NCBI GenBank assembly: GCA_038845265.1 | Contig: JAWBQR010000009.1 | Coordinates: 1-55,890 of the forward strand | Direction of reading: 5' to 3' | DNA length: 55,890 bases | DNA from: Nitrososphaerota archaeon | Lineage (GTDB): Archaea > Thermoproteota > Nitrososphaeria_A > Caldarchaeales > Calditenuaceae | Part shown: positions 1-55,890 of the stretch, one piece after another | How positions within the stretch are numbered: the stretch's first letter is position 1 | Layout of the letters: each line of letters opens with the position of its first letter | Notes under the pieces: generated by a model | The model's input: the letters and a program-made list of their open reading frames with translations, nothing else | Told to the model about the DNA's origin: nothing | The model's database searches: none | Translations under genes and position numbers: made by a program

Positions 1-790
1 AATTTTCTTGAGTACTCTTAAGAATCACGCCTTCCAAAGAAAGGACAAGTGCATTCTTAACATCAAATACACCCGACCTCAATAATGGGCTCCCCATCTT
101 ACTATGGATTAATTGTTCGACCTCTACGCCTCCTGCAGCCGGGTTAAAATGAGGCATCACTAGAAGCTTCATGTTACCTCTCCTGCCATAGCTTTTAACC
201 AACTCGCCATACCCCGGCCTAGTTTCTAGGGCATCGTACAGACGCGACCTCCTACTCTTCATAAATAAATAGACACGCTGCCTAGTGGGCAGATCATCCT
301 CAACCAGCCTTAAGACAGGATGTGTATGTCCAATAATAATCAAGTCTCTCGAAAGCGCCTCAGGATGCGGCCAGGTGTGTCCATGAAGAAGCCACTTATC
401 ACCGATGCCAAAACCCCTACTCGGCATTATTGACGCAAAGCTCTCAGTAAGCGAGTAAATACCGACATCATGATTACCAGGAGCAATAATAAGCTCCTCG
501 ACCAGAGGTCTCACCTCCATTACAAACTCTCTTACCTGCCTAGCCTCCCTCCAGCTAACACCGACTATCCTATGCTTAACATCGCCAAGCAAGACCAAAC
601 TAACAGGACCAAAATTATTCAATAACCCCTTAACGCTTTCAAGGATGGATGGAAGCATAGAGGGCAGATGAATACCCCTGTCCCTACCCTCATCCTCTAT
701 ACCCAGATGGAGATCAGAAAGAACCAAATATCTTCTCCCACCCTCCTCTACAATCAGTCCCGGCGAACCATCAATCCACCTAACAGACAA
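1..790 (-). CDS. Metallophosphoesterase (calcineurin-like, COG1407-type), 3'-partial at window edge
   Basis: Not in ORF track because it has no stop in the window. Manual translation from TTG at 790 gives MSVRWIDGSPG... with motifs SDLHLG, LGDVKH, PGNHD, HGH, GHTHP; frame stays open to base 1. Confidence 0.85.
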   Translation of the reverse strand, partial: MSVRWIDGSPGLIVEEGGRRYLVLSDLHLGIEDEGRDRGIHLPSMLPSILESVKGLLNNFGPVSLVLLGDVKHRIVGVSWREARQVREFVMEVRPLVEELIIAPGNHDVGIYSLTESFASIMPSRGFGIGDKWLLHGHTWPHPEALSRDLIIIGHTHPVLRLVEDDLPTRQRVYLFMKSRRSRLYDALETRPGYGELVKSYGRRGNMKLLVMPHFNPAAGGVEVEQLIHSKMGSPLLRSGVFDVKNALVLSLEGVILKSTQEN

Positions 791-896
791 ACCCAGAAAA
801 TATTGGGGCCACTAAATTTTAAGTTCAACTTTTTACAAGATTAAGTTTTGATAAATAAGGTTTTTCTATTCCTAATCTTCAATATCAGTGAGAATC

Positions 897-1640
897 ATGA
901 GGATTAGTAAGCTGGTTTATATGATTGGTGATGGAGGCCGTGGGCTTTCTCATGACCTTGATTGCTGTGTTTATGTTGTTGATTGTAATGGTTCTTTTGT
1001 AGTTATTGATAGTGGCGTGGGGCTGGGTAATGAATTGCTTGTCAATAATCTGAGGGAGGACGGCATAAGTCTGGATAAGCTTAGATACTTGGTTGTGACT
1101 CATGCGCATTCTGATCATGCTTGTGGTGCTAGGTTTTTCCAGGAGAATTTTCAGGTAGAGGTGATTGCTCCTACCAGGGAGGCTGAGTTGCTCAGCAGTG
1201 GTTCCGATGCCGAGCTTGGACTAGATATGGCGCGTGGCCCCATATATCCACCTGACTTTAGATATATTCATTGTAAGCCTGATAGGGTCGTGAATGATGG
1301 TGAGGAACTCAGGGTCGGAGATAGGGTCTTTAGATTCATCCAAGTGCCTGGGCACTCTCAGGGAATAGTGTGTGTCTTTGAAAAAAATGAAAAAATCCTC
1401 TTCTCGAGCGACGTTGTTTTTCATGGGGGGACGATTGGGCTTGGTAATTGGGAGGGATGTGAATTATCAGAGTATCGGAGAAATATTGGTAAGCTTTCGG
1501 GGCTTGGAGTTGAGCAGTTGTTTCCGGGTCATTTCTTATTTGTTCTCCGGGGAGGCCAGAGACATCTGGACGTGGCGATTAATAATCTTAAGAATCCATG
1601 GGTCCCTCCAGCCTGGCTACATAGACATCCACATCTATAA
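897..1640 (+). CDS. Metallo-beta-lactamase-fold hydrolase (possible lactonase/glyoxalase II-like)
   Basis: THAHSDH (HxHxDH), PGHS, SSD and PGH metal-ligand motifs; ORF track starts at 888, ATG at 897. Confidence 0.85.
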   Translation: MRISKLVYMIGDGGRGLSHDLDCCVYVVDCNGSFVVIDSGVGLGNELLVNNLREDGISLDKLRYLVVTHAHSDHACGARFFQENFQVEVIAPTREAELLSSGSDAELGLDMARGPIYPPDFRYIHCKPDRVVNDGEELRVGDRVFRFIQVPGHSQGIVCVFEKNEKILFSSDVVFHGGTIGLGNWEGCELSEYRRNIGKLSGLGVEQLFPGHFLFVLRGGQRHLDVAINNLKNPWVPPAWLHRHPHL

Positions 1641-1661
1641 CAATTCTTATGACGCGCTACT

Positions 1662-2777
1662 TTAGCTCTTCTTTACTTCCTCTAACTTTTCTGGCAGATA
1701 GTTCGTGACGATGTATTCTAGACTATATCTGCTTAGGGCCTCGAGCTCTGCTTTTCTCTGAATTTTCTTGAAGTATGAGATCTCGCGTTTCCATGGGTCT
1801 ACTGCATATCGTGGGTCCTTCTCTAGCTCTGCTAATCTTCTTGTATCCTCATCGTTTAACCTCATCGCTGGGAGTTTGTATTTAGTTATGTCCGTGGCCC
1901 ATAATCCTGTCCAGTAAGCGTCTGGCGTCGTCAACTCTTTTACATGCGCAGCCAATGCTGAGCCATAGATCAATACATTTGCGATATGGACTCCCCAGGG
2001 GTCCGCGTCCGTGAAGATGTAGACTGGGAGTCTCAGTTCGTGGTTTAGTCTTCTTATGAATCTTCGGGTCGCCCTAGGTGCTTGCCCGGCTGTGTGGACA
2101 ATTATTGCCTTGAAAGTCTTGCTTACACCCTCTTCTAAGAATCTTTGATACACAGCTCCTTTCTCCACTACGAATACTTGCTTCGCGTCGCATTTGATGA
2201 ATCTTGCTGTAGCCATGGCTGGTCCGATCATTGCACCGTCCGGTATTGTAGTCAGATCTAATTTACTACCTTCATAGCCTGGAACGTTGTATTGCACAAC
2301 CAATGGTCCGAAGACGCTTGAACGCTCCTCGGGATATATGTTGAAATCTTCTCTTATCACTCCGAGAATTGATTCAAGCTCAGTCACCACGTTATCGCTT
2401 TCATTTTGGTCCTCAAAATCAATTCCGAATCCAAGTGCGTTATAGAAGGCGTCTCTAAGAGTTGATGTTTTTTTTCTCTCGACAAGTTGTTTAGAGAATA
2501 GCGCCATCCATAAAAGTTGTGTGAGTGGTCTAAGGTGCTTTACATTTCTCGCAGTTCTTGTCACTACCTTCGGGCCGAGAACATATTGCCTCAGATCAGC
2601 GTCATACACTATATTGGACGTAGTGCGTGCAGGCAGCTTAATCTCAGGCAGCTCCTTCATGGAGAGCTGTTCTACAACCCGATGTCCAAGCTGTTTCAGT
2701 TTATTTAACACTATCTCCCTAGTAGCAGTTATATCGAATTCTTCTCTCTTCGTTTCTGTTTTTTTCGTCTTGACCAT
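1662..2777 (-). CDS. top6A: DNA topoisomerase VI subunit A (Spo11 family)
   Basis: TLRDAFY catalytic-Tyr helix, Toprim VVEK and DADPWG, C-terminal KAELEAL. Confidence 0.93.
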   Translation of the reverse strand: MVKTKKTETKREEFDITATREIVLNKLKQLGHRVVEQLSMKELPEIKLPARTTSNIVYDADLRQYVLGPKVVTRTARNVKHLRPLTQLLWMALFSKQLVERKKTSTLRDAFYNALGFGIDFEDQNESDNVVTELESILGVIREDFNIYPEERSSVFGPLVVQYNVPGYEGSKLDLTTIPDGAMIGPAMATARFIKCDAKQVFVVEKGAVYQRFLEEGVSKTFKAIIVHTAGQAPRATRRFIRRLNHELRLPVYIFTDADPWGVHIANVLIYGSALAAHVKELTTPDAYWTGLWATDITKYKLPAMRLNDEDTRRLAELEKDPRYAVDPWKREISYFKKIQRKAELEALSRYSLEYIVTNYLPEKLEEVKKS

Positions 2778-2886
2778 TCCTTAGTATTATCATGAACGGA
2801 ATTTTAAATAGTTGTATTATCACTTATCGGTATGCTATTTTATTTTTGTATGAAAATTTAAATAGATTTTGCCGAATTTTACTAGC

Positions 2887-3930
2887 ATGGTTTGCCGGAT
2901 TTCTACTGAGTGGAAATACAGAGAAATGAGGACGCTCATACTTGAGAATTCGCTGATTAGGCTCGTTGTTCTGCTGGATAAGGGTGGCGATATTATAGAA
3001 TTTTTGTATAAACCCTTGGATTTGGATTTTATGTGGCATTCACCGATCGGTTGGAGGAATCCTATGATGGGTGCTCTTCCAGATCCAAATACCACGGGTG
3101 AGTTCATGGATTATTATGGTGGTGGATGGCAAGATATTGTCCCCTCTGCTGGAGGGAGAAACGTAATTCATAGAGGGGCAGAATTAGGAGTTCATGGTGA
3201 ATCTTCAATGCTTCCCTGGATGTGTGAAGTTGTAAAGGAAAGCAAAGACGAGGTATCTGCTCACCTCTTTGTCGAGGGGGTCAGGTATCCTTTTAGGCTT
3301 GATAGATTAATCACTATGAGGAAGGATGAGGAAAAAATTTTCTTCAAAGAAAGATTGACTAATCCCAGTAGACAGACACTTGAGTACTCATGGCTGCAGC
3401 ATCCTGCATTTGGAGAGCCTTTCCTAGAGCCTGGCTGTAGAGTAATGATACCTACTCCTGCTACTGTGATCGTTGAGGAGGGAGAGCCCTACGGTAGACT
3501 AAAGCCAGGTACTTATGAGTGGCCAATGGTCCTTTCTAAGAATGGAAATCTTATAGACCTAAGCGTGATTCCGTCAAGAGATATCGTTGCCGATGAAACA
3601 TCATTTATAGCGAATCTAAGGGAGGGCTGGTACATTCTCTCTAATCCGGGGCTTAGAATAGGCTTTGGACTTGCTTGGGATGTACAGGTATATCGATACA
3701 TATGGTTTTGGCAGAACTATAATCTACCCGACTATCCTTGGTATGGAATGGCTTGGAACGTTGCGCTTGAGCCATGCACAAGCTATCCAGGTGGTCTTCC
3801 AACACAGGTAGAGCGAAAGACACACTTGTCCCTACCGCCAGGAGGTTCTATCGAAGTCACTCTAACTGCATTTGTCCTTAGAAATCCAGAAAAAGTAAGT
3901 AAAATAAAACCAAGCGGAGAAGTAGAATAA
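2887..3930 (+). CDS. Aldose 1-epimerase/galactose mutarotase-like protein (DUF4432-like)
   Basis: GGWQDIVP, HGE, QHPAFG and ALEPCTS motifs typical of the mutarotase-like beta-sandwich family. Confidence 0.75.
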   Translation: MVCRISTEWKYREMRTLILENSLIRLVVLLDKGGDIIEFLYKPLDLDFMWHSPIGWRNPMMGALPDPNTTGEFMDYYGGGWQDIVPSAGGRNVIHRGAELGVHGESSMLPWMCEVVKESKDEVSAHLFVEGVRYPFRLDRLITMRKDEEKIFFKERLTNPSRQTLEYSWLQHPAFGEPFLEPGCRVMIPTPATVIVEEGEPYGRLKPGTYEWPMVLSKNGNLIDLSVIPSRDIVADETSFIANLREGWYILSNPGLRIGFGLAWDVQVYRYIWFWQNYNLPDYPWYGMAWNVALEPCTSYPGGLPTQVERKTHLSLPPGGSIEVTLTAFVLRNPEKVSKIKPSGEVE

Positions 3931-3983
3931 CCAGAATAAATAAATCCATATATTTGGTCTTAATATTTTTTGAGTGATTAGCT

Positions 3984-5120
3984 ATGCCGTGGAGTGAGGG
4001 GCCATTTTTAAGATTTAGTAGATTAACAAAGCTGGCTGAGTCTAAGGGTCTCGACGGAATTATAATCTCTGGCAAGAAAGAAATATATTATTTTACTGGA
4101 TTTCTTAGTGGTAGACTTATACTGCCTACATATCTATTTTATCGGGTGGGAAAGGAGCCAATCCTTCTTACAGGAGCTACTGATAGAGCACTTGCAGAGC
4201 AATCGTTCGGCGGCGAGATAGTTACTTATGATAACTATAGGCTAGACAGCAGAATGGTTGCGTATCCCGGATTTGTTGCTAACGAGGCTAAGACACTCAT
4301 CAAGGAATACATGAGTAATGCTGAGAAGATAGGTGCAGACAGCTGGAACCTACCATACTCATTATTTTTATCCATGAAGGGTGTACTTAACAAATTTAAG
4401 ATTATTGACATCTCGGAGGATATTCTCTACATGAGGACAGTTAAGGACTCGGATGAGATAGAGTTGATCAAGACTAGCTGTGCATTGAATGATCATGGAT
4501 ATGCTCTCGCTAAAGTATTGACAGTTCCGGGAAAGAGGGAGGTCGATATATACAGCGAGGTTCATCAGGAACTATGCAAGAAAGTAGGTACCTTCCAGTA
4601 TTCTGCTGGTGATTATGTATCCGGGGAGCGGTCATTATACATTGGGGGTCCTCCCACGGATAAGGTTCTGAAGCGTGGTGAGACCTTCATAATCGATCTA
4701 TGGGTTATCTTTAGGGAGTATTGGTCAGATACCTGTAGGACATTTGTTGTTGGCGGTGAGCCGACGGATAAGCAGTTAAAGATTCATTCAGTGGTGAGGA
4801 AGGCTCTTGAGACTGGAATGAATATGCTGAGACCGGGGGTCAGCGGCTCGGAAATCTACAAGGCCATCTATAGGACTTTTAAGGATGCTGGGTACGGTGA
4901 TTTCTTCCCGCATCATGCTGGGCACGGGATAGGACTCGACGGACAGGAGCCTCCATTCTTCATTCCAGCCTCTACTGACGTCCTCAAGCCAAACATGACA
5001 GTCACTCTAGAGCCTGGACTATACGTCCCCGAGATAAAGGGCGGAATAAGACTTGAAAAAAACTTCCTAGTAACAAATGAGGGGCCAGTAGAATTAACAA
5101 AATTCCCCCTGGACTTATAA
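3984..5120 (+). CDS. M24 family metallopeptidase (Xaa-Pro peptidase-like)
   Basis: Creatinase-type N-domain, D..YWSDTCRT, HHAGHGIG, EPG, GIRLE metal ligands. Confidence 0.88.
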   Translation: MPWSEGPFLRFSRLTKLAESKGLDGIIISGKKEIYYFTGFLSGRLILPTYLFYRVGKEPILLTGATDRALAEQSFGGEIVTYDNYRLDSRMVAYPGFVANEAKTLIKEYMSNAEKIGADSWNLPYSLFLSMKGVLNKFKIIDISEDILYMRTVKDSDEIELIKTSCALNDHGYALAKVLTVPGKREVDIYSEVHQELCKKVGTFQYSAGDYVSGERSLYIGGPPTDKVLKRGETFIIDLWVIFREYWSDTCRTFVVGGEPTDKQLKIHSVVRKALETGMNMLRPGVSGSEIYKAIYRTFKDAGYGDFFPHHAGHGIGLDGQEPPFFIPASTDVLKPNMTVTLEPGLYVPEIKGGIRLEKNFLVTNEGPVELTKFPLDL

Positions 5121-5132
5121 GTAAATAGTTTT

Positions 5133-7175
5133 TTATGCTTTCTTGGCTGCTTCTAGTTCCTTTGCGAGTGCCTCGTATGCGGCCTTGATCTCCTCTACAG
5201 CGCTTTCATCCTCCAGCGTGGTTATGTCTCCGACAGGCTTGCCTAGTGCTAAGGCCTTCACGACTCGTCTCATAATCTTACCACTCCTTGTCTTCGGAAG
5301 TCTACTCACCACGAATATATTCTTCGGATCAGCTATGGGGCCAATTTTTTCCCTGATCCATTTCTTTAACTCTGACTGAATGTTTGGTCCCGGATTTATT
5401 CCTGTCTTCAAGACAACGTAGGCTATCGGTACCTCGCCCTTAATTTCATCAGGTACGCCTACAACGGCTGCCTCTGCTACATATGGATGCGCAACCAAGG
5501 TAGACTCAAGTTCATATGTGCCAATTCTGTGACCAGCAACTTTTAGAACCTCGTCAGACCTCCCCAGAACCCATATGTATCCATCGTTGTCCCTTATAGC
5601 ATAGTCGCCAGTAAAGAAGTACCCAAACCTTGAGAAGTAGACTTCATTGTATCTCTCAGGCTCTCCCCACATCCCAGTCGGCGGAGCCGGCATTCCAGGC
5701 CAAGGCTTCTTTATTACTAGGTAGCCCTTCACACCGCTCTTAACAGGCTTGCCCTCTTCATCTAATATCTCTGGCTCAATGCCTGGAATTGGTGGACCAT
5801 TAGTTCCGGCTTTAAGCGGGACAAGCTTAAGTCCGGGTGTATGAGATATCAGTATACCTCCAGTCTCGGTCATCCACCAAGTACTTCCTACTGGACATCT
5901 CCTATTCCCAATTACCTCAAACAGCCACCTCCAAGCAGACGGATTAATTGGCTCACCAACACTGTGAATCAACCTAATAGTCGAGAGGTCATGTTTCTTA
6001 ACATAGTCCGTGCTTAGCCTCATGAACGACCTGACCGCTGTCGGAGAGGTGTAGAAAATCGTGACGCCATGTCTTTCAATGATACTCCACCATCTATCAG
6101 GCTCTGGATAGTCGGGTGCGCCCTCATAAATTAATGTCGTTGCACCACTTAACAACGGACCAAACACTACGTAAGAATGCCCAGTAACCCAGCCAACATC
6201 TGCTGTACACCAGTGAATATCATCATCCCTAATATCGAATACCCACTTCATCGTTGCGTGAAGAATAACAGCATACCCGCCAGTATCGCGGATAATTCCC
6301 TTTGGCTTACCGGTAGTCCCTGACGTATATATAACATAAAGTGTATCGTTGCTATCCATTTGTTCAGGCTCGACATACGTGTTAAAAGGCACATCCTTCA
6401 GTAGCTCGTCCAAGAAAACATCTCTATTACTGTCAACCGAGATATCTGTAAGTCCAAGCCTTCTAATTACGACTATCTTCTCTACTGTTTGGCAGTCTTG
6501 CACAGCCTTATCGGCAATGTCTTTTGTCCGAATTACGTTGCCACGTCTATAATACCCATCGGTCGTGAAGAGATACCTTGCCCCGAGGTCTTTAACCCTA
6601 GTTGCTAACGCATCCGCGCTAAATCCACTGAATACTTGGGTAAATATCACGCCAATTCTCGCCGCTGCCAGCATCAGTATAGGAAGCTCAGGAATCATAG
6701 GCATATACAGTGCAATCCGGTCCCCCTTCCTCAGTCCGAGTTTATTCTTCATCACAAAGGCTACCCTGTTAACAATCCTCCACAATTCATAGTATGTATA
6801 CGATCTTACCTCGAGTGGTTCATTGCTGCTCTTTGCTGGTTCTCCTTCCCAAATCATTGCAACTTTATTCTTTCTCCAATTCTTCACATGTCTATCTAGG
6901 CACAGATATGAGAGGTTTAGTTTTCCACCTATAAACCATTTGTATACGTTAGGGTACTCACCTGGCTCTAGAGTCTTTTCAAATGGTTTAAACCAATCTA
7001 ACTCCTTCGCCACACTGGCCCAGAAATCCTCGAATCTAGCAAGACTATCGGCATGCATCTTAAAGTATTCATCTACCGTACAGTTCTTATGCGCCCATTC
7101 ATTAAGAACTATCCGTTCTTCGAAGTCCAAGGTCTCTTTGAGAGATGGATTTTCACTCATGTTGAAAAAGCTCAT
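5133..7175 (-). CDS. acs: Acetyl-CoA synthetase (AMP-forming)
   Basis: YTSGTTGKPKG, ADVGWVTGHSY, TWWMTETG, LPKTRSGKIMRR; start may be ATG 7160. Confidence 0.93.
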   Translation of the reverse strand: MSFFNMSENPSLKETLDFEERIVLNEWAHKNCTVDEYFKMHADSLARFEDFWASVAKELDWFKPFEKTLEPGEYPNVYKWFIGGKLNLSYLCLDRHVKNWRKNKVAMIWEGEPAKSSNEPLEVRSYTYYELWRIVNRVAFVMKNKLGLRKGDRIALYMPMIPELPILMLAAARIGVIFTQVFSGFSADALATRVKDLGARYLFTTDGYYRRGNVIRTKDIADKAVQDCQTVEKIVVIRRLGLTDISVDSNRDVFLDELLKDVPFNTYVEPEQMDSNDTLYVIYTSGTTGKPKGIIRDTGGYAVILHATMKWVFDIRDDDIHWCTADVGWVTGHSYVVFGPLLSGATTLIYEGAPDYPEPDRWWSIIERHGVTIFYTSPTAVRSFMRLSTDYVKKHDLSTIRLIHSVGEPINPSAWRWLFEVIGNRRCPVGSTWWMTETGGILISHTPGLKLVPLKAGTNGPPIPGIEPEILDEEGKPVKSGVKGYLVIKKPWPGMPAPPTGMWGEPERYNEVYFSRFGYFFTGDYAIRDNDGYIWVLGRSDEVLKVAGHRIGTYELESTLVAHPYVAEAAVVGVPDEIKGEVPIAYVVLKTGINPGPNIQSELKKWIREKIGPIADPKNIFVVSRLPKTRSGKIMRRVVKALALGKPVGDITTLEDESAVEEIKAAYEALAKELEAAKKA

Positions 7176-7304
7176 TTACCGAATTAATAAATTTTTCCAA
7201 AAGATACATGATTATACAAACTAAAAGTTGCCTATTTTTAAAATATTTTTTACTATGTTGTTTCCAGTTAACAAGCTTAAGTACAGCATTATGATTTAGA
7301 AAAA

Positions 7305-8528
7305 GTGATGAAGAATTACTTAGCTATGTATCTACATCCATGGGACTTGATAGATGAGGGTCCAGAGGCCGTATTGAGCACAATGCACGAAATGGGATTG
7401 ACGCATATAAATTTGGCGACGAGCTATCACTGCGGTAGATATATACTTCCCCATAACCCAAATAAACTTATCTACTTTGCTGAAGAGGGAGTAGTTTACT
7501 TCACCCCAACTCCAGAATATTATAAAAAAACAAAATTAAGACCCAGGAGATCCCAAAAATATAGAGAATATGATGCATTAAAAATCGCTATAGACAACTC
7601 TAGGAACTATGGACTTAGTATAAACTCATGGACAGTCTGTTTGCACAACTATGAACATGTAAGGAGCAATCCCGACGTAGCTGTGAGAGACCCCCTCGGT
7701 AATATTGATGAGAACTTCATGTGTCCAAACAATCCTGACGCGAGAGAATATGTAAAGGGTCTTGTCTCAAATCTAGCCAGCAACTATGACCTAAACATGA
7801 TCCAACTGGAATCTGTGGCATTTCCATGGGGAGTCATGCATTTCGACCATCATGAAACATTTGGAACATATATAGACCCACTACTATCCTATCTATTCTC
7901 AACATGCTACTGCGATAACTGTGAAGAAAAGGCAAAGGAATATGGAATAAATTTCTCAGACATAAGAAAAAGAGCAAGAGAAATAATATCAAAAATAATT
8001 TCCTACCCAACTGAATTATTTATAAAGATTCCCGAGAGCGACGTAGCATCGAGACTCTACGAGTACTTAATACGTGATGACACCCTAAACAAACTACTTG
8101 AGTTTAAATCAACCACAAGTTCAGAGATAGTTCAAGAAATACGAGAAAATGTGAGATCGATTAACCCAAAGGTTAAGCTCAGCGTAATAACGGGGGCAAC
8201 AATGTGGATCAACGAGGGCTTCAATCTGAGAAAAATTAGCAAGATAGTAGATGCAATAGACTACATATGCTATTTCGAAAATCCATATAGAATAGAGAAT
8301 CATATTAGGATTTTAAGAGAAAATACTGAGGAAAAATGCTGGGTCATTCCTTCATTAAGAACAAACTATCCAATAATCTATACTAAAGATAATCTATATG
8401 CAAGCATAAACGCCGCAATAAATGCAGGCGCTGACGGAATATCTCTATATAACTACGGCTGGACGCCCAAAACAATTTTTTCATGGATCAAGACAGCAAT
8501 AGCCCAGATAAAACACTCCCTAGGTTAG
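7305..8528 (+). CDS. Uncharacterised glycoside-hydrolase-like TIM-barrel protein
   Basis: Alternating beta/alpha pattern, N-terminal YLHPWD...ATSYH, MCPNNP and CYCDNC Cys cluster, C-terminal GADGISLYNYG; sugar-catabolic context. Confidence 0.55.
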   Translation: MMKNYLAMYLHPWDLIDEGPEAVLSTMHEMGLTHINLATSYHCGRYILPHNPNKLIYFAEEGVVYFTPTPEYYKKTKLRPRRSQKYREYDALKIAIDNSRNYGLSINSWTVCLHNYEHVRSNPDVAVRDPLGNIDENFMCPNNPDAREYVKGLVSNLASNYDLNMIQLESVAFPWGVMHFDHHETFGTYIDPLLSYLFSTCYCDNCEEKAKEYGINFSDIRKRAREIISKIISYPTELFIKIPESDVASRLYEYLIRDDTLNKLLEFKSTTSSEIVQEIRENVRSINPKVKLSVITGATMWINEGFNLRKISKIVDAIDYICYFENPYRIENHIRILRENTEEKCWVIPSLRTNYPIIYTKDNLYASINAAINAGADGISLYNYGWTPKTIFSWIKTAIAQIKHSLG

Positions 8529-8529
8529 C

Positions 8530-9621
8530 CTAAATTATTGCTTTTTCTGATTTCTTATCAAATATATGTATCGCATCTTTATTTATAGTGATCCAGATTT
8601 TTTGACCAAAATTATAATGGATGACTCCTGGAACTACGGCCTTGTAAATTGCATCTCCAATCTTAAAGTTGACGATACTCTCGGTTCCAAGATTCTCTAC
8701 TGCAAATACCTCTGACTCAAAGCTATCCTCAGAAATCTTATCATTCGTAACCCTCAACTCATTTGGTCTAATGCCTAGTACGAGCTCAGACCCGCTGCTA
8801 TTATTCTTAATAATGTCAGCGATGGCCCTATCAATTGATATCTTGAAGTATCCACAATCAAGGATATTCTTGCCATTCGTCTTAAAACTACATTCAAAGA
8901 AGTTCATTGGAGGCGTACCGATGAATCCAGCAACAAACAAGTTTGCCGGCTTTTTGAATACCTCGATGGGTGAGCCAATCTGCATTACTTTGCCCCAATT
9001 CATTATTGCAACTCTGTCACCCATCGTCATTGCCTCTACTTGGTCATGCGTCACATAAATCGTTGTTATGCCTAGGTCTTTTTGAAGCCTAATCAGCTCA
9101 GCCCTCATGTATACCCTAAGCTTAGCGTCAATGTTCGATAAAGGCTCATCCAGAAGGAACAGCCTCGGCTCTCTAACAATAGCCCTTGCAAGAGCAACTC
9201 TTTGCCGCTCACCACCACTCATCTCGTAGGGCTTCTTATTCAAAAGATGCTGAATTCTAAGCATCTCCGCAACCTGCAACACCTTATTCCTAATCTCCTC
9301 CTTCGGATACTTCCTAACCTTAAGCGGAAATGCAATATTATCAAATGCATTTAAGTGTGGATAAAGAGCAAATGTCTGAAAAACCATTGCGACATCCCGC
9401 TTCTCAGGAGGAATATCATTAACAACTTGATCATCAAAATAAATATATCCAGAGGTCGGCTCCTCAAGACCCGCAATCATATTCAACGTAGTACTCTTAC
9501 CAGAGCCCGACGGTCCGAGAAAAACAAAAAACTCCTTATCCCTAATCTCCAAACTAACATTATCCACCGCAACCAAATCTCTAAACTTCTTAGTGAGGTT
9601 CTCCAATCTCACTACTACCAT
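8530..9621 (-). CDS. Sugar ABC transporter ATP-binding subunit (MalK/UgpC family)
   Basis: GPSGSGKST, MSGGERQRVALARA, LLDEPLSN, YVTHDQ, C-terminal TOBE region. Confidence 0.95.
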   Translation of the reverse strand: MVVVRLENLTKKFRDLVAVDNVSLEIRDKEFFVFLGPSGSGKSTTLNMIAGLEEPTSGYIYFDDQVVNDIPPEKRDVAMVFQTFALYPHLNAFDNIAFPLKVRKYPKEEIRNKVLQVAEMLRIQHLLNKKPYEMSGGERQRVALARAIVREPRLFLLDEPLSNIDAKLRVYMRAELIRLQKDLGITTIYVTHDQVEAMTMGDRVAIMNWGKVMQIGSPIEVFKKPANLFVAGFIGTPPMNFFECSFKTNGKNILDCGYFKISIDRAIADIIKNNSSGSELVLGIRPNELRVTNDKISEDSFESEVFAVENLGTESIVNFKIGDAIYKAVVPGVIHYNFGQKIWITINKDAIHIFDKKSEKAII

Positions 9622-9888
9622 TTAAACCTCTATTAAACACTTTAAACCCCTCTATATAAATCTGAGTCATGAGAAGTCGAATTTAATCTCTAACATCAAG
9701 ATTTTGCTAGACCTATGAATAGTTCTCTGTTTAGACTTTGAAATCTTAAGCTCTGATTCAGCCTCAAAAATTTTAGAGTTACAAAAACATCTTTCAGCCA
9801 CAAAAAATTTTCAGAATATAAATTGCGTTGGAGCATACATGGCTGTTAAATTTAAATATTCATCGAGCTTTGTTAATCATCGGTCGGT

Positions 9889-10899
9889 ATGAATAGTGAG
9901 AAATTTGAGATCGGGATAGATGCTTCATTTACTTTTCTCTTCGATGAGGATTATACTTTAAGGTATCTGGTAAAGATGGAGAAGGCTGGTTTTGATGTTG
10001 TTTGGCTTGGCGACCATTTTTATCCTTGGCATCATTCATTTAAGCATAATTTCTATGTATGGTCATTATTACCTGTCATATTGTCCAGAACAAAATCGAT
10101 TAAGAGTGGGGTAGCAGTCACTGTACCGATAGGAGCTAGATACCACCCTGCACTGATTGCTCAGGCAAGCGCGACTATAGATGTCATGTTTCCCGGCAGA
10201 TTTCTACTGGGCGTGGGTTCAGGAGAGGCGATGAATGAAACGCCATTTCTGGGATACTGGCCTAATTGGAATGAACGTATGGAGCGTCTATTAGAAGGGA
10301 TTGAGCTGATTAAAAAGATGTGGCGTGAACAGGATTTCTTTAAGTTTGATGGAAAATATTTCAGGATGCCGATGGTCTTACTTTATCTAAAGCCTAAGAC
10401 AGAGATTCCAATTTATTTATCCGCAATGGGTGAGAAGAGTGCATATATTGCAGGCAAATATGCTGATAGACTAATGACTGTTGCCAGTGTTGAGAGATAT
10501 AGATCTGTTATCTTACCAAATTTTGAAAAAGGAGCCAGGGAAGCCGGAAGAGACCCCGTAACTATAGAAAAGGCAGTCTCGATTGGTGGAGGAATAGGTA
10601 AGCCTGAAAACGTAGTTAAGAGGATAAAGACGTACATAGCGGGTGCGAGTATTAAAGAGATGTTTAATGAGCCTGATCCCAGAAAGATACTTGAGGCTGG
10701 CAGTAAGATTGAAGACGAACAAATAATGAGAAGTATGTGCATAAGTGAGACTGGCGCAGATATTATAGAAACTATCGACGAATTCAGGAAAATGCGAGTA
10801 AATCAAGTTATATGGGGAGACTTCAGTGATAACATAAATAAAATGATTAGAATATTCAGAACGAAGATAATTCCATACTTCAGAGAAGAAGTTAAATAA
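9889..10899 (+). CDS. LLM-class F420-dependent oxidoreductase, FGD (glucose-6-phosphate dehydrogenase)-like
   Basis: GDHFYPWHH, RYHPALIAQA and GVGSGEAMNE match FGD/Adf family motifs. Confidence 0.8.
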   Translation: MNSEKFEIGIDASFTFLFDEDYTLRYLVKMEKAGFDVVWLGDHFYPWHHSFKHNFYVWSLLPVILSRTKSIKSGVAVTVPIGARYHPALIAQASATIDVMFPGRFLLGVGSGEAMNETPFLGYWPNWNERMERLLEGIELIKKMWREQDFFKFDGKYFRMPMVLLYLKPKTEIPIYLSAMGEKSAYIAGKYADRLMTVASVERYRSVILPNFEKGAREAGRDPVTIEKAVSIGGGIGKPENVVKRIKTYIAGASIKEMFNEPDPRKILEAGSKIEDEQIMRSMCISETGADIIETIDEFRKMRVNQVIWGDFSDNINKMIRIFRTKIIPYFREEVK

Positions 10900-10905
10900 C
10901 GTTAG

Positions 10906-12045
10906 TCATTCCCTGCATAAGATTTCTATCAATCTGTTAGCAATAATTTTTTCTTCTCCATCTCTTAGACATTGGGGATTTATGTAGATCTTTCCATCAA
11001 ACTCGTAGGCATATATTGGAGGCTCGCTTTCTTGTAATTTAACTAATATTTCCTCTGAGGTCAAACTTTCTGGAGGATCAATTTCTACCCTTGGAACGAT
11101 TGCTGGTCTAGGATGACCAAATCCCTTCGGATAGAATTTATTAATATTTTTTAGTCCATTATTCTTTAATTCAGAAATTATATAATTCGTTTTTTCTTCC
11201 CATTTTCTTAATCTTTCATCCTCGTCAAGAGTTAGATACCTTTTGATAGCTGCGATTACAGCGAATATATCTTCTTTACTTGTCTTCATTGGTCTGCCTA
11301 GATATACTCTTGTCTTATTGTCTAGTTTTTCATAACTATGCGGACCAAGTCTTCTGCAGATTTGGACGAGCTCTTTTCTTCCGAGAATTATGCCTGTGTC
11401 GTTCGGAGCGCTTATATCTTTACCTCCGCTGAAAATTACTAGGTCTGCACCCGTGTCATAAAACTTTCTTAGATTCTTCTTAGGTGGAAGTTCTGGAGCA
11501 GCATCGACTATTACTGGTAAATTATGGCTATGCGCAATCTTTACGACTTTATCTAAGGGTAATACTCCTTCTAAAGGATCAAATGCGAAATATAAGACTG
11601 CACAAGTATTTTCATTTATCACATTTTGCAGATCATCCTCAGTAGTCTCTATTTCATTGCCTACCTCAACTATTTTTGCACCTGGAATCTCTATCATATA
11701 GTCGTAAAAGTTTCTATGTTTTTTCTGAACAATTACTTCATGTCTTAAATCTTCTACGTATGGAAACGTTCCTAATCTGTCCAGTCTATTCCTAACAATG
11801 CATGCTGCTACTGAAAGTACAATACCTGCCCCAGCCCCAGAAGTTATGTATGCATCTTCAACGCCGATCAGCTTTGCGATATACTGTCCTGCTTTAATGT
11901 GCAATTCATTCATGTCAAGATAAACTTTTGAGGCTTCTCTCATTGCTTCTAAAACTTCATCTTCAAGTGTGGTGCCGCCTAGAATTGTTAGATTTCCAGA
12001 GGCATTAATGATTGGCTTGAGCCCTAATTCCTCTATTAGTCCCAT
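10906..12045 (-). CDS. SelA-like PLP enzyme (DgaE, D-glucosaminate-6-phosphate ammonia-lyase family)
   Basis: IINASGNLTILGG, VDAA, FSGGK (PLP Lys), GRPMKTSKE; 380 aa with no SelA tRNA-binding N-domain; ATG 12045 preceded by GGGGAGGA. Confidence 0.78.
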   Translation of the reverse strand: MGLIEELGLKPIINASGNLTILGGTTLEDEVLEAMREASKVYLDMNELHIKAGQYIAKLIGVEDAYITSGAGAGIVLSVAACIVRNRLDRLGTFPYVEDLRHEVIVQKKHRNFYDYMIEIPGAKIVEVGNEIETTEDDLQNVINENTCAVLYFAFDPLEGVLPLDKVVKIAHSHNLPVIVDAAPELPPKKNLRKFYDTGADLVIFSGGKDISAPNDTGIILGRKELVQICRRLGPHSYEKLDNKTRVYLGRPMKTSKEDIFAVIAAIKRYLTLDEDERLRKWEEKTNYIISELKNNGLKNINKFYPKGFGHPRPAIVPRVEIDPPESLTSEEILVKLQESEPPIYAYEFDGKIYINPQCLRDGEEKIIANRLIEILCRE

Positions 12046-12056
12046 ATCCTCCCCAC

Positions 12057-13112
12057 CTATGTTAACGTGTGGATCTTCCAATATATTGCATTTGCTTCTA
12101 TTACTCTTAATGCGTTTTTGTATGCTAGTTTCTCAATATCAGATTCTTTTAATCCCTTATCAAGCAGTATCTTGAATAGATTTGAAATTTTTGTTATGTC
12201 TTCTAAGCCTTTTGGTGCTTTACCATCTATGAGGCCAAAATAATCTGTGCCTATGGCTATAATGTCGGGTCCAAAGTTTTGGTAAACATACATGATTTGG
12301 TCAGCGAGTGAGTAAATGTCCTCATTACCGCCTATCATTCCGAAGATGAATCCAACTACTCCTTTATTTTTCTTAAATTCCTGATAAATCTCATCATCTA
12401 GGTTTCTTGGCACGTCTTTTAGCTTTCTTGCATTTGAATGACTATTTATCACAGGTAATTTCGATGCATTCAAGACATCGATATGTGTATTCTTGCTTGC
12501 ATGTGCCAAGTCTAAAATTATTCCGCGCTTGTTTGCTTCCTTTACGAGTTCTTCACCCTCCCCTGTTAGGCCATAATCTTTTGTAGACATGCATGATGCC
12601 CCGTATCTATTATCGAAGTTCCACATAATTTGAAGGCTCCGCACACCTAAGTTATAATAAAGCCTAATATCATCAACATCTTCTAACATGTATGCACCCT
12701 CCAGCGCCAACAAAAATCCAATTCTCTCCCCATTTATTGATCTCTGTAAATCATCTTTTCTAAGTAATATGACCAAATCTCGTGGATAGAGTTCTGCAAG
12801 ACGATAATAGACCTTTAGATGCTCCAGAGAAGTAGCATTAGTTGCTCTCGGTGTCCATGCTCGTATCGCCTTCTCAGCATATCCCTTCGTCAGTGTCTCG
12901 CTAATCCTCGGAGACACGGTAGAAAGCAGACAAAACACTGACGAAAACACAATAGCAACCTTCGCCTTCCTGTACTTCGGAATATCGCCATGTCTACCTG
13001 GCATATCCTTATCAAACTCTTCTAAACCAAACTCTAAACCACTAGCACCGCAAACATAGTAGTAAGAAATATCTTCATGCAGGTCAATTATCATAGGAGA
13101 AGAACTCGTCAA
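12057..13112 (-). CDS. Membrane dipeptidase family (M19) amidohydrolase
   Basis: DLHED, ALEG, DLAH, SHSN, RNL, GTDYFG motifs. Confidence 0.88.
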   Translation of the reverse strand: MTSSSPMIIDLHEDISYYYVCGASGLEFGLEEFDKDMPGRHGDIPKYRKAKVAIVFSSVFCLLSTVSPRISETLTKGYAEKAIRAWTPRATNATSLEHLKVYYRLAELYPRDLVILLRKDDLQRSINGERIGFLLALEGAYMLEDVDDIRLYYNLGVRSLQIMWNFDNRYGASCMSTKDYGLTGEGEELVKEANKRGIILDLAHASKNTHIDVLNASKLPVINSHSNARKLKDVPRNLDDEIYQEFKKNKGVVGFIFGMIGGNEDIYSLADQIMYVYQNFGPDIIAIGTDYFGLIDGKAPKGLEDITKISNLFKILLDKGLKESDIEKLAYKNALRVIEANAIYWKIHTLT

Positions 13113-13276
13113 TTTATCTCATTCAATAATCTTCATTCATTAATATACATTTAGCAAAACATGAAACTCATAGAATTGAATAAAAATAACACCGTCCCCA
13201 TTATCCTGCTGTATCTTAATAAATAAAATAGTAAAAACATAAATACATGCCGCGATGAATAATTACTTGAGAAAAG

Positions 13277-14761
13277 ATGGTTGAATACAAAATTAATCGG
13301 AGAAGGGCGTTATCAACAGCGGGTAAAGTAGCGATTGGGGTGGTTGCATCAGGCATTGTGGCCGGTGCAGCTGGTTATTTAGCTGGAATGAGCGCTGCCC
13401 CCGCGAGGGTTGAGACAGTTACGAAAACTGAAACGGTCGGAGGAACTACAGTTCGCGAGACTGTTACGAGGACAGTTACTGCCGGCCCATCACCTGTTAC
13501 AGGGCCGCCTCTTCAATTTGTCCACTGGCATTACAGAGACGACATCGTAACATCTTATGTAAAGAGATTTATGGAATATTACAACGAGAAGGTAGATGAG
13601 GTATTGTTAGCTAATGAAAACTATGGACCATTAATGGAGGCAAAATTCCAAGCTGGTGACGTTATTGACATGCATTACGCAAACTTTTTCATGGTTTCCA
13701 GATGGATAAGCTTAGGTTGGGATAGAGATGTTGAAGCATTCCCAGAAATAGACCAAATAAAGGCAGAAATGTATCCAAGCATCGTAGAGGCCTATAGCAC
13801 AGCCGAGGGAAAACTTGCAGGGTTACCGTACTTCTGGTCAGCTAGATCGGCACCCGTAGTAAATGATGCCATACTTGAAAAGGCAGGTATGGCTGGTGAA
13901 AGACCCGGTACATGGGACGAGCTCTGGGAAATGTCTAGAAGAATCAAAGCAGCTGGAGCTGCCACTTACCCCGTCATGCCTCACTGGTTCAATGCTTTCT
14001 ATGGAATAGTTTGGGATTTTGAAGCAGAACTTGGAAATGTGTATAATGATCCAGAGTTAACTAAAACATTTATAGCGAAGGACTTTTCACCAGTTTTCGA
14101 TGTCAATACAGAAGTTGCTGAACTACTTAAGACTTGGCAAGATGTAACAAAAGAGGGACTTGTTGATCCGGCCGTGTTCGGACAGGCTGGAGACTCAGAT
14201 CATGTTTCAGCAATTGTGACCGGAAACTATGCCTTTACTCCAACAGCCCTCTACTACTTTAAAGTACAGAATGACCCCAGTCAATCACGGATACCGCTCG
14301 GAAAAGCCAACTTAGTACCTGTTACTAAGCAGGGATGGGGAGTTATCGATACCGGGTTATACTGCTGGCCCAAGAAAGTAACAGACGAAGAAAGGTCTCA
14401 GCGATTGATTAAATTCCTCGGATGGAGAACACCATGGGGAGAGCGGCTGACGTCAACGAGCTGGGCTATAACTGATGCTCTTGGATCTGGATACATGGAT
14501 ACGAATCGGCTTCCCGCCGTCAGGAAAGCCTTTAGAGAATGGTTAGGAGACCGTGCTGACGCGACTCTCAAGACGTTTGACGATATAGCTGCTACCATGA
14601 GTAGGCCATGGGTATATAAGTCGCCAATGTATCTCGAGTGGGCAAACTTCGCATTCCCAGTAATGTCTGCTGTTGCATCAGGTACACAATCAGTAAGTGA
14701 TGGAGTGAAGACGCTTAGGTCAAAATTAGATGAACTATATAAGAAATTCCATGCCAAGTAA
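13277..14761 (+). CDS. Carbohydrate ABC transporter substrate-binding protein, Tat-exported
   Basis: RRRAL twin-arginine signal plus hydrophobic helix, Thr/Val-rich linker, GKLAGLPY..., PGTWDEL family-1 SBP pattern; followed by two permeases. Confidence 0.85.
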   Translation: MVEYKINRRRALSTAGKVAIGVVASGIVAGAAGYLAGMSAAPARVETVTKTETVGGTTVRETVTRTVTAGPSPVTGPPLQFVHWHYRDDIVTSYVKRFMEYYNEKVDEVLLANENYGPLMEAKFQAGDVIDMHYANFFMVSRWISLGWDRDVEAFPEIDQIKAEMYPSIVEAYSTAEGKLAGLPYFWSARSAPVVNDAILEKAGMAGERPGTWDELWEMSRRIKAAGAATYPVMPHWFNAFYGIVWDFEAELGNVYNDPELTKTFIAKDFSPVFDVNTEVAELLKTWQDVTKEGLVDPAVFGQAGDSDHVSAIVTGNYAFTPTALYYFKVQNDPSQSRIPLGKANLVPVTKQGWGVIDTGLYCWPKKVTDEERSQRLIKFLGWRTPWGERLTSTSWAITDALGSGYMDTNRLPAVRKAFREWLGDRADATLKTFDDIAATMSRPWVYKSPMYLEWANFAFPVMSAVASGTQSVSDGVKTLRSKLDELYKKFHAK

Positions 14762-14782
14762 ATACTAGGTGAAAAAACGGCG

Positions 14783-15652
14783 ATGCCTAGACTTACAGAC
14801 AAACAATTAGCTATTTTTTTGATATCACCATTAATTATTTTTGTTGCGACAATTAATTTATATCCGATAGGTTATTCATTATGGCTAAGTTTTAACAGAG
14901 TAAGCCTTCTAGAGAAAACTGTAACCTACGTCGGTCTCACTAACTACTTCAAGATAGGAAATGACTTATTTCTAAACCAAGCTTTTCTCGTATCAGCGAG
15001 ATTCATTTTAGAATCAACCGCCTTGATAATTACTATCTCTTTAATAACTGCTCTTGTATTAGCTCAGAGGTTTAGAGGCCAGTCCTTGCTTAAGGTTTTA
15101 GTAATATTGCCGTGGGCCTTGTCGGAATTCGCCGTGGCTATTGCGGGGAGATTCTTCTTAGATAGAAATTATGGATTTCTCAACGCCCTACTTAAAAATA
15201 TTGGTTTAATCAATGAAGGGATAAACTTTTTAGATGCAGCCTTCGCAGTAGAATGGTTAGCAATATTTTTTGCTTGGAATGTATCTCCTCTCGGTGCATA
15301 CTTTATTCTTTCAGCGATACAAACGATACCTGAGGATTTATATAAACAGGCGAGAATTGACGGTGCCTCTTACTTTATGAGGTTTAGGAATGTAACCTTT
15401 CCATTTATCCGATACGCTGTGCTAATAACTGGTGTATTAGCATGTATATTATCAACATCTTCAGTAGTGATTTCCTTTGCTTTGACTGGTGGTGGTCCAG
15501 GGACTGCCTCAACACCAGTCACTCTTTATAATTTTAGAGTATTCTTCTACAACCAAGACTATGGATATGGCGCAGCTATATCTTGGATAACACTGATAGC
15601 AGTATTATTGTTAACAATTGCGTACTTTAGATTATTAACGATAAGGAGGTGA
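14783..15652 (+). CDS. Sugar ABC transporter permease (MalF/UgpA type)
   Basis: Six TM segments, EAA-like loop LYKQARIDGA, TGGGPG. Confidence 0.92.
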   Translation: MPRLTDKQLAIFLISPLIIFVATINLYPIGYSLWLSFNRVSLLEKTVTYVGLTNYFKIGNDLFLNQAFLVSARFILESTALIITISLITALVLAQRFRGQSLLKVLVILPWALSEFAVAIAGRFFLDRNYGFLNALLKNIGLINEGINFLDAAFAVEWLAIFFAWNVSPLGAYFILSAIQTIPEDLYKQARIDGASYFMRFRNVTFPFIRYAVLITGVLACILSTSSVVISFALTGGGPGTASTPVTLYNFRVFFYNQDYGYGAAISWITLIAVLLLTIAYFRLLTIRR

Positions 15653-16533
15653 CCTGTGTGGCAATTAAGCGTGACCGCATTTTAGTATACATCGCGGCGA
15701 TAATCATAGGATTATATAGTATTGGCCCTATCTATAGCTTAGTAATCATATCATTAATGGATGTTAGAGACGTTGTGGCGGGACATATATTCCCGTATAA
15801 TCCTAACATTAATGCATATTTAAGAGTTGTAGGATTTGACGTGCAAGGACCTTATGGTTTCTTAAGAGCTTATGGAGGCTCAAGACAACTGATGCAGGGT
15901 CTCCTCAACATCTCGATAATAGCTCCCATAGTAATGATTATCACCCTGTTAGCGTCTATTCCTGCTGGTTATGCCTTAGGAAGATTCCGGATAGGGCGCC
16001 TAAGGTCTATACTGATTATTATTCTCTTAGGGACGCGTTCATTACCTCCTGTCTCAGTGGCGTTACCATACTTCTTCCTATTTACCCAACTAGGACTCAG
16101 ATCCACATTACAAGGAATGATAATCATACACCTAACGATCACGGTGCCCATTGTAACTTGGATATTGATGGGGTTCTTCGCAGCGTTGCCTCAAGACCTC
16201 GAAAAAGCTGCACGGATTGACGGTTGTAGTAGGCTTGCAGCACTATTCAAAGTTGTATTGCCACTTGCCGCACCTGGGATCGCGGCCAGCGCAATCATTG
16301 CATTCCTATTTTCATGGAATGACTTTTTCTATAGCTGGCTCCTCTCCCAAGGAACAAGTGCGGCTACATATAACGCGCAACTATCAGGCTTCTTTAACTT
16401 TCAAAACGAGCCCGCTATGTTCGCAGCCGCTGTTACACTTCAAATAATTGTAGCAACAATAATAGCAAGTGTGCTCCAGAAGTACATTACTCAACTTAAG
16501 ATAGTGGATCCAGGCACAGTAGTTGTAGAGTAG
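15649..16533 (+). CDS. Sugar ABC transporter permease (MalG/UgpE type)
   Basis: LEKAARIDGC loop, FSWNDF; overlaps upstream stop codon. Confidence 0.92.
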   Translation: MTCVAIKRDRILVYIAAIIIGLYSIGPIYSLVIISLMDVRDVVAGHIFPYNPNINAYLRVVGFDVQGPYGFLRAYGGSRQLMQGLLNISIIAPIVMIITLLASIPAGYALGRFRIGRLRSILIIILLGTRSLPPVSVALPYFFLFTQLGLRSTLQGMIIIHLTITVPIVTWILMGFFAALPQDLEKAARIDGCSRLAALFKVVLPLAAPGIAASAIIAFLFSWNDFFYSWLLSQGTSAATYNAQLSGFFNFQNEPAMFAAAVTLQIIVATIIASVLQKYITQLKIVDPGTVVVE

Positions 16534-16542
16534 CTATTTAGT

Positions 16543-18210
16543 TCATTTTTTTATATTTTGGCTTTTTAAATAGTTTTCAGTTGCTTCTCTAACTTGCTTT
16601 ACCGGCTCAGGAATAACACTTTTAGGTTCTTCCTTTATCCGCTCTTTGTAGTGGACGAAATCGATCCTAATTAAGGAGGATGCTGCTTCAGTTGCTGATT
16701 TAAAGCATTGAATTTTAACATGGGTTGCATCAAGTATATCGAGATCAGATGGTCTAACAATTTTTCTTGAGTACTGGTCAATTCCAACCATTTCACCTTT
16801 GTTATGATGGCTTTTAAGATTGCTTTTCATGGTTATGGGATCAATACCACAATTAATCCCCAACGTCATTATGGTGTCTTCTATTGCTTCGGCATATGAT
16901 AACATTGCTAACTGGGTTTTATTATCATATTTATAGGCAGCATTACGGATTTGACATGCAATCCGCATCTCTACAGCCCCGCCGCCTGGAACATATCCTA
17001 GATCATTTATGGCTAAAATAACTGATTTAATTGAGTTTTGAACAGCGTCGTTAATCGTTTCTAATATCTTTTCAGACACTCCTCTCAATAGTATGCTACA
17101 ATAACTAGGATTTGCGCACCCTTCGAAAATGGTCCATCTATCTAATGCTGAGATTATCACCTCATTTACAGAGTTGCATTCGCCGAGATGTGATGTCGTT
17201 AAATTCTTTACATTAGTAATAGGCACGGCATTAGTCGCGTTCTTTAAAATGTTAAGATCCGTTGATGATACATTTCTTATAGCTAAAACATTTTTCAATA
17301 CGAATAGTCTCCTAAGTTCTTCCGAGATGTTTCCCTTACAAAGTATGACGTTTGCTCCTGTTTTTAATATTGCATTTAGGATGTCATTTAAAATTTCCCA
17401 TCTTGTATCATAGAATTTTTTTATGTTAAAATCACCTTTCAGCATGAAGTTGACTGATAAATCTGGTCTTTTAAATCCCAAATCATTTTCAATTATGGCT
17501 ATTTTTGCGTTTTTTATTTTTTTAGGCATCATTAAATCTGCCCCTGATTTATGGAGTAAAACACCATGAATTAATCTAGAATCTTCAATTGAACCTCCGG
17601 CCCTAGTTTTTATAATTATAGTATCTAACATTCTAATTTTGTGTCTTATTATATCTTCTTGGCGATTAGCTAACAACTTCGTAACTATCTCGGCTAAGTA
17701 TGTTGAAGATCTTAAGTCGAGTTTGGATGCCAAACTAGTTTTTACTAATGAAAAAATTATTTTTTCATTAAATTTTACAGGTTTCGATTCACACCTTAAG
17801 GTATCTAAAGCTATACGCAATGCTTTATTGTAGCCCTCAATAATTATATGTGGATGAAGCCCCTCTCTCATCAAATTTACTGCCTTTTTATAAAGTTCTA
17901 CAGCTAGAATTGAGGTCATAAGTGATCCGTCGCCTACCTCTTTTTTCACAGCAATACCAGCATCTGCCAAAATGCTAATTACTGGATGCAGTGTTTTGAC
18001 CTCTCTGAGTATTCTTTCTCCATCTTTTGTTAATTTATATTCACCTGTTTGTTTATTAAAAATAATCTTTGAATTACCCGTGGGGCCTAAGGATGTTTTA
18101 AGCATTTCACCTAATCGTTCAATATAATATAAATTTTCGGTCAATAATTCGTTCTTCCATAGAAAACGTCCAGTTAGTATAGCATTTAATTTTTTATAAT
18201 TCATCGCCAC
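16543..18210 (-). CDS. Divergent group II chaperonin (thermosome/TCP-1 family paralogue)
   Basis: SLGPTG..K, TKDG, EVGDG, GLHP, SILLRG, PGGGAVE, SATEAA..LIRID; nucleotide-site motifs degenerate. Confidence 0.88.
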   Translation of the reverse strand: MAMNYKKLNAILTGRFLWKNELLTENLYYIERLGEMLKTSLGPTGNSKIIFNKQTGEYKLTKDGERILREVKTLHPVISILADAGIAVKKEVGDGSLMTSILAVELYKKAVNLMREGLHPHIIIEGYNKALRIALDTLRCESKPVKFNEKIIFSLVKTSLASKLDLRSSTYLAEIVTKLLANRQEDIIRHKIRMLDTIIIKTRAGGSIEDSRLIHGVLLHKSGADLMMPKKIKNAKIAIIENDLGFKRPDLSVNFMLKGDFNIKKFYDTRWEILNDILNAILKTGANVILCKGNISEELRRLFVLKNVLAIRNVSSTDLNILKNATNAVPITNVKNLTTSHLGECNSVNEVIISALDRWTIFEGCANPSYCSILLRGVSEKILETINDAVQNSIKSVILAINDLGYVPGGGAVEMRIACQIRNAAYKYDNKTQLAMLSYAEAIEDTIMTLGINCGIDPITMKSNLKSHHNKGEMVGIDQYSRKIVRPSDLDILDATHVKIQCFKSATEAASSLIRIDFVHYKERIKEEPKSVIPEPVKQVREATENYLKSQNIKK

Positions 18211-18252
18211 CGAGACAAATTACATTGATGGAAATATATACATTTTTTGTGT

Positions 18253-19335
18253 TTAGACCATTTTTCCTCTTGCTTTTATTTGCCATTCGTAAATTACTTT
18301 GTCATTTCTCGTTATATATATTGTGTCGTGTTGGTTTACGCATGTGCATACGTGGTATGGTATGAATTCTAGTTTGTCTCCTAGTTTTATTTTGTTTTGT
18401 GCTTCGCCTGTTATTTTTAGCCATCCGTGTTCTTCTGAGAATTTTATGACTTCTACTCCCTGTATTCCTGTTGCGACTGGGTATCTATTCATGTCGAGCT
18501 GGAAGGCTTTTGAGCCTGCGTCGATTACTCCTCTGTCGGGTGCTGATCTGCTCATGACCGTCGCTAATACGCGAAGGGCGCATGTCTCTATTGTTGCCAC
18601 TGCTCTATCGACTAGATAGTAATCGTTGAATACATATGTCCCTGGCTGAATCTCTGTCACCTCTTCAAATTTGGAGCTGTATGCTACTGTCGGCGTTGAG
18701 CCGACGCTTACTTCTTTAACTTCTATTCCTCTATTTTTGATTAGTCTGACTGCTTCGAGGGTCATTTGGATTGCTTCTTCTGTTAGTTTTTGTCTTTCAT
18801 CTGCTTTTAGTGGTGCTCCTGCGTGTCCCTCGTACCCCATTACTCCCGCAAAGTATAGTCCCTCGCTGCGATGTATGAGGCTTGCTAATTCGGGTGCTTT
18901 CTCTGGTGAAACGCCTGTTCTATGCATCCCACAGTCTACGTCAATATAGACTCCGAGCTCAACCCCTCTCTCCTTCATGGACTGTGAAAGGCTTATGACG
19001 TTTTCTGGATGATCTACTGCTACGTATATTTTAATTTTCTCTGCAAGGTCAGCGAGTCTCTTTATCTTTTTCTCTCCTACTATTTCATTCGTGATGAAGA
19101 TGTCGTCTATCCCGTGATTCGCCATCACTTCTGCTTCTCCAAGCTTTTGGACACATATGCCCTTGGAGCCCTCTTCTAGCTGTAGCTTTGCGATCTCTGG
19201 GACTTTATGTGTCTTCACATGTGCCCTCAGCTTGACTCCGCTCTCCTTTGCGAGTTTAGCCATCTCTCTTATATTCCTCATCATTACGTCAAAATTCACT
19301 ACTAGGGCAGGCGTATCAATATCCAGCTTATTCAT
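18253..19335 (-). CDS. Fold-type III PLP enzyme, DSD1/D-serine dehydratase/D-threonine aldolase family
   Basis: DTPAL, LRAHVKTHK (PLP Lys), GSTPT, DAGSK, SEEHG, PYHVCTCVN. Confidence 0.87.
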   Translation of the reverse strand: MNKLDIDTPALVVNFDVMMRNIREMAKLAKESGVKLRAHVKTHKVPEIAKLQLEEGSKGICVQKLGEAEVMANHGIDDIFITNEIVGEKKIKRLADLAEKIKIYVAVDHPENVISLSQSMKERGVELGVYIDVDCGMHRTGVSPEKAPELASLIHRSEGLYFAGVMGYEGHAGAPLKADERQKLTEEAIQMTLEAVRLIKNRGIEVKEVSVGSTPTVAYSSKFEEVTEIQPGTYVFNDYYLVDRAVATIETCALRVLATVMSRSAPDRGVIDAGSKAFQLDMNRYPVATGIQGVEVIKFSEEHGWLKITGEAQNKIKLGDKLEFIPYHVCTCVNQHDTIYITRNDKVIYEWQIKARGKMV

Positions 19336-19413
19336 AGTTATATATTGATTACGCATGCGTATAAACTTATTCAAAAAATAAAAATGAGTAAATAATAAAT
19401 TATGTTTTTTGCA

Positions 19414-19803
19414 TTATTGTTTCCCCACGTATGCTATTGCATCTATCTCGACTAAGAAATTCTTGCCAGGAATGTTTCCAGCTACAGTGCTTCTAGCTGG
19501 TGGTTCTTCTTTGAAGTATTCCCGGTAGACATCGTTCATGTCGTTAAAATCTTCAGCCCTTGCGAGAAACACGGTGACTTTTACCACGTCTTTCAGAGAT
19601 GCTCCAGCCGATTCAAGGACTGCCTTTATGTTTTCTAGTGCGCGTCTAGTCTGCTCTCTAATTCCGCCTGGAACCATCTGTCCTGTTGCTGGGTCTATTC
19701 CACCCATGCCCGCGACGAAGATGAAATCGCCTGCACGTATGGCCTGTGAGTATGCTCCGAGAGGCCTTGGGCCCTTTTCTGAGAAAATTACTTGTTTCGG
19801 CAT
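19414..19803 (-). CDS. ridA: RidA/YjgF enamine-imine deaminase
   Basis: GAYSQA, PPARSTV (catalytic Arg), VEIDAIA. Confidence 0.92.
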   Translation of the reverse strand: MPKQVIFSEKGPRPLGAYSQAIRAGDFIFVAGMGGIDPATGQMVPGGIREQTRRALENIKAVLESAGASLKDVVKVTVFLARAEDFNDMNDVYREYFKEEPPARSTVAGNIPGKNFLVEIDAIAYVGKQ

Positions 19804-19851
19804 CTCGACGAATAATAAATATCTCCTAATGTATAAATGTTTAATTGTTTT

Positions 19852-21312
19852 TTATCGGTTTAGAAGTGTTAGGGCTACGCCTCTAGCTGTCTCTAGGAAT
19901 GGGGAAGCATAGACTCCTATCAGGATGGAGAATATTGACAATAAAATGAGAGGTGTTATGATGGATATGCCTGGCTCTCTGCATCTCGATGAAGCTTCTG
20001 TCTCTGGTTTGACGAAGATTATCTGGACTACTCTTAGATGATACATCGCTCCTATAATGACGTTTATCAGCATTATGGCAGCCAAGATATGCAAGCCTGC
20101 TTCAAATGCGGAAATAATGATTGTGTATTCACTTACGAAGGCATTGAGTCCGGGAACTCCAGCCAGGCTGAATGCTCCAATTGAGTATGAAATGCCTGAG
20201 ATAGGCATTCTTTTCGCAATGCCCGCCATCTCTTCAAGGTTTCTGGTTCCTGATGCATGGATGAATGAGCCTGCAGCTAAGAAGAGGAGGGACTTAGATA
20301 CTGCATGATTCATTACGTGCAGCAGCCCCCCACTAAGTCCAAGTTCGGTCCCTATGCTGAGTGCAAAGACAATGTATCCCATATTTGCTATACTGCTGAA
20401 GGCAAGTAACCGCTTAATGTCGGTTTGTAGTGCAGCCATTAGATTTCCGATAGTCATTGTTAGAATAGATAGCAGCATAAGTCCAAGCTGCCAACTATAC
20501 ATACTGGGTGGATATACCATTGTGAGAAGTCTATACATTGCGTATACTCCAGTCTTTATTACTACTCCTGATAGCATTGCGCTTATCGGGCTTGGAGCGG
20601 CTGGATGAGCATCTGGCAGCCATGAATGGAATGGAACCATTGCTACGTTCACACCAAGGCCTCCTATGATGAAGACTAGGCCAGCAATACTCCATATTTC
20701 ATGGGCAGCTGTTTGACTAGTCATTCGGGCAGCTACTTCACTGATCACGAGCGTCCCCGTCATTCCGTAAATGAGCGATACTCCGAAAAGTATTGCTGCG
20801 GAGCCTGTCGAGCTCATTATCAGATATTTAAGCGATGCCTCGACGGCCTCCCACTCTCTATAATTAAACGCTACTAATATGTATGACGAGATACTCATGA
20901 GTTCCCAGAAGACGAAGAATGTTAAAAGATCGCCGGAGTAGAAAACTCCCACCATGCCCGTTGTCAGCAGTAATAGTAGGGAATAAAACTCTGGTATTCT
21001 CTCATGGATATATCCCAAAGAATAAATGCTTGATGCTAGGGCTATTCCCAGCACGATTAATGTCATATAGCTGCTCAGCTGATCTATCTGTAAAATAGCT
21101 AAACTACTACTTCCGCCGAGTAGGCTGATCCTTAGGGTTTCCGGAATGAATATGAACGTGTAAGATGAAATTAACGCGTAGAGAAAAACGAGTGAAGTAT
21201 AGGCTCCTGCTAACTTGTCAATCCGGAATTGTCTCGAAAATATTATAATGAGTGGTGAAAAAAGACTAGAAATAACAAGCACTGATAGAGGCGTTACGTC
21301 AACCTGCATCAT
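19852..21312 (-). CDS. Antiporter-like proton-translocating membrane subunit (NuoN/MrpD/MbhH family), stand-alone
   Basis: About 14 TM helices; FWELMS, EASLKY, PFHSWLPDAH, KRLLAFSS, HAVSK. Confidence 0.85.
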   Translation of the reverse strand: MMQVDVTPLSVLVISSLFSPLIIIFSRQFRIDKLAGAYTSLVFLYALISSYTFIFIPETLRISLLGGSSSLAILQIDQLSSYMTLIVLGIALASSIYSLGYIHERIPEFYSLLLLLTTGMVGVFYSGDLLTFFVFWELMSISSYILVAFNYREWEAVEASLKYLIMSSTGSAAILFGVSLIYGMTGTLVISEVAARMTSQTAAHEIWSIAGLVFIIGGLGVNVAMVPFHSWLPDAHPAAPSPISAMLSGVVIKTGVYAMYRLLTMVYPPSMYSWQLGLMLLSILTMTIGNLMAALQTDIKRLLAFSSIANMGYIVFALSIGTELGLSGGLLHVMNHAVSKSLLFLAAGSFIHASGTRNLEEMAGIAKRMPISGISYSIGAFSLAGVPGLNAFVSEYTIIISAFEAGLHILAAIMLINVIIGAMYHLRVVQIIFVKPETEASSRCREPGISIITPLILLSIFSILIGVYASPFLETARGVALTLLNR

Positions 21313-21445
21313 CAGTGATCAATTCATCGAACATTAGTCTACATATTAAACATAAACACAAATGGTATAAACGACTGATCGCACAAATCAGTTTTAAGCT
21401 TACACAGCATATTTTTCTACAGTGATTGAATAGTTTTGAGTGATG

Positions 21446-21557
21446 TAGCCCGGGGCGGATTCGAACCGCCGTCTCCGGGGCTCCCCTCCTTTATGGATCC
21501 AGAGCCCGGAATCCGTGATCCCTTTCTGGCCAGGATTGACCGCTAGACGACCGGGCT
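21446..21557 (-). tRNA. tRNA-Gln(CTG) with two introns (21515-21535 at position 21/22; 21481-21498 at position 37/38)
   Basis: Removing the 21- and 18-nt inserts gives a 73-nt cloverleaf AGCCCGG-TC-GTCT-AGCGGTCAA-GGAT-T-CCGGG-CTCTGGC-CCCGG-AGAC-GGCGG-TTCGAAT-CCGCC-CCGGGCT-A; BHB motifs at both introns; CCA not encoded. Confidence 0.92.
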
Positions 21558-21679
21558 TCACGGTGAATAGTTATTCCTCGATATTTAGGTTTTTATGGCT
21601 AGGGAATTTTTAGTTCTCTACGAATCATGACGACGTATCTAATGTTTTTTAATAGGGAGTTATGATATGTATTTAGTCT

Positions 21680-22483
21680 ATGGGTTATTTGTCTCTTTAC
21701 AAATATCCGAGACTTAAGGACCCAGCAATAATTATCGGACTTGCTGGATGGCCAGATGCTGGTGGAGTTTCATCACTCTCACTTTCATACATCAATGAGG
21801 TTACAAACTCGACCAGACTAGGCGTGATAGAGCTTTCTGACTATATTGACTTCACTTATCATAGACCGGTAGTTGAGATCGAGAATGGATTCGTGAAGAG
21901 CATCATAATGCCTAGCTTTGAAGTAAATTATGCCATTGGCTCCAATAGAGACCTAATCCTCATTTCAGGATATGAACCGAAAAGTGGCTGGGACAAGTTC
22001 ATCGATGCAATATTTGAACTGATAGATAGGTTTAAAGCTACTGAGCTCGTCACGATTGGTGGTCTTCTCGATAAGATTCCCCATACGAGGCCCGTGCGTG
22101 TATCATTTTTATGCGGAAGTGAAAGGATGTATAATAAGGCCATAACTCTTGGGCTCCGCCCCTCAAACTACTCCGGGCCGGGAAGCATACATAGCTTGAT
22201 AATCAGCAAGACCGCCGAGCTAGGGATTGACTCAGCATCCATCTGGGGGCATGTTCCTAACTACATAAACTTCCCAAACCCAAGAGTTATATCTGTAGTG
22301 ATTGAAAAACTATGTAAGTTGATAAATGTATCCATTGATCTTGATAGACTTTATTTCGAGGCTGCCAGCTTTGACGGCAAACTCAACTCATTAATGGAGC
22401 AAGATGAGGAGATGAGAAGGCTCGTAGAGTTGCTCGAGAAGGAGTTTGATAGGAACGAACGTGTACCAGATTATATCAGATAA
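21680..22483 (+). CDS. PAC2 family (proteasome assembly chaperone-like) protein
   Basis: GWPDAG, DFTYHRP, EP..W, IPHTRP, WGHVPNY. Confidence 0.85.
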   Translation: MGYLSLYKYPRLKDPAIIIGLAGWPDAGGVSSLSLSYINEVTNSTRLGVIELSDYIDFTYHRPVVEIENGFVKSIIMPSFEVNYAIGSNRDLILISGYEPKSGWDKFIDAIFELIDRFKATELVTIGGLLDKIPHTRPVRVSFLCGSERMYNKAITLGLRPSNYSGPGSIHSLIISKTAELGIDSASIWGHVPNYINFPNPRVISVVIEKLCKLINVSIDLDRLYFEAASFDGKLNSLMEQDEEMRRLVELLEKEFDRNERVPDYIR

Positions 22484-22567
22484 TCCTTTAATTGCAATAA
22501 AACAAATTATATTTTTCTCGATCAAAGAGATAGTTTAATACTGACAATTATTTGATAAAATAATGAC

Positions 22568-23395
22568 TTGAAAATCTTAATTATTGGCTGCGGGATGATG
22601 GGCAGCTGGTTTGCGGATTTTTTCGCCCGTCATGGTCATAAGTTATATTTTTATGATGTTAATAAGCGCTCGGCATTAATATTACAAAGAAAGAATTACG
22701 GGACTGCACTACCTTCATTATCTAAGCTGCCCGAGATCGATGGCGTCTTGGTATCTGTGCCCATCAGGGAGACTGGAAAAATCATTAGAAATTTGAGCAA
22801 ATTATTAGATACTGATAATTTCATAATTGAGATCTCATCATTTAAGGGACCTATATGGAAAGATGTAGTGAAGGCTAGGCAGAGGGGCATACTTTGTATC
22901 TCTATTCATCCACTCTTTGGTCCTGGCAAGAAAGATCTTAAAAATTCATGTACGGTTCATGTCAAGCCTTCAGACCTGAGGTCTGAGCGCATGATTTTGA
23001 GAAGGTTGTTGGACGGTACAAGATTTGTAACAATGTCGCCCAAAGAACATGACTCTGCAATGGGCATAGCAATATCACTTACTCATTTAGTTGGTGTATC
23101 GTTTGGCTCAACATTGGTTAAGCTAGGATATGATGCGCCACTTACAAAAAGTCTCAGTACTGCTCTTTCATTGATCGCGATATCCTACTCCGAGCCAATT
23201 AGTTTTTATTCAAAGGAAGTTTTGTATAATAAGTATTCATTGATAAGTTATAACTTATTCATGAAGGAGTTTCTCTCCTTCGTCAAAGAGCGAGACATTG
23301 TTAAGATAATCAAGAAACTCAAGAATGTAAGGAGTTATTTAGGTAAAAGATACAAAATTTCGAGGATCTATAAGGAGATTTATTCGACCGACTAA
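22568..23395 (+). CDS. tyrA: Prephenate/arogenate dehydrogenase (TyrA family)
   Basis: GCGMMG Rossmann motif, ISSFK, IHPLFGP, EHD. Confidence 0.8.
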   Translation: MKILIIGCGMMGSWFADFFARHGHKLYFYDVNKRSALILQRKNYGTALPSLSKLPEIDGVLVSVPIRETGKIIRNLSKLLDTDNFIIEISSFKGPIWKDVVKARQRGILCISIHPLFGPGKKDLKNSCTVHVKPSDLRSERMILRRLLDGTRFVTMSPKEHDSAMGIAISLTHLVGVSFGSTLVKLGYDAPLTKSLSTALSLIAISYSEPISFYSKEVLYNKYSLISYNLFMKEFLSFVKERDIVKIIKKLKNVRSYLGKRYKISRIYKEIYSTD

Positions 23396-23447
23396 TTTTT
23401 GTTTAACTCAATTAGTTATAAATAATGGTATAATAATGTTATATCTT

Positions 23448-24050
23448 ATGAAGAAATATGAGTTACCACCTCTTCCATACTCGTACAATGCTCTCGAGCC
23501 AGTGATTTCCGAGCAGATAATGATGCTCCATCACTCGAAACATCATTTAGCATATGTCAACGGGACGAACCTAGCAATTGAGAGGTTAGAAAAGGCGAGG
23601 AGGGGGGAAAATCCGGAAAATATTAGAGGAATCCTCAGAGATCTCAGCTTTAATCTCAGTGGCCATAAGCTACATGCAGTTTTTTGGCCTAATATGGCTC
23701 CTCCGGGTAAGGGTGGAGGTAAGCCGGGTGGACGAATTGCAGATCAGATAGACAGAGACTTTGGCTCCTTCGAGACTTTTAAGAAAATGTTCAGCGACGC
23801 AGCAAAAAATGTCGAGGCATCGGGCTGGGCTGTACTTACATATGATAGTGAGGGTGAGTTTTTAATTATTTATCAAGTTGAAAAACATAATTTGCTACAT
23901 CCGCCCAGTTTTCCAGTACTTTTAACAATAGATGTATGGGAACATGCCTACTATCTGCAGTACAAAAACGATAGAGGAGCATATGTTGATAATTGGTGGA
24001 ATGTAGTAAATTGGGACGACGTAGAGAAAAGATTCTCTAAAATCATTTAA
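23448..24050 (+). CDS. sod: Fe/Mn superoxide dismutase
   Basis: LPYSYNALEP, HHSKHH, GHKLH, DVWEHAYY. Confidence 0.96.
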   Translation: MKKYELPPLPYSYNALEPVISEQIMMLHHSKHHLAYVNGTNLAIERLEKARRGENPENIRGILRDLSFNLSGHKLHAVFWPNMAPPGKGGGKPGGRIADQIDRDFGSFETFKKMFSDAAKNVEASGWAVLTYDSEGEFLIIYQVEKHNLLHPPSFPVLLTIDVWEHAYYLQYKNDRGAYVDNWWNVVNWDDVEKRFSKII

Positions 24051-24060
24051 ATTGTAGACA

Positions 24061-24071
24061 TTTTGTTTTTT
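24061..24071 (+). terminator. Oligo-T tract downstream of sod (archaeal terminator-like)
   Basis: TTTTGTTTTTT starting 11 nt after the sod stop. Confidence 0.4.
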
Positions 24072-24184
24072 ACTATAAAGTTATTCAGTGGTATTACTCT
24101 AATAGTTTTTTGATATTTCATAAGACTGCGCGGCTAGTAAATGCTTATTTCTTGGACTTCTTTGTTGAAGATGGTGCTTAACAT

Positions 24185-24475
24185 ATGGATGGAATGATGC
24201 GTGCTTTAGCTATGTCATTCATAGGGTTAGCCATTAGTCTAACTCCTGCATTTGTAAGCATAATACTATCAGGAACTGGGCTAGCTGGGACTACTGCTGC
24301 ATATCTATTGGATAGCTGGCTTGATGGATTCTTTTCACTAAATCTTATATTCGCAATTATTGGTGTGCCCATAACTCTGGTAGGTCTTAAGAACTATAGG
24401 AAAGAGAGTAGAAAGAGGGCGAGATTATTTAGCTGGCGAGAGAGCGTCCACGAGGCAGAGTTATCAATTCTATAA
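24185..24475 (+). CDS. Small hypothetical membrane protein
   Basis: Two hydrophobic segments and a basic tail; fills the gap before convergent sucC. Confidence 0.55.
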   Translation: MDGMMRALAMSFIGLAISLTPAFVSIILSGTGLAGTTAAYLLDSWLDGFFSLNLIFAIIGVPITLVGLKNYRKESRKRARLFSWRESVHEAELSIL

Positions 24476-25597
24476 CTAAGTCAGAGATAATTCAACAACT
24501 TTTCTAGCTGCTTCTTCCATGGAATCGTACCACTCTAAACCATTCTCCATCAATATTCTCCTTCCTAATTCCTCTCTATTTCCAACAAGCCTAACCACGA
24601 TTCTTTTAGCTTTATTAGAACTCTTTAAGGCCCTCACGATTCCGTTTGCTACTTCGTCACATCTCGTCAATCCGCCCAGAACATTTATGAAAATAATTTT
24701 TATTTTCTCATTTTGCAGAAGAAGGGAAAGAGCATTGAAGACAACTTCTTCGCTAGCACCTCCGCCTATATCTAGGAAATTTGCAGGCTGGCCTCCGAGG
24801 TTTTTTACTAAATCCATTGTTGCCATTGTTAGTCCTGCTCCGTTACTGATTATGCCTATGTCGCCATCAAGCTCCACGTAGTTGATTCCAAGGGCCCTGG
24901 CCTTTTCCTCTAGCGTTGCTTCTTCTCGGCTGAAGTCTAATCGATACTTTCTGACTGCATTATCATCTATCACCATCTTTGCATCGAGAGCCATAAGCTT
25001 TGACTCAGCTGTTACTGCGAGAGGATTTATCTCTACTAATTCGCAGCCTAGTTCCACATAGAGTTCATATAGATTTTTTATGATCTTACTGCATTCTTGA
25101 GCTAACTGGTTTTTTAATTCAAGGAAGCTTACGGCTTTTCTAACTTGATACTCATGTAGACCCACTATGGGATCGATTGGGATTTTACAAAGAATATCAG
25201 GATTAATCGAGAACAGCTCCTCGATATTTATTCCTCCAGTCTTAGAGGCGAGGAGTAAATGTTGCTCGCGACTCCTATCTAATACTAGAGCTATGTAAAG
25301 CTCAATGATAGGTCTCACCGCTTTTGCTACAATCAATTTGTTTACCTTTTCGCCCTTAATTGTCATGCCTAAGATCTCATTAGCGGTTTTTTCAACGTCT
25401 TCGGGTGATTCTACAATTCTTATGCCGCCGACCTTTCCTCTACCACCCACCAATACTTGGGCTTTGAGCACGACCGGAGGTCCTAGTGTCTTCGCAGCTA
25501 TTTTTGCTTCTTCAGGGCTTTTAACTACTTTATAATCAGGATATGGAATATTCTTTCGCATAAATGTCTCTGCCGCCTCATATTCATACAGCTTCAT
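24476..25597 (-). CDS. sucC: Succinyl-CoA synthetase (ADP-forming) beta subunit
   Basis: MKLYEYE, KAQVLVGGRGK, EINPL, NGAGL, ANFLDIGGG, TRCDEVA. Confidence 0.92.
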   Translation of the reverse strand: MKLYEYEAAETFMRKNIPYPDYKVVKSPEEAKIAAKTLGPPVVLKAQVLVGGRGKVGGIRIVESPEDVEKTANEILGMTIKGEKVNKLIVAKAVRPIIELYIALVLDRSREQHLLLASKTGGINIEELFSINPDILCKIPIDPIVGLHEYQVRKAVSFLELKNQLAQECSKIIKNLYELYVELGCELVEINPLAVTAESKLMALDAKMVIDDNAVRKYRLDFSREEATLEEKARALGINYVELDGDIGIISNGAGLTMATMDLVKNLGGQPANFLDIGGGASEEVVFNALSLLLQNEKIKIIFINVLGGLTRCDEVANGIVRALKSSNKAKRIVVRLVGNREELGRRILMENGLEWYDSMEEAARKVVELSLT

Positions 25598-25650
25598 TTT
25601 CGAATACAGTATTCTATTAATAATTAAAAATATTTGGATTTATTTCAGTC

Positions 25651-26139
25651 CTAAACGCCGAGGAATAATTCTGTATCAGGTATCCCGGCAGCGTGGAAAA
25701 TCTCTCCTGGTACGGATTCTTTGCCTGGAGGTATGCCTGGCTTTAGGCTTCTATACCTCTCATAGAACGCAGTCCTTACTTTTTCGACATAGCCGAAGAG
25801 CTCCTTGGCATTGCTGTATTTGGACTTAATCGTTTTATATTTAATGCCTTTACTCGTGATCTCTGCAACGATACAGGTAATCCGCCCTTTCGCCTTATCA
25901 TATGACTTCTTTACGCCCTTTGCAGATGAGTCTGCCACTGCTTCTACAAGAACAGAAACGTGCCTTTTTGCATGGTCCTTTTCCATTAGCAGATCAATTG
26001 CGAAGCCGCATCTTCCGAACCTTGCATATATCTGCCTCTCCATGGGATAGTGCCTCAGTGTTGCTAGCCCTCTTAAGGAGGGTTCGCTTAGAAGCCTAAG
26101 TATCTCCTCTAATACTGGATTGGGCCTTTGCATCTTCAA
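25651..26139 (-). CDS. Hypothetical protein (basic, 162 aa)
   Basis: Only sizeable ORF filling the gap; divergent from Lrp gene, co-oriented with sucC. Confidence 0.6.
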   Translation of the reverse strand: MKMQRPNPVLEEILRLLSEPSLRGLATLRHYPMERQIYARFGRCGFAIDLLMEKDHAKRHVSVLVEAVADSSAKGVKKSYDKAKGRITCIVAEITSKGIKYKTIKSKYSNAKELFGYVEKVRTAFYERYRSLKPGIPPGKESVPGEIFHAAGIPDTELFLGV

Positions 26140-26194
26140 GAATCCTTAAAGAGAAATTATGTATTAAGCTTTCTCCTAATAATAGTGATAATAC

Positions 26195-26659
26195 TTGAGG
26201 GGGACAGAGAAACTGGATGAGGTAGACCATAAAATATTGGCAGAGCTAATAAAAAACGCTAGGGTTTCTTATAGAGAACTGGCGAAGAAGCTTGGATTAT
26301 CTGTCGCTACTGTAGCCTATCGTGTCACTAAGCTGCAGAAGAGCGGACTAATCAAAGGCTTCACAACCCTGATAAACTATGAGGAGATGGGATACGAGAT
26401 CACAGCCATAATCAAGCTAGTAATCAAGGAGGGTCGACTACTCGAGGTTCAAAGAGAAATAGCGGCTGAAAAAAACGTAGTAGCAGTATATGACGTGACG
26501 GGCGAGGTCGACTCAATAGTCATTTGCCGATTCAAGGATAGGCAGGAAATGAGCGCCTTTATAAAGAGAATCTTAAAGATGCCCTATGTCGAGAGGAGTT
26601 CAACACACGTCGTGTTAGAGGTCGTCAAAGAAGACTTAAACTCCCTATTTACGTCGTGA
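26195..26659 (+). CDS. Lrp/AsnC family transcriptional regulator
   Basis: LDEVD..IL..L..NAR.S..ELA HTH plus RAM domain (VTGEVD). Confidence 0.93.
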   Translation: MRGTEKLDEVDHKILAELIKNARVSYRELAKKLGLSVATVAYRVTKLQKSGLIKGFTTLINYEEMGYEITAIIKLVIKEGRLLEVQREIAAEKNVVAVYDVTGEVDSIVICRFKDRQEMSAFIKRILKMPYVERSSTHVVLEVVKEDLNSLFTS

Positions 26660-26716
26660 AGAAAATAAAGCTGATGGATGGTAATATTTATTACCGAGAG
26701 TTTGTTGTTTCTTCAC
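26656..26716. promoter_or_regulatory. Long imperfect inverted repeat between lrp and hisG
   Basis: GTGAAGAAA(26656)...TTTCTTCAC(26716) enclosing GGTAATA-TT-TATTACC (26680-26695). Confidence 0.45.
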
Positions 26717-26798
26717 TGATGGTCGAGGTTAATTTGCTTCATTAAGTCTAGCCGTATAAAAGTCTTTATAGTAATCTCTACAGGGGTGTTGTCAAAAT

Positions 26799-27794
26799 AT
26801 GGGTAGGCTTAGATTTGCTATACCTAAGGGCTCGCTTGAGAATGATACACTAGAGTTGTTGAGACGTGCATTCTATGACGTCAAGGGAGCCGAGCGAACC
26901 TACAGGCCAGTAATTAGCGATAAAGAGATCGAGCTCAAGATTCTTCGACCTCAAGAAATCCCGATATACGTTGCTGAAGGGTACTACGACGTGGGCATAA
27001 CTGGGCTTGACTGGGTCGAAGAGACGTCTGCAAAGGTAGAGGTGCTGAAGGATTTAGAGTACGGCAGGGTGAGGCTCGTCATGGCAGCTCCAATCGCGTA
27101 TGGATATAAGAGCCTGAGTGATTTACTCGAGAGAAGACTGAACAGTAATATGCCTATTCGCATCTCAACTGAATATCTAAACATTACGGCTAAGAAAATC
27201 ATGGCAAATGAGGTTTATCAGAAATACTTTGGGGAGAAGATGCCCATGATTGTGACCCCTTGGATTAGGAAAGGTGAGAATCCCAATGTTTGCATCTTCT
27301 TATCATTCGGTGCAACTGAGGCCAAGCCTCCCGAGGAGGCAGATGCAATAGTTGACAACACGGAGACCGGCAGAACACTCGAGCAAAACAACCTTACAGT
27401 TATAGAGGAGTTCATGACCAGTACAGCCATATTGATCGCTAACAAGGACTCTATGCAAGATCCATGGAAGAAGGAGAAGATACTTGATATCTTATCAATG
27501 TTTACCGGCGTCTTAGAGTCAAAGAAGAGACTACACATATTCTTAAATGTAAAGGAGGAAAACTTGGAGGAATTACTATCTATACTGCCGGCTCTTAAGG
27601 CCCCCACAATTAATAAGCTATCAGTAGAGGGGTGGTATGCAGTCAACACTGTCATCGAGAAAGAGGAACTTTTCAGAATTTTGCCAAAGCTTCGAAGAAT
27701 CGCGCAGGGGCTTGTCGCGCATGAACCACAGCTCTTACTGTCTCTAGAAGAGATACTCCAAGGTGGTATGAATGGTGAAATTGATAAGAGCTAA
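26799..27794 (+). CDS. hisG: ATP phosphoribosyltransferase (long form)
   Basis: AIPKGSL, RPQEIP, GITGLDW, GATE, TGRTL, C-terminal regulatory domain. Confidence 0.95.
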   Translation: MGRLRFAIPKGSLENDTLELLRRAFYDVKGAERTYRPVISDKEIELKILRPQEIPIYVAEGYYDVGITGLDWVEETSAKVEVLKDLEYGRVRLVMAAPIAYGYKSLSDLLERRLNSNMPIRISTEYLNITAKKIMANEVYQKYFGEKMPMIVTPWIRKGENPNVCIFLSFGATEAKPPEEADAIVDNTETGRTLEQNNLTVIEEFMTSTAILIANKDSMQDPWKKEKILDILSMFTGVLESKKRLHIFLNVKEENLEELLSILPALKAPTINKLSVEGWYAVNTVIEKEELFRILPKLRRIAQGLVAHEPQLLLSLEEILQGGMNGEIDKS

Positions 27795-29070
27795 CAGAGA
27801 GAATATAGAGGAAATAATTGCAGAGATTAGAAGAAAAATACAGATAAGTGAAGATATCTACAACACTGTTAATCAAATAATTAATGACGTCAGGATAAAT
27901 GGTGATGAAGCACTCATTAGACTTTCTAAGTCCCTAGATGGCATTGAAATCGTGCCTGAAGAAATTATCATCAATCGAGAAGCGTTAAGGGAAGCTCTAG
28001 GCAAAGTTGATGCAAAACTTATCTCGGCATTAAAGAAGCTGAGGAAAAATATCGAGAGAGTTGAGCGCTGTAGGCTTAGAGCTCTAAGCCAAGGGGTCAA
28101 GTTTCGAGACGGATACGCAGTGCGGCTCTCGTGGAAACCAATCGAGGCAGTTGGTTGCTATGCCCCCGGCGGGAGGGCTACTTACCTAAGCACGATACTC
28201 ATGACAGGTGTTCCCGGAAAGGTTGCAGGAGTTCCTAGAATGGTTCTAGCAACACCCCCAAAGAAGAATAGGGATGATGAGTACGGGGTCATGGCTGCAG
28301 CATATATTGCTGGCTTCGACGAATTATTATGGATTGGTGGAGCCCAAGCGATCGCTGCACTTGCTTATGGTACTCAAAGAATAAGGCCTGTCAGGAAGAT
28401 TTTGGGGCCAGGCAATAGATATGTCGTAGCAGCAAAACAGATTGTTCAGAGAGATATTGATGTTGACTTTCCGGCTGGCCCTACGGAGCTAGTCGTGATT
28501 GTAGATGAGACAAGCGACTTTAAAACTGTAGCCTATGACATGGCGGCACAGGCAGAGCACGGTCAAGACAGCATGACTCTTGCCATCACATTATCAGAAA
28601 TTGCTGGAGAAAAATTGTTCAGAATGCTTGAAGAGTTATCAAACATTTTAGACTCAGAGACAGCGAGAAAATCGCTCCAATCAAACAGCTACGTAATCAT
28701 TGCAGATGATTTAGAAACGTTATGCAAACTTGTAGACAAAATCGCTCCCGAGCACTTGGTAATCTCTGCAAAAAGCAGTCGCAAAATATTAAGACAGATC
28801 AGTAATGCTGGGGTAGTTACCGTCGGGAAAAATTTGCCGAGCGTTTTTATTGATTATTATTCAGGGACTAGTCACGTCTTGCCGACGGGAGGGTACGCCG
28901 CGACCTTCAGCGGCTTAACAGTGCTGGACTACGTCAGGACGATAAGCATCGTCTCAGGAAGCAAAAAATCTGTAGTAAATGCAAGGAGGATCATGGAGCC
29001 ATTGATAATTTCTGAGGGTTTAAACCTTCACCTCCAGGTGTTAAGGGTTGCTGCTGGTGATTTAAACTGA
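27772..29070 (+). CDS. hisD: Histidinol dehydrogenase
   Basis: GGAQAIAALAYGT, GPGN, AGPTE, QAEH, PEHL, SHVLPT. Confidence 0.95.
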   Translation: MVKLIRANRENIEEIIAEIRRKIQISEDIYNTVNQIINDVRINGDEALIRLSKSLDGIEIVPEEIIINREALREALGKVDAKLISALKKLRKNIERVERCRLRALSQGVKFRDGYAVRLSWKPIEAVGCYAPGGRATYLSTILMTGVPGKVAGVPRMVLATPPKKNRDDEYGVMAAAYIAGFDELLWIGGAQAIAALAYGTQRIRPVRKILGPGNRYVVAAKQIVQRDIDVDFPAGPTELVVIVDETSDFKTVAYDMAAQAEHGQDSMTLAITLSEIAGEKLFRMLEELSNILDSETARKSLQSNSYVIIADDLETLCKLVDKIAPEHLVISAKSSRKILRQISNAGVVTVGKNLPSVFIDYYSGTSHVLPTGGYAATFSGLTVLDYVRTISIVSGSKKSVVNARRIMEPLIISEGLNLHLQVLRVAAGDLN

Positions 29071-29108
29071 AGCGCGAGTACTATAAACTTGGGGCAGGAG
29101 AGGAATTA

Positions 29109-30257
29109 ATGGTTGCGCGAGACGCGCTAGAAAGCTTAAGGAGCATCGAGGCAGTAATCTTTGATTGTGATGGAGTATTAGTAGATACGAGGGGGTCTTA
29201 TGATAAGGCAATTGTATTAACGGTCGACCAATTGTTATCTAGGATGTTGCATGTTGAGTTTCTCGGAAAGCCTGTTGGGACCGAAGAGATAAGATTATTG
29301 AGGGGTACAGGTGGATTCAATAACGATGCGTATACCGCATACATACTTACTCTCTGGTTATTCATTAATCTTCCAGAGGATGTTTTGCTGGGACTCAGAG
29401 AGGTATTTTCAAAGATTAGAGAATTGAGGGTTAGACAGCGTCCGGACGAGTTATTCCAACAAATCTCAAAAGACGCCTTGTCTACTCATGGATATTTACC
29501 AATCATTATTGAGGAGATACAGTACTCGATACCAGAAGTGGTCGGCATGTCCCGTCAAGGTTCTTCAAATATCACTACCTCAGATATGATAGAACAAAGG
29601 CTCGCTGATATAGCGGCACAGAGAGGATTCTTAGACGTGTACAGGATTTTTAAGGATATCTTGGGCATGCCTGGAGAATATGGCAGCGGCTTGATCGAGA
29701 CGATATTCTCAGATCTTTATTATGGTGAGAATGTTGTCTCAAGAATTCATGGAGATGGGCCATACTTCAAGTTTGGAGAGGGTCTCTATACGAACGAGAG
29801 AGTATTCATTAGCGAGGATACGCTCAAGCATCTTACATCAAGGCTTGGACGTACATATATCTCAATAGTTACCGGACGAGATAGGGTGGTCTCAGAGATT
29901 GTTCTGGGCGAGCTCGTCGAGTATTTTAACATGAATGCATCTGTCTTCATCGCTGATGAGTTAAAGAAGGGAGTTTCCGATAAGATAGAGAAGCCTAGCC
30001 CCTATGGCCTAATCAAATCTGCCTCATTGATGGGGCCTGTCACGAAGGTAGCATATGTCGGAAACTCTGTGGAAGACATCATGATGGCTAGGAATGCGGC
30101 TCAGTTTGGTCTGAAGACACTCTTCATAGGCGTGACAGGCCTCTCCCCTAGTCCTGCACTTGATAGAGACCTCTTCATTTCAATGGGTGCAGATGCGATC
30201 ATCGAGAAGCCTGATGCATTGTTAGATATCTTAGGCGAGGTGAAGAGAAGGTTTTGA
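29109..30257 (+). CDS. HAD-superfamily hydrolase, candidate histidinol-phosphatase
   Basis: FDCDGVLVD, GGFNND, VTGR, KP, VGNSVED; located between hisD and hisB; possible upstream CTG start at 29067. Confidence 0.75.
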   Translation: MVARDALESLRSIEAVIFDCDGVLVDTRGSYDKAIVLTVDQLLSRMLHVEFLGKPVGTEEIRLLRGTGGFNNDAYTAYILTLWLFINLPEDVLLGLREVFSKIRELRVRQRPDELFQQISKDALSTHGYLPIIIEEIQYSIPEVVGMSRQGSSNITTSDMIEQRLADIAAQRGFLDVYRIFKDILGMPGEYGSGLIETIFSDLYYGENVVSRIHGDGPYFKFGEGLYTNERVFISEDTLKHLTSRLGRTYISIVTGRDRVVSEIVLGELVEYFNMNASVFIADELKKGVSDKIEKPSPYGLIKSASLMGPVTKVAYVGNSVEDIMMARNAAQFGLKTLFIGVTGLSPSPALDRDLFISMGADAIIEKPDALLDILGEVKRRF

Positions 30258-30829
30258 GGACAGCAACGATCAATAGGAAGACAAACGAGACAGAAATTGA
30301 GGTCCATTTAAATATTGATGGAGAGGGTTCCTTCATTGGGTCAACGGGGATAAAATTTTTAGATCATCTTCTGTCTCTATTTGCCTATCATAGTTTGTCG
30401 AACATTACTGTCAGGGCTTTATGGGATCTTACGCATCATGGTGTTGAAGACGTGGCGATTACTCTCGGAAATGCGATTGGTAAGGCATTGGGGACGAGGG
30501 GCTCGATTAAACGTTTTGGGTACGCAATTATCCCTATGGATGAGGCCCTAGCTGAGGCCTCCGTCGACCTAATTTCTCGTAGTCATTCAGCGATACAGCT
30601 TCAGCTACAGGGAAGAGATGTTGAAGGCATGAAGGCAGAGGATATAAACCACTTTTTCGCAACTTTAGCCTCATCGATACCTGCAGTAATTCATATACAC
30701 GTCAAGTACGGTTTAAATGATCATCACAAGGTTGAGGCAGCGGTCAAGGCGCTTGCAGTGGCCTTAAGGGAGGCATGGCGGATCGATCCAGAGAGAAGAG
30801 GCTCATCAAGTTCTAAGGGCGTGATGTAG
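30254..30829 (+). CDS. hisB: Imidazoleglycerol-phosphate dehydratase
   Basis: RKTNET, FLDHLL, HHGVED, PMDE, NDHHKVE, SSKG. Confidence 0.95.
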   Translation: MRTATINRKTNETEIEVHLNIDGEGSFIGSTGIKFLDHLLSLFAYHSLSNITVRALWDLTHHGVEDVAITLGNAIGKALGTRGSIKRFGYAIIPMDEALAEASVDLISRSHSAIQLQLQGRDVEGMKAEDINHFFATLASSIPAVIHIHVKYGLNDHHKVEAAVKALAVALREAWRIDPERRGSSSSKGVM

Positions 30830-30831
30830 CC

Positions 30832-31431
30832 TTGAAGATAGGTATTCTTAATTACGGTATAGGGAATCTATACAGTTTGACCAATGCCTTTAGAAGACTC
30901 GGTGTATACGTCGAGATATTTACAGACCTGTCAAGATCTGAGATCGATGGATTAGTACTGCCTGGTGTTGGGAATTTCGAAGCAGCTGCGAGAAATATAT
31001 CATTGATGAGGGAGGAAATCATTGAGGTCTTTAATTCATCAATGCCGATCCTCGGGATATGCCTTGGGATGCAGCTATTTTTTGAGAGAAGCGAGGAGGG
31101 TGCTGGAAGTGGACTAGGAGTTTTCAGCGGCGAGGTGGTAAGGTTTAGGATAGATGGTAAACTTCCACACATAGGGTGGAACACGTTGAGCAAGGTTAAA
31201 GATTCACCGATACTTGAGAATGTGAATGATGGCGAGTGGGTGTATTATGTTCATTCATACTATGCTATACCACGAGACAGAAACATAGTGTTAGCCGAGA
31301 CAAATTACGGTGTAAACTTCCCATCAGTGGTTGGCAGTTCGTCAAAATTTGGAACACAGTTCCATCCAGAAAAATCAAGCACTACAGGACAAAAAATCTT
31401 AAAGAACTTTCTGAACATTTGTAAAAAATGA
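30832..31431 (+). CDS. hisH: Imidazole glycerol phosphate synthase glutaminase subunit
   Basis: PGVG, GICLGMQ, PHIGWN, QFHPEKS. Confidence 0.95.
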   Translation: MKIGILNYGIGNLYSLTNAFRRLGVYVEIFTDLSRSEIDGLVLPGVGNFEAAARNISLMREEIIEVFNSSMPILGICLGMQLFFERSEEGAGSGLGVFSGEVVRFRIDGKLPHIGWNTLSKVKDSPILENVNDGEWVYYVHSYYAIPRDRNIVLAETNYGVNFPSVVGSSSKFGTQFHPEKSSTTGQKILKNFLNICKK

Positions 31432-31452
31432 AAATGCACGTATATACGAACC

Positions 31453-32256
31453 ATGGTGAAACTTCACCAGACAAGACTAGCTTCATCGTTAAATTATACC
31501 TCGCCATATGACTACTTCGGATTGGAGGTCTGGGGTTCTATAGATCTACTCGGCGGGAAGGTTGTTAGACTGGTTAAGGGAGACCCCACAAGTACGATTG
31601 TATACTCAAATAATCCAGTCCACGTGGCCAGAAAATTATCCTCGATCGGGCTTGACGGGTTACACATCGTCGATATAGACGCTGCGCTTGGCCGGGGCAG
31701 AAACATAGAGATAATCAAGACAATAATTGAGAACGTGAACATAAAGACACAAGTCGGTGGAGGCATTAGAACAGTAGAAATGGCCACATCTCTACTTGAA
31801 ATGGGAGTCAGTAGGATAGTGATCGGAACCGCTCTCTTCACAAATCAACAATTAATTAAGGATATTCTAGGCAGCTATGATTCTGAGAAAGTTGTAGCTG
31901 CGCTCGACTATGGTAAGGGCGGAGTAGTCTATAAGGGCTGGAGCCTTATCGCACATATGACCCTGGAAGAAGGCTACAACATGGTTAAAGAATTATCGAT
32001 CAAATATGTTTTAGCAACTGCGGTTGAGCGTGACGGCACGATGATGGGCCCAGACCTTGAATTGCTATCAAAACTCAGTCCAGAAGATAGGGCGATTACG
32101 TATGCAAGTGGTGGGATATCTACTCCTCAAGAGGTTTCGGAACTTGCTAAGCTGAATTTTAAGGGCATAATCTTAGGTAGAGCACTTTACGAAGGCTTAG
32201 TTCCTCCAGGCGACCTAGTAAAGGCGGCGAGGCAGGGAGAGGTTGCCTCTGGCTAA
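31453..32256 (+). CDS. hisA: ProFAR isomerase
   Basis: IDLLGGKVVRL, HIVDID, QVGGGIR, RDGT..GPD, ASGG; true start may be TTG 31522. Confidence 0.92.
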   Translation: MVKLHQTRLASSLNYTSPYDYFGLEVWGSIDLLGGKVVRLVKGDPTSTIVYSNNPVHVARKLSSIGLDGLHIVDIDAALGRGRNIEIIKTIIENVNIKTQVGGGIRTVEMATSLLEMGVSRIVIGTALFTNQQLIKDILGSYDSEKVVAALDYGKGGVVYKGWSLIAHMTLEEGYNMVKELSIKYVLATAVERDGTMMGPDLELLSKLSPEDRAITYASGGISTPQEVSELAKLNFKGIILGRALYEGLVPPGDLVKAARQGEVASG

Positions 32257-33013
32257 GCGTATTATTCCCTGTCTCGATGTAGATATGGGTAGAGTTGTTA
32301 AGGGTGTATCTTTTAGGAATTTAAAGAGTGCTGGAGACCCAGTCGAATTGGCTTCCTACTACTCGGCTCAGGGAGCTGACGAGCTTGTCTTTCTGGATAT
32401 TTCAGCATCTCTTGAAGGCCGAGAAACACTAGTCGAGGTTGCTAGAAGAGTTGCGTCAGTCATAGATATTCCATTTACCGTCGGTGGCGGAATCAGAAAT
32501 CTCGAGGATGCATACAAACTACTCGCGAATGGTGCTGATAAAGTATCGCTAAATACCGCGGCTATTCAGAATCCAAAAATAATAAGTGTGATTTCAAAAA
32601 CTTTTGGAGATCAATGTGTAGTTTTAGCGATAGATGCAAAAAGAGAATATGAAGGGAAAGAGGTTATCTATCGTGTATATAGTCACAGCGCTACTAGGCC
32701 GACCCCACTCAAGGCCGAGGAGTGGGCGAAAGAGGGTGAGAGGTTGGGAGCGGGTGAAATACTCCTCACGTCGATTGACAAGGATGGTAGAAGAGAAGGA
32801 TACGATATAGAGCTACTAAAAAGAGTTACAGGCGCGGTTAATTTGCCAGTCATTGCTAGTGGCGGGGCAGGAAAGCTTGAACACTTCTATCAAGCTATAA
32901 TTGAGGGCGGAGCAGATGCAGTACTAGCCGCATCGATATTTCACTATGGAATCTATACTATTAGAGAGGTAAAGGAGTACTTATCGAGTAGGGGTGTGCC
33001 TGTCAGAATATGA
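32243..33013 (+). CDS. hisF: Imidazole glycerol phosphate synthase cyclase subunit
   Basis: [38 protein letters not shown]. Confidence 0.96.
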
Positions 33014-33351
33014 CCATTAGGGATGAGCTCTCTGTCGAGGATCTTGAGTTCGCCCGTCTTGGTGGTCTTATCGTTGTGGTCGTGCAGGACGCCATGACAA
33101 AGGACGTCTTAATGGTGGCATTCGCGAATAAGGAGGCGATATTAAGAACCATGAAGGAAAAAATAGCCTATTTTTGGAGTAGATCGAGAAATAAGCTTTG
33201 GATGAAGGGCGAGACTTCAGGAAATATCCTGCAGGTCGAAAAAATTTTGGTCGATTGCGATGCTGACTCAGTAATCTACCTAGTCAAGCCGAGAGGACCG
33301 GCCTGTCATACTGGGAAGACATCTTGCTTCTACAGGACACTTAGAGAATAA
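33010..33351 (+). CDS. hisI: Phosphoribosyl-AMP cyclohydrolase (monofunctional)
   Basis: WSRSR..LW.KGETSG, DCDAD, ACHTG..SCF; 113 aa, no HisE domain. Confidence 0.95.
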   Translation: MTIRDELSVEDLEFARLGGLIVVVVQDAMTKDVLMVAFANKEAILRTMKEKIAYFWSRSRNKLWMKGETSGNILQVEKILVDCDADSVIYLVKPRGPACHTGKTSCFYRTLRE

Positions 33352-33414
33352 TTCGTCTATGATAAATTAAATTAAGTAAATATAGACCCTGTACTTATCA
33401 TTAACCGAAGAAAC

Positions 33415-33840
33415 TTGGGTAGACCAGTAGATTATAAGTCTGCTCCTATAGATCCTGACTTTAAAAGCAAATTACCAAAGACAGGAGAACATAATGGACA
33501 TGCTGTGTGGGGGGAAGGTGTTCAGAGACCTGACGCCGAGGGTAAGCCATATCCTACAAAGCTCGGGATTCATGGCACGAACGTAGCAGTTGACTGGGAC
33601 TCATGCATTGCTGATGGCGCATGCATGGATGTATGCCCAGTAAGCGTATATGAATGGGCATTAAACCCAGGCAATTCAGGCTCAGGCAAAGACAGAGTAA
33701 TAGATCCGAACAAGGATAAAGAACTCTGGGAAAAGTATAGGACGGATAAGAGTGACCCTGTCAGAGAGTCTGACTGCATATTTTGTATGGCATGCGAGTC
33801 AGCCTGCCCGGTCCTCGCAATAAAAATCACGCCACCGTAA
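33415..33840 (+). CDS. zfx: Zinc-containing dicluster (7Fe-type) ferredoxin
   Basis: GEHNGH..., LGIHGT.VAVD, CIADGAC...CP and CIFCMAC...CP as in Sulfolobales Zn-ferredoxin. Confidence 0.85.
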   Translation: MGRPVDYKSAPIDPDFKSKLPKTGEHNGHAVWGEGVQRPDAEGKPYPTKLGIHGTNVAVDWDSCIADGACMDVCPVSVYEWALNPGNSGSGKDRVIDPNKDKELWEKYRTDKSDPVRESDCIFCMACESACPVLAIKITPP

Positions 33841-33925
33841 ATCGTGTATAGATAAAGCATTTTTTTGATGTTTTAATTATCACGAACTGTTATGATTAAA
33901 TATTGATTCACCTCATTGTATCTGC

Positions 33926-34210
33926 ATGAATATTGCGTATGCCCAGAAATTGATAGATGAGATGTATGGCGGTAGAGATAGAGCAAGAGGATTGGATAAG
34001 ACGGCTCTCTGGCTGGTTTCAGAGATGGGTGAAGTGGCAGACTCTCTGGTGAAGAATGACTTAGAATCTCTAAGAGAAGAAGTCTCAGACGTCTTAGCTT
34101 GGCTGTTAACCCTATGCAATGTATCAGGAATAGACCTAGAAACAGAATTTAAAAGAAAATATGGTAATGGCTGTCCTAGATGTAGGAATGTTCCATGTCG
34201 CTGTCCTTAG
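33926..34210 (+). CDS. MazG-like nucleotide pyrophosphohydrolase
   Basis: SEMGEVAD...EEVSD acidic metal motif; C-terminal CPRC...CRC. Confidence 0.85.
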   Translation: MNIAYAQKLIDEMYGGRDRARGLDKTALWLVSEMGEVADSLVKNDLESLREEVSDVLAWLLTLCNVSGIDLETEFKRKYGNGCPRCRNVPCRCP

Positions 34211-34375
34211 CTACTCTTTTGATCGTCGCTTCACTATTCTTATTCTACAGAGGAGATAGTCTCCGTCCCGGATCTCGAATATCTTCCGAATCTCTTCGGG
34301 AATCGTTATTCTTCCGCCTGCAGTTACCTCAGCGAAGAACGGTATGTCTTCCTCCTTGATTGTTACCTCTCCCAT
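34211..34375 (-). CDS. AbrB/MazE/SpoVT-family DNA-binding protein (54 aa, below ORF-track cutoff)
   Basis: Manual translation MGEVTIKEEDIPFFAEVTAGGRITIPEEIRKIFEIRDGDYLLCRIRIVKRRSKE; GRITIP..IR....I..GD signature. Confidence 0.85.
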   Translation of the reverse strand: MGEVTIKEEDIPFFAEVTAGGRITIPEEIRKIFEIRDGDYLLCRIRIVKRRSKE

Positions 34376-34422
34376 ATCTTTACTTACATTGAAATTTTAC
34401 TCAAGCTCTATTTTAAACTATT

Positions 34423-35394
34423 CTACCCTACGACTTCGACTCCAGGTCCGACACTCGACTCGATGCCCCAAAGACCCTCCTCACTCAGGGCTTTACTAAC
34501 TTCTTGAACCCACTCAGGCAATGTATTCACATATACTGTCGGGCCTGTCTGCATTGAATAATATGCTGGTATTCCCTCGCTTCTAAGCTTCTTAACGACA
34601 TTTATAACTTTCAAGCTCTCCGCATTCATAAGTATCAACCTGCCATGACCTGTCATCGTGACTGCATGGAGCTCGAGTGAGTCCAGCTCGACGAGCTCTC
34701 CAAACCTCTTGAAGTCGTTATCCTTTATCGCCTTAACTAGCTCGTCGCATCTTTTCTGAGCTGACTCAATACGGGCCCTAAAAAATGAGGATGTCTCAGC
34801 CTCTCTGTGTGCCTCCTCGGTTGAAGTCTTCATGAATAGGGGAACGATTATGAACCTAATATCGAAGTCCTTTTTAGTCGCAATCTTTACTGCGTAGCTA
34901 TCCTCATCGCTGTTTCCAGCATACCATCTTGCATACTCTCCAATTACTGATCTGCACGCTGAACCCGCTAAAAGCCTCGCGAGTCTCGAGATTAGTTTTA
35001 GGTCCCATCCAAACTTTTTTCTTAGTCCTGCAGCTTCATATGCTGCTGCAGCCAGGGCCGCTCCCGCCGCTGCCGAAAAGCCAAGTCCCTTCGCGTTCCT
35101 GATAGGTGAGTGATTAACTGAGTTTATCAAGCAGCAGTCGTTAATCCCCGCGAGTCTTCTAACCCTCTCTATCACTGTTATTACTCTCTCGAGCGCTCTG
35201 CCCCGTACCTCTTCTCCATTTATTAATAGTTTATCTGTCTCGAAGTCTCCGAACTCTACCGTAGTCGTCGTGTAGAGGCAGTCAGTATTGACTGATATGC
35301 TGTCATGGTAAGGTATTCTTAATTCCCAGTTTTTTAGTCCATGATACTTGATCAGTGCCTGCATCGTATATGCCTTCGCCGTCGCCTTACTCAC
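34423..35394 (-). CDS. GHMP-family mevalonate-phosphate decarboxylase homologue (haloarchaea/Chloroflexi PMD-like)
   Basis: KATAKA..QALIKYHG, PYHDSISV, GSACRS, DSL....TMTG, TGPTVYVNT; GTG start at 35394 preferred over 35433. Confidence 0.82.
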   Translation of the reverse strand: MSKATAKAYTMQALIKYHGLKNWELRIPYHDSISVNTDCLYTTTTVEFGDFETDKLLINGEEVRGRALERVITVIERVRRLAGINDCCLINSVNHSPIRNAKGLGFSAAAGAALAAAAYEAAGLRKKFGWDLKLISRLARLLAGSACRSVIGEYARWYAGNSDEDSYAVKIATKKDFDIRFIIVPLFMKTSTEEAHREAETSSFFRARIESAQKRCDELVKAIKDNDFKRFGELVELDSLELHAVTMTGHGRLILMNAESLKVINVVKKLRSEGIPAYYSMQTGPTVYVNTLPEWVQEVSKALSEEGLWGIESSVGPGVEVVG

Positions 35395-35476
35395 ATAATT
35401 ACCCAACCAAAGGCTTAATTTATTGATATGCAAGCCATGAAAAACACATATTACTGAATCTCACCTTCGAATCGCG

Positions 35477-35860
35477 ATGAGCAAGGATCCTGCCAGGATT
35501 TACTTCTCCCCTAAGATGACTGAACGTGAGAGAGCGGTTTTTGAGGCTGGGATTGCCCTCTCAACAATATTTAATCTGCTCCATGGAATGCCAGTTCCGA
35601 GGGATAGGAAGGCTGCCAGAATTCTTGAGAGGGCGATGGAAGAGGTAATTAAAACTCAGCCATATAGGAGAGAAGTAAGAATCAAGATACGTCACAGGGT
35701 TAGGAGGGGAGTCTATGGCTACGATGTCGCGAGAGGAGAGAATATCTACGCATCAGTCAAGGTTAAGTATGGCTCAGCAGAGGTTACCGGAGAGCTACGC
35801 TGGATAAAACGCTTACGCTATCCCCTGATGTATATTAAAGAAATTAAAAACAAGTATTAG
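35477..35860 (+). CDS. mptD: Archaeal dihydroneopterin aldolase family protein (MptD-like)
   Basis: TERERAVFEAGI, G.PV, LE.A.E....QP, C-terminal YPLMY. Confidence 0.75.
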   Translation: MSKDPARIYFSPKMTERERAVFEAGIALSTIFNLLHGMPVPRDRKAARILERAMEEVIKTQPYRREVRIKIRHRVRRGVYGYDVARGENIYASVKVKYGSAEVTGELRWIKRLRYPLMYIKEIKNKY

Positions 35861-35901
35861 TAGCGAATTGGTATTGTTCTTCTTTTTGGAATGCTCCTGC
35901 T

Positions 35902-36531
35902 ATGAGTATCAGTAGAGATTGTGTACTAGGTGTGGATCTGGCGGGGAGTGATAGGCGTCCGACAGGCATGTGCCTATTGTACAGGGACTATGCCTGCAGG
36001 TGCTGGATCGTTTATAGAGATGTGGATATAATACTCGCAGCTTTGGCTTATTTGCCGCGCGTAATCGCCATAGATGCTCCTCTCACCCTTCCTAGGGGTA
36101 GAAAGAGTCTGACGACTCGTGAGCCAATTCACTTTAGGAGCTGTGATTTAGAATTAAGGAGAAGAGGTATTAGATTCTTCCCAATAACGCTTGGACCGAT
36201 GAGAACATTGACTGCTAGAGGAATGCTGCTAAAGAAAGAATTGGAAGAGCTAGGATTCAACGTGATCGAGGTTTATCCGGGAGGGGCGCAAGACGTGTGG
36301 GGGCTTCCAAGAAAATCAAAAGATCTAAATATGCTCATCGATGGATTAAGATCTCTTGGGCTCAGAGGATTAAGGATGGATATGACCGGAGACGAGGCTG
36401 ATGCCGCAACATGTGCACTTGTCGGGCTTCTATACATTGACAAAAGATACGAGGCACTTGGAGACGTGGATGAAGGACAGATAATAATGCCTCTTCCTAT
36501 ATGCAATAAATCAGATAAACGATGCCTCTAG
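35902..36531 (+). CDS. DUF429 family protein (RNase H-like fold)
   Basis: GVDLAG, IAIDAPL, R.CD.EL, IEVYP, DA..CA. Confidence 0.78.
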   Translation: MSISRDCVLGVDLAGSDRRPTGMCLLYRDYACRCWIVYRDVDIILAALAYLPRVIAIDAPLTLPRGRKSLTTREPIHFRSCDLELRRRGIRFFPITLGPMRTLTARGMLLKKELEELGFNVIEVYPGGAQDVWGLPRKSKDLNMLIDGLRSLGLRGLRMDMTGDEADAATCALVGLLYIDKRYEALGDVDEGQIIMPLPICNKSDKRCL

Positions 36532-36570
36532 TCTAAATATCAGCATCATTATTTAACCTAAGATTCAGAA

Positions 36571-37743
36571 ATGGTAAAGAGGTCGCCATCGACTCTCCTA
36601 GCATTTACTGGTTTTATCGTAACCACATCCGGACAGATGAGTGCTCCCATCCTATCATTGTATGCTTTGAGTCATCTACGAGCATCAACAGCCGAGATAG
36701 GACTGATCTTCTCAATCTTCTCTCTGTCATCGCTCGTTGTGAGATTACTTATGGGGCTGATATTCACCGGTGATTTCCTGATGAAAGCACTGATTGCAGG
36801 TCTCGTAATAAACAGTTCATCAATGATTAGTTATGCGGTTGCGCCGAACGTCCCTGCCCTTGTCGGAATCAGGGCCATTCATGGAGCTGCATTTGCCTTT
36901 GACGTGACCACAATGCTGACTCTTTCTAGCCTAGTAGCGTCAAGCGACCAAGAAGTATCCAGCTCCCTAAGTAGGTACACTACTGGTGTTGCTCTCGGAC
37001 TCATGCTCGGACCCGCCATTGGGACGCTAACGGTCACGGTTCTCGGATTAAGATATACGCTGGTCGCAGCGGGAATCGCTAGCATTCCAGCAATAATTGC
37101 AGCATCAATTCTATTTCGTGAATCAAGGGGTATGTGTATCTGGCCGGACTCGAGGAGACCTAGCACCAATGACCTAAAAATGCTCTTCTACAATGATGGA
37201 TTGAAGCTCTCAACGCTTATCTATCTCTGCTACACCATTGCGTATGGCGTCGTTCTTGCCTATGCACCTGTCGTCGGCAAGCTTGACCTCGAGATGCGTG
37301 AAGAGAACATAACCCTGCTCTTCTTTGGTTATTTCGCAATAACGCTGATATGTAGAGCATTACTTCCAAAAATCCTAAGGGGGATAAGCATTACTCGTCT
37401 GCTCCTCATCTCCCTCTCAGCTGCCGCGGCTGGACTCTTCACAATGGGGATAAGTGCCTCGCTTGTATTGTTCGTCTTGGGGTTCGAGCTTACCGCTCTT
37501 GGTCATGGATTCATCTTTCCACTGACAGCCATGATAGTGGCTAAGACAATTACCCCAGAGTTAAGAATGCTCGGCAACTCCATCTATCTCTCTTCTTGGG
37601 ATGCTGGATTAATGATTGGGCCATTGTTTTCATCCGCACTTACGGTCTCGCTGCCTCTTAGAGCCACGATCGCCGTAATGTCCTCTACTCCAGTGATTGG
37701 TTTAGCTTTAGCTAGCCGTGTTAAAAGATTAGGACTGGATTAG
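36571..37743 (+). CDS. MFS transporter
   Basis: 12 hydrophobic segments, IRAIHG and G..LGP motifs. Confidence 0.82.
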   Translation: MVKRSPSTLLAFTGFIVTTSGQMSAPILSLYALSHLRASTAEIGLIFSIFSLSSLVVRLLMGLIFTGDFLMKALIAGLVINSSSMISYAVAPNVPALVGIRAIHGAAFAFDVTTMLTLSSLVASSDQEVSSSLSRYTTGVALGLMLGPAIGTLTVTVLGLRYTLVAAGIASIPAIIAASILFRESRGMCIWPDSRRPSTNDLKMLFYNDGLKLSTLIYLCYTIAYGVVLAYAPVVGKLDLEMREENITLLFFGYFAITLICRALLPKILRGISITRLLLISLSAAAAGLFTMGISASLVLFVLGFELTALGHGFIFPLTAMIVAKTITPELRMLGNSIYLSSWDAGLMIGPLFSSALTVSLPLRATIAVMSSTPVIGLALASRVKRLGLD

Positions 37744-37749
37744 TAATTT

Positions 37750-38799
37750 TCATACCCTTATTATTCTTCCGCTCGCCGCCTTCTTCAGCCTGTTCATTAT
37801 TGCGAGCCCTAACCCACGTTCCTCTACTCCTTCTGCAATGATTACCTCTACTCCTCTTTCATCAAGCTCGCGTAGTGATGCGAAAAGGTTCCTCGCCACC
37901 TCTACTAGGTCTCCTGTCTCTCCTAGACTAATCTCTTCACTGACGCCGTAGCCACTCTTGCCTATATATAAGACACCTGTCCTTACTCCCTTCTGCATGT
38001 ATTTCTCTAATAGTTCCCGTATCTTTTTCTTTACGTTCTGTCGCTCTCCTTGAACTACGAGGAGCTCGGCCTTCGGTGCGTAGTGTCTGTACTTCATTCC
38101 CGGCGATTGGGCGAGGATGTTGTCCAGCTCCTTCTCAGCTAGGACGACAGGATGAATCTTGACCTCACCAATCTCTTCTTTTAGTTGTTCAAGCGTGACA
38201 CCGCCAGGTCTCAGAATCATTGGCGGTGTACTCACTAGGCTCAGGACTGTCGACTCCAGTCCTATCTCAGTCTCTCCGCCATCAATTATAATATCGACTC
38301 TGCCGTAAAGATCTTTGATGACATGTTCAGCCCTGGTCGGACTTGGTGAGCCTGAGAGATTGGCGCTTGGGGCGGCTATTGGTCTCTCCGCCTCCTCGAT
38401 CAGTCTCAGGGCTACTCTGTGTCGCGGCATCCTTACAGCCACGGTATCAAGCCCGGCCACCGTCAATTCTGGGAGACGGGGATTCCTTCTCAGCACTAGT
38501 GTTAGGGGGCCTGGCCAGAATTTTGAGATTAACCTCCAGGCCAGCTCTGGTAGCTCAACAGCGACTTCTCCTAACATTTCTCTGCTGCTTATATGGACGA
38601 TTATTGGGTTGTCAAGCGGACGCCCCTTAGCCACGTATATTTTTCTTACTGCCTCTGGGTTAAAGGCATCTGCACCAAGTCCATAGACTGTCTCGGTCGG
38701 AAAGGCTACGAGTCCCCCCCTCTTGATAACTTCAGCAGCGATTTTTATGAGACCTACTTCTGGATCGTTCGGGTTTACCCTCAGTATCTGGGTATTCAT
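37750..38799 (-). CDS. sua5: Threonylcarbamoyl-AMP synthase Sua5 (YrdC + SUA5 domains)
   Basis: PTETVYGL, KGRP.DNP, FWPGPLT, SANLSG, PGMKYRHY. Confidence 0.95.
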   Translation of the reverse strand: MNTQILRVNPNDPEVGLIKIAAEVIKRGGLVAFPTETVYGLGADAFNPEAVRKIYVAKGRPLDNPIIVHISSREMLGEVAVELPELAWRLISKFWPGPLTLVLRRNPRLPELTVAGLDTVAVRMPRHRVALRLIEEAERPIAAPSANLSGSPSPTRAEHVIKDLYGRVDIIIDGGETEIGLESTVLSLVSTPPMILRPGGVTLEQLKEEIGEVKIHPVVLAEKELDNILAQSPGMKYRHYAPKAELLVVQGERQNVKKKIRELLEKYMQKGVRTGVLYIGKSGYGVSEEISLGETGDLVEVARNLFASLRELDERGVEVIIAEGVEERGLGLAIMNRLKKAASGRIIRV

Positions 38800-38858
38800 G
38801 CTAACTCTCCATGCTTGGCTGATTTCCACCCAGAGAACAGTTGGGCCTCGTAATAATC

Positions 38859-39380
38859 TTAAGCAAGAGTCTTTTTAGGATCTATCATCTCTCCTTCGGG
38901 AGGCACGATCACGATTGGTATCTTGACTTTGTCTAGTAATCCTTTTGCTACGCTCCCTATCCCCGTTTGTCTAAAATGTCTTCCTCGATAACCAATCACG
39001 AGTATTCCGCCATACTTCTCGGTCTCTCGGAGCAATACTGAGACCGGGTCACCTTCAAGGATAACGAACTTTGGTTTGATACCCCTTTCTTCTGCATGCT
39101 TGCTTATTTCCTCAGCAATCATGCTCGCCTCTCTTAACTCATCATACAGAGCCTTGTCCGTTACTGGGAAGTATGCCGGGGTTCCTGGCTCCGGGACGCT
39201 TGCCCTAGCGTATGATCCTTTTGCTCCGGATAGAACGTGGCTGCTTACGACGTGTATTATGATTAAGTCCCATCCGAGTCCAGAGGCGAGCTTTACCCCC
39301 AGCATTCCTACGGGCATGCTGAGTGGGGAGCCATCAATCGCGGCTATGACGCACCCCTTGACCGACTTATCCTCAGACAT
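38859..39380 (-). CDS. Universal stress protein (UspA family)
   Basis: AIDGS, GDP, VIGYRG......IGSVA, PIVIVP. Confidence 0.88.
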   Translation of the reverse strand: MSEDKSVKGCVIAAIDGSPLSMPVGMLGVKLASGLGWDLIIIHVVSSHVLSGAKGSYARASVPEPGTPAYFPVTDKALYDELREASMIAEEISKHAEERGIKPKFVILEGDPVSVLLRETEKYGGILVIGYRGRHFRQTGIGSVAKGLLDKVKIPIVIVPPEGEMIDPKKTLA

Positions 39381-39384
39381 ATCA

Positions 39385-40572
39385 CTATTTCGCCTCTCTC
39401 TGACTTAGAATTGGGGCATGTATTAGCCCCATCCCAAGTCTGCCGACTGCTGAGACTATGTAAACTATAAGTATTGCGATGTCCTGCCTCATCCTTGACT
39501 CGAGGACACCAAGCATGACTCCGCCAGTTATTGATCCTGCAAAGTAAGATGAGCCGGCCAATAGGTTGTAGAATGCTATGAAGCTCGCCCTCTCCTCCAT
39601 CGGTGTCTTCTCTATTAGGAATAGTAGAACCGCAGTATTTATGAGCGCTGCATTAACTCCGGCGAGAATGTTTACTCCTAGCAGAAAGGGAAATGAGGGT
39701 GTCAGTCCATAGACTATGGGTAGCACTGCTAGGCTCGACCTATTGATCATCAGCGTCTTGGCAGCCCCTATCCTGCTTGTGGCATTACTGAGCAGGTAGA
39801 GCCCCAGTATTCCGGCCGCTCCTGAGGCGACCGTAAGTATACTGATCTCGAAAAACGTGAGTCCAGCCACCCTGGCCAGAGTTACCGTAAATACTGGCCA
39901 GGCGATAGACATAAAGAAGCCGAAGCCAGCATTTACTAGACAGAACCTTAAAAACAACCCTTCCCTAACGATATGCTTCGTAACAGACACTATGTTTATT
40001 CGGCCTGGAGTAGTGTATCTCCTCTGGGCGGACCTGAAGCCGATCATGACGATTGCTGCGAGCAGCCCGCTAACAGTAGCTATTATGAATCCAACAGTGA
40101 ATCCTGGAAGACCTATTAGTGATGAGAGTCCTACGAAAAGCGTCGAGAACATTGAACCGGCCTGCGTCCATAGGTTTATCGAAGTCGAGACAATGGCCCT
40201 ACTCGAGGCAGGGACTAAATCTCCGATAAGTCCGACGAATGCTGGTGCAGCCATGGCCGTGAAGACTGATTGAACAGCCACTAGAAGCGTAATCATTCCC
40301 GGGTCATTAGTCATCGCGATAAACAACCATATGACTGAAGATATGACTCCGCCGACAATGATGAATGGTACTCTAGTATTCTTCTTATCGCTCAGGTACC
40401 CCCAGATTGACTGGAAGACATTCGTGCCGAGGTTGAGGAATGAGTGTAGAAGGCCTAGCTGAGAGGACGAGGCGCCGACATAGGCTGCATAAATCGGGAC
40501 ATACGGTGTGCCCGCGCCGTCTGAGACAGATGCCAAGAGAGCCCTCGCATAAATTCTCTTAAAGTTATCCAC
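39385..40572 (-). CDS. MFS transporter
   Basis: GYLSDKK..R motif A, 12 TM; GTG 40572 likely start (ORF extends to 40677). Confidence 0.85.
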   Translation of the reverse strand: MDNFKRIYARALLASVSDGAGTPYVPIYAAYVGASSSQLGLLHSFLNLGTNVFQSIWGYLSDKKNTRVPFIIVGGVISSVIWLFIAMTNDPGMITLLVAVQSVFTAMAAPAFVGLIGDLVPASSRAIVSTSINLWTQAGSMFSTLFVGLSSLIGLPGFTVGFIIATVSGLLAAIVMIGFRSAQRRYTTPGRINIVSVTKHIVREGLFLRFCLVNAGFGFFMSIAWPVFTVTLARVAGLTFFEISILTVASGAAGILGLYLLSNATSRIGAAKTLMINRSSLAVLPIVYGLTPSFPFLLGVNILAGVNAALINTAVLLFLIEKTPMEERASFIAFYNLLAGSSYFAGSITGGVMLGVLESRMRQDIAILIVYIVSAVGRLGMGLIHAPILSQREAK

Positions 40573-40772
40573 GCAGAAAAAGCATCCTGCAATCTTATAA
40601 ACACTTACCCCGATTTTTACACTATGCAACCATTCAAATTGATTTATTGGGATATCGTAACGACTCAAAATACACAAATATGCGCAAAGATTTCTGCTTC
40701 TATCTACAATTTATAAATAATTTAACCTGCGAATGAACATTAATTAAGTATTCTCAGTTCTATGATAACAGA

Positions 40773-41453
40773 ATGTCTGAAGAGTCGGATGAAGATTACT
40801 CAGCTCGCCCCTCTAGGAGAAGATTCATAGCTGGTGCGGCTGCCTTCTTTGGCTTTACCTTTATTCTCTCAGCAATTGCTGGGCTTGGGAGTAGGCCGGC
40901 CCTAAGACCTCCAGGCGCTGTGAGTGAAGATGAGTTCCTCTCGAGATGCATAAGGTGTGGAAGATGTGTAGATGTATGTCCAACAGATGGAATAAAGCTA
41001 TCGGGTCTTCTTGAGAGTGGGCTTGGCACCCCGGTCATGAGTGGCTACTGCGCGGTATATTTAGAACTAATTAATCCAGATCCAGTGAAGAATTTCGAGT
41101 TTAAGATGAATGGTAGCAGGGGTACACCGTGTCTGAAATGTATAAGTGCTTGTCCGACGGGCGCGTTGATTTCAATCCCAGTTGAGGAGATTAGAATTGG
41201 GACCGCAGTGATAAACAGGAATACCTGTCTCGGATGGACACAACATACCTGCTTTAGGTGCGTCGCAGTATGCCCCTTCAATGCAGTCACTATGAGTGAG
41301 GCCGGGGGACCAGTAGTGATAAGGGATATCTGTACTGGATGTTCACAGTGCGTCTACGTATGTCCAACTCTGCCTAAGTCAATTGGCGTGCATCCCTACC
41401 CAGAGAGAGGATTGGGGTACGGCTATCGATGGAGGTGGGGAAAGGGTGCGTAA
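40773..41453 (+). CDS. NapG/MauM-family polyferredoxin with Tat signal
   Basis: SRRRFI signal, LRPPGA..E..F...CIRCG.C...CP, four Cys clusters. Confidence 0.85.
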   Translation: MSEESDEDYSARPSRRRFIAGAAAFFGFTFILSAIAGLGSRPALRPPGAVSEDEFLSRCIRCGRCVDVCPTDGIKLSGLLESGLGTPVMSGYCAVYLELINPDPVKNFEFKMNGSRGTPCLKCISACPTGALISIPVEEIRIGTAVINRNTCLGWTQHTCFRCVAVCPFNAVTMSEAGGPVVIRDICTGCSQCVYVCPTLPKSIGVHPYPERGLGYGYRWRWGKGA

Positions 41454-42216
41454 AAGAATCCAGCCCATCAGGCATATAATTCAAGTCCTTTTCTTCGTTC
41501 TACTACTTTTCATGGTCGTAGGCACCATCTGTAGCTTCGCCTTAGGAGGAGTAGAGTTCACTGAGCCCCTTGGAGCACTGCAGGTCCTCGTAGGAGTATC
41601 AATATTCAATACCCCCGAGAAGCTTTACTTTCTACTAGCGTCATCCGCAGTGCTGGTAGTTGTGACGGTTATTATTGGTAGGGCATGGTGCGCTTGGGCA
41701 TGCCCAATAATGTCGGTCAACGAGCTTATTGAATACGTCATGAAGAAGAGTCATTACAAGCCATTGGGAGAGAGAGGGAAGAAAAATCGCGAGTTCGGCG
41801 AGACGAGGTTCGCGACGCTGGCTGGAGTAGTTGCCGCGGCAGGAATTTCCGGGAGTGCTGCTTGGTGTAATTTCTGCCCAATAGGTGCGATCTGCAGGAC
41901 AAGGAGCTCGGGCTTAATTGTCGCAGGAGCCGAAGTCATGATTCTCGGAATGGTTTTCTCGGCGAACCTCTATGAGAAGAGGTTCTTCTGTAAATATCTC
42001 TGCCCAGTGGGCGGACTGCTTATACTGTTGAGCAAGATTAGTGCCTTCTTTGTCCCCCGGGCTGACGAGAAATGTAGGAGCTGTAGGGCGTGTGAATCTA
42101 TCTGCCCAGAGGGGATACCTCTGTACAGCAATAACCCAGACATGTCTAAATGCACTAAATGCCTAGTCTGCTACACCAACTGCCCATACGGCGCAGTGAG
42201 AATAAACATATTCTAA
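41446..42216 (+). CDS. NapH/MauN-family membrane 4Fe-4S protein
   Basis: GRAWCAWACP, FFCKYLCP, two CxxCxxC...CP; GTG at 41446 with GGAGGTG upstream. Confidence 0.85.
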   Translation: MRKRIQPIRHIIQVLFFVLLLFMVVGTICSFALGGVEFTEPLGALQVLVGVSIFNTPEKLYFLLASSAVLVVVTVIIGRAWCAWACPIMSVNELIEYVMKKSHYKPLGERGKKNREFGETRFATLAGVVAAAGISGSAAWCNFCPIGAICRTRSSGLIVAGAEVMILGMVFSANLYEKRFFCKYLCPVGGLLILLSKISAFFVPRADEKCRSCRACESICPEGIPLYSNNPDMSKCTKCLVCYTNCPYGAVRINIF

Positions 42217-42297
42217 GACCAGGAGCTATACATTGAGTCTTCTCAATAGACGATTCATCCGCAATGTTAATGAGCATCATTAGTAAGAATTACTCAG

Positions 42298-42981
42298 ATG
42301 TTGGAAATAATTGACCTATGGAAGATCTACAAGACAAGGTCTATTGAATACCCAGCGCTGAGAGGCGTCAATCTGAGACTCGAGAGAGGTGAGTTCTTAG
42401 CAGTTGTGGGCCCATCGGGCTCAGGAAAGACTACGCTCCTAAATTTAATTGGTGCTCTCGATGTACCCACGAGAGGAGAGATAATTCTCGACGGAGTAAG
42501 CTATGGATCAGTTGGGAAAGGTGGGTTGGTAGAACTGAGAAGGAACAAAATTGGATTCATATTTCAGACCTATAACCTCTTGTCACAGCTGACATCGCTC
42601 GAGAACGTTGAGCTCCCGCTTATCGCTCAGGGTGTTAGCCCAAGAGTCAGGCGTGAAAGGGCCATGAAGCTGCTTGAACGTCTTGGACTGGCCGAAAAGG
42701 CAGATAAAAAGCCATGGGAACTAAGCGGTGGAGAGCAGCAAAGAGTAGCAATTGCCAGAGCACTAATTAATAATCCATCGCTAATTCTTGCCGATGAGCC
42801 TACAGGCAACCTCGACTCCAAGAATGCCGTAGCGGTTGCAGCTCTGCTACGTGAGGTCAATGAAGTTGATAATAAGACAATTGTCTTGGTGACGCATAAT
42901 ATGGAGGTTGCGAGGTATGCAGAGAGAATTGTCTATCTTAAAGATGGCACGATTGAGAAAGAGGAGGTAGTGGGAAAATGA
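42298..42981 (+). CDS. ABC exporter ATP-binding protein (LolD/MacB type)
   Basis: GPSGSGKTT, LSGGEQQRVAIARAL, ADEPTGNLD, VTH. Confidence 0.95.
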   Translation: MLEIIDLWKIYKTRSIEYPALRGVNLRLERGEFLAVVGPSGSGKTTLLNLIGALDVPTRGEIILDGVSYGSVGKGGLVELRRNKIGFIFQTYNLLSQLTSLENVELPLIAQGVSPRVRRERAMKLLERLGLAEKADKKPWELSGGEQQRVAIARALINNPSLILADEPTGNLDSKNAVAVAALLREVNEVDNKTIVLVTHNMEVARYAERIVYLKDGTIEKEEVVGK

Positions 42982-44948
42982 AGAAGATAATTAGTCAAAC
43001 ATTTATTCTCTCATTGGTCATTACGACCTTCCTACTGCTACTGATTAATACAGCCCCAATATATGCGCAGGAGACAGGAGAATTTGCAATACTTGATATT
43101 TGGTGGGGAGACGAGGCTCAGAAGATTGAGGTTGGTCCAGGAAGCATTAACGTTCCACTCACAATGAAGATACTCTACAAGGGAGAAGACCCACTAATAT
43201 ACGCAAGAATAAGAATGGTGCTTCCAGAGGGCATAACAGGAGTTGACGGCGCAACCACGGTTAGCATGTATATTTCTCCAAATATTAACAGAGGAGACGT
43301 TATAACAGTAAGCTTCAGACTGAACATCGACAAGAATCTTAAAACAGGGACATATCCAACTTTCTTTGTATTTCAGGGATTCAGGGCTGAAGCAGACGAC
43401 AAACCTGAAGTCTTTAACTCAGTCACCACGATAGATCTGCAGATTAAAGGCGAAGTAAAAATCAAGGCAGAAACAACTGACAGCACCCTTGTGGCGGGAA
43501 GCAGGAACATCCTCCCCATAATTTTTAGAAACACTGGTACTGGATTAGCCACGAAGATAAAGATACTTGTAACTGCTAGCCAACAGATAAGTGTACTGGT
43601 GCCTGAGTTCGAGGTTGAATCCCTAGGGCCTGGAGAGAGCATAACGCTATCGGTGCCTCTATATGTCTCAGCCTCCCTCGGAGGATCATCTGTCTCTCTT
43701 TCACTGACAATTAATTACCTTGATGCTTATCTGAATAGTAGGTCATTATCGACGGAGATAGGGCTTATCACATCGCAGCCATCCACGCCAAGCCTTCTCT
43801 TAGAAATTTCGCCTAATGAGCTTGCCATGCTGACTATGAATGATGTTGTGCTCAGAATAAGCAACCTTGGTGGAGCCGCGATAACTGATCTTTCAGTAAC
43901 CCTCACGCCTTCTTCTCCCCTTATACTTATTGGATCGGATGGAAAATTTAGCGTGGGAACGCTTGAGGCAGGAAAGTCCATCGTTCTGCCCTTAAGCCTA
44001 TATGTCATGGAGACTGCTGCTCAGTCTTCCCAAATTTCTGTCTCACTGTCATATATCGATGCCGCTAATCAGCTTAGGACAGAGTCTAGGATGTTAAATA
44101 TATTCATAACTGCGGAGCCTAAGCAACTTCTCTCACCCATTGACGTCAGGATCAATCCAAAAATCCTCTACTCTGGGATGATCAATAATGTCTCAGTTAC
44201 TGTTAAGAATGTTGGGACCTCTCAGCTCAGAGCAGTTACTCTGACATTCCCAACTAGTGGTTCTTCAATTACTTGGCTAGATGAGGGGGCGGTCTCAATT
44301 GACCAGCTTGAACCCGGTAATGAGCATAGCTTTGTCTGTAAGGTGTTCGTATCATCTGATGCACCATCTTCTCTAGCATTGACTCTCAGTCTCAATTATT
44401 ATGGAAGTGATAATATTCTTAAGCAAGAGCAGAGACAAGTCGGGGTTCTCGTCAAGGGATTGATAAAATTTGAGGTAGCTGACTTTGCCGTCCTTCCTGA
44501 GAATCCTTCCATTGGTCAGACATTCTCAGTGACGCTCATATTGGTAAATACCGGTACTTCTAAGGCATCTTCAGTGGCGATACAGCCTAGCAGAATTGAG
44601 GGCTTCAGGACTTTCGGTCAGTCTAGAAGCTTCCTCGGAGATGTTTCAATAAACACTCCGACATCGGTGACATTCTCATTCTCGGCTCTGAACAACACCA
44701 AGCCTGGAATTAATCAAATTCCATTCGTTTTATCCTTTAAGGACAGCTTAGGAGAAACTCACACGCAGGAGTTAATGATACCTGTGAGGATAGTGGCTCA
44801 GCAGAGCATGCAACAGACACAGGTACAGACGGCTAGAGGCTCGGAGCAGACCGGCCTAATTTCGCCTATGACCATAATTCTCCTCACCGTTATTGGAGCA
44901 ATCTGCGTAGTTGTAGGGTTTATAATCGGCAGGAGGACAAGGAAGTGA
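42978..44948 (+). CDS. COG1361-type surface/S-layer-like protein with repeated Ig-like domains
   Basis: Signal peptide, repeated N.G...A / L.PG.S / L.Y.D beta-sandwich units, C-terminal TM plus basic tail. Confidence 0.75.
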   Translation: MKKIISQTFILSLVITTFLLLLINTAPIYAQETGEFAILDIWWGDEAQKIEVGPGSINVPLTMKILYKGEDPLIYARIRMVLPEGITGVDGATTVSMYISPNINRGDVITVSFRLNIDKNLKTGTYPTFFVFQGFRAEADDKPEVFNSVTTIDLQIKGEVKIKAETTDSTLVAGSRNILPIIFRNTGTGLATKIKILVTASQQISVLVPEFEVESLGPGESITLSVPLYVSASLGGSSVSLSLTINYLDAYLNSRSLSTEIGLITSQPSTPSLLLEISPNELAMLTMNDVVLRISNLGGAAITDLSVTLTPSSPLILIGSDGKFSVGTLEAGKSIVLPLSLYVMETAAQSSQISVSLSYIDAANQLRTESRMLNIFITAEPKQLLSPIDVRINPKILYSGMINNVSVTVKNVGTSQLRAVTLTFPTSGSSITWLDEGAVSIDQLEPGNEHSFVCKVFVSSDAPSSLALTLSLNYYGSDNILKQEQRQVGVLVKGLIKFEVADFAVLPENPSIGQTFSVTLILVNTGTSKASSVAIQPSRIEGFRTFGQSRSFLGDVSINTPTSVTFSFSALNNTKPGINQIPFVLSFKDSLGETHTQELMIPVRIVAQQSMQQTQVQTARGSEQTGLISPMTIILLTVIGAICVVVGFIIGRRTRK

Positions 44949-46213
44949 GAATTGACGATCTCTTTAAGCTAAGCATAAAATCATGGGGCGAGAGAAAAGT
45001 TAGAATCATCCTCCTAATGCTCGCGATAGCTATTGGCGTTGCAAGCATCATAGCGCTAGTTTCTCAGACTACTGGCGTTCAGCAGTCAGTCGTTAACCAG
45101 TTGCAGACACTTGGACCTACTGCAATAATACTTACACCAAGTGGAAGATCCCAGTTAACGGATTCAGATGTCGCACTAATCGGCTCGCTTCCAAAAGTTG
45201 AGACTGTCGTGCCCTTGATTACTTATAGGGTCTATACGTCTAGGGCTGGACAGGACGTAGAGTTGACACTTGTAGGCATTGAGCCAGCGAGGCTGCCCGA
45301 CCTGCTAGGCGACCTGAAAATTATTGAGGGCGCATTATATCCCGGCGGTCTCTCTCCAATCGGAGTAGTTGGCTATGAAGCCGCATATCCATCCACTCTT
45401 GGCGGGACACAAGTAGTATTTGTTAATCAGCCGTTAATTATTGAGCAGAGAGCACAGTCTTTTACTAGGAGGGTAACGGTCCTAATCAGCGGAATACTAG
45501 ATAGGTATGGCGCCTCGGCCTTTATCTCTATAGACAACTCAATATTCATGCCGATCGAAGCCCTAAAGATAATAGCAAATAGAAATGACTACAACTTGAT
45601 CTTAGTAAAGGCGGATAGTGTTGATAATGTCGATGCGTTGGTCGAAGAATTAACAACGATTTATGGAGATCGAGCGAGAGTCATGGCGTTGCAGAGCCTT
45701 GCGTCTACGATTTCAAGCATCATTGGACAGTTCGGACTTCTGCTCGGGTCAATAGCAGGTATCTCGCTGACAGTTGCAGGTCTAGGAATAATGAACATAA
45801 TGATGATATCAGTAATCGAGAGGACAAAAGAGATCGGCGTCATGAAGGCTGTGGGATACAGGGATAGAGAGGTATTGCTCATATTCATAGTCGAGTCATT
45901 CATGATTGGAATACTGGGAGGACTACTAGGCATAGGTCTCGGAACTGCTGCCTCATATATCATGCCAAGTTTGCTAGGAACATTATTCAGAGCTCCGACA
46001 GGAGGGGCAGCTCCTGCTTCTACGCGTGGATTCTCAAACCCACAGTTCGGTGGGACGCAGGTCAGCTCGATGTTCTCTTTTACTCCAGTCATCTCGCCAG
46101 AAATTGTCTTCACGGCATATGGATTTGCAATCATGATTAGTGTGATAGCAGGTATCTATCCTGCATGGCGTGCCAGTAGGTTAGATCCAATTAGAGCAAT
46201 TAGGTACGAGTAA
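44945..46213 (+). CDS. ABC exporter permease (MacB/FtsX family)
   Basis: GIMNIMMISVIERTKEIGVMKAVG, YPAWRASRLDP. Confidence 0.93.
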   Translation: MRIDDLFKLSIKSWGERKVRIILLMLAIAIGVASIIALVSQTTGVQQSVVNQLQTLGPTAIILTPSGRSQLTDSDVALIGSLPKVETVVPLITYRVYTSRAGQDVELTLVGIEPARLPDLLGDLKIIEGALYPGGLSPIGVVGYEAAYPSTLGGTQVVFVNQPLIIEQRAQSFTRRVTVLISGILDRYGASAFISIDNSIFMPIEALKIIANRNDYNLILVKADSVDNVDALVEELTTIYGDRARVMALQSLASTISSIIGQFGLLLGSIAGISLTVAGLGIMNIMMISVIERTKEIGVMKAVGYRDREVLLIFIVESFMIGILGGLLGIGLGTAASYIMPSLLGTLFRAPTGGAAPASTRGFSNPQFGGTQVSSMFSFTPVISPEIVFTAYGFAIMISVIAGIYPAWRASRLDPIRAIRYE

Positions 46214-46221
46214 GTCGTTTT

Positions 46222-46992
46222 TCATTTAAAGATGCTGTCTAGCAGCATCATGACTGTAAAGCCTATCAAGAAGCCGAGGGATGCTTCTCGTCCGAATCCT
46301 TTTTTATGGCTCTCGGGAATCATCTCGTCGACGACTATGAATAGCATCGCTCCGGCGGCAAAGGCCATTCCCCATGGAAGGACCGTGCTGGTAATAGCTA
46401 CTAGGGTTACTCCTATTAGTCCGCCAATTGGCTCGACTAGTCCAGTCAGCGTTGCATAGCTTATCGACCTTGCCTTGCTGTATTTTTCACGCAGAAGTGG
46501 AAGCGCAACAGCTAATCCTTCAGGTGCGTTCTGCAGCCCAATAGCCGTGGCCACGATTATTCCTCTAGAGACTACTCCGGACCCGAAGCTGACGCCCACT
46601 GCAAGCCCCTCAGGGAAATTATGCATAGTTACGGCTATTATGAATAGCCAGAGTCTCGAGAGTCTCGAGGGAGGCCCCTCTAGTCCTGCAACCGGGTGGA
46701 AATGCGGAATGATTTTATCAATGATGAGTATCGTGAAGGCGCCGAGCAGTAGGCCGAAGGTAGCCACCAATGGTCCTCCAATCTCAATAGAAGGTACCAG
46801 TAGGCTAAAGGCCGTCGCGGCCAGCATGACTCCAGCCGCAAACCCAAGCAGTACATCCATGACGTTATCTGAGAAATTCTTAATGAATAGTGTGGGAAGC
46901 GCGCCTATTCCGGTCGCAAGTCCAGCGGCGAGACTCGCGACAAATCCGAGGTAGATTATCTCATTCAATCCTTGTTCTAAGAATTGATTCAT
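46222..46992 (-). CDS. ZIP family metal transporter (ZupT/GufA)
   Basis: FAAGVML, HNFPEG, QNAPEG, EP, EMIPE. Confidence 0.92.
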   Translation of the reverse strand: MNQFLEQGLNEIIYLGFVASLAAGLATGIGALPTLFIKNFSDNVMDVLLGFAAGVMLAATAFSLLVPSIEIGGPLVATFGLLLGAFTILIIDKIIPHFHPVAGLEGPPSRLSRLWLFIIAVTMHNFPEGLAVGVSFGSGVVSRGIIVATAIGLQNAPEGLAVALPLLREKYSKARSISYATLTGLVEPIGGLIGVTLVAITSTVLPWGMAFAAGAMLFIVVDEMIPESHKKGFGREASLGFLIGFTVMMLLDSIFK

Positions 46993-47034
46993 AATGGAAT
47001 AAATAGATTGTCACATAACAATGATTTTTTGAAG

Positions 47035-47934
47035 CTAGTCGTTATCTTTTCTGTCTGTCCAGAGTATCCAGGTTATCATGAATCCTTGAGCAATGCTGTC
47101 AAGCACCATCTCTACTCCGTGGCCTATCCTCAGTTCGACTGGCCACCCTACGTTGACTAGCTGCGGGACCACGGCTCCGAATATGGCCAGCACGACTCCA
47201 AGCAGTAGGGCAAGTCTCCATCTAGGCAGTCTGACAAGAGTAAGCAGCGGGACAAATGTAGCCGCATAGAGCAGTCCGCGCCCAAGTTCGACTGGTACCA
47301 CTATCTCTGGGCTGGGAATCACGAGGCCTAGTCCGAGCTCCGGATTGTTATAATAGGGACCAGTTATCGGAGAGAATAGATTGTTATAATAGGGACCAGT
47401 TATCGGAGAGAATAGAAAGCCGAAGAAATAGTAGATCGGTATAAAGAGCACCGATGCGAGGGCGAACCGCCAAACCCACTCGGAGCTGCTTCGCCCCGAG
47501 AAATATCTCCTAAATTCTCTGAATAGATCTCTCTTGATTTCTCTTGGCTGAAAGAGAACTCCAACTGCTACGGCTATGATTAGATTGATGACAAATTGTT
47601 CGAAGAGGATGAATAGTTGGAAGGACATTGAGTACGTAGTGAATAGTGCTACCTCCGGCGCGCCTATTAGGTAGGAGAACATGTAGAGCGTAAGAAAGAG
47701 TATCCCTATTCTCTGGGCGAGCGGGACCTCAAGCATGGTAGATAAAGTGCCTGCAGTTATGGCTATCAGTATTCCTCCAATGAAGAGAAGGGTGAAGAGC
47801 AGTCCAGCGTCTAACCCCTCTGTTGCTGTGAGTACTCCCATTGCTAAACCGATTGATGAGGTGATCATTGTTGATAAGAGATATAGAAAACCGACGAGGA
47901 TTACTCTCAATAATATACCAAGTCTAAACACCAT
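47035..47934 (-). CDS. Hypothetical integral membrane protein (about 8 TM)
   Basis: Hydrophobic ORF co-oriented with fprA and ZIP; contains a 12-aa duplication. Confidence 0.7.
   Translation of the reverse strand: MVFRLGILLRVILVGFLYLLSTMITSSIGLAMGVLTATEGLDAGLLFTLLFIGGILIAITAGTLSTMLEVPLAQRIGILFLTLYMFSYLIGAPEVALFTTYSMSFQLFILFEQFVINLIIAVAVGVLFQPREIKRDLFREFRRYFSGRSSSEWVWRFALASVLFIPIYYFFGFLFSPITGPYYNNLFSPITGPYYNNPELGLGLVIPSPEIVVPVELGRGLLYAATFVPLLTLVRLPRWRLALLLGVVLAIFGAVVPQLVNVGWPVELRIGHGVEMVLDSIAQGFMITWILWTDRKDND
47344..47415. repeat. Perfect 36-bp tandem duplication (2 copies)
   Basis: ATTGTTATAATAGGGACCAGTTATCGGAGAGAATAG x2, encoding LFSPITGPYYNN x2 on the minus strand. Confidence 0.95.
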
Positions 47935-47984
47935 ATAAACCGCGCACAGCTATTTATTGGTCTGCATGAATATAACCATTTTTG

Positions 47985-49190
47985 TTAATGGCTCTCCAGA
48001 AGCCTATTTACTGCTTCTTTCGCTTTCTCAGCTGTCTTCTCGTCGAATCTGCCCCTAAAAGTCAATAGTTCCTTCACGTTAAACCCTGCGCCTCGGAGTA
48101 GTTCTGCCAGATTTTTACCTGCTTTCTCTCCCCATCCATAGGAACTAATTATCATGACTAATTTGTTGTTCGGTACTTTCTTGAGAAGAGTCTCGATTAT
48201 CCATCGAGCCAGTGGAAAGGCATCGGACTCGTATGTAGGAGTACCGATGACTATGAACTCGGAGTCGAATAAGTCGCCCAGCAGGTCGGAAAGGCTAGAG
48301 CGAGCGTTGTCGGTGAATTCATAAAGCTTAGGCTGGACCCCCCTCTTAATCAGCTCCTCCATTACAAATCGTGTAGCATTAAGGCACTCGCCATACATAG
48401 ATGCACAAATAATCGTCGCTTTTCCCCGCTCTCGTTTTCCACTCGCTAGTGAGGCGTAAAAATCTATTATCATCTTAGGATTACTTCTCCACACCATTCC
48501 ATGAGCAGGCGCAATTATTCTAATATCCAGATCTAACAATTTATTTATTGTTAGATTGACGTGATCTCTATAGGTCCCAATGACGGAGGCAAAATATTTT
48601 CTAACGAATGGAAGATACCTTTCAACTACTTCTTCATCGTCGTCAAATGTTTGGCAGGGAATTGAGAATCCGCCAAACACGTCTCCAGTAAGCAGGACGC
48701 CACGGTCTACATAATGCGTGATTATTGTCTCGGGCCAGTGTAGCCATGGAGCATAGAGGAATCTTAACCTTCTACCAGCTGCATAGACTTCATCGCCATC
48801 ATGTATAGGCCTTGTTTTTGGATTAACGCCGTGGAATGAGCTAAGCATCTGGCAGGACATGGGGTGCGTCAGTACCTCTGGCTTAAATTTACAGGCCTCA
48901 AGAATTGCGGGAATTGAACCTGAGTGGTCTGGCTCCATGTGGTGGACGACGAGGTGGGATATTTCCTCAGGCTCTATGACTTGTCTAACCGTCTCTACAA
49001 ACTGCTCAGCATACCGCTTCTTCCAAGAGTCAAATAGTATTGCGCCATCATCGCCGATGAGTAGATAGGCATTATATGTCACCTTCTCCGGAATCTCCCA
49101 AAGGGCTTCAAAGTACTTAATCTCCTCATCGTCAATTCGTAGCATGTATAGGTCTGGCGCGACCTTCTCTATTAAAATCTTGGCGGACAT
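47985..49190 (-). CDS. fprA: Flavodiiron protein (FprA/A-type flavoprotein)
   Basis: TYNAYL, HMEPDHSGS, LHWPE, GDVFG, PAHG, flavodoxin SMYG and SYGW. Confidence 0.92.
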   Translation of the reverse strand: MSAKILIEKVAPDLYMLRIDDEEIKYFEALWEIPEKVTYNAYLLIGDDGAILFDSWKKRYAEQFVETVRQVIEPEEISHLVVHHMEPDHSGSIPAILEACKFKPEVLTHPMSCQMLSSFHGVNPKTRPIHDGDEVYAAGRRLRFLYAPWLHWPETIITHYVDRGVLLTGDVFGGFSIPCQTFDDDEEVVERYLPFVRKYFASVIGTYRDHVNLTINKLLDLDIRIIAPAHGMVWRSNPKMIIDFYASLASGKRERGKATIICASMYGECLNATRFVMEELIKRGVQPKLYEFTDNARSSLSDLLGDLFDSEFIVIGTPTYESDAFPLARWIIETLLKKVPNNKLVMIISSYGWGEKAGKNLAELLRGAGFNVKELLTFRGRFDEKTAEKAKEAVNRLLESH

Positions 49191-49236
49191 AATAATAACC
49201 TACAAAAATAAGAAAAATTTATACCTGTTAAGAGAG

Positions 49237-49731
49237 TTACCTCTTCATCATCTTCTTAAGATCTTCTAAAAGTGATTGGAGTTCAAATTCATGCTCGATC
49301 TCGTCCTCTAGGATTTCGAGAATGAGTCTCCATGTTACTGGGTCGCCCTCCTTCGTGAATTCGAGTAGCTTGTTATATACCTCTATTGCGCATTGCTCGC
49401 CCTTGATGTTCTGCTCTAAGAGCTTCTCTACACATGGGTCTCTTGGTGCATCGTATCCGCAGTTCGACACCTTGTACCACTCCTCTGGGCTAAGTACAGG
49501 TGTTCCACCGAGCTCTATTATTCTCTTGCTGAGCTTCTCTGCATGTTCAAGCTCTTCTTTTGCATGCTCCGCGAGCTCCATGGCGACTGCCCCCCTCATA
49601 GGTCCGACGGCTAACCTAGCGCCGAGCCAATACTGATAGTACGCGAGCCACTCATCTGCATATGCCCTGTTTAAATGCTCTATAAGTTTCTCGACGTTCA
49701 CCTTTAATATTTCTCTACCTTTCGAGTTCAT
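49237..49731 (-). CDS. DPS-like (DPSL) ferritin-family protein
   Basis: DEWLAYYQYW, EE.EH, RIIELGG.P, Cys pair (SNCGY; EQCAI), DEIEH. Confidence 0.82.
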   Translation of the reverse strand: MNSKGREILKVNVEKLIEHLNRAYADEWLAYYQYWLGARLAVGPMRGAVAMELAEHAKEELEHAEKLSKRIIELGGTPVLSPEEWYKVSNCGYDAPRDPCVEKLLEQNIKGEQCAIEVYNKLLEFTKEGDPVTWRLILEILEDEIEHEFELQSLLEDLKKMMKR

Positions 49732-49854
49732 CGCAGATACTACACGACTCACTTTATTTAAACATTTTGCCTATACAATAGTTTACTTATTGATTGTAAA
49801 ATTAGCTCTCAGCAGTGAAATAAGCCTTATTAGCCTCGGATTAGTTTTTACAAG

Positions 49855-50484
49855 TTGATGCCCTATAAATTCACGTTTGACCTCTCAGTGGTGCCTCATA
49901 AATTCTTCAAAGAACTTGCCTATATGGTTGATTCAAAAAGGATCCATAAAAGAACAGGAAGGATCTTGAGGAGGCTAATTGATAGGTTTAAGCTCTCGGA
50001 ATTGACGGGCATGGATTTTGCCGAGATATTGCAGGTCATCGAGGACCTTGTAGATATTCAGGTCAAGAATCTTGCGTATCGGCAGAGATTCGAGATGAGT
50101 AAGAATAAAGCTCTCTTCCTCCCCCACTGCGCTAGGAAATATGTTGATAGCAGATGCAGGGCAGAGTTTGACCCCGATGTCCCGACCTTTAGATGCAGGC
50201 GGTGCTCACCCGACTGTCAAGTAAACCAGGCTTCGAGAATTGCCGAAGAATTAGGATACGACGTCTACATAGTGCCTGGCGGCTCATGCATACCTAAGAT
50301 AATCAAGAAGCACAATTATGATGGGATAGTGGGAGTTGCATGTGGAGAGGAGATCAGACTTGCATATACGTATCTTAATGAAGACATTGCAGCACAGGCA
50401 GTCCCACTAATCAAGAATGGATGTTCAAACACAGTATTCAGCATAGATTCTTTATGCAAAATTTTACAGTCACAAAAAATATGA
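49855..50484 (+). CDS. DUF116 family protein
   Basis: LFLPHC, C..C..C, PGGS, GVAC, GC Cys pattern. Confidence 0.8.
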   Translation: MMPYKFTFDLSVVPHKFFKELAYMVDSKRIHKRTGRILRRLIDRFKLSELTGMDFAEILQVIEDLVDIQVKNLAYRQRFEMSKNKALFLPHCARKYVDSRCRAEFDPDVPTFRCRRCSPDCQVNQASRIAEELGYDVYIVPGGSCIPKIIKKHNYDGIVGVACGEEIRLAYTYLNEDIAAQAVPLIKNGCSNTVFSIDSLCKILQSQKI

Positions 50485-50496
50485 TTTATTATTCTT

Positions 50497-50844
50497 TTAT
50501 ATCCAGACTCTGAACAGCCCAATCCCAATTACTAATAATATTGCCGCTATTATTACGAAGATTATGACTGCCACGATCGCGATTATGAGGGCCCTTATCC
50601 AGCCGCAGTCGAAGAAGTGTTTGATCAATGCTAACCACACTATGAGCATGATTACTGAGGCTAATGGACCGCTGAGAAAATAATTAACAAGCATCCCTAT
50701 CACTATCCCGAGAACCACTATCCATAACGCGTCAGTGAATTTTGCCTTCTCTTTACCGGCGAGGAGTCGCCCAGAGATCCATAAGACTGGAGCCACAATA
50801 ATTATCCCGACTATTAGCTCAATAATTACCGCCCAAATATTCAA
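50497..50844 (-). CDS. Small hypothetical membrane protein (4 TM)
   Basis: Highly hydrophobic 115-aa ORF with IKHFFDCGW..A loop. Confidence 0.7.
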   Translation of the reverse strand: MNIWAVIIELIVGIIIVAPVLWISGRLLAGKEKAKFTDALWIVVLGIVIGMLVNYFLSGPLASVIMLIVWLALIKHFFDCGWIRALIIAIVAVIIFVIIAAILLVIGIGLFRVWI

Positions 50845-50922
50845 GAATTATCTTGCACCTCTTCGGCGTGAATAAATTGAATATCTGTTAAATACTTTTC
50901 TGTGGTAAAAAATTGCTTGACG

Positions 50923-50995
50923 CGGGCCCGGCCGGACTCGAACCGGCGACCTACGGGTTAACAGCCCGCCGCTCTACCGACTGAGCTACGGGCCC
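50923..50995 (-). tRNA. tRNA-Asn(GTT), intronless
   Basis: GGGCCCG-TA-GCTC-AGTCGGTA-GAGC-G-GCGGG-CTGTTAA-CCCGT-AGGTC-GCCGG-TTCGAGT-CCGGC-CGGGCCC-G, 73 nt; CCA not encoded. Confidence 0.93.
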
Positions 50996-51106
50996 AGACC
51001 AAGACATTGATTAATTTATTATTACTTGTTTTTAGTCTTTTCTCATCTCGGGAAGAATATATTAACAGAGTATGTGGATATTTTTGTGCTGGGGCGGAAA
51101 ATTTAG

Positions 51107-53152
51107 ATGGCGGTCGTGAAGCTGCTGAGGACGGTGGTGGCCTGCCCGAGGTCTAGGACCGGAGAAGTGCTTGAAAATCTATACAGATTCGGTGAGTTCC
51201 ACGTCGAGAGCAAGGAAGATGACAAGAGGCTAGAAATCATTAATGAGCTCTATCTCCGCGCAAGAAATCTCGCTAACGACCTAGAATCAGTGGTTAGAGA
51301 TCTCAATATATCGGTAAGTCAAGGCGTCATAGACATATTGCTTAAGGGAGAAAAGATTGAGAGACAGCTACTCACAGTTAGTGGAATCGCGGAGCTGATC
51401 ACGAGCCTCGAAGAGGAGGCTAAGAAGATAGTGGAGACTGTAAGAACGGCCCAGCAAGAATTGATAGAGATAGATAAGAAATTGCAGGATGCTGAGAATG
51501 ATGCCTCAACGCTCAGAATGATTACGCATCTAGGCGTAGATTATCAAGTCCTCAAGAAATTTAGACACTTCAGTGTTGGGATTTACTCTGCCCAGCTTAG
51601 GGACATAGTCGAGGTCAGGAAGACGCTGAGTAGGGCCTTCATGACGCACGTGCCCATCGATAGGAATCTCGCAACCCTCATAATCATCACTAAGTCAGGA
51701 GAGGATGAGAAAGTTGACCGGATCGCTAAGAGCCTTAATCTAAAGAGGATAGAGGCTCCGGAAGAATTGTCCTGCTCTTCATTCGAGGCTCTCGAGATAT
51801 TAGAGAAAAGGATAGCTGAGCTGAAGGAGAGAAGAGAATACCTCACTAAATTATTGAGAGGTATGGCTCTGAATGAGGGTCAGCGCATCTATGCCATGAG
51901 GGAGGCAGCCTTTATGCTGAGAGATACACTCGACAGGCTGAGAGGGCGCTTTAAGAGGACATCCCTCATAGTCGGCTACATTCCGAGCACGAAAAGGGAA
52001 GAACTCTCGGCGAGAATCGGGAGGATGGCCTACGTGGAGTTTTCTGACGTTGAGCCATCCCATCATACTCACGGGCACCAGGAGGAGCCCCCAACCCTGA
52101 TAAGCCATAACTGGTACTTCGACGCTTATAGGCCAGTAACAGAGATGCAGGGAACTCCGGGGTACTTTGAGGTCGACCCGACGCCGTATGTCTCAATTTT
52201 CTTCGCCATATTCTACGGCATAATGTCTGCCGACCTTGGACAGGGACTGATACTGGCGGCGCTCGGTCTGGCCATATACCTACGAGCCAGAGGCAACCTG
52301 AGGAGTTGGGGGAAGCTTCTCATGTTTCTCGGAGTCTCCTCGGCCATTGTGGGCTTCATGATCCAAGAGGCGTTTGGCTTTAAGCTCACACCTGTAACTG
52401 GGACAAAGCCGATAATTGAGCTTCTCGAACACCACGGAGAGACAGCGACTCTTAGTAGGGACGGAGTTCTTAAGCTCTTCATGATTGCGCCACTACTTGG
52501 ATTTATCCATGTCTCGACTGGAATTATTCTAGGTTCTATCAAGCTTCTCAAGATGAAGGAATATGCAGAGGCTATATTCTCTAAGTGGGCATCTTTAGCG
52601 ATGTATGTGTTTGGACTGCTATTCGTCCTCGGCTTCCTGGGAGCAGGTAGTTTTCAAGCACTGTTCACTAGCGCGTCTCCGGCACCACTCATTGGGCTGC
52701 CGTCAAGCCAGGTAGGCACTATTGGTCTCTACGGGGTCTTAGCCTGCATCTTTGTCCTGCTTCTGGGAAAGCTAGTCGCTGGCTTTGTCGGTCTAGGTCC
52801 GAGGCTCTCGATTATCTCGGCTGTTGGTGGAGGATTGCTTGAGGTGCTGGAGAACATAATTCACTTTATGTCTAACTCTCTCAGCTACCTCAGAATCTCG
52901 ATACTTCTAATCATACATGTTGCATTGATGATCTTGATTAATACGGCTTGGCACGGCCTCGGGCCAGCTTCTCTACCGATACTTATTATCGGGAATATCG
53001 GCGTGATGGGGCTTGAGGGGACGCTCGCCTTTATCCAGACGCTGAGGCTCCATCTCTACGAGTTCTTCACCAAGTTCTACGAGGGGGTTGGGAAGCCATT
53101 CACGCCGCTTAGGATATCCTCGAGAATGGTCGAGGTACTGTTTAAGGATTAG
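51107..53152 (+). CDS. atpI: A/V-type ATP synthase subunit I (a)
   Basis: Coiled-coil N-half, EVDPTP, DLGQG, LSYLR (essential Arg), LRLHLYEFF.KFY. Confidence 0.93.
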   Translation: MAVVKLLRTVVACPRSRTGEVLENLYRFGEFHVESKEDDKRLEIINELYLRARNLANDLESVVRDLNISVSQGVIDILLKGEKIERQLLTVSGIAELITSLEEEAKKIVETVRTAQQELIEIDKKLQDAENDASTLRMITHLGVDYQVLKKFRHFSVGIYSAQLRDIVEVRKTLSRAFMTHVPIDRNLATLIIITKSGEDEKVDRIAKSLNLKRIEAPEELSCSSFEALEILEKRIAELKERREYLTKLLRGMALNEGQRIYAMREAAFMLRDTLDRLRGRFKRTSLIVGYIPSTKREELSARIGRMAYVEFSDVEPSHHTHGHQEEPPTLISHNWYFDAYRPVTEMQGTPGYFEVDPTPYVSIFFAIFYGIMSADLGQGLILAALGLAIYLRARGNLRSWGKLLMFLGVSSAIVGFMIQEAFGFKLTPVTGTKPIIELLEHHGETATLSRDGVLKLFMIAPLLGFIHVSTGIILGSIKLLKMKEYAEAIFSKWASLAMYVFGLLFVLGFLGAGSFQALFTSASPAPLIGLPSSQVGTIGLYGVLACIFVLLLGKLVAGFVGLGPRLSIISAVGGGLLEVLENIIHFMSNSLSYLRISILLIIHVALMILINTAWHGLGPASLPILIIGNIGVMGLEGTLAFIQTLRLHLYEFFTKFYEGVGKPFTPLRISSRMVEVLFKD

Positions 53153-53201
53153 AATGCACAGCAAACCATTTAGATGACGGCTACTACGTAAACATGGCAG
53201 T

Positions 53202-54395
53202 ATGTTAGCAATTCATGGCGGGGAGAAGGTAAGGAAGAAGCCATATCCACAGTGGCCGATTTGGACAAGCGAAGAGGAGGAATATTTGATCGATGTTTTG
53301 AGGTCGGGAAAGTGGGGAATTGGTGGGAAGAGAGTCGAGGAGTTTGCGTCAGTTTTCGCTTCTTATCAGGGATGTAGATACGGCGTGGCATGCATGAATG
53401 GCTCTGTCGCTATCAAGGTTGCGCTCCAGGCCCTCGGCGTGGGAGATGGAGACGAGGTGATAACTACTCCATATACATTTATCGCGACTGCTTCAGCTGC
53501 GATAGAGCTTGGAGCCATTCCTGTCTTCGCAGATATTGAGGATGAGGGACTTAACATCTCTCCCAAGAGGATAGAGGAAAAGATTACTGAGAGGACGAAG
53601 GTCATACTTCCGGTCCACATCGCTGGATATCCATCAGACATGGAGGGCATATCTAGGATCGCGAAGATGCATGGGCTCGGAGTGGTCGAGGACGCTGCTC
53701 AGGGACATGGCTCAGAGTGGATGGGTAAGCGGCTCGGAAGCCTGGGAGACTTGGGCTGTTTCAGCTTCCAGTCAAGCAAAGTCATGACGAGCGGGGAGGG
53801 AGGAGCCATCACGACAAATGATGAGGAGCTTGCAGAGAAGTGCCGGTCGTTGATAAATGTCGGCAGAACGAGGGGCGGCGACTGGTACCAGCATGACTTC
53901 CTCGGGTATAACTATAGGATGACTGAGTTTCAGGCTGCAGTTCTTTTAGCACAGTTGAGGAGACTTGACGAGCAGATAGAGAAGAGGAGGAGAAACTATG
54001 AGATGCTCTCTTCTCTCCTCAAGGATCTCGAGGGATTTGAGTTGATTCCTCCCCCAGAAGGAGCGACGAGGGTAAACCACTTCTTCGTCCCAATCAGGAT
54101 TAGGAGGGAGGTCTTCCGAGAGATTGATAAGAAAAGGATAGTCGAGGTACTCAGGGCAGAGGGCATACCCTCATCTCCAGGCTACACCGTCCCACTACAC
54201 CTACATGCCCCTATCCAGAGATACTTAGAGAGGAAGATGAATTCAGAGCCGGTGAGGGAAAGATTAAGAAACGCCGAGGCCGCGGCTCGAGATGTCTTTT
54301 GGCTCCCACACTACGTTCTCCTAGGCTCCGAGGAGGACGTAATGGACATATATCGAGCATTGGCTAAAATAGAGAGGCATAGAGGCGAGCTCTGA
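53202..54395 (+). CDS. DegT/DnrJ/EryC1/StrS sugar aminotransferase (RifK/BtrR-like)
   Basis: EDAAQ.HG, FSFQSSK (PLP Lys), GEGG, GYNYRMTEFQAA. Confidence 0.9.
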   Translation: MLAIHGGEKVRKKPYPQWPIWTSEEEEYLIDVLRSGKWGIGGKRVEEFASVFASYQGCRYGVACMNGSVAIKVALQALGVGDGDEVITTPYTFIATASAAIELGAIPVFADIEDEGLNISPKRIEEKITERTKVILPVHIAGYPSDMEGISRIAKMHGLGVVEDAAQGHGSEWMGKRLGSLGDLGCFSFQSSKVMTSGEGGAITTNDEELAEKCRSLINVGRTRGGDWYQHDFLGYNYRMTEFQAAVLLAQLRRLDEQIEKRRRNYEMLSSLLKDLEGFELIPPPEGATRVNHFFVPIRIRREVFREIDKKRIVEVLRAEGIPSSPGYTVPLHLHAPIQRYLERKMNSEPVRERLRNAEAAARDVFWLPHYVLLGSEEDVMDIYRALAKIERHRGEL

Positions 54396-55631
54396 TTGCA
54401 GCTAATAATTCTCGAAGATGAGTTCTGGAAGAACTTTAAGCCGTTGAGCTATACTAGGGCCTGCTTCGGCCTAATGAATAGGGAGGGAAGACTAATCGAT
54501 CAACTCGTCAGAATAGTTAGACATGATGGGATTACTGCATTCATAAGAGACTACCTAGCAGAAGTTGAGAAATCGAGGTACCCAAATATTGAGTTCAACA
54601 CGCCTCCACCGAGAGACGATGAAGCGGTAATAATCAATGCATTGCTGAGAGATATCTCCATAGTTGATAGACTGTTGAAGAAGACTGAAGGGAGAGAGTT
54701 CGTGCTCTTCAATGATGGTAGAGTAATGGCCGCTAGGGTGAAGGGTATGCGCCTCGAGGAGGCATATGACTCTTCTCGAATAGCCTTCATCCTGAGCGAG
54801 CTTGCCCCACGGCTCGAGGGCTACGTGATCGATGGGCAGCACCTCTATAGTTATCCATGGGAACTGTTAGAGACCGGTGAGCCTCAGAGGCCTCTCAGAG
54901 AGTCAGGGCCACCGATCGATCCCAGAGTAGCAATCCTTGGTGAGCCCTCGGAGCTTTACATCGGGGAGAATGTGGAGATCGAGCCTTTCACGATCCTCGA
55001 TGCTCGTCGTGGCCCGCTCATAATTGAGAGGGGGTGCAGGATTGCCTCTGGCTCGGTCCTGATTGGTCCATGCCGCGTGGGTAGGGAGACTGAGGTCCTC
55101 GGAGGCAGGGTTGGGCCGGAAGTATTTACAGGCCCTGTCTGTAGAATATCAGGCGAGATAGAACATACAATAGTTCTGGGATACTCGAATAAGAGGCATC
55201 TCGGGTACCTGGGGCACTCACTGGTAGGTGAGTGGGTGAACATAGGTGCTGGAACAGTCGGCTCCAACCTGAAGAATACGTACGGAGAGATTAGGGTTGA
55301 GATAGAGTCCTCAAGGGTTTCATCTGGACGGCAGTTCCTCGGACAATTTATCGGAGACCATGCACGAACATCTGTCGGCACATCACTAATGTGTGGCAAG
55401 AAGCTTGGATGCTTCACGATGAGCATGGGCATAGTCTCACGAGACATCCCGCCCTTCGTCGGAGTCTCTCCAGAGGGAAGACTCTACGTACTTGAGCTGA
55501 GCTCTGAGATAATGACTGCTGAGAGAATGATGAATAGACGCAAAGTAGAGATGACCGATGCTTACCGGAGATTAGTCGAGAAACTATACGAAATAACTGC
55601 GCCAGAGAGAGCAACAATCACTACGCCTTAG
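54396..55631 (+). CDS. GlmU-related sugar nucleotidyltransferase/acyltransferase-like protein (left-handed beta-helix)
   Basis: PL..TR N-domain, YPWEL, hexapeptide repeats, NK.H.GYLGHS..GEWVNIGAGT..SNLKN.YG. Confidence 0.8.
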   Translation: MQLIILEDEFWKNFKPLSYTRACFGLMNREGRLIDQLVRIVRHDGITAFIRDYLAEVEKSRYPNIEFNTPPPRDDEAVIINALLRDISIVDRLLKKTEGREFVLFNDGRVMAARVKGMRLEEAYDSSRIAFILSELAPRLEGYVIDGQHLYSYPWELLETGEPQRPLRESGPPIDPRVAILGEPSELYIGENVEIEPFTILDARRGPLIIERGCRIASGSVLIGPCRVGRETEVLGGRVGPEVFTGPVCRISGEIEHTIVLGYSNKRHLGYLGHSLVGEWVNIGAGTVGSNLKNTYGEIRVEIESSRVSSGRQFLGQFIGDHARTSVGTSLMCGKKLGCFTMSMGIVSRDIPPFVGVSPEGRLYVLELSSEIMTAERMMNRRKVEMTDAYRRLVEKLYEITAPERATITTP

Positions 55632-55720
55632 CAAAAATCTTCATCTAACTAAACTATAGCTTTGAGAGATCTTTGAGGACTATTTGGTTCAAAGCCTGGT
55701 CTAATCGGCACACTTATTAG

Positions 55721-55890
55721 ATGGTATGCGAATATATAATTGCAAAATTAAGATGGTGGATACTTCTGGCAACATATTTGAAACTTCTTCTAAGGTCCAC
55801 GTCCTGGATAGCCGTCATACTTACAGTCGTAGTGCTTCAAATTTTTAGCAGAACAATCTTATCCTCGTTATCGTGGTGCTGGGAATTTGT
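55721..55890 (+). CDS. Partial hypothetical membrane protein (5' end only)
   Basis: Open frame from ATG 55721 (MVCEYIIAKLRWWILLATYLKLLLRSTSWIAVILTVVVLQIF...) to window end. Confidence 0.4.
   Translation, partial: MVCEYIIAKLRWWILLATYLKLLLRSTSWIAVILTVVVLQIFSRTILSSLSWCWEF

Follow-up and report, generated by a model that had tools for sequence, protein, structure and literature searches.

A partly conserved catabolic gene cluster in a Calditenuaceae archaeon and its possible route through amino-sugar acids

Gene Content and Layout of the Locus

Do the genes at positions 888–19,803 of this contig serve one pathway, and which compound does it consume? The window (the whole analyzed stretch, 55,890 nucleotides) belongs to a Nitrososphaerota archaeon of the family Calditenuaceae. 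The region does form a catabolic module, and one that is conserved in part. To judge from sequence, the cluster probably serves to import a sugar, to oxidize it through an F420-type enzyme and to strip off its nitrogen by means of D-amino-acid-type enzymes. Our answer on the substrate, held with slightly less than even confidence, is that an imported carbohydrate is broken down via a D-alpha-amino-beta-hydroxy acid, most simply glucosaminate, galactosaminate or an N-acyl form. The original prediction had proposed such a pathway for amino sugars; all gene families that it listed were found by Pfam and NCBIfam scans, as follows.

888–1640, forward: MBL hydrolase, candidate lactonase (PF00753, 81 bits)
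1662–2777, reverse: topoisomerase VI subunit A (Pfam/NCBIfam scans)
2869–3930, forward: DUF4432 protein, mutarotase-like fold family (PF14486, 63.9 bits)
3984–5120, forward: M24 metallohydrolase with Creatinase_N domain, prolidase/creatinase type (PF00557 and PF01321)
5133–7175, reverse: acetate-CoA ligase, Acs (TIGR02188, 877 bits, above cut-off)
7305–8528, forward: GHL, cytoplasmic GH-like TIM-barrel protein of an uncharacterized family (GHL10, 22 bits, below cut-off)
8530–9621, reverse: MalK-type ABC ATPase of a carbohydrate (CUT1) transporter (PF00005, OB_MalK, TOBE_2)
9889–10,899, forward: LLM, luciferase-like oxidoreductase, F420 Adf/FGD subfamily (TIGR03557, 174 bits, below the cut-off of 210)
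10,906–12,081, reverse: DgaE/SelA-related fold-type I PLP enzyme (TIGR01437, 235 bits, below the cut-off of 385)
12,057–13,112, reverse: M19 (renal-dipeptidase family) binuclear metallohydrolase (PF01244, 246 bits)
13,277–14,761, forward: SBP, family-1 solute-binding protein (SBP_bac_1; PF01547, 29 bits)
14,783–15,652 and 15,649–16,533, forward: two CUT1-type ABC permeases (BPD_transp_1; PF00528 twice)
16,543–18,210, reverse: Cpn60/TCP1 thermosome gene (Pfam/NCBIfam scans)
18,253–19,374, reverse: DSD1-like fold-type III PLP enzyme, D-serine dehydratase/D-threonine aldolase family (PF01168, Ala_racemase_N, and PF14031, D-ser_dehydrat)
19,414–19,803, reverse: RidA enamine/imine deaminase (PF01042, 127 bits; TIGR00004, 135 bits, above cut-off)

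The genes are neighbors, as predicted, and cluster beyond chance, because four of them (GH-like, DgaE-like, DSD1-like and DUF4432) occur once each in the 1.37-Mb genome by tblastn and parts of the cluster turn up again in distant genomes. The block is not contiguous: two housekeeping genes, for topoisomerase VI subunit A and the thermosome, interrupt it, and the cluster genes are divided among at least seven transcription units, with both strands in use. An operator-like motif common to the four intergenic regions between divergent genes was not detected (11 matches vs. a shuffled median of ~12). These features favor a different explanation, that the genes of at least two separate pathways have become neighbors since catabolic genes tend to collect in islands, which we regard as unlikely on balance. 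One module would then lead a neutral sugar or glycoside (ABC transporter, GH-like protein, DUF4432, LLM) into an ordinary route of oxidative sugar-acid or inositol type; a second, independent module would handle D-amino acids or peptides (M19 dipeptidase, M24 peptidase, DSD1-like D-Ser/D-Thr dehydratase, DgaE-like enzyme, RidA). DNA of the locus was found in hot-spring communities.

Proposed Sugar Oxidation and F420 Supply

The best PDB match of the LLM is Adf (1RHC, 215 bits); it also scores 154 bits with an FMN-type model. The active-site His, Trp and Glu are conserved and all three residues of the FGD phosphate pocket are missing. The predicted FGD type was rejected in its strict sense, since this pocket is absent and Adf is closest. 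Like the window LLM, FGD2 of Mycobacterium tuberculosis has no phosphate pocket; it is an F420-dependent glucose dehydrogenase and, in the available part of the published account, shows no activity with N-acetylglucosamine. We take the window LLM as a candidate for an F420-dependent dehydrogenase whose substrate is a free sugar without phosphate.

The search for cof genes gave a divided result. CofD and CofE are present with scores above cut-off; the genome, which is 93% complete, yielded neither FO synthase (CofG/CofH) nor CofC, and CofH stayed below cut-off in all five relatives examined. F420 biosynthesis is thus only partly encoded in the genome, and the supply of F420 would therefore depend on salvage.

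In other lineages, orthologues of the LLM (50–57% identity) adjoin genes for GHL, DUF4432, M19 or DSD1-like proteins; the paralogues within its own genome reach at most 34%. In G125, from another family of the phylum, the genes for LLM (57%), DUF4432 (57%), GHL (45%) and MalK (65%) are contiguous, with MalK adjoining GHL as it does in the genus-level relatives. GHL and LLM are also direct neighbors in seven metagenome loci (LLM 51–53%, GHL 39–42% identical to those of the window). The DUF4432 protein, a weak match to PDB 3TY1 ("hypothetical aldose 1-epimerase"), has orthologues (57–59%) next to the LLM in G125, G026 and G201; in locus L084, the neighbor of the LLM is a homologue of 49% identity. 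The G125 block and the seven metagenome loci support the predicted sequence of import, hydrolysis, mutarotation and oxidation. The 15 kb retrieved around the G125 block include no PLP enzyme, which is in line with separate pathways.

The GH-Like Barrel Family

By sequence, GHL has no match in the PDB. Its AlphaFold2 model (pLDDT 91.8) retrieved with Foldseek the Cwp19/GHL10 domain, the C-terminal domain of PgaB (GH153) and GH42 proteins, at a TM score of ~0.58 and ~10% identity; at the level of this model, a GH-like fold is confirmed. Invariant residues include H114, N115, E169, H179, H183, Y323 and Y382, and the cysteines are Cys140 plus Cys201-x-Cys203-xx-Cys206. No signal peptide was found.

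Cwp19 carries a peptidoglycan hydrolase domain (GHL10) and PgaB binds GlcN and GlcNAc, and these top matches suggest salvage of bacterial cell-wall fragments or glycopeptides with D-amino acids. In such a scheme, a glycopeptide would be imported, the GH-like protein would cut the glycan, M19 and M24 would cut peptides with D-residues, the PLP enzymes and RidA would deaminate, and Acs would capture acetate. In favor of it, the solved structures most closely related to M19 carry dipeptidase names, the DgaE and DSD1 families both use D-amino acids, and the DNA occurs in hot-spring communities. Sco3058, the bacterial enzyme among the solved relatives, prefers L-Xaa-D-Xaa dipeptides. The structural match is modest, however, and DSD1-type dehydratases require a beta-hydroxyl group, which D-Ala, D-Glu and meso-DAP of peptidoglycan do not have. 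The scheme also leaves the conserved partners LLM and DUF4432 without a role, and no MurNAc etherase, amidase or racemase appeared in the Pfam/NCBIfam scans of the window cluster. Cell-wall salvage is considered improbable.

The protein collection contains 71 GHL homologues. Among nine groups, taken only where at least 5 kb of flank was available, the 6 kb around GHL include an LLM in four, an EF_0837-type deacetylase in four, some deacylase in five and some dehydrogenase in six. At 19 dereplicated bacterial loci, the neighbors are DSD1-like genes (7/19), Amidohydro_2 genes of fuconolactonase-like type (7/19) and ABC ATPases (12/19), and the deacylases belong to the AstE/DoeB-like (4/19), Amidohydro_3 (4/19) and EF_0837 (2/19) types. 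Across archaea and bacteria, the neighbors of GHL thus include LLM, DSD1-like enzymes and RidA, along with four families of N-acyl-amino-acid deacylases, hydrolases of lactonase type and ABC transporters for sugars. That GHL adjoins deacylases and DSD1-like or RidA genes in both domains argues against separate pathways. So does its distribution: of 401 sampled genomes of the phylum, 13 carry GHL, 20 a DgaE-like gene and eight both, vs. ~0.65 expected, although these eight span six genera and are not independent.

Proposed Nitrogen Removal and the Hydrolases

The DgaE-like enzyme matches 8T7J (155 bits) and Salmonella DgaE (7LC0, 144 bits) in the PDB. It retains the PLP lysine and the carboxylate-binding Arg226 but lacks His162/His163, Arg332 and Arg346, of which the two arginines belong to the phosphate cluster. 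Identity as a true DgaE was rejected because the His-His motif is missing and the TIGR01437 score falls below cut-off. The protein may act as an ammonia-lyase on an unphosphorylated D-amino(sugar) acid. Its gene forms an operon with M19, whose 3' end overlaps or almost touches the DgaE-like start.

The DSD1-like enzyme shares a His-Val-Cys metal motif (His-x-Cys type) with chicken D-serine dehydratase, and Ala takes the place of the aldolase base His193; by these positions, it carries dehydratase-type residues. RidA lies directly upstream on the same strand.

In four genomes of the sister genus g2, DSD1-like (66–70% identity), LLM (50–52%) and M19 (49–54%) genes are adjacent, with the LLM in the middle. 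This trio has neither a transporter nor a GH-like gene, as separate pathways would allow. On the other hand, it places the supposed sugar enzyme between the two supposed amino-acid enzymes, and a D-serine/D-threonine route needs no dehydrogenase. Around DgaE homologues at 20 archaeal loci, the neighbors are EF_0837-type deacetylases (6/20), GFO dehydrogenases (6/20), enolase-superfamily dehydratases (5/20), MBL proteins (3/20) and RidA (2/20); at the 20 more distant loci, the 10 kb around each DgaE homologue include no gene for M19, LLM, SBP, DSD1-like enzyme, GHL or DUF4432. Different lineages appear to use unrelated enzyme families for identical steps. The predicted combination of a deacylase, a PLP eliminase and RidA finds support in the g2 trio, these DgaE neighbors and the residues of the DSD1-like enzyme.

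Homologues of M19 (49–54%) adjoin, besides the g2 genes, DUF4432, a creatininase-family gene and an SBP in family f2. By their PDB names, the characterized M19 enzymes are dipeptidases, a point for separate pathways. M19 is a candidate de-N-acylase or lactonase. MBL, M24 and Acs, also assigned to the pathway by the prediction, are tied to the cluster by synteny in genus-level relatives only. The link of MBL is weak, all NCBIfam matches of M24 are below cut-off, and Acs, the sole copy detected in the genome by tblastn, is probably a housekeeping enzyme.

Conservation and Neighbors in Relatives

The expected conservation of the neighborhood holds for sub-blocks, which recur in distant lineages; the whole arrangement is conserved only in genus-level relatives. 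Relatives have also lost parts: M19 is missing from L069, otherwise the most similar locus, and in the same-genus genome G339 (locus L006), the DgaE orthologue is split into two fragments and contains a stop codon.

In two genomes of family f2, LLM, DUF4432, the creatininase-family gene, M19, SBP, permeases and MalK are grouped together. In f2 and one GHL lineage (GHL group 2), the neighbors comprise GFO genes (three or four), one creatininase/IolN-like gene and one gene for a sugar epimerase-like TIM barrel, for which fructoselysine 3-epimerase is the best NCBIfam match and IolO a weaker one. This neighborhood looks like inositol or neutral-sugar catabolism; it counts against the amino-sugar-acid route and fits separate pathways. 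It would also suit another nitrogen-bearing carbohydrate, for example an aminocyclitol (inosamine) or an Amadori/Heyns-type glycated amino acid, whose ring would be treated by dehydrogenases, epimerase-like TIM barrels and amide hydrolases and whose amino-acid part by the PLP enzymes. Relatives indeed pair LLM, DUF4432 and either M19 or GHL with the GFO/IolG-like dehydrogenases, the IolN-like hydrolase (91 bits to IolN) and the fructoselysine 3-epimerase/IolO-like barrel, and the L084 cluster includes an amino-acid permease. There is little probability in this explanation: the GFO, IolN-like and epimerase-like genes are all absent from the window, the NCBIfam scores concerned are far below cut-offs, and the scans revealed no FrlB/FrlD-type deglycase or kinase in the window cluster.

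Proposed Route

Among the readings weighed, the amino-sugar-acid route is the best, if a tentative one, and we infer its substrate and every step. No amino-sugar-specific marker was found in the cluster by the Pfam/NCBIfam scans (NagA/NagB, GH18/GH20 and CE4/CE14 are absent). Besides this lack, the points against the route are the restriction of the whole arrangement to genus-level relatives, the losses in relatives, the two interrupting housekeeping genes, the missing common operator motif, the dipeptidase activity of characterized M19 enzymes, the inactivity of FGD2 on N-acetylglucosamine, the FO synthase and CofC genes not found, and the FMN-type score of the LLM. A glycoside or sugar would be imported by the CUT1 transporter (SBP, two permeases, MalK), and the cytoplasmic GH-like barrel would release the monosaccharide. 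DUF4432 would interconvert the anomers, and the LLM of the Adf/FGD subfamily would oxidize C1 of the free, unphosphorylated sugar, probably with F420. A metallohydrolase would then open the lactone, remove the N-acyl group or both, with M19 as the best candidate and MBL and M24 as possible ones. Water and ammonia would be eliminated by the dehydratase-type DSD1-like enzyme, the DgaE-like enzyme or both, and RidA would convert the enamine/imine to a 2-keto-3-deoxy acid. Completion elsewhere in the genome, as suggested originally, finds support: genes for a PfkB kinase (KDG-kinase-like) and an Eda aldolase are adjacent on contig C3, away from the contig of the cluster, and would lead the product into central metabolism. 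The statement that no such archaeal pathway has been described needs qualifying, as a route from glucosamine over glucosaminate to a DgaE homologue was predicted in 2025 for the haloarchaeon Natrarchaeobius, according to the accessible part of that report.

In the transporter, the permease reading frames overlap by 4 nt. The SBP has an RRR motif and a membrane anchor at its N-terminus. It is 95% identical in L069 and only 41–45% identical in relatives whose enzymes share 75–85% identity. The SBP is also present in RNA-library contigs from two runs of one study.

Gene Content and Organization of the Cluster

All gene families named in the original prediction were recovered in the ORF listing and the Pfam/NCBIfam scans. 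They had been described as a contiguous block, but two housekeeping genes, for topoisomerase VI subunit A and a thermosome protein, neither of them mentioned there, interrupt it.

Table. Genes of the cluster: coordinates, strand, product (supporting match).
888-1640, +, MBL hydrolase (Pfam/NCBIfam scan)
1662-2777, -, topoisomerase VI subunit A, housekeeping, inside the block
2869-3930, +, DUF4432 protein (mutarotase-like)
3984-5120, +, M24 protein with Creatinase_N
5133-7175, -, acetate-CoA ligase (ACS)
7305-8528, +, GH-like protein (GHL), 407 aa (GHL10 match, sub-threshold)
8530-9621, -, MalK (PF00005 with PF17912 and PF08402)
9889-10899, +, luciferase-like oxidoreductase (LLM)
10906-12081, -, DgaE/SelA-related PLP enzyme (DgaE-like)
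12057-13112, -, M19 protein (PF01244, 246.4 bits)
13277-14761, +, family-1 solute-binding protein, SBP (PF01547, 29.2 bits)
14783-16533, +, two permeases (PF00528 twice)
16543-18210, -, Cpn60/TCP1 thermosome gene, inside the block
18253-19374, -, Ala_racemase_N/D-ser_dehydrat enzyme, DSD1-like (PF01168, 110.8 bits; PF14031, 81 bits)
19414-19803, -, RidA (TIGR00004, 135.2 bits vs. cut-off 106.25)

The genes are arranged in no fewer than seven transcription units. The M19 and DgaE-like genes overlap or nearly abut and hence form an operon, divergent from that of the SBP and the two permeases. RidA lies immediately upstream of the DSD1-like gene, in the same direction and 39 nt apart. No shared operator motif was detected in the four divergent intergenic regions: a search for 12-mers with up to two mismatches in at least three of 2778-2868, 7176-7304, 9622-9888 and 13113-13276 gave 11 matches, vs. 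2-36 in 30 shuffles (median ~12).

The genome comprises 1.37 Mb in 34 contigs (93% complete), one of which is the window, and the window DNA was detected in hot-spring metagenome runs of nine studies. Logan contigs from two metatranscriptome runs of one study cover parts of the MBL, M24, ACS, MalK, SBP and first permease genes; two further matching runs are probably DNA. The stretch from LLM to M19 is nearly uncovered in both RNA runs, but such contigs cannot rank expression and gaps in them prove nothing: they show only the presence of parts of the cluster in two metatranscriptome assemblies of one study.

Conservation of the Gene Neighborhood

The order of the whole cluster is kept only in close kin (homologous loci L005, L006, L065, L067 and L069, with enzymes 70-92% identical), but sub-blocks of it recur in distant lineages. 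Conservation of the neighborhood, proposed as a check on the pathway, was thus found in part. Even among the close loci, L069 is devoid of M19, and a second DgaE paralogue separates MalK from LLM in L005, L006, L065 and L067; in the last two, an enolase-superfamily gene adjoins it. In the same-genus genome G339 (L006, 7125-7985, i.e., G339:C6:13103-13963), the DgaE-like orthologue is split into two pieces that match residues 2-127 and 262-389; it contains a TGA stop and has lost its middle part. An intact paralogue, 36-39% identical, lies nearby. Either decay or an assembly fault could account for the broken copy.

A scan of genome contigs with the DgaE-like protein alone returned only three close loci, which is uninformative on distant conservation. 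A DgaE homologue is held by 20 of the 401 sampled genomes of the phylum, and tblastn around these 20 distant homologues detected no M19, LLM, SBP, DSD1-like, GHL, DUF4432, M24 or ACS gene; of the window families, only RidA (two loci) and weak MBL matches recur. The hypothesis that DgaE carries the entire block along with it was therefore abandoned. The neighbors of these homologues are EF_0837/PRK09237-type amidohydrolase/deacetylases (6/20), GFO dehydrogenases (6/20), enolase-superfamily dehydratases (5/20), MBL proteins (3/20) and RidA (2/20).

A metagenome scan with an alignment of the GHL family yielded 80 loci. LLM orthologues (51-53% identity) directly adjoin GHL in seven of them, all of one lineage, and EF_0837-type deacetylases are neighbors of GHL in several others. 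Nine GHL groups have flanks of 5 kb or more; among these, an LLM lies within 6 kb of GHL in four, an EF_0837 deacetylase in four, any deacylase in five and any dehydrogenase in six. On one distant archaeal contig (L084), GHL and MalK occur with an enolase-superfamily gene, a deacetylase, an amino-acid permease, DUF4432 (49%), LLM (43%) and two DSD1-like genes. At 2172-6119 of L084, two MttB-family (trimethylamine methyltransferase-like) genes and several aldehyde:ferredoxin oxidoreductase genes share a stretch with the GHL, deacetylase, DUF4432, LLM and DSD1-like genes.

A large bacterial group has GHL proteins 50-75% identical to one of Dongiaceae. After dereplication, 19 of its loci have flanks of 6 kb or more; they include DSD1-like genes (7/19), Amidohydro_2 of the fuconolactonase type (7/19), AstE/DoeB-like deacetylases (4/19), Amidohydro_3 (4/19), EF_0837 (2/19) and ABC ATPases (12/19), the latter often with RbsB/RbsC-type components.

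Partial blocks also occur in other genera and families. In a sister genus of the same family, four genomes carry a DSD1-like-LLM-M19 trio and a fifth a DSD1-like-M19 pair. In two genomes of another family (f2), M19 belongs to an array with LLM, DUF4432, a creatininase-family gene, an SBP, permeases, MalK and GFO genes, and in genome G125, of yet another family (f23), LLM (57%), DUF4432 (57%), GHL (45%) and MalK (65%) are contiguous. Among the 401 genomes, GHL was found in 13, the DgaE-like protein in 20 and both in 8, vs. ~0.65 expected; the nominal hypergeometric tail of 9e-9 is overstated, as the eight genomes fall in only six genera.

These neighborhoods suggest a recurrent network in which a sugar transporter, the GH-like enzyme, a mutarotase-like protein and a dehydrogenase are joined with one or two amide/lactone hydrolases and a D-amino-acid PLP enzyme, usually with RidA. 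The slots are filled differently by lineage: LLM, GFO or SDR proteins serve as the dehydrogenase, M19, EF_0837-type, Amidohydro_3 or AstE-like proteins as the deacylase, MBL or Amidohydro_2 proteins as the lactonase-type hydrolase, and DSD1-like or DgaE-like proteins as the PLP enzyme. Unrelated families in the same slots are the pattern expected of one pathway with non-orthologous displacement.

The GH-Like Protein

No PDB match was found for GHL by sequence (best E 0.7), and in the ESM Atlas only unnamed bacterial clusters were retrieved. The AlphaFold2 model (pLDDT 91.8) is a TIM barrel, for which Foldseek returned Cwp19 (GHL10), the C-terminal domain of PgaB (GH153), which binds GlcN/GlcNAc, and GH42 beta-galactosidases, with a probability of 1.00 and TM scores of 0.55-0.60. 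By this modeled fold, GHL is a candidate glycoside hydrolase. It has no signal peptide and contains a Cys plus CxCxxC pattern, presumably resembling the zinc site of GH42 enzymes. In a 28-sequence alignment, E169 is the single invariant carboxylate; the C-terminal half has no invariant Asp/Glu, and Y323 and Y382 are invariant.

The Luciferase-Like Oxidoreductase and F420 Supply

Among solved structures, the LLM is nearest to Adf, an F420-dependent alcohol dehydrogenase (1RHC, 215 bits); FGD2 (153 bits) and FGD1 (137-139 bits) score lower. The protein scores below the curated cut-offs (156 bits vs. 420, and 174.4 vs. 210.4 for the wider TIGR03557 family), and it also matches an FMN-type model. 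The catalytic His, Trp and Glu, located at His39, Trp43 and Glu108 by position in the 1RHC chain, are conserved: the motifs DHFYPWHH and GSGEAMNE align with DHFHPWYH and GAGEAMNE of Adf. Glu108 is what we take to be the catalytic Glu of the Adf/FGD subfamily. In FGD1, His40 and Trp44 are described as substrate-binding residues (PMC13434993).

The LLM had been predicted to be an FGD-type dehydrogenase. The phosphate pocket Lys197/Lys258/Arg282 (Rh-FGD1 numbering), reported as strictly conserved among enzymes with FGD activity (PMC5352752), corresponds to a gap, Met and Ser in the alignment of the LLM with 5LXE. Lacking these three residues, the LLM is not an FGD.

Two proteins of F420 biosynthesis are encoded on other contigs (C16 and C6), CofE (316.5 bits) and CofD (322.1 bits), both above cut-off. 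The expected presence of the cofactor pathway is borne out only for these two, as searches of the 93%-complete genome gave neither FO synthase (CofG, CofH) nor CofC; CofH is likewise below cut-off in five of five relatives. This suggests that the lineage salvages the FO head group from its surroundings, or that the picture is incomplete. The lineage may depend on external FO or F420 precursors, and the F420 supply is uncertain.

The PLP Enzymes and RidA

The DgaE-like protein is below both NCBIfam cut-offs (NF047797, 182.6 bits vs. 600; TIGR01437, 235 vs. 385.3) and scores 144 bits against PDB 7LC0. In the phmmer alignment, the PLP lysine is kept (SGAK of 7LC0, SGGK here), as is the GRK containing Arg226, described as the residue binding the alpha-carboxylate (PMC9529869). 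The His162-His163 loop, described in the same paper as strictly conserved in all DGL sequences (PMC9529869), is not kept: Asp takes the place of His162, and a gap falls at His163. The cluster of Arg301, Arg332 and Arg346 is placed at the 6-phosphate. Arg332 is replaced by Tyr and Arg346 by Gln, and Arg301 is outside the aligned part; the C-terminal alignment is weak, so the loss of these arginines is a lead and not proof. The protein is a family relative of DgaE and not itself a DgaE, and it probably acts on an unphosphorylated substrate.

The DSD1-like protein scores ~198 bits to D-threonine aldolases and BhcC, vs. 133 and 124 for the dehydratases (133 for D-serine dehydratase). Its residues point the other way. 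The PLP-lysine region RAHVKTHK aligns with RPHVKTHK of the chicken D-serine dehydratase (3ANU), and its metal site is His-Val-Cys (PYHVCTC), vs. PYHACAT in 3ANU and H-V/C-D in four aldolases. A His and Cys ligand pair and the absence of the aldolase base are reported to mark the dehydratases, a His and Asp pair the aldolases (PMC4401734); His193, the proposed base of AxDTA, is replaced by Ala. We read the protein as a beta-eliminating dehydratase, which would fit the RidA gene immediately upstream. RidA itself passes the curated TIGR00004 cut-off.

A second RidA gene of the genome (G000:C6:41876-43410, L063) adjoins an EF_0837/PRK09237-type amidohydrolase/deacetylase; an M20 peptidase is close by, and no PLP enzyme is adjacent. 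In the related locus L070, the same kind of pair is ~5 kb from GHL-MalK.

Hydrolases, Transporter and Thermosome Gene

The M19 match covers positions 7-318 of the 319 of the PF01244 profile, i.e., its full length (246.4 bits), and M19 is common, with 94 of the 401 sampled genomes carrying it. ACS, the only genomic copy by tblastn, is linked to the cluster, as are M24 and MBL, by synteny at the genus level only. The predicted recapture of acetate by ACS is therefore compatible with the data, but not supported by them.

The cluster encodes all parts of a CUT1 carbohydrate transporter: the family-1 SBP, the pair of BPD_transp_1 permeases and the MalK ATPase, which carries an OB/TOBE domain. The closest solved SBPs reach only E ~3e-4 and the PDB matches of DUF4432 are only marginal, so no ligand can be derived from either. 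When 13277-18210 was compared among close relatives, two alternative SBP-permease-permease cassettes were seen at one locus. One form is common to the window and L069 (SBP 95% identical), and the cassette of L004, L005, L006 and L067 is 41-48% identical to it, with flanking enzymes 75-90% identical. The pattern resembles an exchange of cassettes that changes the specificity of the transporter.

The window-type cassette is accompanied by the thermosome-like gene, which is divergent (28-32% identical to the three other genomic copies and 65% to its L069 counterpart). This gene was rejected as a pathway member; L005 and L006 have none at this position. Other thermosome-like neighbors (L047, L180) are at about chance level for a four-copy gene family.

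Proposed Route and Comparison with Known Systems

An amino sugar or its N-acyl form would be oxidized at C1. Opening of the lactone and removal of the N-acyl group would give a D-2-amino-2-deoxy-aldonate, a D-beta-hydroxy-alpha-amino acid. PLP-dependent dehydration and deamination would follow, RidA aiding hydrolysis of the product to a 2-keto-3-deoxy acid. The expectation that catabolism is completed elsewhere agrees with the finding of a PfkB kinase and an Eda-type aldolase gene, adjacent on contig C3, whose products would carry out the last steps. Such an amino-sugar-acid route, essentially that of the original prediction, would be the simplest chemistry needing all steps, and overall we hold it tentatively, at somewhat less than an even chance. 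None of the genes in the cluster is diagnostic of amino sugars. The neighbors in family f2 and in one GHL lineage look like inositol or neutral-sugar catabolism: they are several GFO genes together with an IolN-like gene and one for a sugar epimerase-like TIM barrel.

In class, the amino-sugar-acid route would be an oxidative, Entner-Doudoroff-type catabolism of sugar acids with PLP-dependent deamination. The archaeal branched (non- or semi-phosphorylative) Entner-Doudoroff pathway consists of a sugar dehydrogenase, a lactonase, a sugar-acid dehydratase, KDG kinase and KD(P)G aldolase. Like it, the proposed route would oxidize a free sugar at C1, open the lactone, form a 2-keto-3-deoxy acid by elimination and end with a kinase and an aldolase. 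In the window, however, the dehydrogenase would use F420 and not NAD(P), and PLP enzymes with RidA, releasing ammonia, would replace the enolase-superfamily or IlvD-type dehydratase.

The closest characterized system is the dga operon of Salmonella, in which a SelA-related PLP enzyme of fold-type I is described as converting a D-amino-sugar acid into a 2-keto-3-deoxy acid, followed by an Eda-type aldolase (PMC9529869). What the two systems share is limited to the family of the PLP lyase and the logic of the aldolase step. Uptake there is by a PTS, whereas the window encodes an ABC transporter, and thus no 6-phosphate is made on entry. The DgaE-like enzyme also differs in the absence of His162/His163 and, apparently, of two of the three phosphate-binding arginines, the kinase and aldolase of the window genome are on another contig, and the dga operon has no counterpart to the LLM, GH-like, DUF4432, M19, DSD1-like and RidA genes.

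For the haloarchaeal Natrarchaeobius, a GlcNAc/glucosamine route was predicted in 2025, with a CE14 deacetylase, a glucose dehydrogenase, an unknown kinase, a DgaE homologue and KDPG; a RutC-family gene is listed in the cluster (PMC12343721). An archaeal oxidative route via glucosaminate, a DgaE homologue and a nearby RidA/RutC-family gene are thus shared, and the general idea is already in print. As that route is outlined, deacetylation comes first, the glucose dehydrogenase is of the NAD(P) type, and phosphorylation is assumed before deamination. In contrast, the window has an F420-family LLM as the dehydrogenase, residues that point to unphosphorylated substrates, an additional DSD1-like PLP enzyme of another fold and the uncharacterized GH-like family. 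Of the claim that no such archaeal pathway had been described, what stands is that this combination of genes was not found in the literature searched.

FGD2 of Mycobacterium tuberculosis (Rv0132c, PDB 9FP4), reported in 2026 as an F420-dependent glucose dehydrogenase devoid of the phosphate pocket, was inactive on N-acetylglucosamine in the published panel (PMC13434993). It belongs to the same LLM subfamily (153 bits) and resembles the window LLM in its sugar-binding catalytic residues and the absent phosphate pocket; FGD2 uses F420 on free sugars. FGD2 is, however, bacterial and cell-envelope-associated, whereas the window LLM is nearer to the methanogen Adf (215 bits) and lies in a catabolic cluster. 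With D-serine dehydratase (chicken 3ANU; yeast Dsd1p family) and D-threo-3-hydroxyaspartate dehydratase, the DSD1-like enzyme shares two Pfam domains, the His-x-Cys motif and the absence of the aldolase base, which predicts beta-elimination on a D-beta-hydroxy-alpha-amino acid. Its genomic partners (LLM, M19, GH-like) are unlike those of the known enzymes.

The literature search returned no F420-family free-sugar dehydrogenase in this role, no report of the uncharacterized GH-like family as a conserved partner, no dehydratase-type DSD1 homologue beside a DgaE-like enzyme and no M19 replacing the usual deacetylase. It also gave no paper on N-acetylglucosaminate or galactosaminate catabolism, no match on glucosaminate ammonia-lyase or glucosaminate dehydratase, and nothing relevant on DUF4432.

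The known archaeal route for amino sugars is the hydrolytic, phosphorylative chitin pathway of Thermococcales. If true, the proposed route would be a second archaeal way to use amino sugars, and several families that now lack a function or bear only generic names would gain one: the GH-like family, DUF4432, archaeal M19 proteins and those members of TIGR01437 that are not DgaE. The route would also imply a natural F420-dependent free-sugar dehydrogenase in archaea, to which the mycobacterial FGD2 (2026) is the only comparable enzyme in the literature searched. In Pseudomonadota-like contigs, the GH-like family lies beside D-amino-acid dehydratases, RidA and deacylases, which suggests that the pathway extends beyond hot-spring archaea and is apparently not confined to them.

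A broader reading, which we consider rather unlikely, is that a non-phosphorylative oxidative pathway for (N-acyl) amino sugars, widespread and so far undescribed, is common to archaea and bacteria. The uncharacterized cytoplasmic GH-like family would be its marker, together with a free-sugar dehydrogenase, a lactonase, a deacylase of the N-acyl-D-amino-acid type, a metal-dependent fold-III D-amino-acid dehydratase or DgaE-like lyase, and RidA, the steps being non-orthologous between lineages. Caldarchaeales and related archaea would then oxidize the free sugar with a natural F420-dependent dehydrogenase, coupling catabolism to the F420 pool in an apparent deazaflavin salvager.

Surroundings of the Cluster

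The remainder of the window consists of housekeeping genes, among them a his operon and the genes for succinyl-CoA synthetase and Sua5. At 21445-21536 on the minus strand, a 13-nt intron interrupts a tRNA-Pro(GGG)-like gene. Only ARAGORN with introns allowed detected it; neither default ARAGORN nor Rfam reported a tRNA near 21.4 kb. Its acceptor stem, as predicted, is imperfect, and a second intron may be present. The histidine biosynthesis operon (26799-33013, +) encodes HisG, HisD, a 382-aa HAD-like protein, HisB, HisH, HisA and HisF, and is preceded by an Lrp/AsnC regulator at 26195-26659.

What the first reader, a model, noticed from the sequence alone, without database searches (positions are those of the whole stretch)
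34423..35394. Haloarchaea-type phosphomevalonate decarboxylase homologue with catalytic Asp replaced by Gln
KYHG and PYHDSISV match, from recall, the haloarchaeal/Chloroflexi phosphomevalonate decarboxylase group rather than classical KYWG diphosphomevalonate decarboxylases, which is unexpected in a TACK archaeon. The conserved D of D(A/T)G(P/A) is Q (TCA ATG CAG ACA GGC CCG = SMQTGP), while the partner Lys and the GSACRS Arg remain. Loss of this Asp is known to turn such enzymes into 3-kinases (Thermoplasma mevalonate-3-kinase; engineered Sulfolobus mutants). The GHMP loop also reads GFSAAAG rather than a Ser-rich form. This may indicate a further variant of the mevalonate pathway.
Basis: partly seen in the sequence, partly recalled or inferred. 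Interest (0 to 1): 0.7.

Follow-up and report, generated by a model that had tools for sequence, protein, structure and literature searches.

The report
Mevalonate-pathway decarboxylase homologue lacking catalytic aspartate
A hot-spring archaeon's only candidate enzyme for a key step of membrane-lipid precursor synthesis carries glutamine where every characterised decarboxylase of its family has an essential aspartate, and so does a whole clade of related archaeal enzymes.

Summary
Window 34423-35394 (-) encodes a 323-aa diphosphomevalonate-decarboxylase-family protein. Its SMQTGP motif aligns, Gln on Asp, with the catalytic (T)MDAGP of solved enzymes. It is not an error: Gln is present in 120 of 120 closest homologues and in 80 of 80 species-representative genomes, and the codon is unchanged in independent metagenome runs. 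The Gln proteins form one clade inside the KYHG / phosphomevalonate-decarboxylase (PMD)-like branch.

The genome has HMG-CoA reductase, mevalonate kinase, isopentenyl-phosphate kinase and IDI2. It has no AcnX, no UbiD and no second family member. In its class the Gln enzyme and AcnX exclude each other (35/36 and 0/36 against 0/39 and 37/39).

Best reading (0.55): a working ATP-dependent PMD that uses an amide instead of the carboxylate. Sulfolobus D281N keeps activity according to PMC9254496. Main rival (0.25): a natural 5-phosphomevalonate 3-kinase with an unknown, non-homologous partner.

Complication: outside this class, 8 of 10 genomes tested carry the Gln enzyme together with AcnX, and the four euryarchaeal ones also have UbiD next to it. 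PMD homologues in these archaea are already published. I did not find the Asp-to-Gln change in print. It is a new variant of a known kind.

The parts
34423..35394 (-). Gene for the 323-aa DMD/PMD-family protein (GTG start at 35394; stop codon included)
   Evidence: ORF list. Pfam PF22700 + PF18376. Identical 323-aa cluster P0001. AF2 model with mean pLDDT 96.1. Best fold match is Anaerolinea PMD 6n0x/6n0y, TM 0.92-0.93.
34549..34551 (-). Codon CAG = Gln282, at the position of the catalytic Asp of DMD, PMD and MBD
   Evidence: Sequence. Alignments to 2hk2, 6n0x, 5v2l and 6n0z. Q in 120/120 homologues and 80/80 loci. Unchanged in independent runs.
35335..35349 (-). K16-Y-H-G-L20: His in place of the Trp of KYWG, and Leu where DMDs have Lys/Arg (N20 of Anaerolinea PMD)
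   Evidence: KYHG in 120/120. Position 20 is L109/M11 of 120. Aligned to N20 of 6n0x and K20 of the 6n0z N20K mutant (entry title).
35056..35088 (-). Phosphate-binding (GHMP motif II) loop GLGFSAAAGAA, residues 103-113. S107 is invariant. F106 and G111 are typical of the Gln clade.
   Evidence: The role of the corresponding Ser (S106 of E. faecalis MDD) as a Mg ligand comes from PMC7414129 (passage).
34948..34968 (-). AGSACRS, residues 143-149, with R148, the counterpart of the carboxylate-binding Arg (R144 of the bacterial enzymes)
   Evidence: R in 118/120 and K in 2/120. Role of R144 from PMC7414129 (passages).
34807..34821 (-). T192-E-E-A-H196 at the start of helix alpha4. H196 aligns with H194 of Anaerolinea PMD (a PMD specificity determinant). 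E193 sits where DMDs often have Arg or Thr.
   Evidence: H in 120/120 and T in 119/120. Alignment to 6n0x (H) and the 6n0z H194M mutant (M). Helix 192-200 in the model.
34672..34674 (-). Codon for E241 (LELH). It is invariant in the Gln clade and N/S/K/R elsewhere. It is a clade marker and a candidate compensating carboxylate, but it lies in helix 228-247, which is not one of the helices said to border the active site.
   Evidence: E in 120/120; others N10/S2/D2, K4/A2/R2, S18/K14/R13. (LNLH or LSLH in six Asp-type relatives). Helix assignment. Helices alpha1, alpha2 and alpha4 border the site according to PMC7414129.

Best explanation
The gene encodes the enzyme that closes the lower mevalonate pathway of this hot-spring archaeon. 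Record titles of the closest homologues place the organism in Caldarchaeales.

**Proposed reaction.** It is an ATP-dependent phosphomevalonate decarboxylase. It takes (R)-mevalonate 5-phosphate made by mevalonate kinase and phosphorylates the 3-OH from ATP. It then eliminates that phosphate together with CO2 to give isopentenyl phosphate. Isopentenyl phosphate kinase converts this to IPP.

**What differs.** The active-site carboxylate is replaced by the amide of Gln282. The amide would orient the 3-OH as a hydrogen-bond acceptor, and it could hydrogen-bond to the leaving 3-phosphate as a donor. This clade also remodelled other positions: M11, F106, G111, E241, R215 and the loss of a fixed loop lysine.

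**Shown:**
- family membership and fold;
- the Gln, its conservation and its single origin;
- PMD-type substrate determinants;
- the pathway inventory;
- mutual exclusion with AcnX within the class.

**Inferred:** the substrate, the decarboxylase activity and the role of the amide.
For: 1. **Family and fold.** PF22700 + PF18376. Best NCBIfam model is PMD MvaD. AF2 pLDDT is 96.1. The best structural match is Anaerolinea mevalonate 5-phosphate decarboxylase, TM 0.92-0.93.
2. **Monophosphate-type determinants.** L20 (no Lys) and H196 align with N20 and H194 of Anaerolinea PMD, the two residues changed in the 6n0z N20K/H194M mutant. They read L109/M11 and H120 of 120.
3. **ATP and substrate residues kept.** K16, S107, S145, R148 and T192 are conserved.
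4. **Own genome** (93% complete). HMGR, MVK, IPK and IDI2 are present. AcnX and UbiD are not found. There is only one DMD-family gene; the other GHMP genes are shikimate kinase and homoserine kinase.
5. **Class of 76 genomes.** The Gln enzyme is in f1 18/18, f2 17/18, f3 0/4 and f4 0/35. AcnX over cut-off is in 0/18, 0/18, 4/4 and 33/35. In f3 and f4, UbiD lies next to AcnX.
6. **An amide can work.** PMC9254496 states that SsoDMD D281N retained DMD activity while D281T and D281V became kinases (passage). A second natural amide clade exists: CPR-bacterial homologues have Asn at this position in 119 of 120.
7. **Short stem.** The Gln clade stem is 0.22 changes per site. The long MBD-like group has 0.51 and the degenerate paralogues 0.53-0.59.
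Against: 1. PMC9254496 says the Asp is conserved in all characterised decarboxylases (DMD, PMD, MBD) and is missing only in the kinase M3K.
2. D-to-A, D-to-T and D-to-V mutants are dead or kinase-only, and PtoMBD D309N and D309T lost activity.
3. The loop lysine that PMC7414129 describes as triggering phosphoryl transfer is not conserved in the clade.
4. Outside this class the Gln enzyme co-occurs with AcnX in 8 of 10 genomes tested. The four euryarchaeal ones also have UbiD beside AcnX. A merely redundant PMD would not be expected to be retained so widely.
5. The NCBIfam PMD score of 259.9 is far below the cut-off of 475.
6. No enzyme of this clade has been assayed, as far as my searches show.
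Confidence: 0.55

Rival explanations
1. The protein is a natural 5-phosphomevalonate 3-kinase. It only phosphorylates the 3-OH of mevalonate 5-phosphate. The resulting mevalonate 3,5-bisphosphate is decarboxylated by an unknown, non-homologous enzyme, or breaks down thermally in hot-spring organisms. This would be a fifth variant of the mevalonate pathway.
For: - The catalytic Asp is absent, as in M3K, the only characterised non-decarboxylating homologue. SsoDMD D281T and D281V are kinases, and PtoMBD D309N and D309T are dead (PMC9254496).
- The ATP loop and Mg-binding Ser are kept.
- Co-occurrence with AcnX in 8 of 10 genomes outside the class, with UbiD beside AcnX in the four euryarchaeal ones, suggests a non-redundant role.
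- The genomes that have the Gln enzyme but no AcnX are mainly those of this class. The window's own DNA is held in hot-spring metagenome runs.
- A DUF371 gene of unknown function sits directly upstream on the same strand in 29 of 80 loci.
- The activity is so far known to me only as an engineered enzyme (title of Motoyama 2019, seen in reference lists).
Against: - No second DMD-family gene that could act as the bisphosphate decarboxylase was found in G000, in the 35 relatives that carry the enzyme (the one extra match is a 72-residue fragment) or in the 10 other genomes.
- DUF371 is absent from all 76 genomes of the class. It is present in control genomes that lack this enzyme.
- No conserved neighbour is shared across lineages.
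- SsoDMD D281N kept decarboxylase activity.
- The loop lysine linked to phosphoryl transfer is also not conserved, which does not favour a pure kinase either.
Confidence: 0.25
2. The protein acts on another substrate, or has another role such as a different hydroxy-acid phosphate or a regulatory kinase. The Caldarchaeales that lack AcnX would then convert mevalonate 5-phosphate by an enzyme not yet recognised.
For: - It co-occurs with AcnX in 8 of 10 genomes outside the class, four of them with adjacent UbiD.
- It is never found in a mevalonate gene cluster. Its neighbours are housekeeping genes.
- Several clade-specific invariant residues exist.
Against: - The PMD-type substrate determinants and the carboxylate-binding Arg are kept.
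- It would leave 35 genomes with MVK and IPK but no middle step.
- The clade stem is short.
Confidence: 0.12
3. The protein is a catalytically dead relic or a binding protein.
For: The canonical catalytic Asp and, in most members, the loop Lys are missing.
Against: - 55 invariant columns were found among 17 sequences that are as little as 48% identical to the window's protein. They include the nucleotide loop, S107, R148 and T192.
- There are no stops or frameshifts in 36 genome matches.
- Truly degenerate paralogues of the family look quite different (P0202, P0221, P0249, P0261).
Confidence: 0.04

Closest known systems
Phosphomevalonate decarboxylase (PMD, EC 4.1.1.99) of the haloarchaea-type pathway: haloarchaeal MvaD (NCBIfam NF040704) and Anaerolinea thermophila PMD (PDB 6n0x/6n0y)
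   Same: - Same two-domain GHMP fold (TM 0.92-0.93).
- Same KYHG / PYHDSISV / T-E-x-x-H motifs as the haloarchaeal-type branch.
- No Lys after the KYxG motif, and a His at the H194 position.
- Same genomic logic: MVK and IPK present, PMK absent.
   Different: - Gln replaces the catalytic Asp. The true haloarchaeal PMD P0138 has FSTDTGASV and Anaerolinea has LDAGP.
- The loop Lys/Arg before T192 is not fixed.
- E241, G111 and M11 are clade-specific.
- The NF040704 score of 259.9 is well under the cut-off of 475.
Mevalonate 3-kinase of Thermoplasmatales (PDB 4rkp; NCBIfam NF040848)
   Same: It is a DMD homologue that lacks the catalytic Asp and keeps the ATP site. Lack of the Asp is given as the reason it does not decarboxylate (PMC9254496).
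   Different: - It is only a distant relative (E 2.7e-05 to 4rkp; NF040848 45.7 against a cut-off of 440).
- By recall, M3K has Thr at the Asp position.
- M3K acts on unphosphorylated mevalonate and works with a homologous MBD, which is absent here.
Mevalonate 3,5-bisphosphate decarboxylase (PDB 7t71; NCBIfam NF040847) and the roughly 400-aa 'MBD-like' KYHG group
   Same: - Same superclade.
- The long MBD-like group is the nearest sister of the Gln clade in my tree (SH-aLRT 91, not starred).
- It shares G111.
   Different: - Those proteins keep the Asp (11 of 11).
- MBD needs the Asp and does not use ATP (PMC9254496).
- NF040847 scores 102.3 against a cut-off of 560.
Classical diphosphomevalonate decarboxylase (TIGR01240; PDB 2hk2, 3qt5, 6e2s)
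   Same: - Same fold.
- TIGR01240 scores 197.2, above its cut-off of 171.35.
- E 1.5e-44 to 2hk2.
   Different: - KYHG-L instead of KYWG-K/R, and E193/H196 instead of R/T and M. These differences fall at positions that bind the diphosphate.
- No PMK in the genome.
- Gln instead of Asp.
Engineered 5-phosphomevalonate 3-kinase (Motoyama et al. 2019; title only seen)
   Same: It is the activity that the main rival explanation proposes.
   Different: That enzyme was made from M3K by mutation. I could not read the paper, so no further comparison is possible.

Membership tests
DMD/PMD/MBD/M3K superfamily (GHMP-type mevalonate decarboxylase-like) | MVD-like N domain plus MDD C domain; two-layer alpha/beta GHMP fold | tested here: met
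   PF22700 149 bits and PF18376 58.2 bits. AF2 pLDDT 96.1. Foldseek probability 1.00 to PMD and DMD structures.
Phosphomevalonate decarboxylase (NCBIfam NF040704 MvaD equivalog) | Score at or above the curated cut-off of the equivalog model | tested here: not met
   259.9 bits against a cut-off of 475. A true haloarchaeal member, P0138, scores 603.
Phosphomevalonate decarboxylase | Monophosphate-specific determinants: no Lys after KYxG (N20 in Anaerolinea) and His at the H194 position | tested here: met
   L20 and H196 align to these residues. The mutant entry 6n0z is titled N20K H194M. The columns read L109/M11 and H120 of 120.
Phosphomevalonate decarboxylase | Catalytic Asp in the D-(A/T)-G-(P/A) loop | tested here: not met
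   Gln282. Q in 120/120 and 80/80. Asp in 18/18 short and 11/11 long KYHG representatives and in 87/87 KYWG representatives classed by an Asp at that column.
Phosphomevalonate decarboxylase | Pathway context: MVK and IPK present, PMK absent, and no alternative route for mevalonate 5-phosphate | tested here: met
   for G000. for its class.
Phosphomevalonate decarboxylase | ATP-dependent conversion of mevalonate 5-phosphate to isopentenyl phosphate + CO2 + Pi | not testable with these tools
   Needs an enzyme assay. No assay of a clade member was found in searches.
Classical diphosphomevalonate decarboxylase (TIGR01240) | Score above cut-off, diphosphate-binding Lys/Arg residues, and a PMK in the genome | tested here: not met
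   The score is met (197.2 against 171.35). KYWG-K is replaced by KYHG-L, and R/M by E193/H196. No further GHMP kinase is present beyond MVK, ThrB and shikimate kinase.
Mevalonate 3-kinase (NF040848) | Equivalog score; acts with M3P5K and MBD | tested here: not met
   45.7 bits against 440. No MBD-like second homologue. MVK is present.
Mevalonate 3,5-bisphosphate decarboxylase (NF040847) | Equivalog score; conserved Asp; ATP site lost | tested here: not met
   102.3 bits against 560. The Asp is absent. The nucleotide loop and S107 are conserved.

The most novel reading that the evidence does not exclude
The Gln clade is a natural 5-phosphomevalonate 3-kinase. It would define a fifth mevalonate-pathway variant: MVK, then a 3-kinase, then a non-homologous or non-enzymatic loss of phosphate and CO2 from mevalonate 3,5-bisphosphate, then IPK.

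The variant would stand alone in Caldarchaeales and run beside the AcnX/UbiD route in other archaea. The DUF371 gene, operon-linked in 29 of 80 loci, is one candidate for the missing step in Nitrososphaerales-type genomes.
Probability: 0.2. Interest if true: 0.85.

Novelty: new variant of a known kind. Interest (0 to 1): 0.62.

Why it matters
The aspartate is treated in the literature as the residue that separates decarboxylases from kinases in this family. PMC9254496 calls it conserved in all DMD, PMD and MBD enzymes.

Here a large, old archaeal clade replaces it with Gln. In at least 35 related genomes this protein is the only visible way to make isopentenyl phosphate, and therefore membrane lipids.

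- **If the enzyme decarboxylates,** the accepted role of the carboxylate (charge repulsion or carbocation stabilisation) needs revising. Annotation rules based on the Asp would fail.
- **If it is only a kinase,** a new step of archaeal isoprenoid synthesis is still missing.

Either outcome can be tested with one recombinant protein and commercially accessible substrates. The result also bears on how the ATP-dependent route replaced the AcnX/UbiD route. Lineages that carry both look like intermediates in that replacement.

Tried and rejected
1. **Sequencing error or misalignment.** Rejected.

2. **DUF371 as an obligatory partner.** Rejected for this organism. It is 0 of 76 in the class, and it is present in control genomes without the enzyme. 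It matches only uncharacterised PDB entries 3cbn and 7y7n. My paper search for 'DUF371' returned only DUF3715-type hits and told me nothing.

3. **Conserved neighbourhood or mevalonate gene cluster.** None found. Neighbours here are an MptD-like DHNA-family gene, DUF429, MazG and a ferredoxin. In the euryarchaeal loci they are TFB, SRP19, a PHP-domain protein, RFC and S8e.

4. **A homologous MBD-like partner.** Not found.

5. **E241 as a compensating carboxylate.** Could not be tested. The tools give no coordinates of the model, and the residue lies in a helix not listed as bordering the active site.

6. **Expression.** The only RNA-labelled runs holding the stretch are flagged 'probably DNA' and give short contigs, so this is no evidence of transcription. 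The Calditenuis paper's supplements gave only two KO rows with a baseMean of about 1.9, and file 2 could not be searched.

7. **Phylum-wide sample of 201 genomes.** Outside the class it gave 7 genomes with weaker matches (41-45% identity). I fetched 6, and all are Asp-type. The sample therefore held no Nitrososphaerales-type Gln members and added nothing on co-occurrence.

8. **Earlier findings of this scan.** Nothing found.

9. **Taxon names for the Asn-type clusters from cluster look-up.** None given. They came instead.
Full report
**What is there.** The minus strand of the window carries an ORF at 34423..35433. The GTG start at 35394 gives 323 aa. A database cluster of the same length and sequence exists (P0001), and homologues begin at the same place. 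Pfam finds the N and C domains of the diphosphomevalonate-decarboxylase family (PF22700 149 bits, PF18376 58 bits).

NCBIfam ranks the models as follows:

| Model | Bits | Curated cut-off |
|---|---|---|
| Phosphomevalonate decarboxylase MvaD | 259.9 | 475 |
| Diphosphomevalonate decarboxylase | 197.2 | 171.35 |
| Bisphosphomevalonate decarboxylase | 102.3 | 560 |
| Mevalonate 3-kinase | 45.7 | 440 |

HMMER alignments to four solved enzymes put Q282 on the catalytic Asp, query ysMQTGPtv against ftMDAGPnv.

**The Gln is real and old.** All 120 best homologues (49-100% identical) have Q in xS(M/L/F)QTGP and KYHG at the N terminus. So do all 80 best loci from a scan of one genome per species. The codon is covered without change by contigs of DNA runs from two other studies.

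Among representatives clustered at 50% identity, Q occurs only in the three full-length clusters nearest the query and in two fragments. The next KYHG relatives have Asp. In a 74-row maximum-likelihood tree (quick search), the 17 Gln sequences form one clade (SH-aLRT 99). The clade lies inside the KYHG superclade (100), which also holds a true haloarchaeal PMD (P0138, 603 bits on NF040704). The weakly supported sister (91) is a group of roughly 400-aa 'MBD-like' proteins.

Record titles of the Gln loci name these groups:
- Caldarchaeum, Calditenuis and Pelearchaeum;
- many Nitrososphaerales- and Nitrosopumilales-labelled MAGs, and Gagatemarchaeum;
- Methanocellales MAGs;
- a Methanosarcinales MAG;
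- Hydrothermarchaeota.

The window's own stretch is held in hot-spring metagenomes: 14 runs hold at least half of its words, across 9 studies in the listing.

**What else changed.** Compared with Asp-type relatives, the clade has several invariant or near-invariant residues of its own: M11, F106, G111, Y154, R215 and E241. Six Asp-type relatives from the same phylum read GLGFSASGFAA, (K/R)TDEAH, L(N/S)LHA and YS(I/M)DTGPSV.

The lysine of the beta10-alpha4 loop is K189 in this protein. PMC7414129 (passages) describes that lysine as reaching into the active site and triggering phosphoryl transfer. In the 120 homologues the column reads D57/E31/K10, and the neighbouring column reads S53/R23/T18/K14.

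The following are kept:
- K16;
- the nucleotide loop with S107;
- S145 and R148;
- T192;
- H196.

L20 and H196 align with N20 and H194 of Anaerolinea PMD. These are the two residues altered in the deposited N20K/H194M mutant. PMC9254496 says PMD specificity was changed to that of DMD by mutagenesis. This points to the monophosphate as the substrate. The AF2 model is very confident (pLDDT 96.1, pTM 0.93), and its best structural neighbours are the Anaerolinea PMD entries (TM 0.92-0.93).

**Pathway inventory.** The genome is 1.37 Mb in 34 contigs and 93% complete.

| Step or family | Result in G000 |
|---|---|
| HMG-CoA reductase | present |
| Mevalonate kinase | present, 242 bits |
| Isopentenyl phosphate kinase | present, 216 bits |
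| IDI2 | present |
| AcnX | no match |
| UbiD | no match |
| Other GHMP genes | shikimate kinase and homoserine kinase only |

The long ORF around the IPK gene is an antisense artefact. The Gln protein is the only visible candidate for turning mevalonate 5-phosphate into isopentenyl phosphate.

**Distribution in relatives.** The window's class holds 76 genomes in one order and four families.

| Family | Gln enzyme | AcnX over cut-off | UbiD |
|---|---|---|---|
| f1 (the window's own) | 18/18 | 0/18 | 1/18 |
| f2 | 17/18 | 0/18 | 10/18 |
| f3 | 0/4 | 4/4 | 4/4 |
| f4 | 0/35 | 33/35 | 32/35 |

- The one f2 miss is a genome 78% complete.
- Five f2 genomes have only sub-threshold AcnX hits of about 22 bits.
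- In f3 and f4, UbiD lies beside AcnX.
- In f2, UbiD is often multi-copy and is present without AcnX.

So within this order the Gln enzyme and the dehydratase/decarboxylase pair replace each other. These are related genomes, not independent events.

**The complication.** Outside the class the pattern differs. Of ten genomes reached through Gln loci, eight also have a full-scoring AcnX:
- Four euryarchaeal genomes out of the first five handles tested, each with UbiD next to AcnX.
- Four of five Nitrososphaerales-type genomes.

All ten, like G000 and its class, have only one strong family member. That rules out a Thermoplasma-style pair of homologous kinase and decarboxylase. The co-occurrence is compatible with an intermediate stage of pathway replacement, or with a back-up route that needs no Fe-S cluster or prenylated flavin. 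It is also what one would expect if the Gln enzyme did something the AcnX route does not do.

**Reading of the chemistry.** PMC9254496 (passages) says the following:
- The Asp is conserved in DMD, PMD and MBD but not in M3K.
- SsoDMD D281T and D281V became MVA5PP 3-kinases, while D281N retained DMD activity.
- PtoMBD D309T and D309N lost activity.

PMC7414129 (passages and section 7) proposes two roles for the Asp: it orients the 3-OH by a hydrogen bond (3.3 A), and it may stabilise the carbocation. It notes a metal ion nearby.

An amide can do the first job and, as a donor, could assist the leaving phosphate. It cannot supply negative charge. A second natural amide clade exists: 119 of 120 relatives of P0164, with CPR-bacterial names where names are given, read N-T-G-Q-D at this loop.

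Together with the inventory and the short stem of the clade (0.22), I put 0.55 on a working PMD. I put 0.25 on a kinase with an unknown partner or thermal decay of the product, 0.12 on another substrate or role, and 0.04 on a dead protein.

**What is already known.**
- PMD homologues in Nitrososphaeria, Nitrososphaeria_A, Bathyarchaeia and Lokiarchaeia are reported in PMC11052028 (passages).
- Pmd plus Ipk is annotated for Calditenuis in PMC12979851 (passage).
- Neither passage mentions the Asp.

My searches found no description of a Gln at this position and no assay of a clade member (plus passages of PMC6107057 and PMC9385802). The library lacks most subscription journals. I could not read Motoyama 2017, Motoyama 2019 or Thomas 2019, so the claim of novelty is limited to what I could search.

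**Verdict.** This is a new variant of a known enzyme kind, and it poses a clear, cheap experimental question.

Noticed in passing
L067:5556-5993 (+), and the same position in 28 further loci (for example L102:5534-5998, L098:5089-5511): A DUF371 (PF04027) gene of about 140-155 aa lies directly upstream of the Gln-type gene on the same strand. It is often overlapping or only a few bases apart. This holds in 29 of 80 loci, all Nitrososphaerales/Nitrosopumilales-type or unnamed archaeal MAGs. DUF371 is absent from all 76 genomes of the window's class, and it matches only uncharacterised PDB entries (3cbn, 7y7n).
   Followed up: partly
Proteins P0164 and P0306-P0424: A large clade of KYWG-type DMD homologues has Asn at the catalytic Asp position and Asp four residues later (F-T-x-N-T-G-Q-D). 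Where names are given they are Levybacteria, Roizmanbacteria and Parcubacteria. Asn is present in 119 of 120. This is a second natural family without the canonical Asp.
   Followed up: partly
Proteins P0202, P0221, P0249, P0261, P0269: These KYHG-branch paralogues have a degenerate nucleotide loop, Arg motif and Asp loop (for example IRYRG ... FSVERNGGV). They look like non-catalytic copies. They sit next to Asp-type PMD-like sequences in the tree.
   Followed up: no
Handles G076-G079 (reached through L068, L074, L083, L093): These are small genomes (1.0-1.4 Mb) whose records are titled Methanosarcinales, Methanocellales or Hydrothermarchaeota. They carry both the Gln-type enzyme and an adjacent AcnX-UbiD pair, that is, two possible routes from mevalonate 5-phosphate to isopentenyl phosphate.
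   Followed up: partly
Handles G002, G004, G009, G010 and G036: Some genomes of families f1 and f2 hold 5-8 UbiD-family matches but no AcnX. This suggests an expanded set of prFMN-type decarboxylases for other substrates.
   Followed up: no
Window 35477-35860 (+), 35902-36531 (+), 33926-34210 (+), 33415-33840 (+): The immediate neighbours are a DHNA-family (PF04038) protein transcribed divergently, a DUF429 protein, a small MazG-type pyrophosphohydrolase and a 4Fe-4S ferredoxin. None belongs to the mevalonate pathway.
   Followed up: partly
L007:1489-3303 (-) against L007:2326-3405 (+): The isopentenyl phosphate kinase sits at the end of a 604-aa open frame. The upstream 345 residues are antisense to a 359-aa gene on the other strand and look like a spurious extension. 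The kinase proper is about 259 aa.
   Followed up: partly
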